From Mobula hypostoma (lineage: Eukaryota), in contig NC_086108.1 in the NCBI RefSeq assembly GCF_963921235.1, positions 42,782,001 to 42,842,000 of the forward strand: a DNA stretch of 60,000 nucleotides, given 5' to 3'. Positions 1 through 60,000 of the stretch are shown one piece after another (the stretch's first letter is position 1; each line of letters begins with the position of its first letter). Both the position numbers and the translations under genes were made by a program. A model generated the notes under the pieces. It searched no databases, had not been told where the DNA came from, and worked only from the letters and a program-made list of their open reading frames with translations.

Positions 1-335
1 CATTCGTTTTGCTCTCTCTCTCCTTCCCCCCACACTGTCCATCTCCCACGGCAGCGATTACTGCGAACTGAACTGAACTAAATTGAACTGAACTTTGCGT
101 CACTTTGAAACTGGTCATTTACCCCTAGACAACGATAGAGCTTGATTGATCCTGTTATCTTAATTCTGTGTACATGTGTGTTTATCATTGCTGAACTGTT
201 GCATTTATTATCCTTTTGATTAGAGTACTGTGTTGCTTGTTTCTTTAATAAAACTTTCTTAGTTCTAGTAATCCAGACTCCAACTGAGTGATCCATTTCT
301 GCTGGTTTGGCAACCCAGTTACGGGGTACGTAACA
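1..335 (+). mobile_element. Probable 3' end of an LTR, cut by the window edge
   Basis: (GAACT)n run, AATAAA near 247, ends ...GTAACA directly against a CR1 fragment. Confidence 0.5.
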
Positions 336-960
336 GCACTTATTTCAAGAGGACTAGAATATAAGAGCAAGGATGTACTGTTGAGGCTTTATAAGCCATT
401 GGTCAGACTGCACTTGGAGAATTGTGAGCAGTTTTGGGCTCCTTATCTAAGAAATGATGTGCTGACATTGGAGAGGGTTCAGAGGAGGTTCACAAGAATT
501 ATTCTGGGAATAAAAGAGTTAACATATAAGGAGCGTTTGATAGTTCCTGAGCCTGTACTCGCTGGAGTTCAGAAGAATGAGGGGAGATCTCATTGAAATT
601 TATCGAATATTGAAAGGCCGAGATAGAATGAGTGTGGAAAGGTGTTTCCTATAGTGGAGAGTACAGGACCAGAGGGCATATCCACAGAATAGAGAGACGT
701 CCATTTAGGACTGAGATAAGAAGGAATTTCTTTAGACAGAGAATAGTAAATCTGTGGAATTCATTGCCATGGATGGCGGTCATTGAGTATATTTAAAGCA
801 ATGGTTGATAGGTTCCTGATTAGTCAGGGCATCAAAAGTTACAGGGAGAAGACAGGAGAATGGGATTGAGAGGGATAATAAATCAGCCATGATAGAATGG
901 CAGAGCAGACTTGATGGGCCGAATGGCTTAATTCTGCTCATATATCTTATGGTCTTATCT
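336..960 (+). mobile_element. CR1-group LINE 3' fragment (ORF2 C-terminus, 3' UTR, (TCTTATGG) tail)
   Basis: LLRLYKPLVRLHLENCEQFWAPYL..LERVQRRFTR motif; homologous to 41517-42160. Confidence 0.85.
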
Positions 961-1014
961 TGCTGTGTGCAAATTACTTGCCATATTCCCTGCATAACAT
1001 CAGTGAATTCATCA

Positions 1015-1312
1015 TCACATCATAGGCATCTGTTAGTCTCATGAGACCATGGATTTGCGCCTTGGAAGGTTTCCAGGGCACAGGCCTGGGCAAGGTTATA
1101 TGGAAGACCAGCAGTTGCCTATGCTGCAAGTCTCTCCTCTCCATGCCACCGATGTTGTCCAAGAGAAGGGCATTAGGACCCATACAGCTTGACACCGGTG
1201 TCGTCACAGAGCAATGTGTGGTTAAGTGCCTTGCTCAAGGACACACACGCTGCCTCAGCCAAGGCTCGAACTAGCGATCTTCAAATCACAAGACCACTTG
1301 GCCACGTGCCAA
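1015..1312 (-). mobile_element. tRNA-derived SINE, same family as 32628-32910
   Basis: Reverse complement has TGGCCAAGTGG (A box), GTTCGAGCC (B box) and the same body and tail. Confidence 0.8.
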
Positions 1313-1477
1313 CACAGTGAAATATAATCCTGCAAAAGGAGTGGATTAAAATCTGGGACAGCTGTATCGTTGAAAAATTTTCTTTTACATTTTCTTTGTG
1401 ATTCATTTTAGTGTTTCCTACGTGAAAACTAAAATGTTAAAATACCTTAACAGTTAATGTACCTTTTTTATTTACAG

Positions 1478-1747
1478 TGTTGATGCCTCCATCCAACATC
1501 AAAGTCACTGTTCTTGGCAAAACTGCAATCCGGTTAAGTTGGAAATCAATTGCTAAAGTATTCCAGTATGAAGTAACAGTGCATAAAAATTCTGAAGACT
1601 CTTCTGATGGAATAACTACAAATATATTTTCTAATTTTATAATACTAAATAATCTTGCACTATGTACTAATTACACCATCACCATAAAGTCACTGAATGA
1701 TTTCAGACTTCTTGGAGAAGGCACATCTATATATTATACAACTGAAT
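1478..1747 (+). CDS. FN3 exon 1 (window numbering), 270 bp; Cys-poor type (1 Cys)
   Basis: tttacag|TGTTG... ACTGAAT|gtaagt; LMPPSNIKVTVLGKTAIRLSWKS...NNLALCTNYTITIKS...YYTTE. Confidence 0.88.
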
Positions 1748-4700
1748 GTAAGTAAGATATAGAAACTGCATTTTAGTGTTTATTCTAATGAAACTAATAC
1801 TAACTAATTCTGACTCAATAGAGGAATTACTAAATTGATCTTTGAATTTGAATCTATATTGTTTGGTATTTATGTTAGTAGTTATCTTCCTTGGGGTACA
1901 TTCCCCCGAGATGAATCAGAGATACCAGAATCAATTCATTATTATCAAAGAAACCCAGTGTTCCTCCTGTTTTGCTCCTTCAGGAATTTTGATTCTATCC
2001 AGATAGTGGAGCAACTTTAGTGACTTCCATTCTATTTCCTAGTTTGCTGCTGGAACATTCCATGACAAGAACAGCCAGAATACAAGACGGCTCCCCTGAT
2101 CTCCTCTCTAGGTGTACGGTGAAGATGCCAACTCCCACTTCTCTCCTATAACACATTACAAGTGTGATACCTCTTTAGCCATTAGGCACAGAATCTATTC
2201 AATGAAACAGTGACTCCATGGTTAATGTTCTGGGAGCAGGAAAAAGCTAATGATTCAGTGATATACATATGTACCGTACTATGGCAGTTGTGAAAGTTAA
2301 AATTAATTAACTTTAACCAGTGGTAAGCAAAAACCTAATTGGTTCAGTAATGTCCTCTCAGAAAAAAAAATCTGATCTGGCCAAGACATGACTAAAAACC
2401 CACAAGAATGTGGTTAGTTCTTAACTCTCTTTTGAAACAGCTGAGCAAACTCCCAATTCATGGGCATTCAGGGATATGTGGTAAAAGTGCACCTACATCC
2501 AGTAATTAATTAAAAGAAAATTAGACGATACAATCAGAGTTTTCCCAACTCACTTTGGAATCAATCTGAGCTTGTGCTTTAACTTTTAGTCATAATTTAC
2601 CTTGTAATTTCGTATTTCCGAGAGGGACTGGCTGTTTGTTCATCAAGGTGAGCAGACTGTGAAGGAAGGGTTAGGCAACATTGCCTTGCAGGAGGCGACC
2701 TAGAATTGGGAGGAAGAAGCAATTTTCAATTGGCTGTTCTTCACCTGGGTCAGATAGACTGACTGCTCAACACGAGGGATGGAGGGAAGGAGGGGAGGGG
2801 TACTACTAGTAAGTCAAAACTGCCCACGCAGGTCACAAGGTGGAGTCAGAAGTACAGCCTCAAAAAACAACACTGATATCTTTCTGAAATAGAAACAGGA
2901 AGTTGGAAATGTTTAGCAGGTTAGGCAGCATCCCTGGAACAGAAACAGAGTTAATTTTTAAGGTTGAGGACCTTCATTTGTAACTTCTGGATAACTGATT
3001 TTTTTGGGGGGGGGTTGGTGACTGCTCCTGCAAATCCAGCCACAATACGAACAGGGGTCAAAGTTGCTCAGCATAAATGAAGGGAGTGTGGAAGATGCTG
3101 GGTTTGAAAAGGGAAGGTAGTCAAGCCTGCATGAAAGGGAAATGGGGAGTACAGCCAAAGCAACGCACATTAAAAAAATCCTGGTGAACGCAGCAGGTCA
3201 GGCAGCATCTCTAGGAAGAGGTACAGTCGACGTTTTGGGCCAAGACCCTTCGTCAGGACTAACTGAAGGAAGAGATAGTAAGAGACTTGAAAGTGGGAGG
3301 GGGAGGGGGAGATCCAAAATGATAGGAGAAGATGGGAGGAGGAAGGGATGGAGTTAAGAGCTGGAAAGTTGATTGGCAAAAGGGATATGAGAGGATCATT
3401 TACGTGTGTTGCTTGAAATTCCAGCATCTGCAGATTTCCTCTGCCAGGCAGCACCAGAGTTTCATCCATATAGCACTGTCGATTGGCACTCTGGTAACTT
3501 GAAATTTGGATTTTTAACCCAAAGATTATATGAATACCAAATGTTTTTGCTTTGTTTTCTGCTACTAACTTTTCAAGTTGGAGAGAAGTTGATAATGGGT
3601 GTATTTTGTCTCAACAGCGGTAAGTCCGGTGCAAGACGTGAAAGCAGTTTACAGCTGCCTTGCCGACTCAGCTGTGCTGTCGTGGAAAGTCAGCCCCGGT
3701 GCCACAGTCTATCAAGCTGTTGCCAGAAGCAGTGCTGGTGTAATTCTGTTCTGCACCTCCTCAGCCGTTACTTGCCAAATTACCGGACTGGGCTGCAGCG
3801 AAAGCTACTCTGTAACAGTTGTGGCTCAGACTGACGAATGTAACTCCAGTGAAAGTTCACCCATAATATTTGAAACACGTACGTTTAGGTTCATAGAGAG
3901 TGCTGGATTATTATATTGCGTGCTTGTGAGGGAGATTAATTTTGAAGTGATGTTTTTGAGACCTGGGTGTTTGCTGGGTAGGCCTACAGTTATTGTTTAT
4001 TGTTAATTGTCTGTGAGGAAGTGGTGGTGAACCATTCACCAGAATTTGCTAGAGGGGAGTTGTACATGTAGCCAAGAAGGAAAAGGAAGTACGTATTAGG
4101 TTTAGAAAACTGAAATTTGACAGGGCCTTAAGAAATAGAAAGAAAGCATGAAAGGACACACACAGGGAATTAGGAGCGCCAAGAGGTATCGTGAAGGAAT
4201 GTCAGAGGCATTCATTATGTACATTAAAGGCAGGAAGGTAGCTGGGGAGAGAGTAGAACCATTCCAGGATAAAGGAGGGAATTTATGCCTGAAGCCCGAG
4301 GAAGTGGATGAGGTACTGATCGAGTACTTGGCATCAATATTCAACAAGGGGAAGGGCATCAGGGAAAGTCAAATCAGCGTGGGGTATGCCAGTAACTGAG
4401 GGCGTGTTGGGACTAAGGAGGAGATGGTGTTGGGTCTGATGAAGAACATTGAGTCCCCAGGGCCTAATGGGATGTATGCCAGGTTATTGAGAGAGATTGC
4501 CGGATCCTTGCCAGAGATCTTTGTATCGTATCTAGCTACAGGTAGTAGGTGCTTGGATTGCTCTGCGAAGGGTACTTGTGGTAGCTGACATGATAGTGGC
4601 ATTTAAAAGGCATATGACATGCAGGGAATTGAGCAATATGGATCATGTACAGGCAGATGGGATTAGTTTCATTCAGCATCATGGTCAACACAGACACTGT

Positions 4701-7700
4701 AGACAAAGAGGCCTGTTGAATGCTCCAAGTCATCAAGGTAAATGAGGATAAATGAAGAAAGGTAGTTATAAAAGTAAATAGAGAACTTTATAAAATGGGC
4801 ATTTGATGTACTGAATATGATTAAGTTATTTATGAGTAAGTATTAGACAAGTCATGGGCTTTACAAACATTAAGTGTAAATCCTCACTTGAGCTGCTCAC
4901 CATTGTATATAATAGAAACAGTGGTAACTTGAGGCTGTAGAAAGAGTCAAAAGCCGGAGCAAACATTTAGCGTGAATTTAGTTGTACTTATTTCAATGCA
5001 GAAGATTTGACATAGTATTGATTTAAACAAATATTGTTGTGATATGTTAATCACCAATATTATATGACGGGTAACGAGAAGTTTAAAGCATGTGCTTATT
5101 ATATACTTTACAAACTAATAGTCTTCTTTCATTGCCTGTAGAGCCCTGCACTCCTCAGGATTTCCAAGTAGATCGTGATTGCCATAGTAACACTGTGTGG
5201 ACTTCCTGGAAAGCCAGGAGAGGAGCTTTCGTGTACAGGGTAACTGCCCTGGCATCTGATGGGATAACAGAAAAATGCCACACCAGAGGAACTTCCTGTG
5301 TCTTCACCTTTTTCAAATGTGGATTGGAGTATGAACTGAAAATTGAGGCAATATCAAGGGACCAGTGCAAAAGCAATGCAAGTGACCCCACTGCAATACG
5401 CACAGGTGTGTTATTCAGTGTAATCCTGAGCAACCGCAGTAAACCATAGGGTTTCTTCTTAAGCCCTGTTATTCCACTCTAGGTCAGGTTATCATATTCA
5501 GATATTAACCAGAATCTTTTTTTTTCTGTATGGGAAATCAATAGTCGGTCGTGTTGACCTTATTGCTTTGTAGTTGTTACTAGGCTGTGCATCTGCAGTC
5601 AGCAACTTGTACATCTGTCTCTACCAGTGCTTCTATTCAGATAGCTTTTAACAGATGTGATGCAGTGATTTACATACAATAGGTAGCAAAATGATGTTGC
5701 GCTGACCCATATAAACCTATTTCACAATCAATCCAACATTTCCCTTCTACATAGACCATAACCAATTTTCTTAAAATCCATGTCTCTTAAATATCCCTAT
5801 TGTGACAGACTCTGCCACCAGCCCTGGCAGTACATTTCAGGCACCTCTTGTTATCTATGTTAAAAAAACACCAAGTCTGGCAGCTCCCATAAGTTTTCCT
5901 CCACTCATATTGAGAGTTTGACAATTACCTTTGACTTTTCACCCGCTCTGTTTTAGATTCAATATTCTAATTAATGCTGAATAAATGCATAATTTTGGTA
6001 CATCTTAAACTTCCTGTGTGCCAACTCTATGTACCTGCTCATGAAATCTATGATAATATATGCATTTTAAAGTTCAGGCTCTTGTGAGTGATGTCACCAA
6101 TAGGACTGTGCTCCTAAATGACCTATATAAACCCTTACAAATGTGCTGAACAGGATTTCTCTTCTACTGCCGCACTTGCCTGGCTACTTTTTAAAAATTA
6201 TTTATTCATTTACGGGACGTGGACATCGCCAGCTAAGCTGGCATTTATTGCCCATCCCTCGTTGTCCTTGAGAAAGTGGCGATGAGATGCCTTCTTGAAC
6301 TGCTGCAGTCCCTGAGGTGTAGGTACATCCACAGTGCTGTTAGCGAGGGAATTCCATGATTTTGACGGAGCGACAATGAAGGAACAGCGATATGTTTTCA
6401 AGTCAGGATGGTGAGTGACACGGAGGGGGTTTTCCAAGTGATGGTGTTCCCAGGTATCTGCTGTTCTTGTCCTTCTAGCTGGTAGTGGTCATCGGTCTGG
6501 AAGGTGCTGCCTTAGGAACTTTGGTGTGTTGTTGCAGTGTATCTTATAGATAGTACACACTGCTGCAACTGTTCGTCAATGGTGGAGGGATTGGATGCTT
6601 GTGGAAGGGGTGCCAATCAAGTAGGCTGCCTTGTACTAGATGGTGTCAAGCATCCTGAGTGTTGATGGAGCTGCACTCATCCAGGCGAGTGGCGAGTATT
6701 CCATTACACTCCTCACCTGAGACTTGTAGATGGTGGACAGGCGTTGCGGGGTCAGGAGGTGAGTTACACGCGGCAGAATTCCTAGCCTTTGACCTGCTCT
6801 GGTAGCCACGGTGTTTATATGGCTAGACCAGTTCAGTTTCCTGTCAACGGTAACCCCCAGGATGCTGATAGTTGGGATTCAGGTAGTTAACTCAGGTAGA
6901 CCGTGAAAGCAAACTCAGTGTAACTAATTGTGCAGGAAAAGAGGGAAGTTGTTGAGAAGGAACATAGGAAAAAGTGTGAGACAATGAGGTTTTCATTCCA
7001 TTGGAATGGTCTCACCAGCTTCATTTTCTTTGCAGCCCCTTGTATACCAGAAGACGTGAAAGCCTCCAGTGACTGCTCTTCTCACATTTTAACCATTTCA
7101 TGGGAAATGGCACTGGGGGCCCAGACATACAAGGTGGAAGTAGTGGGAACGAATGGAAGCAAGTACAACTGTAGCTCTTCCACGACCAGCTGTGCCATCT
7201 CCAAGCTACCGTGTGGCATAGGGTTCATTGTATTTGTCATTGCTTACGATAGTGAATGTGACAGCGGCAGATCTTACTATGCCTTTGGAGAAACAGGTAG
7301 GATGGACCTCTATGTTTACATTTGCGTCGCTTTAATTGCGAGTTTATTTCAATGTGTGGCAGAGAAAAACTTTCTCATCCCTGCCCTAAATGGAGGGCTT
7401 TTTATTGTTAAATAGTGATGCCGAGTTTCAGGTTCTCTGACAAGAGGAAACTTCCTTTTCACATCCGTCCTGTCAAGAAGACTGTCAAGGATTAGGTGAC
7501 AATTAGCAATAGTAACAGCAGTAATGAATCTAGCTGTAAGTCTAACAATGGTTTCATAGTAATACTAGGAATTAAGGGAGATTTTATAAATGTGTGCTGA
7601 AGACATTTAATCTACTGAAAGAAATTGTTTGAAATGTGGCAAAATCTAAATTATAACTCAAAAGCGTTTCTGACAACACATCTTACAAATGATGAGTGCA

Positions 7701-10700
7701 AAGAATTTTTATGGTTATATTTAGAATTGAGAGTTTTATATGTTTATTTTAGCAGAGACGGTGGTAATCATTGACTAGACAGTGGTGAAATACAGCAGGG
7801 AAACTCGCACTGCATTGAAAAATTCAATAGGCCGCATTTTCCTAAATAATTATCCTTTTCCCCAGCACCCTGCACCCCAGCAAATGTTCAGACGCAGTTG
7901 GACTGCGACACAAATACAGTGAATGTCATATGGGATAAGCATGATGGGGCATTTAACTACATGGTCTCTGCCAACGGAAGTGATGGGACTCAAATGATGT
8001 GTGCCTCATTGCACACAAACTGCTGGCTTCCAGACCTGAAATGTGGCCAAGTGTACACAACAACAGTCATTGCTTCAAATTACATATGCAACAGTTCACA
8101 AAGTTCTCCTGTTAATTTTGTGACAGGTAAGCTAAAGATTTAGCAATGCATTAATCATAACTACAGAGGTTTTTAATGTTGTAAATTTGATTAGACTAAT
8201 AATGACAGTGAAATCTAAATGCAAAATGTGGCCTGATATATAAATTGCTTGTAGTAGTCGCAAAGAATAAATGCAAACCGTGCCAACACTGTGGCGAACT
8301 GTCAAGAGGTCATCAAGATTGTTGGAGAGTGGGATCTTGGGAACTGGCCATGATGCCTAGTTCTCATTCGTGGACCACTGCGACCTGGGATGGCTGTGCT
8401 GGTGAGGCCTTAAGGTTAATTGTACTCACAGGTCCACGAAACCTGAGTGCAGCTGGGGAGGTATAGCGATGGGCGCAAATGCTGGATCAAGCTCCATGTG
8501 GCCCATCTGCTCGATTTACCTGTTATAGTGATCGTAATGGAGAATGAATATTGTGTTTGTTATTACCGATAAATGGCCTTCTGACCTACTTTATCTGAAA
8601 ATGGCATCCATTTCAGCACCTTGGGACATATTACCCTGTTAATGGTGTTATGCAAAAGAAAGTTTGGGATTCAGAATTACTTATCACATATGCATTGAAA
8701 CATTCGGTGAAATGTGTGGTTTGTGTTACCTAAGAATGTGCCGGGGGCAGCCTGCAATTGTTGCCGCACATTCCAGCACCAATGGAGCTTACATACACCG
8801 CACTCGTTGCAACAGCACAGAACACAGCAAAGCAGAACATACCAAGCAACAAAGCAACAACAGCAAATCAAGCCTCATTGGTTTTCTATGTTTTTGCATG
8901 TGCTGGCTTTGTTGCCTTTCTTAGTGGCAGTTAAAATCGAGCTTTCATTTTCTCCTATCTTTATAGCTCCATGCACTCCACAGAATGTGGCTGCCCAGCT
9001 GGATTGTGCCACGAGCACCGCTTCACTGTCATGGGATTCCAGCCCGGGGGCCGTTTCCTACACAGCATCAGCCACAGAGCCCAGTGAGCTGTCATACAGT
9101 TGTAACACGCAGCAAACTTTCTGTGAGATCAGGAATTTGCCATGCAGCCAAAACTACACCATGACTGTGAGAGCACTCAATGAACAGTGTGAGAGTAACC
9201 AGACCACAGTTGTTGGAGTGATTTCAAACTTAGGTAAGTGTTATCGTTCAGTCTGTAGCTCCGAGATTTTATGCTATTATTTGCCAACAATCAGGCAATA
9301 GTAAAATGTATTACAACGATACTTTTTTTTTCAATATATATCAGTATTATCACACTAAAAATAAATGAAAAGCTTCAAATATATTGATAGTCTGAGTCTT
9401 TAATGGCTCCATAGTGATTAAACAGCATAGAAAAAAAAACATAGAAACCATAGAAAAACTACAGCACAGAAACAGGCCTTTTGGTCCTTCTTGGCTGTGC
9501 CGAACCATTTTCTGCCTAGTCCCACTGACCTGCACACGGACCATATCCCTCCATACACCTCCCATCCATGTATCTGTCCAATTTATTCTTAAATGTTAAA
9601 AAAGAACCCGCATTTACCACCCTGTCTGGCAGCTCATTCCACACTCCCACCACTCTCTGTGTGAAGAAGCCCCCCCTAATGTTCCCTTTAAACTTTTCCC
9701 CCTTCACCCTTAACCCATGTCCTCTGGTTTTTTTCTCCCCTTGCCTCAGTGGAAAAAGCCTGCTTGCATTCACTCTATCTATACCCATCATAATTTTATA
9801 TACAGTATCTCTATCAAATCTCCCCTCATTCTTCTATGCTCCAGGGAATAAATTCCTTGCACTTATCTAAATTAAACTCCATTTGCCATTCCTTAGCCCA
9901 CTTGCATAACTGATCAGCATCCCTCTGTAATTCCTGATAAATATATTCACTGCTTACAACCCGAACAATTTTAGTGCCATCTGAAAACATGCCTACTACT
10001 GCTTGTATTTTTTCACCCAAATTATTGATATAGATGACAAATAGTAATAATAGTATGTTTCGTAATTACTCTGTGGATTTATTGGCACCATTTTTCTCTT
10101 GCATGTTGAAATATATCAGATTGCCAGCCATGGAATGTGACTGGAAACTTGAACTGTGGCAATAATGCCCTTGTGGTATCCTGGTCTGCCCGCGCCATAG
10201 CAGGATCACATGTTGTTACTGCAGAAGGAAGTGATGGGCACATTGCTTCACTCAACACCACAGCAACAAGCTGCCAGTTCACGGACCTGCGATGTGGTCA
10301 GTCGTATAATATAACCATACGCGCTACAAGCACTGAGTGCATAAACTCCAAGGTATCACGTTTGCAGACTGAAACAGGTACTGATAATATTGCATAACTG
10401 TTGTCTTAGTTAATGCAAAGCATATTTTGTCAAACGTACCATAGTTGTTCTGGTTAAGATCAGAGTGTATAGCAATTATAGGAACTTTCTCTTTTACTCA
10501 CTTCCCAGCTGGTTTCTCTGCGATAGGTTTTTGATTGCATATTAATCACACTTGTTTGAATCTGTTAATCTGTGAGTATAATGTGGTCAGTGACTGTGGA
10601 AGGGCCAGCTAGTAGGAAACTGCATTTAAACATGAGGTATAAACCATACCTTGCTGTTCACGAGAGGAAAGATGCTTCTTCTAAGGAAATCTAATAGCCT

Positions 10701-11853
10701 GGGGCTGACAATTGGAAGTGGAGGGTGGGTGGAAGAGAGAAACTGGCAAGATGGAGGAGAAAGTCTGGTTTAAAAAGGATTACCTGACTGGGGACAGAGA
10801 TTTGAGTGGGTTCTTGGGTTAGATTCAATGGTGGTAAGGCCAGTAGGATAATAGAAGGGTCGGGTTAGGGTACCAGGTCTGGCAAACTTGGTAAATAAGC
10901 GATCAGGCCATGGAGTTGGTCAGATGCATGGGCGAAGGAAGTCTATAGATTGGGTCAAGGGCACAACGGGACTGCAAGTGGAGTTCAACGCAGGAGTATC
11001 TACAGGTGGGCTCTGGCCGGAGAGGTCAGCTGGAGGGTGGAATGTCAGCTGTTGGGAACAGTTGGTGAAATCTCCAATCGGCATATTGATAGTCAGCAGT
11101 TAGGGGTTGAATAAGAACAGAAATCTGGCAGGGTTGGATTGCCCTATCTTTTTATTGTTTTCTAATTCCAAGCCTTTTCCATGGAAAATGGATGATAGCT
11201 ATTGTTTTTATTACAGTATGGCAAAGTACTGCTCCTGCAAAACAACAAACTTCATGACATCTACCAGTGATATTAAACCCCATTCTGATTCTGACAGCAC
11301 ACAGTGGGTTTGGTTTTGATTCTGACTCTGACTGCTCCTTGTGTGCAGTATATATGCTTCCCTGTGCCCGTATGGATGGTTTATCCTGGGTGCTCCAGCC
11401 TTCACCCACACCTCAAAGCTGACAAGTTACTTGTCAGTTTAAATGGCTCCATTTTTAGGTGGGTGGCAGGAGAATTTGGGGTGGTGCTGACACATATGGG
11501 AGTGAGAGTGGTTGATAGGGAATAAGTGGTTGAATGGAACTGATGGAATAGTCTGGGGGCTGGGATCGACCCAGTGGCCAAATGGCCGCCTTCCCTGTTA
11601 TAAGGAAATATGAGAAATATATTCTTATTCACTTTTCATGCTCGCCTGATTTTGGCAGTACCAATGGAGTTCCCTGTAACAATCAGACATTATAGTCCAG
11701 TGACTGTATTAGTAGCTGTGGTGCAATTCCAGTGAACAGCAGCCATGTATTTTCATTGCTTGTTTATGAATAAAAAATTAGCAGTGAATGTGGAGAGCTG
11801 AACTGGAGCTTAAGAAGTTTCAGTGTTCACACTTCAATTGACATTTCTATTTT

Positions 11854-11907
<54 letters not shown>

Positions 11908-14900
11908 GAACGTGAAGCACCCTGTGTTCCACAGAACGTGAATGCCCATTTGGATTGTGCCACAAATGATGCCTCAGTGAACTGGAGTGCCGGTGCCAGG
12001 GTGTTGTCATACACGGTGACAGCACAGACGAGCAGTGGTCTGATCTACTCTCGTAAAGCACAATGGCCTAACTGCACGTTCCAGGATTTACCATGTGGCC
12101 ACAATTATTCAATCACCGTGGCTGCTTTTAATGAGAACTGTAGCAGTATCCAAAGCCTAGCTGTTGCTCTTGAGACAGGTACGGCATTCCAGACTAAAAG
12201 TTTCCTTGTCAAATTTATCACATTGTGCTCTCTTCTTGGACCATTGAGAATTTTCCAGCCAATTTGAACTTAATAGGCTAAGGGATATTTTGCAAACATT
12301 TGAACATAGACCATTGAACATTGACAAGGAGTATCAAAGATTAATTAAGTAACCCATGAACTGAAAGCACATGGAAACATATTAAATAAGACTTTCAGTT
12401 TAATCAAAAATCTCAGTCCATCTCTCAACCATTTTTGATTCTCTGGACCCCGGCAATAAAACAATTGGTATTCTTTTCTGTGATTGAACCTAACTTTTAA
12501 CTCCATTAAAGAAAAAAATCCATAACATTGACCCAGAACTTGTTGTAGGAAGAGTGCTGTATAAAATTGACAGTGTCAGCAGGTGCACAGATAAACCAGA
12601 ATTTAAAGTAGCTCCCAGAGATAGCCTCATGTGCATCTGTGGCTCATTGGTGGAATCAGCAGAAAATGTGCTGCTAAGCTGTGAGCAGGAATAAATATCA
12701 GTATTATCACATTAAAAATCAATGAAAAGCTTAAAATTTGTTGATCATCTGAGTCTTTAATGGCTCCATGGTGTATAGTGATTGAACAACACATTTGGCA
12801 ACATCTTGCACTTACCTGCATTAAACTCCATTTGCCGTTCCTTAGCCCACTTACACAACTGATCTGCATCCCTCTGTAATTCCTGATAAATATCTCACTG
12901 CCTACAACCCCAACAATTTTAGTGCCATCTGCAAACTGACTAACTACTTGTACTTTTTCACCCAAATCATTGATATAGATGATAAGTAATAATGGGCCTA
13001 ACCCAGACCCCTGGTGAACACCATTAGTCATGGGAGTCCAGTTAGAAAAACAACCTTCTGTCCTCTGCTTCCTACTATCAAGCCAATTCTGTATCCAATT
13101 AGCTAGTTAGAAACCATAGAAACCATAGAAACTACAGCACAGAAACGGGCCTTTTGGCCCTTCTTGGCTGTGCCGAACCATTTTCTGCCTAGTCCCACTG
13201 ACCTGCAATAGAAACCATAGAAACAGTTCTTCCTGAACCCCATGAGATCTAACCTACCTAGCATACGGGGCATTATCAATGAGCTCACTGAAGTTCTTAC
13301 GGACCTCGTCTACTGCTCAGCTCTCATTGATGCTGTGGTTACTTCTTCAGAAACTTCAGCTTCATAAGACTTGATCTCCCATGCATGAAGCTGTGCTAAT
13401 TAACCCATGTCTTTCCAAGTGCATGTCCACCTTATCCCTCAGGATCCTGAGATTAGGAACAAATTCACACGAGGAAATCGGTGCTCTCAAGCCCCATAAA
13501 ACTTTGTGGACAGCTTCAGTCTAGATGACCAGGAGCACCATTCCTCCTATGCCTTACTGCAAAATCTGAATCACTGGTGCTGCGTGGTATAATTTGTTTC
13601 TGAATTATTGTTAAGAAGCTGCCATAGATTTACATCTGACATATTTAAAATCAAGAGAGTTATATCTCCAGAGTCTGTGTTTCTTCCCCCTACATTGACA
13701 GCACCTTGCCCACCTGTGATCATTTCTGGCTATCCCGACTGTCATTTTAACAGTCTCTTGGTATTGTGGTCTCGAAGTGAAGAAGCAACATCGTACATTG
13801 CACTAGCAGAGACCAGTGATGGATACACAGCCTTCTGCAACACACAAGACACCAAGTGTGAATTCACACAGCTACGTTGTGGTCACTCCTGCTCAGTAAC
13901 TGTGAAGGCAGCAAACAATGACTGCATTAGTTCACAGTCCTCCGGTCTACAGCTTCACACAGGTGAACTTCTTATTTATGTTAACTGTTTGAACAGGGGA
14001 AGCAGTCAACCTAGAAACTTAATTGTGAGAACATTAATAGAAGATCCTTGGAGTGTTTCTTCAGTGTTAATGGGCAAAGATGAGCTGAAGCCAGTCGGTC
14101 AGTTTTATAGGAATTATAACACGTGGCCACTTTATTAGGTACACCTGTATACCTGCTCATTAATGCAAGTATTTAATCAGCCAATCATGTGGCAGCAATT
14201 CATTGCATAAAACCATGTAGACATGGTCAAAAGGTTCAGTTGTTGTTCATACTAATCATCAGAATTGGGAAGAAATGTGATCGAAGTGAACTTGACTGTG
14301 GAATGATTGTTGGTGCCAGATGGGTGGGTTTGAGTATCTCAGAAACTTCTGATCTCCTGGGAATTTCACACACAACAGTCTCTAGAGTTCACAGAGAAGG
14401 GTGCATAAAACAAAAAAAAAAATCCAGTGGGCAGCAGATCTGTGGGCGAAAATGCCTTGTTAATGAGAGAGGTCAGAGGAGAACGACCAGACTGTTCAAG
14501 ATGACAGGAAGGCAACAGCAACTCAAATAATCACATTACAACAGTGGTGTGCAGAAGAGCATCTCTGAACACACAACACACCAAACCTTGCAGTGGATGG
14601 GCTACAGCAGCAGAAGGCCACAAATATATAGAAGTACACTCAGTAACCACTTTATTAGGTTCCTCCTGTGCCTAGTAAAGTGGCTACTGAATATGTAAAT
14701 ACATTTCCATTCAGTCACAGTATCCAATACGCACAGTATTCAAATGTCTTTGCTAGGGAAATAGGGTAGATCCATCAATTCCTGAAAAAAAGAATTGTCA
14801 TTTATTATTTGAAACATTCACTTCCATTGGATCCCAAACATTAACGCAACAGGAGATAACTGCCAAATGTCTAATATGCTAAATGCAAGCACTGAATGCT

Positions 14901-15796
14901 AGCACTACATGCCAGAGCAAACTACTGGCGCTAAGCAAACACACCAAATATCAACATCATCGATATCTGCCTTCACTGAGGGGTGCCTCCCAGGTATTGA
15001 GGAGTGCTCCACTGTGAATGTGTATTGTCAGGGGACTCTGTGGTGTCGTGGGTGGAGATTGGTAGACAACCTTGTTCTTGCAGGAATTGAGTATACTCAG
15101 AAGGGTATACTGTACTGTCAGAACTGACTTCTTAGTGGGAAATGTAAATTGATTTGGTTCCTGGCTGCCCAAAACCTCAGTGCACTAACAAATCCTTCAG
15201 TCACATGTTAGTCAATTCCTACTCTCAATTGAGTCACACAGTTATGCACGAAACAAAAAACCAGCCCACCACAGGGCGGGAAGAAAGCATATTCTAGTTT
15301 AAGTTTCAGAAGATCTTAATCTACATCTTTACTGTGAGGCTTTGACCAAGAAGAATAAATTAATCGGGTTATCTTGGAAGCAAGGTGGTCTGCATCTTCC
15401 TTTCCAGTGAATTGGGAAATATAGTTCACAAGGATTAATAGCTCAGTTTTCAAACCCTTTTCCAGGCGCACTTTAAATATTGCAGTTCTATATGGGAATA
15501 AGATGACTCTATGCAGGTTTTCCCCCTTGATTTTCCATACTTAAGTCCCTAATGTCAACCATTGCGCAGTCAGGGTGGCTTGAGGACAAATCACCTCAGA
15601 GTATTGTCTCCCAAATCCTAGTAACTGTAGAGGAATGGTGTTGTACTCCAGTAACCTCTCTGCAAAGGCATACAAACAAAACAATCGAGGTAGAAATTTG
15701 CTAGAGGAAAAACACAACTGAATTTGAAATGAGTGAGAGTGGATCTAAGGACTCAATCTGGTTCAGAATGTTGTTGTTTGGTCATATTGTTTGTAT

Positions 15797-15842
<46 letters not shown>

Positions 15843-18800
15843 CTCTTTCTCAGTGCAGTGATCATGGTCCTTTTAAATTGGATTATTCAGGTTTCTTGCT
15901 TTGTGGCTGCCTGTAAGCAAACAAATATTTTCTTTGACAATAAATTTTCTTTGAATCAATTGATAATTATGTTTTTTTTTCTCTCTTTCTCTCATAGTAC
16001 CATGTGTTCCTCAGATTGTGAATGCAGTTGTAGACTGCCAGCTTAGTTCAGTGTCAGTACTCTGGGAGCACAGTTCTGGTGCCATATCATATGTGGCGAT
16101 CGCTGTGGGAAGGGATGGGCACTCAGTATCATGTACCACATCCAATCTCACCTGCACCATCAAAGGCCTAGGATGTGGACAGCACTACAATATCAGTGTA
16201 ATAGCTGTGGATGAAATTTGTAGCAGCGTCCAAAGTTCAAGCTTTGAAATTCAAACAGGTACTCTGTATTTTAGTATCTTTGTTAAAATAAGCAAGTCAA
16301 TACACAAAATGCTGGAGGAATTCAGCAGACCAGGCAGCATCTATGGAAAGAAGTAGAGTCGACATTTCAGGCTGAGACCCAAAACCTCAACTGTACTCCT
16401 TTCCAGAGATGCTCCCTGGTTTTTTTCTCTCTTTCTCTCATAGTACCATGTGTTCCTCAGATTGTGAATGCAGTTGTAGACTGCCAGCTTAACTCAGCGT
16501 CAGTACTCTGGGAGCACAGTTCTGCTGCACAATTTGTCTGCTGAGCTCCCCCAGCATTTTGTGTGTGTGTTTCCTGGATTTGCAGATTTTCTCTTGTTTG
16601 CCAATACATGTAATTGGCATGTTTTGTGTGACGCAATGTAAATGCTTGCAATTTAAATTGCAAATTATGGCACTTATTATCATCCTCTGATTCACAGTAA
16701 TATTAGCACCAAACAAGTAAATCTGAGACAATCTCCAACAAATCTAAAGGGAATTCAAGGGGAGCCTCTTTATGCACCACGTGGCTACAACATGTGGTTG
16801 TAACATGAATCGCACTGGTACGTGTATTATTCGAGACGCATAGCACTTAAAGGAAATCTGGATATACAAATAGAATTAAATGGAATGGGACCAAATTGAA
16901 GATAAGCACAATAAATTGGATTGGGCAATTGATTTGTTTTAAGGCCTTACAAATAATCTAATTACCTTTGAAGCTGACAAGCCCTCAATGTAAAGAGTCA
17001 GAGGACAACTCCAGAATGGAAACTTATACTTGTTCAGAATCAGAGCTTTACTCTAAATTTTGCTTGATTAAAAAAGCAGATGTAAGTATATCTAATTACA
17101 ATTTACTAATTCACTAATCTCTTAACAATGAACTGCTGGGACTGAAAGGGAGAATGTAAACAATATTCTGTAGCAACATGCCAGTGACAATTCCAACACA
17201 TGAAGGTATCTACTGATTAATGTAGATTAGCATCCAAAGATGATTCACATTTCCTTCTCCCATTTTGTATTTCTCTTCCATTTCTCCGTTACAATATTGA
17301 AATTATGAAAGGAGACATGGAAGAAACAATATGTGGAGGGGTGGAGGGGTGAATGGGTGAAGGATGTTACCAGACATAAGGCTTAGGAATAGTGATGGAA
17401 ATGCACTGACCAGCATTAATGATTTTGTACTTCATCTACTTTAAAAATGCAAAGAAATCTGATTGGAAGTATGTTTTTGACATTGTTCAGCTGAACCTTA
17501 ACAATGGTGTACGTGGTGATTGTAACTACATTGGTAACACATGGACGAAATGAAATTAGATAAATATTCACATAATTTTAAATAAATGCATTATCAATGA
17601 CAGTAATAAAATGTCAAATCACTGCCCTGTATTTATCTGCATTTGCCAAGTCATTTCACGGTTTAGTGGCAGAAATTGAGCTCTGCTGTTCACACATGGT
17701 AGAGTGAGAAAAGGAATGAATATCGAGAAGAAAGAACAAACCAATTTGGAAAACAAAAGAGGGAGAAATGCTAAGGTACTACCCTCAGGGTGAAATAGAT
17801 TATGATATTGTATTTTTAGTTACGTGCAGTGCCAAGGTACTGTTTCTTTTCAGTTGCAATGCAAGTTTACGAAACATGCTAATTAATCATATTCATTCAA
17901 GTAAAATCACACACTATTTTGATTTTTTATCTTGATTATTTTGATTTATCTTGAAATTATCTTGATTTTTTTTTTGCAAACATCTTTTTCTCTCTGTTCA
18001 CATTTCAGCACCCTGCAGTCTTCAGAATGTCACAGCTTACATTGACTGCGAGACAAGATATGCAGTAGTATCATGGGACCTCAGCGATGGCGCGCTGATG
18101 TACATGGCAACCGCAGAAGCAACTAATGGTCATGTGGATTATTGTACAACAACAGGCAGTAGTTGTGAGCTAGTGGCTGTGCAATGTGGCTACAAATACA
18201 CAGTCACTGTCCTAGCACTCAATGATATCTGCAACATCTCTGGAAGTTACAGCCAGCAGATGAAGACAGGTAACTGTTTCTAATATTGGCACCAATCTGT
18301 CTATGATAAATATAGAATATAAACCAGCACAGGCCCTTCAGCCCACAATGTTGTGCCAATCCTTTAACCTACTCCTCTATCATCCTAACCCTTCCCTTTT
18401 ACATTCCCCTCCATTTTTCTTTCAAAGAATAGCACCTTTCAAAAACAAATTTTCAGTATTTAATCCAATATGAAAATCTGGCTCAAAATCGGTAACTAAT
18501 TTAGTTTAACCTTCAGGGAAATGTGCTGCCAGCTGCAATATTGACTGTGTGAATAAGTATACCCTTGTACTGATACTCATCCATTCAGACTAGGACTGTT
18601 TTGAATACTAGGAGCATACAGAAGAGGAAGGGGAAGATTAGCTCAGATATTCACTTCTGTAATGTGCTCGGCAACTAGACCAACAGAAAACACACAATGG
18701 TGACTTAGGCATGTTTTAATGAACATTAAAATAATATATTACATATATATTTGGTGGAAAAAGACTAGTTTAGACATAACTCTTCTGACAGTATAATCTG

Positions 18801-21800
18801 CACTTGTAGAGATCTCGGTGCTAATTTCTAAGTTATATTTTCACAAAGGACGATGTCATAAACGTACAAACCTCCTGCATTTGATTATTTGCAAAAATTT
18901 TAAAATACACTTTATATACTTGTCCAGAACAGTTAAATACAGTTTACTGCAAAGGAACATAATGTGGAATTGTTACACCTGTATAACAAAGTGAAGTAGA
19001 AAGAAAAGCAAAAAAATAGCAAAAAAAAAAGGACTATCTTTTGAAGTCCAACACCTTGGAAATAAATTGTGTTATTCCTTTGCCAACACTTGTCCTCAAT
19101 GACATATTTTACAACTATTATTTCAATCAGATGTGATTAATTAACCAGAAGCTGGAATTATACAAGACAAGGTTCAGTAAAATAGGTCATGATATTAATT
19201 AATGTTTTTTGTTTCCCAAGCCCCTTGTGCTCCTGAGTTGGTTGACGTGGCTGTACAGTGTGAAGATAATGTGGCACTGGTGACTTGGGAACAGAGTGAG
19301 GGGGCAGAAATGTACACTGCAACAGCGCGAGCGCATAATGGCCACGCATCGCGATGTAATACAACTGAGGAACATTGTGATCTGCCTGAACTGTGGTGTG
19401 GGCAGACATATGAAGTAACTGTCCAGGCGATGGCTGACAACTGCAGGAGCAACAGTAGTTACACTGTTCAATTTCAAACAGGTGGGGGCAGCTTTCTGAA
19501 AGTGTGGAATGTTCTACATTCACTTATTTATGTCCAAGGTCAGGGGAGTGTTTATGTAGCAGGAATGAAAGGGTACATTTATACTTGAACAGAAGTGAAG
19601 CATAGAAAGGCATTGCTGCTTGACAAATTCAGTGATTTTTTAAAAAATGGAAAAAGACAGCATGGTTATTGAATCACAATCTGTGATGTCTGATAGAGCA
19701 GAGGTAACGATTTGATATTATAAGTCAATTTTCTATGTCTTAGGCCCTGGAGCAGCAAATTCCTCAGTGTTGGTGATGCAGAAAGGATGGAGACGGTAGA
19801 AAATGATGCTCTCTCTGATGTAAAGTTAGGTGACTTCAGACATGTTTAAGTGGCATAGAAAGGGAATGCCTGAGCATATAACAAATTTGATATTAGATGG
19901 GCTGTTACTTTATTAAGGGCCATCCATTACATCAGATTATTGTGCTACATGAATCTCATTGAAAAGGAGCTGAAGAAAATATAGTTTTCCTTTCCAAGAG
20001 TCAGGTCTCACTATCACACACTTTCAGACAATATTTAATATTGTATTGAAGTAATTAAGTATCAAACATGACACAATGGATGCATTAAATAGACCAGTGA
20101 AGGTCGGTCGGTGGCATCCGTTAGTCTCGCAAGACCATGGATCTGCGCCTGGATTCTCCAGGGCGCAGGCCTGGGCAAGGTTGTATGGAAGGCCAGGAAT
20201 TGCCCATGCAGCAAGTGTCCCCTCTCCATGACACTGATGTTGTCCAAGGGAAGAGCAAGGGCCAATGCAGCCTGGCACCAGTGTCATTGTAGGAGTTTCC
20301 AGAACGAGGTTGAAGGCAACGTCGGACTGCCTTAGAGACTCCAGCTCCGGATTTGTCCCCAGGGTTTGCTCTCAAAGCTTTTCCCATGAGTGGGTATGGC
20401 TGCGGCAGCGGAGGTTTGAAATCAGAGTTTTCCCTCTCTTAGATGGACTGCCTTCCCAGGCTGACGAGCTCCATCTACCTGAAGCACTAGTTTTAAGGCG
20501 CCAGGACCCGCCTTCACCCCTTCTCCTGTCAGTAGAAACAGTTCCGCCGGGCTTAGAGGCTAAGCCACACAAGAAGGCCAGGAGTTGGACTTGGTTGTCA
20601 GAGGCTATTTGAGGCGCATGCTGTGAGGAGCACTTTTAGGCAGTGGGAGCTTGTCCCCACTACTACCCCTCGGCTTGACAACAGTAAAGGTAGCAAAACA
20701 ATATTCATGATGGTGAGAGGGTACACTTGTGTCACTTCCATTTGGTGTCATTTTATTGAAAATGATTTCAAGTTATTGCACTGAAGTTTGCAATGTGGAA
20801 GTGCAGGAAACAGCTGGTGCTAAAATTGAAGATTCCACAGTGACTAAAAGTGAACTTAAGTTATTGCATTCAAATTTGCCTCTTTGTGGAACGTGACTGA
20901 AAACTAGTGCAAATTTTTAAGCTCCTGAGGTTTTGGAATTCATTTGCTGCTGTTGATGGGTAAATATTGTAAATTATCTACAAACAGCCTTCTGACACAA
21001 TTGAATTGGATGTTTGTTAGGTAGAATAATTCTGCTTGTTTAGGTAAGGAGGAATTAATCAACTTTGAACTTGGATGACATTGATGAGATTCATCTGTCA
21101 CAGATCAATCAAACAGTTCATAATTTACAACGGTGTTTTTTTTTGCTTTCCCTCATGTCAATAGCACCATGTGTTCCACAGGATGTTGAGGCTAGTGTAG
21201 CCTGTGATAAGAACAGAGCATTGATTCAGTGGGGACACAGCGATGGGGCAACGTCATACATGGCAATGGCAGAAGGAAGCACTGGACACCACATTGCATG
21301 CAATTCAAGCGACATTTTCTGTGAAGTTCAAGAGCTTTATTGTGGCCAAGCGTATCGTTTCCATGTCAAAGCTGCTAATGAGATGTGTGAGAGTGCAATG
21401 AATTCCAGCTCCATTGTTCACACAGGTAACACGTCTGTAAGATGATATCTCAGTATCTACATACCTGTTCAATGTCTCTGCTGTTTTAATTATTATGCAT
21501 AAATATAATATGTGGGTTTCACAGGCCAAGCCTGCATTTCTTGCCAACTAACTCATTCAGAGTGGTTCTGAGGTCTCAAGAGGCCACATCAGATACTCAG
21601 ATAATCAGCTGATTATCTTAAAGTACGTCAGTGCAAAGGTGACTTTTAACAGCAATTCCCCTGCATCCCCATTATTGATGCTGGCTTTTAATACTAAATT
21701 TGCCCATTGTAGCAAGCAGTTATTACCTCTGTGTGAATCTTTTTCCAACGAAAAACAGAAGTAGCAAGAACTTATATAAAGATTTAACATCTTAAATGTA

Positions 21801-24800
21801 TTCCTGTATCAATATTTTAATCGATCAGCCAGGGAATTATTTATGGTGAAGGTGGTGTCTGGATGACACATGGAGAAATTAAACACAAAATTAGACATGA
21901 TCTGGACATTTTTCAGATTAATCATAGTCCAGTTTCCATTCATCAGGATTTGAGCAAGGCTGGTATTTATTGTCATCCTTATTTTTCTCTAGAAGGTGGC
22001 ATCGGGTTTTAGCTACAGCAGTATAAAAGTTTGATGCAGTTGATACAATGGTGCTCCAAGCCATTTTCGGGATAGGAAAGATCGTGGACCAGGCCCTTTG
22101 GCCCACAATGTTGAGATGAACCAACTAAGTTAGCAATCAAATGGCTAACTAAACTAATCTTTTCTGCTACACAATGTCCATATCCCTCCATTTTCTGCAC
22201 ATTCATGTACCTATGTAAACGTGTCTTAGAAGTCCCTAATGTATCTGCCTCTACCACCTCCCCAGGTGACCACTACGCTCTGTGTTTAAACAACCCTGCC
22301 CCTCACATCTCTAAAATTACCACCTCTCACCTTAAATGTATGCCTTCTCGTATTGGATATTTCAATCCTGGGAAAAAGATACCATCTGTCTACTCTGTCT
22401 ATGCCTCTCATAATCCTGTTATCCTTTATTGGATCTCTTCTCAGCCTCTGGCACTCCAGAGGAAACAACTCAAGTTTTTCAAACACCTGCCCTCTTATCC
22501 AGCCAGCTTCCTGTAAACCCCTTAGATTAGATTTAGATTAGATTAGATTATGAGGACACGCAGTCCTCTTTTATTGTCATTTAGTAATGCATGCATTAAG
22601 AAATGATACAATATTCCTCCGGTATGATATCACAGAAACATAGGACAGACCAAGACCGAAAAACCAACAAAAACCACATAATTATGACACACAGTTACAA
22701 CAGTGCAACAATACCATAACTTGATGAAGAACAGGCCATGGCACAGTAAAAAAGTTCAAAGTCTCTCGAATGTCCCACATCTCACGCAGACGGGAGAAGG
22801 AAGAAAACTCTCCCTGCCATTCCCGACCACAGTCCGACTCTGAGTCGTCTGAAGACTTCGAGCCTCCGATCAGCCCTCCGACACTGAGCACCATCTCTAT
22901 CCGAACGCTTTGACCTCGGCCTCAGTCGCCAGCAGCAGGCAAAGCAGGGGATTTTGGGGCCTTCCCTCCGGAAGATTCTCGATCGCACAGTAACAGCGGC
23001 AGCGAACCGGCATTTCAGAAATTTCTCCAGATGTTCCTCTGTGCTTTCACATCTGTGTCCATCAAATCAGAATTGTCCACGGCCCCTATTTAACAGAGAC
23101 AATATCATTTCACCGGAGAGCTGCGCGCTCTGCGTCGTGCTGCCATCTTCTCCTCTTGCTTCTGCATCCTCTCCAAAGCCTTGACGTCCTTCTCGTAATG
23201 GGGCGACCAGAACTGTATGAAATACTCCAGATGCAGCCTAACTAGAGTTTTATAAAGCTGCAATGTGACTTCCTTTCCATGCTTCATTCTTTTACAATAT
23301 CGAATCACAGTGGACTTTGTTATTTTGACACTGATCAACACAAAATGCTTGTGTCAAAGTGAAAACAGATCTCTACAAAGTGATCTAAATTCATTACAAA
23401 TATAAAACACAGAATAATTGATTGCATAAGTATTTACCCCTTCAATATGGCACATCAAATCATCACTGGTGCAGCCAATTGGTTTTAGAAGTCACATCAT
23501 TGCAAATTTTTTGGTATATTTTCTTTTCTTGCTGGCGGTTTGATGTTTATTTTTAGAAGCTTTTTGTATGACGCATGGCTCCGGGATTGTACACCTAATG
23601 GGTTCTTTTTTTTCTCATTTTTTCTGCTTAGTAGGTTTTTTTTGTTATCACAAATTTTATTTCAATCTTTAAGATAATGTCTTTTTTGAGACATTGTAAG
23701 TGTTGTTACTTCAATGTACTTGTGTTATTTCTTTTGTATAATATAACAATAAAAAGATTTGAAAAGAAAGAAGTCACATCATTAGTTAAATGGAGATCTG
23801 TTTTTGGAGACCTGTGTTCAGTCAAGTTGTTTCATAAGAATGCACCTGTATCTGAAGTTCCAACTGCTGGTGAGTCAGTATTCTGGCAAAAACTACACCA
23901 TGAAGACGAAAGAACACTCCAAGCAATTCCATGAAAGGCTTTTGAAAAGTACAAGTCAGGAGATGGATACAAGAAAATTTCCAAGTCACTGAATATCACT
24001 TAGAATACAATTAAGTCAATCGTCTAGAAATGGAAAGAATATGGCACAGCTGTAGGACTGCCTAGAGCAGGTTGTCCTCAAAAACTGAGTGACCGTGCAA
24101 GAAGGGGACTAGTGAGGGAGGAGTTACAAGCTTCAGTGGCTGAGATGGGAGAGACAGCGCATGCAACAACTGTTGCCAGGTTGCTTCAGCACTTGCAGCT
24201 TTATGGAAGAATGGCAAAGAGAAAGCCACTGTAGAAAACAACTCACATGAAATCTCAGCTAGAGTTTGCTAGAAGGCATGTAGAAGATTCTGATGTCATC
24301 TGGAAGATTCTATGGTCTGATGAAACCAAAACTGAGCTTTTCGGCCATTAGATGAAACGCTATGTTTGGTGTAAGACAAACACCACACATAATCAAAAAC
24401 ATACCATCCATACCATGAAGCGTGGAGGTCACTGCATCACGCTGTGGGGATGCTTCACTGCAGCAGGCCCTGGAAGGCTTGTGAAGGTAGAGGATAAAAT
24501 GAATGCAGCAAAATACAGGGAAATCCTGGAGGAAAACCTAATGCAACTGAACTGTGACTTGGGAGATGATTTATTTTCAAGCAAGACAATGATCCCAAGC
24601 GTAAAGCCAAACCTACACAGGAATGGCTTAAAAACAACAAAGTTAATGTCCTGGAGTGGCCAAGTCAGAGTCCATACCTCAATCCAACTGAGAATTTGTG
24701 GCTGGACTTGAATGGGGATGTTCACCCACAATCCCCATGCAATCTGACAGAGCTTGAGCAGTTTTGTAAAGAAGAATGGGGAAAAATTGCAGTGTTCTGA

Positions 24801-27800
24801 TCTGCAAAGCTGATAGAGACCTATCCACACAGACTCAAGGCTGTAATTGCTACCAACGGTGCATCTACTAAATACTGACTTGAAAGGGCTGAGTAGTTAT
24901 GCAATCAATTAGTTTGTGTTTAGTATTTGCAATTAATTTATATCACTTTGTAGAGATTTGTTTTCACTTTGACACAAAAGTCTTTCCGTTGATCAGGGTC
25001 AAAAAAGCCTAATTAAATCCATTGATTCAATCATGTAAAACAACAAAACATGAAAACTTCCAAGGAAGGAGTAAATACTTTTTATAGGCAGTATATATAG
25101 ATTATGAATGCAGAGATCCCAGTACAGCTCCCTGCAGAACACCACAAATCACAGACCTCCCGCTAGAGTAAGTCCCTTCGACCACTACCCTTTTTCTCCT
25201 GTGGGCAAGCCTGTTCTAAATCCAAACACCCAATTGACCATGGACTCCATGCATCTTAATCTTCAGGATGAGCCTCCCATGAGGGACCTTGTCAAACACC
25301 TTACTGAAATCCATGTAGACAACATCCACAGCTTTACTTTCATCAATCACCCTTGTCACCTTGTCAAATTACTCAATCAAATTAGTAAGACACAACATGC
25401 CCTGCATAAAGACATGCTGACTCTCCCATGGTTTTCCAAATGCACATAAATCCCACCCTGAAGAATGCTCTCCAGTAACTTTCCTAACGCCGACATGAAG
25501 CTCATTGGTCTATAGTTTCCAGGATTATCCCTGGGTCACTTCTTGAAAAATGGAACAACATTAGCTATTCACCAGTCTTCCAGGACCTTGCTTTGGCAGG
25601 GTCTTCTCAGGGATAATCTGCAGTACTACCTCTTCGTTTACTTTAAAAAAGCCCTGGCATATTAATACCCTCGGCACTGATCTCCCTATCCTCCATATCC
25701 TTCCCCTTGGAAAATACTGATGTAAAGTACTCATTAAAAACTTCACCCACGTCCCTTGAATCCAAGCAAATGTTACCCCCTTTATCCTTGAGCGTTCCCA
25801 CCATCTCCCTAGTTATCCTCTTGCTCCTGATATATGTAAAGAATGCCTTCGGATTGTCTTTAATCTTACTTGCCAAGGACTTTTCATGGCCCCTCCTGTC
25901 TTTCCTAATTCCCTTCTTTTGTTCTTTTTCTAACTTTTTAATAATCCTCAAGGGCTCTGTTCGACTCTGGGTTCCTAGGCTTTCCATACAATTACAAAGA
26001 CGGCACGGCAGCGGGTATATTTCATTAGGGGCTTGAAGAGAATTGGTATGTCACCAAAGACACTTGCAAATTTCTGTAGATGTACCGTAGAGAGCATTCT
26101 TACTGATTGTATCACCATCTGGTACGGAGGGGCCACTGCACAGGATCGGAAAAAGCTGCAGAAAGTTGTAAACTCAGTCAGCTCCTTCACGTGCACCAGA
26201 CACCCCAGCATCAAGGACACCTTCAAAAGGCGATGCCTTAAAAAGGCGGCATCCATCATTAAGGGCCCTGTCACCCAGGACATGCCCTCTTCTCGTTGCT
26301 ACCGTCAAGGGGGAGGTACAGGAGCCTGAAGACACACATTCAACGTTTCAGGAGCAGCTTTATCCCCTCTGCCTTCGGATTTCTGAATGGACAATGAACC
26401 CATGAACGCTACCTCACTACTTTTTCCCTCTCTTTTTGCACTATTAATTTAATTTAATTTTATATGTACTTGCTGTAATTTATAGTTTTAATCCTGTGAA
26501 TTGCATTGTACTGCTGCCACAAAACAACAAATATAACAATGTATGCCAAGTGATATTATATCTGATTCTCATACATTTGCTTTATCTTCTTGTCTAAATT
26601 CATCACCTCTCTTGACATCCAAGGTTCTCTTACCTTGACATCCTTGTCCATTCTTCTGACAGGAAAGTACCTGTCCTGTACTCTGTGCAGTTGGTCTTTA
26701 AACACCCTCCACATGTTGGGTGGACTGGCCAAAAGCAGCTGTTCCCAATTAACCCTTCCTAGTTCCTACCTAATGCTCTCGTAATTCACACTGTTCCAGT
26801 TTAATACTCTCCCGGAAGGTCCACACTTATCCTTATCTATAGCTAGCTTAAAACTTAAGGAGTTGTGGTCACTGTGCATCCACTGTAAGGTTGGTCAGCT
26901 GGCCAGACTCAATACCCAACAGCAGATCCAGCACAGATCCTCCTCTTGTTGGACTATGTACATATTGATTTAAGGAACCTTCCTGAAGACACCAAACAAA
27001 TTCTGCCCCATCTAAACCACTGGCACTCAGAAGGTCCTAGTTTATATTCAGGAAGTTGAAGCTCCCTCATAACAAAAACCCTATTATTTTTACATCTTTC
27101 CTTAATCTGCCTGCATATCTGTTCCTCAATGTCCCAGAGGCTATGGGAAGGGGGTGTCTGTAGTACAATCCAATCAGAGTGATGCACCTTTCCTGTTTTT
27201 GAGTTCTACCTATATAGACTCAGTGGACGAGCCCTCCATTATATCCCTCGGAGTACAGCTGTGATATTGTCGCTGATTAATAGTACAACTTCCCCCTCCC
27301 CTTTACCACTTCCTCTCTTTTCTACAACATTGAAACCCTGGGACATTAAGCACCGATTCCTGTCCTTCTGTCAACTAAGTCTCTGTAATAGCCACACAGC
27401 TTTATGTACTAATCCATGCTCTAAATTCATCAGCTTTAGTCACAATACTCCTAGCATTAAATTACACACGCTTCAGGTGTTGCTGCTGCCCATTGTTACT
27501 GGCCCTGACATCTATCTTCCTCTCCATCCCTTCACTTTCCAACCTGGTGCTCTGGTTCCCATCCCCCTGCCAAACTGGTTTAAAGTCTCCTGACTAGCGA
27601 ACCCCTCCTCCCCTCCCCGGCCAGTTTAGGTGCAACACATCCCTCTTGTACAGGTCATCCCTGCCCCAGAAGAGGTTCCAATTATTCAAGAACCTGAATC
27701 CCTGCCTCCTGCACCAGTTCCTCAGCCATTCATTCATCTGCACTGTCATTCTATTCTTGCCCTGACTAGCACATGGCACTGGGAGTAATCCAGATACTAC

Positions 27801-30800
27801 CTTGGAGGGCCTGCTCTTCAACTTCTTTCTTAACTCCCTGTGCTCTCTGCACAGCACCTCTTCCCTCTTTCTACCTACGTTATTGATGCAAATAGGCACC
27901 ACGAGCGAACCTATGTTCTCTCTATAATTTGTAATGACCAGTGAGCACAAGAATCTTGTGCTGTGCAATTCTTTTGCCCAGTGACAACAACATGTGCGGA
28001 ATGAATAATTTCTTCAATAAAAACAGTATAAATAATCCAGTTTTAAAACCTGCAGACAAATCATCGCAAACTCCACTTTGTCAACACCGTCCGCATCAGA
28101 AACCGGAAAAGGAAATGTGATTGTGTACGATTGTGAAATATGCTTAACATGCCAATGAAGTAGAGGGTGACAACCTTTTGTGCACAGTTTAAGTTCCTTT
28201 GTGCGCTAGTAGCAAAAGATGTGTGTGCGCACATACACATGCCTTAGAGGGATCATTGCTGCTCACCTTACCCCTTTGAGAATATTCTGCAGCTGTCCTG
28301 AGAATCCTGGACCCTAGCCCCTTGGAGAAAACATACCATCCTGGCACCTCTTTCTCAGCCACAGGATCTCCTGTCCGTCTCCCCAACTATCAAGTCTTCT
28401 ATCACTACAGCTCTGCCTGACTTTACCCTTCCCTGCTGAACCTCAGAGCTGGCCACAGTGCCACTGGCCTGTCTACTGCTGCTGTGCCCAGGTAGGTCAT
28501 CCCCCCACCCAGAACTAGTTGCTAAGGAGAATGGCCACAGGGCAACTCTCCACTGACTGTTTATTCCCCTTATTTCTCCATCTACAATCTGAAGCCTGCA
28601 CTCTGGGTGTGATCACCTCAGTAATAGTTTCATCTGTGAGGTTTTCAGTCTCCTGGATGGTCTAGAGTGTGTCAACTCAAGCACCAGTTCCTTGTCCTTG
28701 TCAGTCAGGAAGGAGTCACCCATTTTTGTGTTGAATTGGAGCCAAAATGCAAAAGGCCAGCAAATTTCCATTAGTAAACCATTTGCACACAATAGGTTGA
28801 TAGGTTCAAAGAGACTTTTTTGCCAGAAATTTTGGGTATTATTTACCTAGTTTGCTTTAAAATGAATTCAAATTGTCAATCCGCCCTATTTAAATTTACC
28901 TCCTATGGAATACTAATCTAGGCCTGGACTAGATCACCGGGCCTGTAACATGACACTTTTATTAACCAAGTATAAAATTCACTGGTGCCCTTGCTAATAT
29001 TGGTTATAGAAACATAGAAACATAGAAAGCCCACAGCACAATACAGGCCCTTCGGCCCACAATGCTGTGCCAAACATGTACTTACTTTAGAAATTACCTA
29101 GGGTTACCCATACCCTCTATTTTCTAAACTCCATGTACCTAACCAAGAGTCTCTTAAAAGACGTTATTGTATCTGCCTCCACCACCGTCGCCAGCAGCCC
29201 ATTCCACACACTCACAACTCTGCGTAAAAAACCTATCCCTGACATCTCCTCTGTACCTACTTCCAAGCACCTTAAAACTGTGCCCTCTCGTGCTAGACAT
29301 TTCAGCCCTGGGGAAAAAGCCTCTGAAAAATGTTGAAAACTTTTAAAGCTCCTGGCCCGGATGGGTTTACTGTTGAATTTTATAAATGTTTTGCTTCTTT
29401 ATTGATTCCTTGGCTCTGTAGGGTTTTTGAGGCTTCTCTGAAACTTGGTAAACTTCCTGAATCTTTTAATAGAGCATCAATTTCTCTAATACTAAAGAAG
29501 GATAAAGACCCTGCTCAATGTGCATCTTATAGACCAATATCTTTATTAAATGTTGATTCTAAAGTTTTTTCTAAGTTATTAGCAAATAGACTAGAAAAAG
29601 TACTTCCTTCTATTATTTCGGAAGACCAAACGGGTTTTATTAAAGGTCGTTACTCTTTTTATAATATTCGTACATTGTTAAATATCGTTTATACTCCCTC
29701 ACAAAATGTTCCTGAGTGTGTTATTTCTTTAGATGCCGAGAAAGCTTTTGATAGAGTAGAATGGCCTTATTTATTTAAGGTGCTTGAAATGTTTAATTTT
29801 AGCTTGAAATTTATATCCTGGATTAAACTGTTATATCATTCCCCTGTAGCCTCGGTTCGTACTAACTCTTTAAACTCACCTTTTTTTCCTCTCTTTCGTG
29901 GTACTCGACAAGGCTGTCCTCTTAGTCCCCTATTATTTGATATTGCATTAGAACCTCTTGCAATTGCTATTCGAGAATCTTCAAATATTACTGGGATAAC
30001 TCAGGGATTAAAGTCCCATAAATTATCACTCTATGCTGATGATTTACTTTTATATATTTCTAATCCTGAGAAATCCATTCCTGCTGTTTTAGAGTTATTA
30101 GCACAATTTGGTTTTTTCTCAGGTTATAAATTAAATCTTAGTAAGAGTGAACTTTTTCCGATTAATAAACATCTTCCCTTATATTATAAATTTCCATTTA
30201 AATTGATTAATAATTATTTTTCATATCTTGGGATTAAAATTACTTGTAAATACAAAGATTTATTTAAGACTAACTTTTTACCATTAATAGACCATATTAC
30301 TCGACTTTCATCTAAATGGTTTCCCTTATACTTAACTTTGATTGGTCGTATTAATGCAGTTAAGATGTTTTTTTTGCCAAAATTTTTATATGTGTTTCAG
30401 GCATTACTAATTTTCGTTCCAAAATCTTTCTTTGATAAAGTTGACTCTAAAATTTCTTCATTTATTTGGCAGAATAAGAATCCGAGACTGGGTAAAATAC
30501 ATTTACAGAAAGCTAAGAGAGATGGAGGTTTAGCATTACCTAACTTTAGATTCTATTATTGGGCTATTAATATTCGACATATGAAATTTTGGTTACTTGA
30601 CCAGGACATACTATCTATTCCTAAATGGGTAGCATTGGAATTACAATCTGTTCAGGGTTATACACTTGGCTCTATTTTAGGCTCCTCTCTCCCTTTTGAT
30701 TCGAAACGCCTTAAGCAGGTCTCTAACCCGATAGTTAAATATGCTTTGCGCATTTGGTTTCAATTCAGAAAATTTTTTGATCTTAATCAATTCGGGTTAG

Positions 30801-33800
30801 CGATTCCTATTTTAGGTAACATATTTTTTCCTCCCTCTTTTACGGATCGCGCTTTTCAAACTTGGAAGACTAAGGGTATTTTACGGTTTTTGGATTTATT
30901 TTTAGATGGTTCCCTTATGTCTTTTGAACAATTATCTAATAAATATAACTTATCAAGAATACATTTTTTTAGTTATTTACAAGTTAGAAATTTCCTAAGT
31001 ACTATACTTTCTTCCTTTCCAATGCTTCCTCCTACATATATTTTAGATTCGATAATTAACCTCAATCCATGTCAGAAAGGTGCATCGGCTATGATTCATA
31101 ATATTATTATGAAACTTAGGAAAGCTCCATTTGATAAGATTAGGGTAGATTGGGAACAGGAATTGGGGCTTACCATTTCTGTGGATGATTGGGGGCAGAT
31201 TTTACAATTAGTTAATACTTCCTCTATTTGTGCTAAACATTCCCTAATTCAATTTAAAGTGGTTCATAGAGCACATATGTCCAAAGATAAGTTAGCGCGT
31301 TTTTACTCGCATATTAATCCTTTCTGTGATAGATGTTCGGGGCAGATAGCCTCTTTAACTCATATGTTTTGGTCTTGCCCTACTTTGGAAACTTTTTGGA
31401 GAGATATTTTTAATATTATTTCTAAGGTATTAAATATAGATATCTCTCCTCACCCTATTACTGCTATCTTTGGACTACCTAAAATTTCTAGTAATCTTTC
31501 CCCTTCAGCCCGTAGAATGATTGCATTTCTTACTTTAATGGCGAAAAGATGTATTTTACAACATTGGAAAGAGCTTAATGCTCCAACTACTTTTTTTTGG
31601 TTTTCTCAGACGATTTTATGTTTGAATTTGGAGAAAATTAGAAGTAACCTTTATGATTCTTCATTTAAATTTGAACAGATTTGGGGACCTTTTATTCGAT
31701 ATTTTCATTTAATGTAATATTTACCCTTCTTGTTTTTTTTCACTGTTTTTAATGGAGGTCGGGATTGAGGACGTGATTTTAAGTTTAACTCTGTTTGGTT
31801 TCAAGTTAGCCCATTGCTTTGCCTTGCTTTTAGTTAGTTGCACGGTGGGTTTTTTTTTGGGGTTTTTTTTTCTTTTTTTCCATTGATATATATAAAATTT
31901 AGTATACTATTATGTTATCTTGGTTTCTTATGTTTAAATTACATTGTTTGTAGTATTTTTTTTGGTATTGATACCTTTTGGAATTTTATTATACTTTAAC
32001 ATTGTATTAATGTTTATATGGCTTACCTTTTTTGTATACTTACTCAATAAAAAGATTTATAAAGAAAGAAAGAGAATGAAATTACTTTGCCATGTAAAAT
32101 ACCTTTGTCCTTTTTTTCCCCATGTAGCACCCTGTCTCCCCACCAACGTCACAGCAAGTATCGATTGCAAGGTTAATTCAGCCATTCTTTCCTGGAGTAA
32201 GAGTGAGGGTGCATTGTTTTATATTGCGACAGCGATAAATCAGAATGGAGAAGTTTACTGGTGTAATACATCAACTACACAGTGTGAAATTAAACAACTG
32301 CATTGTGGTCACAGTTACAATGTATCTGTGGAGGCGACAAATGGGAAATGTAACAGTGAACAAAGTGATCCTTTTGAAATCCAGTCAGGTAATAGAAATG
32401 TCTGATTATTGTACTTTAAGGTGTACACCATTTGGACATGGATTTTCCAAAGACATTTGTAATGTAATCAGTACTTTACACAGATGGTGTTCAATGGTCC
32501 ACAGTTTTCAAGCAGTGGTAAGGTACCTGTGCTTACATTGTACCTGTCCATTAAATCTACACTTGTGTGCATCCCTCAGCAAGAATGTCCTTGATAAACA
32601 CTGTACTAATTCTTGTGTACATGTAGCAAGCACGTGGCCAAGTGGTTAAGGCATTAGACTAGCTACCTGAAGGTCGTGAGTTCGAGCCTCAGCCTTGAGC
32701 AATGCACTTAATCACACATTGCTCTGCAATGACACTGGTGCCAAGCTGTATGGGTCCTAATGCCCTTCCCTTGGGCAACATTGGTGTCATGGAGAGGGGA
32801 GACTTGCAGCATGGGCAACTGCTGGTCTTCCATACAACCTTGCCCAGGCCTGCGCCCTGGAGAGTGAAAACTTTCCAGGCGCAGATCCATGGTCTCGCAA
32901 GACTAACATGGCCCAGTCAACCAGATGTAAATTCCAACATGACAGAAGAAGACCTGCCCACAGAAGCACTCAAAAAAGAAAGATTAATTTAAGCTTTATG
33001 CTCTGGACTAGTTAACTGTCGGAAGTATTCATACTCGATGTCATATTTCAGAGAAGATAGAAGTTCAAGTTCAAGTTTAATTATCATTCAGCCATGCATG
33101 AATACCCATGAATACAGCCAAGTGAAACAGCCTTCCTCTGGGACCAAGGTACAAAACACAGTGCCAACAGTCACACACAGCTCAAGGCACAAATAGCACA
33201 TATAAGATCACAGTAAACCTGTAGTCACACACAAGTAATATATAACCCAAGTCTGAGTGACATGGTCTGTAAACTGATGGTGCATGGTGTTATTGGCAAG
33301 AACAAGTTGTTCTCAGTAGTCCGCAGACAAACACATGCACGCGCACAATCCAGCTTGTCTTTCACTGAGTGAACACTGGAGAGCAACACTGATGGGAGGG
33401 GCCAGCCCCTAGTCCAGCATGGACATCGCGTCACACCTCCTCTCCTGGACTGCTGCAACAGGCAAGCCCACGGCATGAGGCCGAATCCTCTCTACAGCTG
33501 AGGCCACACAGCTCCCCCTGCTGGCTGTCTCGTCAATAAACAATTGAATCAGACATGCAGTATTTTACGTTACCAATGTCCAACAGGGTCTTGCGATTGC
33601 AAGAAAAATGTCCATGACAATCACTCACTGTTAGACTGCATGCCGCCTTCACGCACTGACCCTGTTGCCTTTCTGTAGCAGGCAGCAAGTATTCCAGCTC
33701 CTCCGCCAATGAGCAGCTCGCTAATGAGGTAGACCCGCAGCCCTTGAAGTTCTTAATGTCCAGCATTTTCTTGCATTCATAAAAAAGACAAAAACACCTT

Positions 33801-36800
33801 TGGTTGCCCCGAAGAGGCTGCTACATCGGAGAGTGCTGCCATCTTACTGGAAGTAATCAGAGCATTGGATGGGACAAAGGGAATGACATTGATATGGCAT
33901 GACCCTGGGTTGTTGTAGGGATAAGTTGTGGTGGCTCTTCAATCTTTCATATTAAGAAGCATACTGTAAATAAACAATATCAATTAAAATTAAACTATGT
34001 AAGAACATTAATGTTAAAAATATGAAAGCATTGAAAAAAGATTCAAAACTTCGACCTCACTTTAACTGATTAATTAAAAAAAGAGCTGTAAATGACTTGA
34101 TGCCACCTTAGTCCTTGGCAGCCTTTCCTCTTCAATGACATGAGTGAAGTCACGATGGCTGCACCACAATCTAAGATTCTTCCCAGACCTTAGAATTTAA
34201 ACCCAAGGATGAGAGTTCAAAGTGAGAGAAAAGGGGATTTTCCTCCATTCAGCCCACTTGTTTACTGATGAGACAGATGGCAGGAAGCCAAGTAGCCTCA
34301 GCTGTAGAAAGGACTCGGTCTCATGCCGTGGGCTTGCCTGTTGCAGCAGTCCAGGAGAGGAGATGCCAGAGGCTGTGTGGCGTGGTGTCCATGCTGGGAC
34401 CAATAGCCAAAAGAAAACTGTAAGGAGGATTAACAAGGATGTTCCCAGGCCTAGTGGGCTTGAATTATAGGGAGAGATGGCCAAGCTCTCCCTATAAGGT
34501 GGTGAATATATGGAACAAGCTGCCAAAGGCAGTGGTCGAGGCAGATAAAATTGTATCATTTAAAGGGCACTTGGATATGTACATGGGGGGGGGGTGCTTT
34601 GAGGGATATGGGCTGAACGGGGGAGGTTGGGATCAATTGGTTGGCATGGATTCATTGGGCTGAAGAACATTTGTTCACACCGTATTGCTCTTTGACTATG
34701 ATAACAAGAGTCTGCTAAGGGATATTGACTTGTTAACTGCTGAGGAAACAAGGTGGCAGATGGTGTATATTTAGACAAATGTGAGATCATTGCAGGAAGA
34801 ATAGTAATCCAGACTTAATATTTAATAAAAGGTGAGAAACCAGTAAACAAGATCAGAAAGTAAACATGCCATTTAGGAAGCATTTAGTACGTTGTCTTTG
34901 GTTGCAAGGGGATTTAAGTGGAAAGGTTATGAAGTCTTCAGAGATCCTTCAGGGCTTTGCCAAAGTTTTGGGCCCTGTACCTAAAGAAGGACATACCTAC
35001 CGCGGACTGATGCACGCAGGTTTACGGTGCTGTTTCCTGAGGTGATCATCCACCGATAGAGAGTCAGAAGAATGAGTGGTGATCTCAACCAAACCTACAA
35101 AATTCTGAGCAGGTTTCACAGGGCAGATGCCAACAGGATTTTCTTCCATCTGGAGAAATAGAGGGCATGGATGAGGGTGTAGGGATCTCAGAGTGAGGCC
35201 TTAGCCAGAGATAGGGTAACATTTCTTTGTGCAGATAAGTTGTTAATTTCTGCTTCAGACTCCTGTCCCTCAGAGAGCTGTGAATACCCATTTGTTGAAT
35301 GTATTCAAGGCTAATTGTGATGGCTGTTTGAACACTAGAGGGATCAGTGCTTCAATTTGGTTTCAAGTTTAATAACTCACTTATTTACAAACTGTAAATT
35401 GTAACAATCATTCATTTCAGGAGTAATTATATTTCTGTAATAGAAGTTGTGCAACCAATGGTTACTGTTGTATTTTTCAGCACCGTGTGCACCAGAGGAT
35501 GTCAAAGCCCATTTGAATTGTGGATCTGGATCGGCAGTGGTTTCATGGAGTCAGTATAGTGGAGCATTATTGCACATGGCAACTGCAGAGAGAGGCAATG
35601 GCCACACAGAGCACTGCTCCAGTACAAATGGAAACTGCAAAATATATAATTTAGAGTGTGGACAGAGATACACTATCACTGTAACCACAGAAGGCTACTC
35701 ATGTGATAGCATGCCAAGTCGCAGCATCAAATTCTATTCAGGTGGTTTTCAATATATACATTTCACTGAATTAATGTCATGATAACTTAGTACTTTGACA
35801 AGATCTGGATGATTCATTGTTTAAATGATTGAAACTAAATTGTGTCAAAGTTGGAAGAGATATCCAAATTACCAACAGAATAAATAGCTTATTCTGCTGG
35901 GGAAATGTCAGTGGAATAGCGGTGATGGTCAGAGTTGGTTAATATACATATAGTTAAAATGCTTTCTTAAAATTGAGTAAGATAGCTTTCAGAGAGAAAG
36001 TTTATCTTCTTGGGGAACTTTTTCACCCAGTTAATAATGGATTTAAGGGGAATACATTAATCATTTGTTTGACACACTGGGCTTGTTCCTTGAGACTCTG
36101 AAATACATACTTCAGCAGAACTACGGACATAGAATGCAAAATACAGAGTTCTTCTATTGCTTCAGCAGTTGAATTCTTCCTGTAGTTCAAGGATTAGGTC
36201 CAGGTAGACTTCACTTCCACCCTTGGCCCAATTAACTTTGGCAATCTCAGATCGACTTGCAGTTGTGGTATCTTAATTGAGGAAAGAGATCTTGGTCTGG
36301 AAGCTAAATGTCAGTTGAAGATAACTTAATTCTTCTCTACAATGATACCCACTAGTTAGCTCCAATAACTTCTTCCACTGGTGCCTTGTAACCCTAAGTA
36401 GAAAAGTAACAATAATATAATGAAAATACTCACTACTGAACTCTCCTCTTATCAATTCTTACTTGAGCAAGTATTCTTTTTTCCTTCACAAACAAATACA
36501 CCAATATCCTGACATTGCTTACCTAATACCATTGCAAGAATGCCAACAGACCTCACCTTTTGAGAATCAGAATCAGATTTATTTTTATTTTCTTATATGA
36601 CTTGGAATTAGTTGTTTTGTACAGTGCTAAGACACAAAATTACTATAAATCGTGAAAATAACTCAATAATGCAAAAGAAAAGGAACAATAAGGTATTGTT
36701 TGTGGGCCATTCAGAAATTTGATGGTGAGGGGTTGAAACAGTTTCTGAATCATTGAGGCTTGACCTTCAGGCTCCTGCACCTGCTGATTAATTCAGAGCA

Positions 36801-39138
36801 ACTAGTTGGCCAGCTATCACAACCTTCAACTATATTGAAAGAAATTTACTTTCTAATTGTGTGAACGTACTGGTTAAGGTCAGGATCGTAAGGTCAGGGG
36901 AGGTTGTATAAGACATTGGTGAGGCCAAATTTGGAGTATTGTGTACAGTTCTGGTCACCTAACTATAGGAAGGATATCAGTAAGATTGAAAGAGTGCAGA
37001 GAAGATTTACTAGGATGTTGCCGGGTCTTCAGGAGTTGAGTTACAGGGAAAGGTTGAACAGGTTAGGACTTTATTCCTTGGAGCATAGAAGAATGAGGGG
37101 AGATTTGATAGAGGTTTACAAAATTATGATGGTTATAGACAGAGTAAATGTGAATAGGCTCTTTCCATTTAGACTAGGAAGATAAACATGAGAGGACATG
37201 GCTTTAGGGTGAAAGGGGAAAGGTTTAGAGGAAACTTCTTCACTCAGAGAGTGGTGGGAGTGTGGAACAGCTGCCATCTGACGTGGTGAATGCGGGCTCA
37301 CTCTTAAGTTTTAAGAATAAATTGGATAGGTACGTGGATGGGAGAGGTCTGGAGGGTTATGGACTGGATGCAGGTCAATGGGACTAGTGGAATAATGTTT
37401 CAACACAGACTAGAAGGGCAGAATGGCCTGTTTTCTGTGCTGCAGTGTTCTATGGTTCTATGGATCAGGGCTGTCAAATAATTTTCTTGTACTCACAACA
37501 TGAATCTGTTGTGAACACAAGCCAATTTAACAGTCTACCAGAGAGTGTACAGCATCATAGAATCATGCCTGTGAGAATGCAGGTTCAAATCCCAGCATCG
37601 CTGTATGAGAATTTCAATAGCAATGTGAAAAGAGTCCATAAAAGTAACAGTAGAGCCGCTGAGATATCCTAAACTCCCACCAGGTTCAGTAATGTCCTCT
37701 AGTGAAGGATGCCTTTGGCCCTAATCTGGTTTAGTCCTATTGTGACTCCTGTCCCAGGGCTATATACTTGACACTTAATTGTTCTTCAGGATAGACCATC
37801 AAAAACAGCTCAATGCATAACTATGCACGGGGAATAAATGCCAGTGATCTATACCTCCCAAATAAAGCCAAGCAGTTAGATTTTTTTTGCTAGTTATTTT
37901 AATTAATGTGAATGTTTTAGTTGATACACATGTTAAATAGATTATGACTAAGTATGGTTCAATTTTTAATTCCTTTAAATAATTCCTTTGTTTAAAAAAT
38001 GTAATTTATTTCAATTGCTACTCTTCAGTGAATGTAGAAGTAGCTGAAATGGATCTGACAGGCCAATCAGGGCAGATTGATTTGATAGGCCAAACAGGGC
38101 GGTGTGGTCTAAGGGTTTCGGGATGCACTGTCAGAGGTGTAATTACTGTCGATGGGCATCCCTTTGAGGGCAGCTGTAGCAACGAAGCCTCAAACACAAT
38201 TAGATCTGTGGGACATCAAGAGTTTAGAGCAGCTGAGGGAAATTGCTGTGCCTGAGGGTGAGGTACCTATCCAGCAATTCACAAGAGGAATCAAAAGAGC
38301 ACTGAAACTTTATGACACAGTGGAGGACTGTTCAACTCATCACATTTGGATCATCGCCTTCCACACTAGATCCAGCAGCCCAAGTAATGTTTAAATGTGA
38401 TGAGGGTTTTTACTTGTATCTCTCTGATAGGCAGGAGTTCCAGACCCCTACTACTTCTGTATGAGAGCATTTATTCCTCATTGATCCCTCTACCAATTTT
38501 GGTAGATCAGTGTCATCAATAGTGAATTACCAATAAATATAAATAAATTTATTTAATTACACTATTGTTACAACATAATAATAAAAATAGAACTAGTCTG
38601 ATACAGAATTAATGCTGTACTACAAGCACATTCAAATATTTTTCTATTCAATTGCAATCAATTATTAGTACACTTCAGATTTCCAATTTTTTATTTGCTT
38701 CTGACTTCTGTTAAAACAACATGTTGTAATGGAGATTTTTTTGTAAGTTAAATTGAATTTCAAAATAGGCAAGTATTAGTTTCTGACATACATTTTAATT
38801 TTCATTTTCCATCTTATTTTCAGTCCCCTGTGAGCCACAGAATGTTGAAGTACAACTGGATTGTAACCTCAATACAGCTCTGGTGTTGTGGGACTACAGT
38901 AGAGGAGCACTGTGGTACACTGCCTTTGCAGAAGGAGCTGATGGAAACATTGTATCATGTAGAACATCAGGAACATCATGTAGAACACCTCTGTTACTCT
39001 GTGGCCAGTTATATTCTGTGTATGTTGTAGCATCTGACAGCACTTGCAACCATTCTCTGAGCTCAGTGGTTAACATTCAGACAGGTAACTCATTGTTTTA
39101 CTGACCTGTGGCACATTGCATTCGAGAAAATCAATAAG

Positions 39139-39170
<32 letters not shown>

Positions 39171-42100
39171 AGTACAGAAGCTTATTAACTTGCTAAGTTG
39201 AATGCCATTAAGTACTGATGCATGGACATAATGCTCGAGTGAACTGCAATAACTTGGTTTAAGTTTTACTCAGATAAGGTGTTGTTCCAATGTGATCAGT
39301 TCAATCTCTTCTGATCAAATCATTTATTACTATCCATTAAAGTCATTCTGAAAAACATCCATTTCCCTTCCTAGTTAACACTCCAAACAACAAGAAACCA
39401 GAATCATAAGTGATGAGAAAGTTGATATTCTTACAGCTACAGGTTTTGTACTCATGTCTAAATATCGAATTTCCCTACGTTATTGATATGTTGTTTCCCT
39501 TAGGTCAGTTGATGCTACGACGTTAGCACAGAACTGAAGAGACTACACTCATTATGTGTGTGCCAACAGAGCAGCACAAAATAAATTTCACAGATTTATC
39601 CTGTTCCATGCCTTTCTTCATTTTTCATTTACTAATTTTCCCATACATGAGGGGAGATTTGACCAAGGTATACAAAATTATGAGGGGTACAGATAGACTA
39701 AATGCCAGCAGGCTTTTTCCACAGAAGCTGGGTGGGACTAGAACTAGAGGTCATAGGTTAAGGGTGAAAGGTGAAATATCTAAGGGCAACTTGAGGAGGA
39801 GCTTCTTCACTCAAAGGGTGGAGAGAGTGTTGAACGAGTTACCAGTGGAAGTGGCGGATGCGGGTTTGACTGCAACACTTAAGAGAACTTTGGATGGGAG
39901 AGATGTGAAGGGCTATGGTCCAGGTGTGGATCGATGGTACTAGACAGAATGACAGCTCGGCATGGATTAGATTGGATGAAGGGCCTGTTCCTGTGTTGTA
40001 GTTCTCTATGACTCTAAAGCAAGGGATTCATGGACCCCTTTGTTAATGGTAGGGGTCCAGAGCCCAAAAAGCATTGGGAACCCCTGATCTAAAGGACATC
40101 ACGGGCACAGCCTAAATCAGTGATACATTTTTGCTTTGGTACTTTGATATATAATCAGCTGTTCAATGATTTGGGCCTGATTAGTAAGAGTGACATGTTT
40201 TACTGATTATCCAAATAATCAAATTTTATCCAAATTTTGAGAGTCTCACTCAGATATATTACCTGTTAGCTAACAGGCAGAAAGCATTCACATTGAATGA
40301 TGCGAGAGTTAAATTCTTGCTCACTCTTTATGTTATGTTCAGTCTAGTTGCCCTGGGCCTGCCTTTATGGTATCATGTTATGATGCTCTATGCACTTCTT
40401 TGAAGCAAGTGTTCGGTTTATTTCTAGTACGTTCAGTCCTTTTCTGTCTTTGCTTTCTTCAGAGGATTTAACAGGGTAAAGCTGAAAGGTTATTTCCTAA
40501 GACCGGACAGTCTGGAAACAGGACAAATCTCAAGGAATGAGGAGAAACTTCGTTTAAGAGGACCTGTACCACAGAACTGTGAATGCTCAGTCCATTTACT
40601 GTGACTGATAGATTTTTGAATACAAAGAACATCAAGGGATATGGGGTAGGGTGGGAATTGGAACTTGATTTTTAGATTATGAAGACACGCAGTCCTCTTT
40701 TATTGTCATTTAGTAATACATGCATTAAGAAATGATACAATATTTCCTCCTGTGTGATATCACAAAACACAGGACAGATCAAGACTGAAAAAACTAACAA
40801 AACCACATAATTATAACATATAGTTACAACAGTGCAACAATACCATAACTTGATGAAGAACAGTCCATGAGCACAATAAAAAGTTCAAAGTTTCTCAAAT
40901 GACCCACATCTATCACAGACAGGAGAAGGAAGAAAAACTCTCCCTGCCATACCCGACCACGGTCTGAATCTGAGTCATCCGAAAACTTCGAGCCTCAGAA
41001 CAGCTCTCCGACACCGAGTACTGAGCACCATCTCTATCCGAGCGATTCGACCTCAATCTCAGTCGCCAACAGCAGGCAAAGCCGGGGATTTTGAGGCCTT
41101 CCCTCCGGAAGATTCTCGATCGTGCAGTAACAACAGCAGCAAACTTGCATTTCAGAAATTTCTCCAGATGTTCCTCTGTGCTTTCACGTCTGTCTCCATC
41201 AAATCAGAATTGTCCATGGCCCCTATTTAACGGATACAGATTTAGCCAGGAACTTTTGAATAGGTTGAACACCCTTGAGGAATCATGTGGCCTTCTCTTA
41301 CCTTTGATCATGCTTCTATTATTATGTTCTTATGATAAATTCAAAGGTGGTTCATCCATGTATGTACAGTCTATTAATATCTGTCCTCCATCAGGTGACC
41401 TTGCTGGGTCTTCATTTCTTCCTTAGCCAGAGGTCTAATTAATTCCTATCCTCCACCACAATGCTTTTGAACATGCTGTTGCTTTGTGTAATTACTGACA
41501 TCTGTCACTTTTACTGTTGGCATTCATTTCTAGAGGAATAGAGTATAGGAGCAGGGATGTGATGTTGAGGCTCTATAAGGTGCTGGTGAGACCTCACTTG
41601 GAGTACTGTGGGCAGTTTTGGTCTCCTTATTTAAGAAAGGATGTGCTGACGTTGGAGAGGGTACAGAGAAGATTCACTAGAATGATTCTGGGAATGAGAG
41701 GGATAACATATGAGGAATGTTTGTCCGCTCTTGCACTGTATTGCTTGGAGTTTAGAAGAATGAGGGGAGACCTCGTAGAAACATTTCGAATGTTGAAAGG
41801 CATGGACAGAGTGGATGTGGCAAAGTTGTTTTCCATGATGGGGGAGTCTAGTACGAGAGGGCATGACTTTAGGATTGAAGGGCGCCCTTTCAGAACAGAA
41901 ATGCGAAGAAATTTTTTTAGTCAGAGGGTGGTGAATCTATGGAATTTGTTGCCACGGGCAGCAGTGGAGGCCAAGTCATTGGGTGTATTTAAGGCAGAGA
42001 TTGATAGGTATCTGAGTAGCCAGGGCATCAAAGGTTATGGTGAGAAGGCGGGGGAGTGGGACTAAAGAGGAGAATGGATTAGCTCATGATAAAATGGCGG

Positions 42101-45100
42101 AGCAGACTCGATGGGCCGAATGGCCGACTTCTGCTCCTTTGTCTTATGGTCTTATGGTCTTTTACTATAATAAATATTGCTATGAGAATCCATATGATAC
42201 ATAGCTGTACAAGATGTTAGATCATTTTACCTTCCTTCAAGTGCCAAGTCTTTCTTCATTTCTCTGTTTCAAGTTCGGATTTTCAGAATATCTAGCATTT
42301 TGCATTCACAAATATTGTCTATTTAAAAGCAAAGGTCCATTCATTTTTGGTTCCTGGATTGGCCACGTTCAACTCATCACTATTGGAATAACCAAAATAC
42401 ATATACGTATACTCCTGAATGTTCCTTTTGAGAAACATAATCAAATATTTGGGAAACAAATTACGCTAACTACAGTCCCTTTGTATAATCATCAGAATGT
42501 TAGATTTTTCAAGGTAACATGTTGACGGTCAGTCCCAATTGGCAGTAACTCTATATGATTTTAAATTATTTTACTGTTCACTAAAACAGTTTTTTTCCCA
42601 GTTTTTGATATTTTCCTACTATTTATCATGATAATTATAATAATCACATTGAATTTGTTTTAATCAATTTCCGATGCTACTACTTTGTAACCAAACTTGA
42701 TTTTTCAATAACGTTCTGACAGTGCCTTTATCTACCTTGTTTCTCAAACAATTTCAGCCCCTTGCAGTCCCCAGAATGTAAATGCTTATTTGGACTGTGC
42801 AACACACATAACGTCGGTATGGTGGGATCAGAGTGAGGGGGCAGTGGTCTACACTGCCATGGCAGAAGGAATGGAAGGAGACAGATACTCATGCAATACA
42901 ACAGAAGCAAACTGTGAGGTCACAGGACTTTCATGTGGCCAGATGTACAGTGTAACTGTGTTAGCAATGGACGAGAATTGCACCAGTTTACCAAGCCCAG
43001 CTTTTACAACTGAGACAGGTAAAACTATGGTCATTGTGGTTACTAAGTCCTAAGTAGGAATCAGTATTGACTGTGCAACATGAATTATAACTTGCATTTG
43101 TTTATTGATAATTGCTAGTAAACCTGTACCATAAACTCAACTGTTCAGCTGTTGATCAACAGGCTCTAATCAAGTTGAAACCTCTATTGCATTACTCATT
43201 TCAATTCTGTATTGTGATGTATTTTAATTTATCCTTTCTCTCTTGTACAGCACCTTGTATCCCACAGAATGTGGTAGCTCACATCAACTGCGAGAATAAC
43301 ACTGTCTCTGTGTTTTGGGATCCCAGCAATGGCTCAGAGTCATACCACGTAACAGCACAAGGGACCAATGGCCACTGGGCCTCCTGCAATACAACAGGCA
43401 CTGAATGTGAGCTCTCTGATGTGTACTGTGGACTGTATTACTACATAACTGTACAGGCAGTCCGCATGGGGTGTAACAGCTCACATAGCTCTGCTGTGGC
43501 AGTTAAAACAGGTAATGTCAGGAAACCTATATATAATAATAAATTCTACACACAGTGAGGAATTGTGTACTTTTTTGCATCATACAGTTATGACACTACA
43601 GTAGTTTCATGTTACGTTTTTCCTTCTTGCAGTACCGTGTGTCCCCCAGAACGTCAATGCTTACATGGACTGTGATTCTGGATTTCTGTCAGTCTCCTGG
43701 GAGTTCAGTGAAGGTGCATCATCATACATTGCCACTGCAGAAGGAGGTGACGTGCAGCGATGCAGCGCCAATGATACGCTGTGTGACATCACTGACCTGT
43801 CCTGTGGAGAGACCTATACTGTCACAGTCCTTGCGCACGATGACACCTGTGACTCTGCTGAAAGTCCTTCGGTCACAATGAGAACAGGTAACTGCAGAGT
43901 CATCCAATTTCTGAATCTCTAATTTCTCTATCAATCACACAAACACTGATTTCTCCACTGGCCAAAATACAGTTAGCCAGCAAAACTTACGGACAAAGAA
44001 AGTTCAAATAAGAACCCAAATAGTAGCAGCTGTAGGACATCTGACCCTCTGAAGTCGCTCTGTAATTTAGCAAGATCATCACTGATCCATTTCAGTGCAA
44101 TTCCTGCACTTTCTTCGACTTTCTTAATATCCAGAAATTTCTCAAACATCGTTTGAGTAAATTCAGTGCTTCAGTCTCCACTGCTCTCCTGGGAAGAGAA
44201 TTCTGAATGGAGAAAGCTCTCTTTTCTCAGTCCTAAACATCCTGTCCTTGTCACGGACCGGATCGCTTATTCCCTGGTTCCCTTTAAATTTCCTTTTTGT
44301 CGCGATCGGGACCGTTGACTCCTTGTTTTCCTTTAATTCATTGTGTCCCTGTGTTTCTTGGGCTCTGTAATTAAAGGCACTTGATTCTCAGCTGAACAGG
44401 CAGTATATAGTGTTGGCTTTCAGCTACTCAGTGCTAGACCGTCAGCCGACGTCGCCTCATGTTACCGAAGTAAGTGTGAGCAAGTCACATCGCTGGAGCA
44501 AGTCAAGTCTTCTCCCCGAAGCAAGTACCAGTAAGTCGACTCTCCTCGCCAGATTCAGCCTGTGAAATTACCTCGCCTGAGCGAGCCACTAAGCTACCTC
44601 GCCAGAGTGGGTCCATCAAGTTAACCTGCCAGAGTGAGGCTAGAGCCGCTGTCTGTAGTTCCGGGGCCAAATCGAGAACTTGCCGCTACTTAGAGCCACT
44701 TTGTGCCAAGAGAAAAGAACTGTCTATCATTGTGTGGTTTTGTCTCTTCGTGTCCTCGTCTCCACTGGGTAGGTCCAGCTGTTTGCTGCTACCTTGAGTT
44801 GGGAACTGTCTCTTTGTGTCCTCGCCTCTGCAGGGTAGGTCCGACTGTTTGCTGCTACCCTGAGTTGGGAATTGTCTCTTCATGTGTTCGTCTCCGCTGG
44901 GTAGGTCCGACTGTTTGCCGCTACCCTAAGTGGGGAACTGTCTCTTCGTGTTCTGTGTTCTGTGTCCTGTATCCAAGGAAGAGTCCTTGCTCTGTGTCCT
45001 GTGTCCAAGGAAGAGTCCCGGCTCTGTGTTTCGATGTTCCGAGTTCCAAGTCCAGGCTCTGATGTTCCAAGTTCCAAGTCTGGGTTCCGAGTTCCAAGTC

Positions 45101-48100
45101 CCTGTCCAAGTTAAAGTCTGGGTCCTGAGTTACAAGTCCCTGTCCGAGTCCAAGTCGGGGTCCCAAGTTCCAAGTCCCAGTCCAAGTCCAAGTCCAAGTC
45201 CAAGTCCAGGTCCCGAGTCCCATGCCAAGCCCAGGCCCTGAGTTCCAGTCTAAGTCCAGGGTTCGAGCCCAACTCCAGCCACGCATATTCCCGCTTCTGC
45301 TTCATTCACTCCTTGATGTCTCTCTGTACAATCCTTGCTTCCCTGCTTTCCTAGTAACTATTAATAACCTCTATTTTTGTTAACACTACTAAACGTATTT
45401 GGGTCCACCCATGCTCTGCATTCATGACAGTCCTTTGTTCTGACATTGTAAACTCAGATTCTAGTTTCCTTAACCAGAGTAAACATCTTCTCTGCATCCA
45501 GCTTAGTGAAATTTTGTAAATTTCAGTGTGATCTCTTTTCATTCCTTTAAACTCCTGAGAACATAGGCCAAGTCAACTCAACTCTCTCGTCATTAATCAA
45601 TCCAAGGAGTCAATCTATTGAACCTTTACTGCAGTCCTTCAATGACAATCGTACTTTCTTTGGTAAAGAGCAATATTTATACATGATATGCTGGATGCAG
45701 TCCCACCAAAAATGGTAGTAATTAAATAGAGGTACTAATTACGCCCATCACCTCCCTCTGGTGCTCCTCCCCCTTCCCTTTCTTCCATGACCTTCTACCC
45801 TCTCCTATCAGATTCCCCCTTCTCCTGCCCTTTATCAACTTCCCAGCTCTTTACTTCACCCCTTCCCCCTTCCCAGTTTCACCTATCACCTGCCACCTTG
45901 TACTTCTTCCTCCCCTTCCCCCACCTTCTTAATCTCATCCTTTTTTCCCAGTCCTGTTGCAGGGTCTCGGCCCGAAACATTGACTGTTTACTCTTTTCCA
46001 TTGATGCTGCCTGGCCTGCTGAGTTCCTCCAGCATTTTGTGTGTGTTGTTTGGATTTCCAGTATCTGCAGATTTTCTCGTGTTAGTGGTACTAATTGAAT
46101 GGTAGTACTTAAATAAACAACTCATAAATTTACCAGCTGCTCAACAACTGCTCTTCATCTCTTCTGTTTGCCATTTCTAGTTTCGTGCATCCCACAGAAC
46201 CTCGATGTCCATGTAGACTGTGACACAAACGATGCTTCAGTATTGTGGAGCCACACTAAAGGTGCAGTCTCTTACTCGGCAACTGCAGAAGGAAGTGATG
46301 GGCACCCAGTTTCCTGCGAGACGGCCAGTACCGAATGTCAGATAACCAACCTACACTGTGGACAGGTGTACAATTTAACTGTGACAGCACTGGATGGTGT
46401 GTGTGACACCTCACAAAGCTCTCAGTTAGAATTTGAAACTGGTAGGTATCTTCTCTGGAATATGGTGATTTAAAACCTACCCCAACCAATGCACAAGGTT
46501 AATGCCTGTGTCCATCGAACGAGCAGCTCCTCCCATGGAGGGTCAGACACCCTGAGCCAATAGACTGGTCCTGAACTTATTTTACATCTGGCATAGTTTG
46601 CATTTTGTTGTTTGATTGTTTCTGGTTTTTGTATTGCTATACTTACGCTCTGTTCTTGGTTGGTGCGGCTGTAACGAAACCAAATTTCCCTCGAGATTAA
46701 TAAAGTATATCTATCTATCTATCTAATGTAATTGAAGATTTCATACTGCATGAAAATTGTAGGCCTCTGCTTTTTAAGATTAAATTCATGTAGTGCTCTT
46801 GTTAAGACGTGCAGATAATTTGGTAATGTGTTGTAGTTTTGTGGTCTTCTTACTTCAAGACCAGATTTCTGTTAAGATCTGCTTCCTGATTTCTAACCTC
46901 TACTGCGTTTAGCTACAGCTTTATCAGATTTCTATCATCTTTCTGTGTGCTGATCTAAAAAGTACAGGGAGAATGTCGGAGGTAAATTTACGCAAAGAGT
47001 GCTTAAAAATGCCCTGGCAGGGGAGGGTATTGAGGCAGATACATCAGGGGCATTAAGAAACTCTTAGATGGGCACATGAATGATAGAAAAATGGACGACT
47101 GTGTAAAAAGATAGGGTTAGATTGATCTTAAAGTAGGTTACAATGTCAGCACAACACTGTGCTGTTATGTTCTATGTTCTATATTCTAAAACGTTCCTTC
47201 ACTCTCATCAGGACTGTGTCATGCATTTCCAGACACTTGATTTCATTTCCTGGGGCTTTACACTTTGGCCAGTGCACACCCATCTTCTGGGCTGTTCAGA
47301 CAAACATTCTGCCCTTTGAAGTCTCCAAACCCTTTCATTTTAACCATCTATTCCCTCAGGAACATGCTTTTCCACATTCTTTTCCTCTTTTTTAGTGCCT
47401 TTTCTAAATTGTATAATGCAATATTTGGCAACAGTGTGTGGCCGACTCATGCTAAATTTCTGCACAGGCATTGTCCCCATATAGCATTGTAAAGGTCAGC
47501 ACTAGACTCAGCTGCTATGCAGATTAATTCTTAGTGGTTCTACAAACACACTCCCTTTAGTATTTCAAATGAAGTATATGTCTATAGGTGTTCAAAATAG
47601 GAAGTTAGAATGTATTACCATGTTTGAAATGGAGAACTATTGCTGAGTTGATCAAACCCCTCTCCCATTGTGGCTTTGCCTGTTCAAGTTTATTCTTCCA
47701 ACATACAGTACTGCGCAAACGTCTTAGGCACATATTTATAGCCAGGGTGCCGAAAGCTTTTGCACAGTACCGCATTTGTCAATGTGGAGCAGAAAGCAAG
47801 TTTGTAAATCTGGCGGGAGCAAAGGTCGTTGGGAATGGCAAGGGTGGAGCACCGCAGGAGTGGTGTGGGACAGGTGGCAGAGAAAGAGTGCCAGGGGTGG
47901 GGTGTGGTACGGGTGCAGACACACCCAGCCCTGAGACACCAGGCAAGGTCATTTGATTCCAAAAACATTGGTTTATTGATCGTGACAGAATGTCCCTCTG
48001 ATGCTTCCTGCTTCCTCCCCTCTCCCTTCCCCTTTTTCCGGTCATGACTCCCTTTTCCCTGCTCCCCTCCCACTGTCAGTCCATAATAAAGACCCAGATC

Positions 48101-51100
48101 AGAATCAGGCTGACCATCATGCACGCGTCATGAAATTAGTTTTTTTTGTGGCAGTAGTGCAGAGCAATACATAAAATTACTACAGTACTACGCAAAAGTC
48201 TTAGGCTCCTTAGATGTGTGTGTGTGCGCGCCAAAGACTTTTGTACAGTACTGTAAATATATTAAAAATACCCTCAAGTGCTTCACTTGCTCTTCAAGTT
48301 GGGTAGCTCAGGAAACAAAATATCAATCAGTCTATGTTCTGAATGGCTGGAATTTTCACTGCCAAATTCTTTTACACCAAGAAATTAGATTTTTTTCTCT
48401 CAGCTGTGCAGTGTTCGTTTTTCAATGTGTATGAATCTGTGAGTGCAATCCTGTTGTGATGGTCCAGTCACACCACTCTGGGAATTTGAACAGGAACTTT
48501 CAGTCACAGATTGAACTTGTCATATTTGATAAATGTAATGGCATCATTCTTTGTGCAACACTTGATAAGAACACTGCTGGGAAAAATTAGTTCTTGTGGT
48601 TGAAAAGCACATGTGTTTTTTTAGCTGTCTCAGCCCAACCAAGTTTCAATTGGGCAAGCAAGCAATCATGGCAATTTTATGTAGGGCTTCCTAAACTGGC
48701 AGCGGGACACAACCTTTTTAGGTACCTGGTTTCCTGAATTCACTCACTCCTACCCACTCTACTGAATTTGCCTCCCCCCTCCACATACTGATCTGATCTT
48801 TTGTGACCCTACCCCCTAACTGCCCATTAGGCTTCCTAGCTCTCTCCTAGAAACATTCATCAACTTCCTCTCCACTTGTTGACTGTCCATCCTCTTTACG
48901 ATTTCACTGTTGATTCACTCACCCCGACTCAAGCAGCTGACCTCCCGGTATGGTTAGGATCTCCGAGCTCGTGTTTCCTTCTCCCCACTGGACCAAGCCT
49001 AGCCGTGAACTGGGCAGTCTTTACAACCTGTCCAAAACGTGCTGGTCTGTCGGTAGAGGAACGCTGCCCACCAGCTCATCATAGGTTACAGGAATATGTG
49101 CTGAGGGACACACTGAAGTTTGGTGCAGACACCACAAGGGCTCAGTGGGAAAGGATCATGTTATAGGGTTCTTCCATCACTGGAGATGGAGGGGCCGGGT
49201 TGGGTGAGGAAGACCCTCAGTTATTGTCGTAATGTATCACCCCAGGGGGCCACGTGAGTGGCAACAGTTCTGTTGGATTTATGAAATGTAACAGAACAGT
49301 ACTGAAAGTATTGACTATGAATTTAGGAATGAAAAAGCATTGAAAAGTTTATCCTTGTAAGTAATTTTTAAAATTATTGATAAAATCTGATTTTCAAAAA
49401 AATTGCAGACTCTGCTCAGTTGGAGCTCAAAAAGGAAAACCTTGCTCTCACTCATGGTTAATACACCAAATATCTTGAAGTTCAATTTTTATGTGACAAG
49501 TATTCAACCAACGCAGTCATTGATTGATTAACGTAATTCTATTGGTACTGTTAAAATTTAGGACAATGAATATTCTTAAACATCTGCACCCTTTGATTGT
49601 TGTCCTACCATAGAGAACAGAAATTGTCCAGTGGTAACAACTATAAGAACTCCAAACATCACCCCACAGTACAACTTACAACAGTGAAGGCTAACATTAC
49701 GTGATAAATTCCACTGTAATTTTAATTCAATGTGTTTTTGCAGAGATTTTTAATTAATCTTTAATAATACTGGGGTTAATTTTCCATGTTAGAAAACTAT
49801 TTATTTTTACTTAGATGGCTTCCTTCTTTTAAAACAGTTCAGGTTTTTTTTTGACTGTTTGACTGTTCTGTTACAGTAGTTCCAACAGCATTTTTCAAGA
49901 GCCCCACAGTATTCATCATAACTTCTGATTGTGTGTATTTGCACTGCATCTATTCCTTCATCTGTCTCAATCAGTTTGTGTTTCTGTGATTTGCAGCCCC
50001 TTGTGTAGTCAAATACATTTCTACTAACCTGGACTGTGACACTAGGAGTACGTCAGTGACCTGGGCGAAGGCTGAGGGTGCCATGTGGTACATTACAACA
50101 GCAGAAGGACAAGATGGACACGTTTCACTGTGTAACACAACAGAGACGAGCTGTGATTTTATGGACCTTCACTGCAGTCAGACATATTTCATAACCGTAA
50201 CGGCAGTGCGTGGTTACTGTCAGAGTATAAGTACCATGGTTGAAACCAAAACAGGTGAGATATCTGAAGATTTTTGAGAGAAAAGCTGCGGTTGGAAATA
50301 CTTTTCTGAGATTTAGAGTAGCACTGAGGTTGGAATATCGCAGGGTTATTCTTGCAACAAACCAAAAGCATGGGGCAATCAATACAAACATGGAATTGCC
50401 TTATAACTCCTCAGATCAAATATGAGTTGCAATTTATAATAGCTCCAAATTTAGTCAGAAGCTAGAGGTTAACTTTATATGTCTGTTTGTAGAGTTTGTT
50501 ACATTGCAATCTTATCCTTAAATCTTTTATCTTTAAAAATCTTCCTGAGGTTGTGATTCCAGAAACTTCTAGAGCTCAGGCGTCTCAGCCACTGGACACC
50601 ACAGAAGCAGTTCCTCAGAACAGGGCCGGCTGGTGGCGCAACGACATCGGCGCCGGACCCGGGAGCAGAGGTTCCCGGGTTCGAAACTAGTCAGTCCACC
50701 CCCGAGTACGCTTTCCATCCGTGCTGGGTTGGGTGTCGAGATCGCTGCTCGACCTCATAAAATAAAGGGAAAATACTGCGAAAATGTCCGTGCGAGGAGT
50801 GGCGCGCCAGTCTCTCTCTCGCTCCGCGCCTAGTAAAAAGCCATGAAAAAGACATCATCATGGAGGCATGGACACGCAGACGCGCAAACTCACACGCACG
50901 CAGGCACACGCCAAAAAAAAAGAGAAGTGCCCTAGGCACAACGTTGTAAATGCTAGATTTTCTGTACACTCAATACACTCAACACTCAGCAGGTCAAGTA
51001 GCAACTATGGAACGGAATAAATAATTGACACCTATGGAAAAAAGTACAGTCGACGTTCCGGGCCGAGACACTTCTGCAGGACTGGATTTAAAAGGTGGAG

Positions 51101-54100
51101 GGAGGGGAGAGAGAAACACAAGGTGAGAAGTGAAACTTGAAGGGGGAGGAGTGAATAGAGAGCTGGGAAGTTGATAGGTGAAAGAGACAGAAGGCCATGG
51201 AAGAAAGGAAAGGAGGGAGAAGCACCAGAGGGAGTCAATTAGGCATGAACATTGATTTCTCAAACTTCCGATAATGTCCCACAGCCCTTCCCCCCTCTCA
51301 TTCACCATCTCCCATCCCCTTTTCCCTCTCTCACCTATCTCCCTGTCTGCCCATCACCTGCATCTTTCACCAATCAGCTTCCCACCTCTCCACTTCATCC
51401 TCCCCCTTCAGGTTTCACCAATCACCTTGTGTTTCTCTCTCCCTTCCCATCAACTTTTAAATCCACTCCTCGGCTTTTTTTCTCCGGTCCTGCCGAAGGG
51501 TCTCGGCCCAAAACGTTGACTGTACTTTTTTCCATAGATGTTGCCTGGCCTGCTGAGTTCCTCCAGCATTTTGTGTGTGTTACTCAGATTTCCAGCATCT
51601 GCAGGTTTTCTCTTGTTTGTAAACAATTGATACCTTTTGATATCCTTTCCAAAGATGTTGCTTGACCTGCTGTGTTCCTCCAGCATTTCATGTGTGTTGA
51701 TAGGCACAGCATTATTAGCTTTATCAATGACTTTATCCCATCATAATGCGGGATGGTGACTGATCGACTGCACAATGCTCAATTGCATTTGCATCACTCA
51801 CAAATGAAGCAACCCACACCCAGCTGCAACAATAACTAGCTAGACAAGATATAGACACCAACTGTAAAATGCAAATATAATTTTTCAAAATTCCCATTTC
51901 ATTTTTCATTCTGTTCACATTTGAAAAGTAGGACATTGCTTGAATTATTTTGCACAATGTTGTTAAAGGGCTAGTGAAATAGGGAGCTTTTGTAAAAGAG
52001 CTGACTTCCATCACCCTACAAATCCTTCTGCCAGTGTGACATTATGTAAAGATGTATAACAGCTGGACAATCAGTTCCACAAGATGGGAATCCAAATCAT
52101 CGTCTGTTGTGAGAACCGAAGGAACTGAATAATAAAGACTTAAAGTGAAATGAAAAATATGAAAAGGCTTGAGAAAGATATTAAGGTCCAATTTTCAAAC
52201 AATTTGCAATTATATTGTGCCATTTCAAAATAAACCAACACATTCTCGTGGAGTGCAATGTGGGATTCTTGACTGTCAATTTGTATACAGTAAGATGCCA
52301 CCACAGTAGTGTGGCAATAATCAACTTATCTGCTTTATCACTGAGAGAAATAAATTAAATAATTACAAAATGAACACCAAATTTCTTTCTTAAAAACGCA
52401 GACACGAGGAAATCTGCAGATGCTGGAATTTCAAGCAACACACATAAAAAGTTGCTGGTGAACGCATCAGGCTAGGCAGCATCTCTAGGAAGAGGTACAG
52501 TCGATGTTTCGGGTGTGACGAAGGGTCTCGGCCTGAAACGTCGACTGTACCTCTTCCTAGAGATGCTGCCTGGCCTGCTGCGTTCACCAGCAACTTTGAT
52601 GTGTGTTACAAATTTCTTTCATGCGTATTAGTTGGAAGTACATGAAAGACAACTTCCTGTCCACTAATGATTGTCCAAATCACAGATCCAATAGGACAAT
52701 CAATTGATTTAGAATATTGACAAGCAGTATGAAGGCCAAAGTATTTTGACATGTATATTTCCTGACTGAGCCAATGATTTTCTGAATGGCCCAAACATAA
52801 ATTACAGTCTTCAATGACTTGAGTGACTCTTAATAGGAATCTAGTAGCAGCAATGCTATTCAGGCCTCTCCTTGGCTGATGACTTTGTGAGTTCACTAAT
52901 CACCTCTGTTTCTAACTACACCGATGTTGTCTATTTCCAGCATTTTATATCGGTTTCCTAGGAACTGCAGTTTTTGCTTTTCTGAATCATTCAATGATTG
53001 ACAAGATTCAACTAATAAGCAGAATAGACTCAAAAGGTTCATTCCTCTCCCAATGTTGTATTTTTACCATTGAAACACCACACTGATGTCACTAATTCAT
53101 AATGTTATTTCTCTCTCCTCCTGTCCTGAAGCCCCTTGTCCCCCTCAGAACGTACATGCTGATGGTGCTGGTGTCACTGCCTTTGTAATGTGGGAGCCGA
53201 GTAACCTCACAGTGTGGTACACCACTACGGCAGAGGGGAGCGATGGACACACAGCCACCTGTACCACATCCAAAACAAACTGCCTCATCCCAGATCTTCA
53301 CTGCAGCCAAACATACAACATCTCAGTCCTCGTACTTGGTGAAACCTGCAGCAGCCTCCGGAGCTCTAGTTTTGAAATTCAAACAGGTGATATAAAAATA
53401 AAATATCCCCCTTTATATAAAACTTCTCATCTGCTCAGGAATATCTTCAAGATCGAGAGATAAGTTTGATGTGCACTCCTTTTACTCACAATAACTCTTG
53501 AGAGTGGTATAAACCGGCAAGTTTAATACAGTGCTCATGGTTAAAGGTGAATTGTAGTCAGGACAGCTTCTCCAAGAAATGCTCAAAGAACTACTGACCA
53601 GAATAGACAAGATCTGATTGGCCTCACTGGAAGTGCAGCTCGTGAACAAGGATCTCACATTCTTATTAAATTATCATTTGCAATTATGTGAAAGCAGGCA
53701 GCTAGTAACCTGAAGAGAGTGGAAAACAGCTGAATATTCATATTGCCAAGGTGGCTGACCTTTGGTTATTCACTTAAATTTTTGATGTGAAACCAAGTCA
53801 AAGTATTAATTGGGATTTGATAATTTGCAAATAACTGTGACTGCCACTACTGGAGTGAACTGGGTAAAGTGAGCACCAAGCTCATTCTGGCCTCTTGTCC
53901 AATTAAATTGGATCCCAATAGGATTGTCAGAGCAGGACTACATCTCTGACCCGAGGGCCTGAAAACCTAACCTCAGTCTTTCTGCCATTCTGGCTATTTC
54001 CCAACCCTTTCTAGAAAGGAAAGGGCCTCAGAAATCTATATTCCTCCAGGCCTGATAGCTTCCCATGGACTTTCTCTTTGTGGCTGGATTCATGGGGATA

Positions 54101-57100
54101 AAGCAGAAAACTGGATCAAATGGCTCAAGAGGACTACCAGGTGGCTGGTTGGTAAAATCTAGGGGCCTCCTCTTTGTGTCTGTTACAGCGGGCATAGGTC
54201 CGAATGATAATATCTTCTTTGAGGCCCTCCATTGGTTGGGGTCAACCATGGATGTTGCATCTCAGGTGTCACAAGCCAGTACACAAGCCTACCACGTAGG
54301 AGGCTCCCCCTCTCGACACAACTGATGAATCCAAAGGAATAACAGAGACCAGTGGCATCACAGGAGTTGCCAGTCAGCACTGAGTTCATAAGACTGCCTT
54401 CGGGACTCCAGCTCCAGAATTTCCCTCAGGGATTACTCCCAAAGACTTCCCAATGAGCGGATATAGCTGCAGAGCAGCAGAGGTTTGAGATCAGAGATTT
54501 TCTTCTCCTAAATTAGCTGCCAACCACAGCTGACAAGCCCCATTTACCCAAATGACTAGTTTTAAGGTGCCAGTAGCCCACCTTTACCCCTTCTCCTGTC
54601 AGTTGAAATGGTGTCACCAGGCTTAGTAGCCCTGCGTGAAGGCCAGGAGCTGGTCTTGGTTTACAGAGGCTATTTGTAATGCATGCCTTTCGGAGCATTT
54701 AATAGGCAGTGGGAGCTTATCCCCTACTATTACAAACATAAGGAAGCAATAATATCCTCAGGACTTGTGAAAAGCATGCAAATAATGAAACACTTAGGTT
54801 CTGTTTTACTTGGGTATAACAGTGAAATTAAAAGGATTTACAAAAACACTCTATCTTCTAGCAGTATCGTGGAACTCATCCAATTATCTTGAAGTGCTCT
54901 GTAAAGATTGGAGCCAAAACTAATCTGGTATACAGAATGTCTGTCCTGCCAACATAAGTAAACATTTGCCCACCTCTTCTCCAAAGCACCATCTTCGCCA
55001 GGGTTCCAAAGTGGCCCTATTTGTAGTGGAAGGATTGCAGTTCTATGGTTCACTGATTTCATAAACCAGCTGGAACATAGGAACTTCACTACAGACACTG
55101 AAATCTTACCATGACCTAAAGTTAAAGATACTATATGCATATGGTATCTTTTATAGTATCTGTGAGCTGGTCTACCTGAACAGATGCTGGTGACCTTTTA
55201 CCGCTGCACTATAGAGAGCATCTTAACATACTGCATCTCTGTGTGGTATCTCAGTTGTACAGCAGCTGATAGGAAAGCACTTCAGCGGGTCATCTCTAGT
55301 GCACAGAAGATCATTGGGATACAGCTCCCAGCCCTGGAGGACACCTACAGCTCTCGCTGCCTAAGGAAAGCTACAAGCATCTGTAAGGACAATACACACC
55401 CATGCAATCATCTGATTGAACTTCTTCCATCTGGCAGACGTTATAAGATTTTCTATGCCCGCACTTCCAGACTGAAAAATAGCTTTATCCCCCAGAGCTA
55501 TAATTGCTCTGAACCAATCAATCAAGCATCATCCATAAATTTGTTATATTGCTACTTCAATACTGGTTTTATGGCTGTCATGCATCTGAGCTGTGCTTTT
55601 GTACTGCTAGACGTTGCTTGTACTGGCTGGTTACTTGATTTTATTTATTGGTTATTTATTTTATTTGTTGTTTTATAGCATTGAGTATGAGGGTTGCAAA
55701 CTCATTTTCGTTGTATTGGTGCATGACAACTGTACTATGCAATGACGATAAAGCTATTTCATTTCATCCAGCATCATTGATTCAAATATCCCGCATTCAG
55801 GGAAAACGGAGATTGAGCACTTAAACTGGCAGTTGGTGGCCCTAATGCTGTAGAGCTGGAGTGGATCAAAATCAGAATCAAATTTATGATCACAAATATA
55901 TATGATGTGAAATGTGTTGTTTTGCAAAAGCAGTGCACTGCAAAGACAGACAAAATACTGTGAATTACAAAGCTAAATAGTGCAACAATAAAGGATTACA
56001 GAGTGGTGTTGATGGGTTCCTGGGCCGTTCAGAGATCCGATGGTGATGGCAAGAAGCTGGCTCTGAGTCTGAGTGTGGTTGTTCAGGCTGCACCGCCTCC
56101 CTGATGGTGGTAAGGAGAAGAGGGCACGTCCCAAGTGAAGAGGGTCCCTGGTGACGAGTGCTACCTTCCTGAGGCACCACCTCAGTAGTGGGGAGTCTTG
56201 TGCCTGGGATAGAGCGAGCCGAGCCTACAGCTCTCTGCAGCCTGTTGTGATCCTGTGCATTGTAATGTCCATACTGTGAAGCAACTAGTCGGAATGCTGT
56301 CCACTATACATCTACGGGCATTTACAAAAGTCTTTGGCAACAGATTGAATCTCTTCAAATGTCGAACTCAGCAGACCACGGCCTCCTCTACTGTAAAGAT
56401 GAAGCCACACTCAGGTTGGAGGAACAACACCTTATATTCTAGCTGGGTAGCCTCCAATCTGATGGCATGAACATCGACTTCTCAAACTTCCGCTAATGCC
56501 CCACCTCCCCCTCGTACCCCATCCGTTATTTATTTATATACACACATTCTTTTTCTCTCTTTGCTTTTTCTCCCTCTGTCCATCTCACTATACCCCTTGC
56601 CCATCCTCTGGGTAATCCCCCCTCCCCCTTTTCTTTCTCCCTGGGCCTCCTGTCCCGTGATCCTCTCATATCCCTTTTGCCAATCACCTGTCCAGCTCTT
56701 GGCTCCATCCCTCCCCCTCCTGTTCTCTCCTATCATTTCGGATCTCCCCCTCCCCCTCCCACTTTCAAATCTCTTACTAGCTCTTCCTTCAGTTAGTCCT
56801 GACGAAGGGTCTCGGCCTGAAACGTCGACTGTACTTCCTCCTCGAGATGCTGCCTGGCCTGCTGCGTTCACCAGCAACTTTGATGTGTGTTGCTTGAAAT
56901 TCCAGCATCTGCAGACCACGGTCATGCTTTCTTTGTGATTGCATCGATGGTGTTGGGCCCAGGTTGCATCCTCTGAGATGTCAGCGTTCAGGGACGTGAA
57001 GCTACTCACCCTCTTCACAGCTGATCCTTCAAAGAGGACCAGTATCTGTTCTCCCAAGCTCCCCATCCTGAGGAACACAATCAATTGTTTGGTCTTTCTG

Positions 57101-58230
57101 ACGTTGAACGTGAGGCTGTAGTTATGACACCATACAACCAGTCGATCTATCTAATTCCTATTTGCCTCCTTGTTAACACCTGAGGAACAGTGGTGATGTT
57201 AGCAAATTTATAAATGGCATTTGAGTTGTGTTTAGTTGTGCTCAGTTATGAATGTAGAAAGAGTAGAGCAGTGGGCTAAGCATTCATTGCTGAGGTGTTG
57301 CTGTGTTGATTGTCATTGAGGAGATAATACTACTGATCAGCAATGCCTGTGGTTTCCTGATAAGGAACTCGAGGAGCCAACTGCAAAGGGAGATGCAGAG
57401 GTAGAGGTCCAGATTTTGAAGCTTGGTGTTTAGGACTAAGGGAATGGTAGTGTTGAAATCTATCAACATGTAATCGATAAACAGCAACCTGACATGTTTT
57501 GAAGTTTTGTATGTCATCTTAAGTAGCAGGATTGATGGTAGAAAGAAATGATTTTACATATTTTTCTCCAGTCATTTTTACTGTTTGTATTTCCCTTTCT
57601 ACAGCATCATGTGCCCCAAATGAAATTGTTGCGGAAGTGGATTGTAACTCCAACAAAGTGGTTGTGTCCTGGGGAAGGACTAATGCAGCAATCTCATTCG
57701 ATGTAACTGCTGAGGGAAGTGATGGTCATACACACTCACACAACACAACAGAGACACGCCATGAAATGCTGGATTTACACTGTGGACAGTCCTATAACAT
57801 AACCGTAACGACTCTGAGTTACAGCCGGCATGGCATTTCGAGTACTTCCATCCAAATACAAACTGGTAAAGTAATTAATCATTTAGTTACATCTACTGAG
57901 GAAATAATTTTACCTTGTTTGTTTACACAATTGCATAATAATAAATATTTCTCTCTATTTTCTAAATAGCACCCTGCATTCCTGAGAATCTAACGGCTGA
58001 GCTTAATTGTGATTTGAACACAATATCCTTCTGGTGGGATGAGACTGCTGGAGCAAAGTTATACACTGTGACTGTTCGAGACAGTCAAAGAGTTACGGCT
58101 TTATTCAACACAAGTGATACAAGGGCTCAAATCCGGGACCTGCAGTGTGGTGAATATTATACAATCTCTGTCCTAGCAACAGATGACATCTGCAGGAGGC
58201 CCCAGGGAGCAGTGGTGAATGTACATTCAG
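1478..58230 (+). CDS. FNDC7-like: Internal part of a large multi-exon gene for a Cys-rich tandem FN3 protein (FNDC7-like). 24 exons in window, 6264 nt / 2088 aa spliced; both ends outside the window
   Basis: 24 phase 1-1 exons of 255-270 bp, each with pyrimidine tract+AG and a GT donor. Shared FN3 consensus (A/V)PCxPxNVxAxLDC..W...GA..Y..TA.G.DG...C......C...L.CG..Y...V.A....C.S...T resembles FNDC7 repeats (recognised from memory, no search run). Confidence 0.88.
3160..3442 (-). mobile_element. Penelope-derived terminal segment with an inverted end and a hammerhead motif mutated GAAA>AAAA
   Basis: Reverse complement of 3221-3260 is AGTCCTGACGAAGGGTCTTGGCCCAAAACGTCGACTGTAC; matches 56690-56915. 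Confidence 0.75.
3618..3878 (+). CDS. FN3 exon 2, 261 bp
   Basis: tcaacag|CGGTA... GAAACAC|gtacgt; VSPVQDVKAVYSCLADSAVLSW...IFET. Confidence 0.9.
4120..4720 (+). mobile_element. Degenerate CR1-group LINE fragments
   Basis: KAF..YIK.K...ERV.P..DKGGNLC..PEEV.EVL.EY.AS.F-like peptide, SPGP.G motif, CR1-like 3' end. Confidence 0.7.
5142..5405 (+). CDS. FN3 exon 3, 264 bp
   Basis: cctgtag|AGCCC... CACAG|gtgtgt; PCTPQDFQVDRDCHSN...AIRT. Confidence 0.92.
6200..6885 (-). mobile_element. CR1/L2-group LINE 3' fragment
   Basis: Minus-strand peptide KSWNSLANSTVDVPTPQGLQQFKKASHRHFLK (LINE ORF2 C-terminus), AATAAAT-type tail. Confidence 0.7.
7036..7296 (+). CDS. FN3 exon 4, 261 bp
   Basis: tttgcag|CCCCT... 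AACAG|gtagga; APCIPEDVKASSDC...FGET. Confidence 0.93.
7866..8126 (+). CDS. FN3 exon 5, 261 bp
   Basis: ccccag|CACCC... GACAG|gtaagc; APCTPANVQTQLDC...NFVT. Confidence 0.93.
8967..9233 (+). CDS. FN3 exon 6, 267 bp
   Basis: tttatag|CTCCA... CTTAG|gtaagt; APCTPQNVAAQLDC...ISNL. Confidence 0.92.
9428..9850 (-). mobile_element. Young CR1-group LINE 3' fragment
   Basis: TRGHGLRVKGEKFKGNIRGGFFTQRVVGVWNELP motif; (TTTCTATGG)n tail. Confidence 0.88.
9853..10052 (-). mobile_element. Older CR1 RT fragment, paralogous to 12800-13100
   Basis: FSDGTKI...LQRDADQLCKWAKEWQMEFNLDKC (degenerate FADDTK region). Confidence 0.8.
10120..10377 (+). CDS. FN3 exon 7, 258 bp
   Basis: atatcag|ATTGC... AACAG|gtactg; DCQPWNVTGNLNC...QTET. 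Confidence 0.88.
11340..11600 (+). mobile_element. Degenerate V-domain-type SINE fragment
   Basis: ...tttatcctgggtgctccagccttcacccacacctcaaag resembles the V-SINE core. Confidence 0.4.
11855..11907 (+). repeat. (TC)n microsatellite forming the pyrimidine tract of exon 8
   Basis: Seen directly. Confidence 0.95.
11918..12178 (+). CDS. FN3 exon 8, 261 bp
   Basis: (TC)n..cgtgaag|CACCC... GACAG|gtacgg; APCVPQNVNAHLDC...ALET. Confidence 0.9.
12800..13430 (-). mobile_element. CR1 RT fragment interrupted by a short young CR1 3' tail (13108-13225)
   Basis: GVHQGSGLGPLLLIIYINDL...FADGTKI motif. Confidence 0.8.
13702..13962 (+). CDS. FN3 exon 9, 261 bp
   Basis: ttgacag|CACCT... CACAG|gtgaac; APCPPVIISGYPDC...QLHT. 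Confidence 0.92.
14121..14697 (+). mobile_element. Internally deleted Tc1-like element with transposase N-terminal HTH remnant
   Basis: TIR-like GTGGCCACTTTATTAGG at left, inverted copy at 14671-14697; GKKCD.S..D.GMIVGAR..GLSISET.DLLG.S.TTVSRV. Confidence 0.8.
15797..15837 (+). repeat. (TG)n microsatellite
   Basis: Seen directly. Confidence 0.95.
15998..16258 (+). CDS. FN3 exon 10, 261 bp
   Basis: ctcatag|TACCA... AACAG|gtactc; VPCVPQIVNAVVDC...EIQT. Confidence 0.93.
16298..16600. mobile_element. Penelope-derived fold-back element containing a copy of the exon-10 acceptor region
   Basis: Inverted arms ACACAAAATGCTGG...CCAGCATTTTGTGT; insert 16419-16524 matches 15971-16078. Confidence 0.8.
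16419..16544 (+). pseudogene. Partial duplicate of exon 10 (acceptor plus about 80 nt), in-frame TGA at 16542-16544
   Basis: Near-identical to 15971-16078 (3 substitutions in the coding part). Confidence 0.9.
18009..18269 (+). CDS. FN3 exon 11, 261 bp
   Basis: atttcag|CACCC... GACAG|gtaact; APCSLQNVTAYIDC...QMKT. Confidence 0.93.
19221..19481 (+). CDS. FN3 exon 12, 261 bp
   Basis: tcccaag|CCCCT... AACAG|gtgggg; APCAPELVDVAVQC...QFQT. Confidence 0.91.
20105..20690 (-). mobile_element. Non-autonomous bipartite RTE-derived element
   Basis: Minus strand has GGCAGTCCATCTAAGAGAGGGAAAACTCTGATTTCAAACC (RTE 5'-UTR-type motif); 3' part shared with SINEs at 1015 and 32628; homologue at 54345-54730. 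Confidence 0.65.
21165..21425 (+). CDS. FN3 exon 13, 261 bp
   Basis: tcaatag|CACCA... CACAG|gtaaca; APCVPQDVEASVAC...IVHT. Confidence 0.93.
22085..23270 (-). mobile_element. CR1-group 3' fragment with a nested insertion (22521-23155)
   Basis: LQLYKTLVRLHLEYFIQFWSPHY on one side of the insert and TRRHTFKVRGG on the other. Confidence 0.8.
22521..23155 (-). mobile_element. Non-coding, non-autonomous LINE-derived element (Rex/Babar-like ends); second copy at 40670-41240
   Basis: Minus strand starts GAAGATGGCAGC and ends AATAAAAG...(AATCT)n; about 570 bp shared with 40670-41240. Confidence 0.7.
23272..25092 (+). mobile_element. Tc1-like DNA transposon with long TIRs; transposase pseudogene about 23900-24878
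   Basis: Inverted termini ~23272-23445 / ~24880-25092; MKTKEHSKQ..., WSDETK, WGCF.AAG.G.LVKVE..MNAAKYREILEENL, ends GASTKY*; frameshifted. Confidence 0.9.
23502..23768 (+). mobile_element. Short L1-type 3' end inserted in the Tc1 element, 15-bp TSD AGAAGTCACATCATT
   Basis: TSD copies at 23487-23501 and 23769-23783; tail AATAAAAAGATTTGAAAAGAAAG like the L1 tail near 32046. Confidence 0.85.
25100..28710 (-). mobile_element. Long degenerate CR1 LINE (ORF1 SGNH-esterase remnant plus ORF2 EN/RT remnants), interrupted
   Basis: 27594-27968: VVSGLLPVP..NEWLRNWCRRQGFRFL..W..FWGRDDLYKRDVLHLN; 25643-25987: IKDNPKAFFTYIRSKR. Confidence 0.8.
25988..26572 (+). mobile_element. Rex1/Babar-type LINE 3' fragment nested in the CR1
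   Basis: TLANFCRCTVESILTDCITIWYG..TAQDRKKLQKVV (Rex/Babar ORF C-terminal motif). Confidence 0.85.
29008..29325 (-). mobile_element. CR1-group 3' fragment, head-to-head with the L1
   Basis: (CATAGAAA)n tail; TRGHSFKVLG-type sequence on minus strand. Confidence 0.8.
29326..32072 (+). mobile_element. 5'-truncated L1-clade LINE: uninterrupted 795-aa ORF2 part (29330-31717), T-rich 3' UTR, AATAAA 32046-32051, (GAAA)n tail
   Basis: KAPGPDGF, YRPISLLN.D.K, QTGFIKGR, SLDAEKAFDRVEW, GTRQGCPLSPLLF, YADD, YLGI, and C-terminal CDRC..HMFWSC knuckle. Confidence 0.95.
32128..32388 (+). CDS. FN3 exon 14, 261 bp
   Basis: catgtag|CACCC... GTCAG|gtaata; APCLPTNVTASIDC...EIQS. Confidence 0.93.
32628..32910 (+). 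mobile_element. tRNA-derived SINE with RTE-related tail
   Basis: A box TGGCCAAGTGG, B box GAGTTCGAGCC; body shared with 1015-1312 and 20105-20290. Confidence 0.85.
33060..33850 (-). mobile_element. Non-coding, non-autonomous LINE-derived element
   Basis: Minus strand starts AAGATGGCAGC and ends in (TGAACT)n; same layout as 22521-23155. Confidence 0.5.
34420..34700 (+). mobile_element. CR1-group 3' fragment
   Basis: KVVNIWNKLPKAVVEA...FKGHLDMYM. Confidence 0.75.
35481..35741 (+). CDS. FN3 exon 15, 261 bp
   Basis: ttttcag|CACCG... TTCAG|gtggtt; APCAPEDVKAHLNC...KFYS. Confidence 0.92.
36900..37462 (+). mobile_element. CR1-group 3' fragment
   Basis: [35 protein letters not shown]; (TTCTATGG) tail. 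Confidence 0.9.
38824..39084 (+). CDS. FN3 exon 16, 261 bp
   Basis: ttttcag|TCCCC... GACAG|gtaact; VPCEPQNVEVQLDC...NIQT. Confidence 0.93.
39138..39166 (+). repeat. (ATTT)n microsatellite
   Basis: Seen directly. Confidence 0.9.
39646..40015 (+). mobile_element. CR1-group 3' fragment
   Basis: MRGDLTKVYKIMRG..TRGHRLRVKG..FFTQRV. Confidence 0.85.
40670..41240 (-). mobile_element. 5'-truncated second copy of the 22521-23155 element
   Basis: Direct sequence similarity. Confidence 0.8.
41517..42160 (+). mobile_element. CR1-group 3' fragment with an open ORF2 C-terminal 182 codons
   Basis: ISRGIEYRSRDVMLRLYKVLVRPHLEYCGQFWSPYL; (TCTTATGG)n tail. Confidence 0.9.
42758..43018 (+). CDS. FN3 exon 17, 261 bp
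   Basis: atttcag|CCCCT... GACAG|gtaaaa; APCSPQNVNAYLDC...TTET. Confidence 0.93.
43251..43511 (+). CDS. FN3 exon 18, 261 bp
   Basis: tgtacag|CACCT... AACAG|gtaatg; APCIPQNVVAHINC...AVKT. Confidence 0.93.
43633..43887 (+). CDS. FN3 exon 19, 255 bp
   Basis: cttgcag|TACCG... AACAG|gtaact; VPCVPQNVNAYMDC...TMRT. Confidence 0.93.
44249..45429. mobile_element. Solo LTR (1181 bp), TGTCA...TGACA, 5-bp TSD GTCCT
   Basis: TSD at 44244-44248 and 45430-45434; internal 66-bp tandem repeat and (CCAAGT)n. Confidence 0.85.
44741..44950 (+). repeat. 66-bp tandem repeat, 3 copies plus a partial, inside the LTR
   Basis: Units start at 44741, 44807, 44873 and 44939 (TGTCTCTT...). Confidence 0.9.
45745..46082 (+). 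mobile_element. Penelope-derived 3' segment with degenerate hammerhead motif
   Basis: Pyrimidine-rich tract, then AGTCCTGTTGCAGGGTCTCGGCCCGAAACATTGACTG. Confidence 0.75.
46181..46441 (+). CDS. FN3 exon 20, 261 bp
   Basis: tttctag|TTTCG... AACTG|gtaggt; VSCIPQNLDVHVDC...EFET. Confidence 0.93.
46505..46725 (+). mobile_element. Short LINE 3' end (Rex/Babar-like) with (TATC)n tail
   Basis: AATAAAG followed by TATCTATCTATCTA. Confidence 0.55.
47704..48255. mobile_element. Tc1-type MITE composite with a TIR hairpin at each end, TA-flanked
   Basis: TA-CAGTACTG(C/T)GCAAAAGTCTTAGGC-type TIR and its inverse at 47704-47770 and 48181-48255. Confidence 0.75.
48990..49400 (+). mobile_element. Tx1/L1-type LINE 3' remnant
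   Basis: AHHRLQEYVLRDTLKFGADTTRAQW resembles a Tx1-like ORF2 C-terminus. Confidence 0.6.
49997..50254 (+). CDS. FN3 exon 21, 258 bp
   Basis: tttgcag|CCCCT... AACAG|gtgaga; APCVVKYISTNLDC...ETKT. Confidence 0.93.
50622..50922 (+). mobile_element. CpG-rich tRNA-derived SINE with A-tail
   Basis: A box TGGTGGCGCAACG, B box GGGTTCGAAAC, terminal A-run. Confidence 0.75.
50980..51700. mobile_element. Inverted pair of Penelope 3' segments plus a partial repeat
   Basis: Minus copy ~50985-51235; plus copy 51240-51620 begins with GMNIDFSNFR*; both have degenerate hammerhead motifs. Confidence 0.8.
52390..52608. mobile_element. Penelope-derived palindromic mini-element with 12-bp TSD CAAATTTCTTTC
   Basis: TSD at 52378-52389 and 52609-52620; arms ~52436-52512 / ~52531-52607. 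Confidence 0.88.
53132..53386 (+). CDS. FN3 exon 22, 255 bp (lacks Cys2)
   Basis: cctgaag|CCCCT... AACAG|gtgata; APCPPQNVHADGAG...EIQT. Confidence 0.9.
54345..54730 (-). mobile_element. RTE-derived non-autonomous fragment, homologue of 20290-20680
   Basis: Direct sequence similarity. Confidence 0.7.
55150..55768 (+). mobile_element. Rex1/Babar-type LINE 3' fragment
   Basis: LVTFYRCTIESILTYCISVWY..CTAADRKALQRVI...LLPSGRRY...RLKNSFIP. Confidence 0.9.
56380..56915 (+). mobile_element. Penelope-like element 3' end: GIY-YIG ORF C-terminal remnant (56380-56496), pyrimidine-rich UTR, hammerhead motif
   Basis: GLLYCKDEATLRLEEQHLIF*LGSLQSDGMNIDFSNFR*; flanked by GCAGACCACGG at 56371-56381 and 56911-56921. 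Confidence 0.82.
56795..56830 (+). ncRNA. Minimal type I hammerhead ribozyme motif (Penelope-associated), intact core, predicted cleavage after C56826
   Basis: AGTC-CTGACGA-AGGGTCTCGGCCT-GAAA-CGTC-GACT: stem I AGTC/GACT, core CUGACGA...GAAA, GUC triplet, palindromic ACGT in place of stem III. Confidence 0.72.
57605..57865 (+). CDS. FN3 exon 23, 261 bp (His-rich; Cys3, 4 and 6 lost)
   Basis: tctacag|CATCA... AACTG|gtaaag; ASCAPNEIVAEVDC...DGHTHSHNTTETRHE...QIQT. Confidence 0.92.
57970..58230 (+). CDS. FN3 exon 24, 261 bp (Cys3 and 4 lost)
   Basis: taaatag|CACCC... TTCAG|gtatct; APCIPENLTAELNC...NVHS. Confidence 0.92.
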
Positions 58231-58727
58231 GTATCTTTCAATTTCATGTAATATATTAGCATGTGAACCCTTGTATTCTACAGAGAATATGCACAAGTCA
58301 TTGCTTTTTTTCATGTTAATCACTCTCTTGATAAATGGATTTTGGATAAAGTTATAATTTTCCTTCTTATCCTTTTTGTTGCTGGTGTCTTTGACCTGGC
58401 AAAGTCAAGGGAATACATTGTTTGTAGCTTCAAAAGCATTTCGTCCGCATTGCAGAGGCAAATCACCTGAAGTTTCTCCGTATCGAGGTTTAAAGGTCAC
58501 AATATTCCAGCAATTCTCTGTTCCAGCAAGGATTGAACAAGACTGTTCGATCTTAAAGAGTGGATGTTAGAGGCAGGTGTCTGAAACAGGTGATCCTTTA
58601 TTAATACCTGCGCAGCAAATAGGGAAATGCGTTACTTATAAATCCACTGCATGATACATCTCCTTTGTGTCCAGTAAAAGCTGGTTTGCAAAAGATACAG
58701 CTGAACCTTCAGGTTAGAGGATCCATA

Positions 58728-59720
58728 TAAAGTTTGAGCACCCCTTATCTGAAATTCCAAAATCTGACAACCTCTGAAATCTGAAATTTCTTTGAGTGCT
58801 GACATGATGTCACAAATGGAAAATTCCACAAGATGCTGGGAACGTTCCCAGGCACATGCATAAGTCTCTGCACTCCACAGACAATTCTGAGAGCTGTCCT
58901 CAGATACGTAATGAACAGAAGTTAATGAAAAATCAAAAAACTCCGCAAAAAGCGGAAAACGAAGATCTCGAATGTGTATTGAAAGAGTGGATGGAGTGAA
59001 CATATGCCGCTTAACATATGTTGATCATGAAACAAGCAAAGGTCTATCACGATGAACTGAAACAAAGGTAATTGTGAATATTTAGCAGGCTGGTTGCACA
59101 CATTTAAGAAAAGGCACAGCATTAACTTTTTAAAGATTTTGGTCTTGAAGCATCTGGTGATTATGAAACAAATTAGTTTGCCAAGATCACTGCTGATGAA
59201 AATCTAACATGCTGAATGGCTGAATCAGTATATAAGTGTGATGAGTAAGCATAAGACAAAGACTACTTACTGGTAGCACATAAATCCAGAAATGATGGTG
59301 ATTCCAAACACACTGACTGTACACCTAGGCAGCCATGGTATTGATAGCTTACCTTTCTGATGGTTCAGTGTACACATTATTGTTTCATGCACAAAATTAT
59401 TAAAAATAGATTAGATTCATAGAAAAGTACAGTATAGAAACTGGCCCTTTGGCCCATCTAGTCCATGCAGAACCATTTAAACTGCTTATTCCCATTAACC
59501 TGCACCCGGGCCATAGTCCTCTATAACCCTGCCATCCATGTACCCAGACAAACTTATTTTATCATGCAAAACTTCTTCCAGGGTGCATGTATAAGCAGTG
59601 TATGCGATGTAGATGGATTTCTTGTTTAGTCTTGTGTCCCATTGATGCAAATATTGCAAAATATGAAGTCCAAAATCTTTCGGGCTCCAAGTATTTTGGA
59701 TAAGGGGTGCTCAACCTGTA
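58728..59720 (+). mobile_element. Tigger/pogo-like DNA transposon remnant (CENP-B-type HTH) with a CR1 tail inserted ~59410-59560
   Basis: TIR TTGAGCACCCCTTATC at ~58734 and its inverse GATAAGGGGTGCTCAACCTGTA ending 59720; NEDLECVLKEW..IMKQAK..GWL..FKKRH remnant. Confidence 0.8.
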
Positions 59721-60000
59721 TGCTGAAATTAGATGCATTTGGTCTTCTGAAATATTTTCCAGAAGGCTTTAACTTTGTTCCTAACTGAATCTAGATTGCC
59801 ACAATCCTTGTGCCAGATGCAAATAGTTATTTATTTGGCATGGAGGTTTGCCCTTCAGGAATCAAAGACTTGCCCCTCTTTTTATTCCCCTCCCCCCCAC
59901 CATACTTGTATGCACCATCTGCAGAGATAGCTATCACATCTTGGCAATTGGTAATCCCTGTTTATTATCTTAAAATAACACATTTTTCAGGTACATCAGT

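Follow-up and report, generated by a model that had tools for sequence, protein, structure and literature searches.

An array of FN3 exons in the devil ray genome

The window, that is, the entire stretch of 60,000 nucleotides of Mobula hypostoma DNA that was analyzed, contains 24 exons on the plus strand between positions 1478 and 58230 (e1 to e24, Table 1), which were found by a six-frame scan combined with a profile search. Each exon is 255-270 nt long, a multiple of 3, and of phase 1-1, and when joined, the 24 exons form a single frame of 6264 nt, or 2088 codons, that is not interrupted by any stop, in full agreement with the preliminary description of this locus. The donor is GT in 24 of 24 exons, and the acceptors are CAG (14), TAG (7) and AAG (3). 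In a hold-out control, a profile built from 22 exons recovered the 2 that had been omitted (E 4e-20 and 3e-28), and the best score that the same profile search found on the minus strand of the window was only E 1.1. The fn3 profile of Pfam (PF00041) matches 23 of the 24 exons at E<=0.1.

The encoded domains had been described as widely different from each other but with maintained Trp, Tyr, Gly-Ala and Cys positions and with many N-x-S/T sequons, and the numbers bear this out. Pairwise identity ranges from 11 to 54% (median 35%); column counts over the 24 domains show that the Trp is conserved in all of them, that two Tyr positions are retained in 21 and 22 domains and the Gly-Ala positions in 18 and 20, and that six Cys columns are occupied in 19-23. 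The joined protein contains 131 Cys (6.3%) and 43 sequons. Unlike the Cys-rich remainder, the first exon encodes a Cys-poor domain of another type.

Table 1. Features of the analyzed stretch of Mobula hypostoma DNA
Feature	Position	Strand	Remarks
e1	1478-1747	+	third FN3 domain of the giant, Cys-poor; 91% to Hemitrygon residue 198 onward
e2	3618-3878	+	unique Cys-rich FN3
e3	5142-5405	+	unique Cys-rich FN3
e4	7036-7296	+	unique Cys-rich FN3
e5	7866-8126	+	unique Cys-rich FN3
e6	8967-9233	+	unique Cys-rich FN3
e7	10120-10377	+	unique Cys-rich FN3
e8	11918-12178	+	unique Cys-rich FN3
e9	13702-13962	+	unique Cys-rich FN3
e10	15998-16258	+	unique Cys-rich FN3
e11	18009-18269	+	unique Cys-rich FN3
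e12	19221-19481	+	unique Cys-rich FN3
e13	21165-21425	+	unique Cys-rich FN3
e14	32128-32388	+	unique Cys-rich FN3
e15	35481-35741	+	unique Cys-rich FN3
e16	38824-39084	+	super-repeat unit 1
e17	42758-43018	+	super-repeat unit 1
e18	43251-43511	+	super-repeat unit 1
e19	43633-43887	+	super-repeat unit 1
e20	46181-46441	+	super-repeat unit 1
e21	49997-50254	+	super-repeat unit 1
e22	53132-53386	+	super-repeat unit 1
e23	57605-57865	+	super-repeat unit 1
e24	57970-58230	+	super-repeat unit 1
e16-e24	38824-58230	+	first of five units of 8/9-domain super-repeat
e18-e19-e20	43251-46441	+	intron-free in one contig of run X5; e19-e20 in run X17
e22 (no Cys13), then e23 (no Cys74)	53132-57865	+	fits the predicted pair; excluded by both co-loss filters
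Truncated copy of exon-10 acceptor and 5' part	16420-16528	+	109 nt, 96% identical
LINE-like reverse-transcriptase ORF	29327-31714	+	796 codons; Pfam RVT_1, E 1e-38
Tandem repeats of period 66, 32 and 6-38	44741-45213		intron e19/e20

One gene that extends beyond the window

The closest relatives of the window protein are 'FNDC7-like' models from sharks and rays. The segment encoded by e13-e21 is 100% identical over 748 aa to the M. hypostoma RefSeq protein XP_062919509.1, which terminates in the intron after e21 and is one of at least 4 separate consecutive models, all fragments, among which RefSeq divides the gene in this species. In Hemitrygon akajei, by contrast, the gene is represented whole (fndc7rs1, XP_072918552.1; 5774 aa, with 65 domains detected by profile), and the window protein aligns with residues 198-2284 of this orthologue at 88.3% identity over 2087 columns without a single gap. 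The domains encoded by e1-e23 follow in the same order in Hemitrygon at 80-98% identity, with the same range for the collinear e2-e15 stretch; the final block of the alignment pairs e24 with an e16-type domain because the Hemitrygon model lacks e24 in the first unit of the super-repeat discussed below. In the domain tree, 13 of the 14 domains e2-e15 each pair with one shark or ray orthologue, and e8 is isolated. A further whole-gene model comes from Amblyraja (5055 aa).

The orthologue coordinates also agree with the earlier suggestion that the gene continues past both edges of the window: e1 starts at residue 198 of the Hemitrygon protein, and approximately 3,500 residues of the latter lie beyond the window-matched stretch. 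Upstream of that stretch, this protein has a hydrophobic, signal-like N-terminus and two Cys-poor domains; residues 1-200 have no match in the window by tblastn, and neither a signal-peptide exon nor an N-terminal domain was found within the window. At the other end, the Hemitrygon protein stops after the last FN3 domain, with no C-terminal membrane segment. The same architecture, with a signal-like N-terminus, three Cys-poor domains and a long array of 6-Cys domains, is seen in the orthologues that make up the giant family, and in the 108 giants compared, a 19-residue hydropathy window of >=1.9 occurs in 6 proteins and in none within the last 80 residues; these calls of signal-like and membrane segments were made by hydropathy alone, on orthologues, both ends of the gene being outside the window.

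Intron-free exon joins come from contigs of two putative RNA runs, the RNA status of which is a guess, that were aligned to positions 38600-58400 at 82% likeness. The joins of e18, e19 and e20 (Table 1) fall on the predicted sites, as those in spliced RNA do; the X5 contig differs from the three window exons in 5, 1 and 2 letters, respectively, and the two runs stem from different studies, X17 carrying another organism code. Both runs also carry diverged second copies of e16 and e17 (36 and 40 differences). An e24-to-e16 joint is absent among the joints listed for the contigs of these runs, a listing dominated by interspersed repeats.

The earlier proposal of a single gene is thus supported by both the collinear whole Hemitrygon model and the intron-free joins, and we are highly confident that the 24 exons encode domains 3-26 of one giant FNDC7-paralogue gene of the devil ray. 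A tandem set of separate FNDC7-like genes, the picture conveyed by the split RefSeq models (at least 4 in M. hypostoma, with several also in each of Narcine, Rhinoraja, Heptranchias and Heterodontus), is very unlikely given that the split models start at Met residues inside domains and often finish in intron read-through, that whole models exist in Hemitrygon and Amblyraja, and that the window holds no exon for a signal peptide or N-terminal domain.

The gene is real and already annotated but unstudied; our literature search on the structure, repeats or function of the giant genes found no paper. It exemplifies giant repeat genes that annotation hides through splitting and misnaming: automatic annotation often labels the giant models mucin, RPTP-beta or serine-rich adhesin. 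We reject the names mucin and fibronectin; receptor tyrosine phosphatase beta/J is rejected in view of the absence of a phosphatase Pfam domain from P0001 and from the C-terminal piece P0027, and because nothing follows the last FN3 domain of the Hemitrygon protein, in which no membrane anchor is seen. Two kinds of C-terminus, with or without one extra Cys-poor FN3 domain, occur among the giant relatives, and more than one giant gene is present in several fishes. A basic, furin-site-like stretch follows the last domain in 6 of the 27 tails scanned and, by eye, in two sharks (P0088, P0090, P0100, P0239, P0271, P0298, P0025 and P0086); with 6 of 27 tails, we do not claim a conserved furin site.

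A paralogue of FNDC7 in fishes and amphibians

How, then, is the giant related to FNDC7? In the Atlas search, canonical FNDC7 is the nearest named family, and in both, three Cys-poor FN3 domains precede those that contain Cys. The canonical protein, which is present in amniotes, amphibians and lungfish, consists of only about 730-830 aa and 8-9 domains, compared to approximately 50-65 in the giants and 24 in the window alone; its domains mostly contain 3-7 Cys and lack the regular 6-Cys pattern of the giants, and the identity between the two is about 27%. In a maximum likelihood tree of 27 N-terminal stretches, rooted at the midpoint with no outgroup and with no canonical fish gene in the set, 17 giants are separated from 10 canonical FNDC7 by a branch with 100/100 support. 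Both sides of this branch include a gene from lungfish, salamander and frogs, and in 8 amphibian or lungfish species, the contigs that bear the giant and the canonical gene are equal in length, an indication of linkage. There is little doubt, as far as the tree and the domain counts can tell, that the gene is a paralogue (of the giant type denoted fndc7rs1 or fndc7b) rather than an orthologue of FNDC7; orthology is rejected by its position on the opposite side of the branch and by the 24 window domains against 8-9. Hence the designation 'expanded FNDC7-like gene' in the preliminary description holds with regard to the FN3 domains being those of the FNDC7 family but not in the sense of an expanded copy of the mammalian gene, from which the tree separates it.

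A search with the N-terminal region of the Hemitrygon protein retrieved 101 proteins, namely, 96 from named vertebrates, 1 bacterial and 4 without a species. The 96 named giants come from ray-finned fishes (85), amphibians (9), a lungfish (1) and a skate (1), with no amniote among them in this word-index search (1015 candidates scored, 3175-10105 aa), whereas the list of canonical FNDC7 relatives is filled by birds and reptiles. Among the named relatives retrieved, the giant is thus apparently restricted to fishes and amphibians; since the scoring relied on shared words and covered 1015 candidates, the absence from amniotes is a pattern rather than proof of loss.

A predicted ladder of disulfides between domains

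Across 5051 domains, Cys occupies positions 2, 13, 45, 52, 59 and 74 in 86-95% of the cases and any other position in <=3%. Over 4494 core junctions in 108 giants, the within-domain pair Cys45-Cys52 shows strong co-loss (phi 0.88), and so does, even more prominently, the pair formed by Cys13 of domain n and Cys74 of domain n+1 (phi 0.93; 0.92 when the set is thinned at 60% identity to 1283 junctions), which is also the top inter-domain pair by mutual information (z 18). For the competing pairs inside one domain, Cys2-Cys74 and Cys13-Cys59, phi is near 0. With a slightly different filter from that of the 4494-junction set, both Cys13(n) and Cys74(n+1) are lost at 197 of the 224 junctions that lose either, the remaining 27 losing one alone, compared to a mean of 22 and a maximum of 35 when the downstream domain is shuffled within proteins; the 197 junctions represent 30-45 sequence classes at 42-50% identity. 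For the other potential pair, Cys59(n)-Cys2(n+1), all 71 junctions that lack Cys59(n) also lack Cys2(n+1). The case for this pair is weaker because only 4 of the 71 junctions are core ones, the rest involving terminal domains, and because 90 junctions keep Cys59 without a detected Cys2 in the next domain. In the window, a Cys is present close to position 59 in e1, yet e2 has no Cys2.

The single-domain structural model (pLDDT 95) contains seven strands, and its best match in the PDB is the FN3 domain of FNDC5 (4lsd; TM 0.80). For the four-domain model, which has a pTM of only 0.57, the best structural matches are fibronectin fragments (Z 18.5, rmsd 10.8, 330 residues aligned); the search of solved structures returned distant FN3 proteins only and no FNDC7. 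In the FN3 fold, the loops that contain positions 13 and 59 are at the C-terminal pole of the domain, and those with positions 2 and 74 are at the N-terminal pole, strand positions here being taken from the single-domain model and the poles being assigned from general knowledge. Because 13/59 and 2/74 lie at opposite poles, both pairs would bridge the junction between consecutive domains. Quite probably, then, the giant is held together by inter-domain disulfide staples, as predicted from these patterns of Cys loss: Cys45-Cys52 would be closed within the domain, and Cys13(n)-Cys74(n+1) along with Cys59(n)-Cys2(n+1) across the junction.

Should the same cysteines instead cross-link neighboring chains that are staggered by one domain, the product would be a disulfide-linked fiber or gel. 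A fixed staggered register would account for the co-loss of Cys13(n) and Cys74(n+1) equally well, and disulfide polymerization is frequent in gel-forming secreted proteins. We nevertheless consider this arrangement improbable: the FN3 layout brings 13/59 and 2/74 together at the covalent junction without any need for a partner chain, and the control comparison of domains n and n+2 yielded no comparable signal in the first co-loss table, which includes the Cys-free terminal domains and has position 2 trimmed.

With staples within the chain, a double staple at each junction would make the chain stiff, and with 65 domains of about 3.5 nm, the length of an FN3 domain, the rod could reach approximately 0.2 micrometers. 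The hydrophobic N-terminus and the absence of a hydrophobic segment at the C-terminus suggest that the product is secreted, and likely it is a chain of some 65 FN3 domains with heavy N-glycosylation. The long extracellular chain envisaged in the preliminary description is in this respect supported by the signal-like N-terminus and the whole orthologue model. The FN3 chains of fibronectin, tenascin and receptor phosphatases share the tandem FN3 fold with the giant; their repeats contain hardly any Cys and are able to unfold when force is applied, whereas the junctions of the giant are predicted to be covalently locked. If disulfides indeed span every FN3 junction, this would be a mechanical design unlike that of the extensible fibronectin or tenascin chains. 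Our literature search found no published FN3 tandem with disulfides between its domains; this argues only weakly for novelty, most subscription papers being outside the coverage of the search.

The super-repeat and the growth of the array

Neither the predicted inter-domain disulfides nor the super-repeat that starts with e16 were part of the preliminary description; together with the patchy concerted evolution of the five units and what appears to be a restriction to fishes and amphibians, they are what is new here. The order e16 to e24 followed again by e16 recurs in Hypanus, Mobula, Pristis, Rhinoraja, Heterodontus and Heptranchias. Five units each, of 8 or 9 domains with e24 optional, are present in Hemitrygon, Amblyraja and Mobula birostris, and downstream of these come four more 6-Cys domains and then two terminal domains. 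A tree of 230 domains groups every one of e16-e24 with its own copies from sharks and rays (support 0.99-1.0); therefore, the unit is older than the split between sharks and rays.

The copies of one species often resemble each other more than they do those of other species. Within Hypanus, Rhinoraja, Heptranchias and Hemitrygon, copies of e18 match each other at 97-100%, compared to 74-95% between the copies of these species and the e18 of the window; within Narcine, the copies are 80-88% alike. In the window unit itself, e16, e17 and e21 are closer to unit 1 of Hemitrygon (92-93%) than to later copies of M. hypostoma (73-84%), and e19 and e24 are 96-100% identical to later internal copies. 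The super-repeat is, on these comparisons, patchily homogenized within species, that is, it appears to undergo concerted evolution, and the gene is a clean case of such patchy evolution of a multi-exon unit. Higher-order repeats of several diverged modules are also found in titin and nebulin, the giant being an extracellular FN3 chain, and homogenized exon arrays with near-identical copies within species are familiar from the kringle IV-2 array of apolipoprotein(a).

The domain e24 is absent from the first two units in the Hemitrygon and Amblyraja models and present in unit 1 of the window. The window e24 is identical at the protein level to a later copy of M. hypostoma, which suggests recent conversion or gain. 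We considered and rejected the assignment of the window e24 to XP_062919510.1, in which e23 differs from that of the window; this model is likely a later unit that bears an identical e24.

A comparison of domain counts across the giants gives a median of 49 detected domains (28-64, n=108, partial models included). Near-identical internal repeats are present in 20 of the 108 giants, with lineage-specific periods of 1 to 9; the other 88 reach a similar length with diverged domains. Independent internal repeats are seen in cod, hake, anchovy, topmouth gudgeon, mormyrid, loach, sterlet and lungfish.

Among cartilaginous fishes, the skate models jump from e7 to e16. The models of Amblyraja (P0333) and Leucoraja (P0338) are without e8-e15, and that of Narcine (P0143) is without e8-e13 and e15; the catshark has additional domains ahead of the repeat. 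These differences are either gains and losses of blocks of unique domains or gaps in annotation. The gene has probably grown and shrunk repeatedly by unequal crossing-over of blocks of symmetric exons, and because every block would bring a compatible set of staples, the in-frame gain or loss of blocks could be tolerated.

Splicing or duplication?

The preliminary description further held that any exon could be skipped or duplicated in frame, so that isoforms of variable length might exist. The part of this claim that stands is the duplication and loss of blocks between species; splicing diversity is possible but fares poorly, exon skipping being supported by frog gene models only. We compared RefSeq isoform sets domain by domain in Amblyraja (11 isoforms examined), Gadus (9), Astyanax (10) and Hyla (7). 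In the first three, the differences are almost wholly inside near-identical repeats and therefore possibly are artefacts of mis-mapped reads; the exceptions are a different start in one Amblyraja model and an end-domain change in Gadus or Astyanax. In Hyla, 4 of the 7 isoforms each drop one unique domain, the nearest neighbor of which within the protein is 41-57% alike, and these gene models indicate that occasional skipping is likely.

Could the array then be mainly a device for isoform diversity, with symmetric exons skipped combinatorially to produce rods of many lengths? The phase 1-1 symmetry of all exons, the four Hyla isoforms and the shared staple pattern, under which most skips would be tolerable, are all compatible with such a device. 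We consider it unlikely, however: FN3 exons ordinarily show phase 1-1 symmetry, the contig joints listed include consecutive joins alone and no exon-skipping joint, and the isoform differences outside the frog are mostly in near-identical repeats. Furthermore, the paired Cys losses are specific to particular junctions, which implies that neighboring domains are usually fixed. A mutually exclusive array of the Dscam type is rejected since consecutive exons are joined in the contigs and in the whole-gene models. Comparison of the sequences thus lends much better support to a change in length through duplication or loss of exon blocks between species than through splicing.

A possible role in the lateral line

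What could be the function of a giant rod of this kind? Published expression data point to hair-cell organs for the FNDC7 family as a whole, the giant and canonical genes not being separated in these data. In zebrafish, fndc7rs4, which is not established as giant-type, and fndc7a mark the support and mantle cells of neuromasts, fndc7b and fndc7rs2 appear in the detected-gene list only and not as cluster markers, and fndc7rs1 is not listed in the supplement files that were searched (PMC6363392); fndc7a serves as a neuromast marker in PMC11789645 and in the StaVia preprint as well. According to the supplement of PMC5429088, a paddlefish locus labelled FNDC7 is 33-fold enriched in the lateral line, and the sturgeon data contain five FNDC7-labelled contigs with logFC of 4.1-5.8 in ampullary organs and neuromasts versus epidermis (PMC7720607), these labels being best-hit names that possibly denote canonical FNDC7. 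Mouse Fndc7 is 138-fold enriched in the supporting cells of the newborn cochlea (PMC5137903).

The composition of the cupula is described as largely unknown in PMC11765562. The same source provides an analogy, the zebrafish neuromast 'Muc5AC' CysD-chain protein, which is also a secreted chain of Cys-rich modules with a copy number that varies across fishes, is made by neuromast support cells and is needed for cupula length (PMC11765562). It belongs to another domain family, and its role has been tested, whereas that of the giant is proposed by analogy alone. By this analogy, a structural filament in the gel matrix of lateral-line support cells, in the cupula or the ampullary gel, is a plausible if tentative role for the giant, and it fits because the product is a likely secreted, glycosylated and stiff rod limited to groups that bear a lateral line.

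The main rival to this role as a gel scaffold is that the same stapled rod belongs generally to the mucus or skin matrix of water-living vertebrates, or to some other extracellular matrix, and is not particularly linked to the lateral line. Mucous skin suits the restriction to fishes and amphibians equally well, and the name of zebrafish fndc7rs1 is missing from the neuromast tables searched; on the other side of the ledger, FNDC7-labelled transcripts are above epidermis in sturgeon and lateral line-enriched in paddlefish, and the single 'rs' gene tested marks neuromasts. We regard such a general matrix role as possible but rather unlikely. For the explanation as a whole, a giant FNDC7 paralogue that encodes a stapled, secreted rod and possibly a filament of the lateral-line gel, we lean only slightly towards acceptance, the tissue and the role in the cupula or ampullary gel being its least certain parts.

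An even bolder version, which we offer as speculation and consider doubtful, is that an overlooked FN3 filament of fishes and amphibians, with 3,000-5,800 residues, doubly stapled, inextensible and of set length, would be the fibrous scaffold of the cupula and of the electroreceptor gel; that its approximately 50-65 domains would have arisen through independent super-repeat expansions in several lineages; and that it would have been lost along with the lateral line in amniotes, which would have kept the short sister gene FNDC7 in the inner ear. With a giant protein that is likely secreted and is confined to fishes and amphibians as a candidate, the question of what the cupula consists of becomes directly testable in zebrafish.

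Other elements in the window

An Rfam search of the window produced 0 matches. The truncated copy of exon 10 (Table 1) is flanked by the inverted arms of a repeated element, at 16302-16330 and 16536-16564, and these arms recur near positions 46000, 51500, 52500 and 56800. This copy is likely a pseudo-exon that offers a decoy acceptor, and it looks like a local capture of flanking DNA by the element. The reverse-transcriptase ORF lies in the sense direction within the 10.7-kb intron after e13, outside the FN3 protein.
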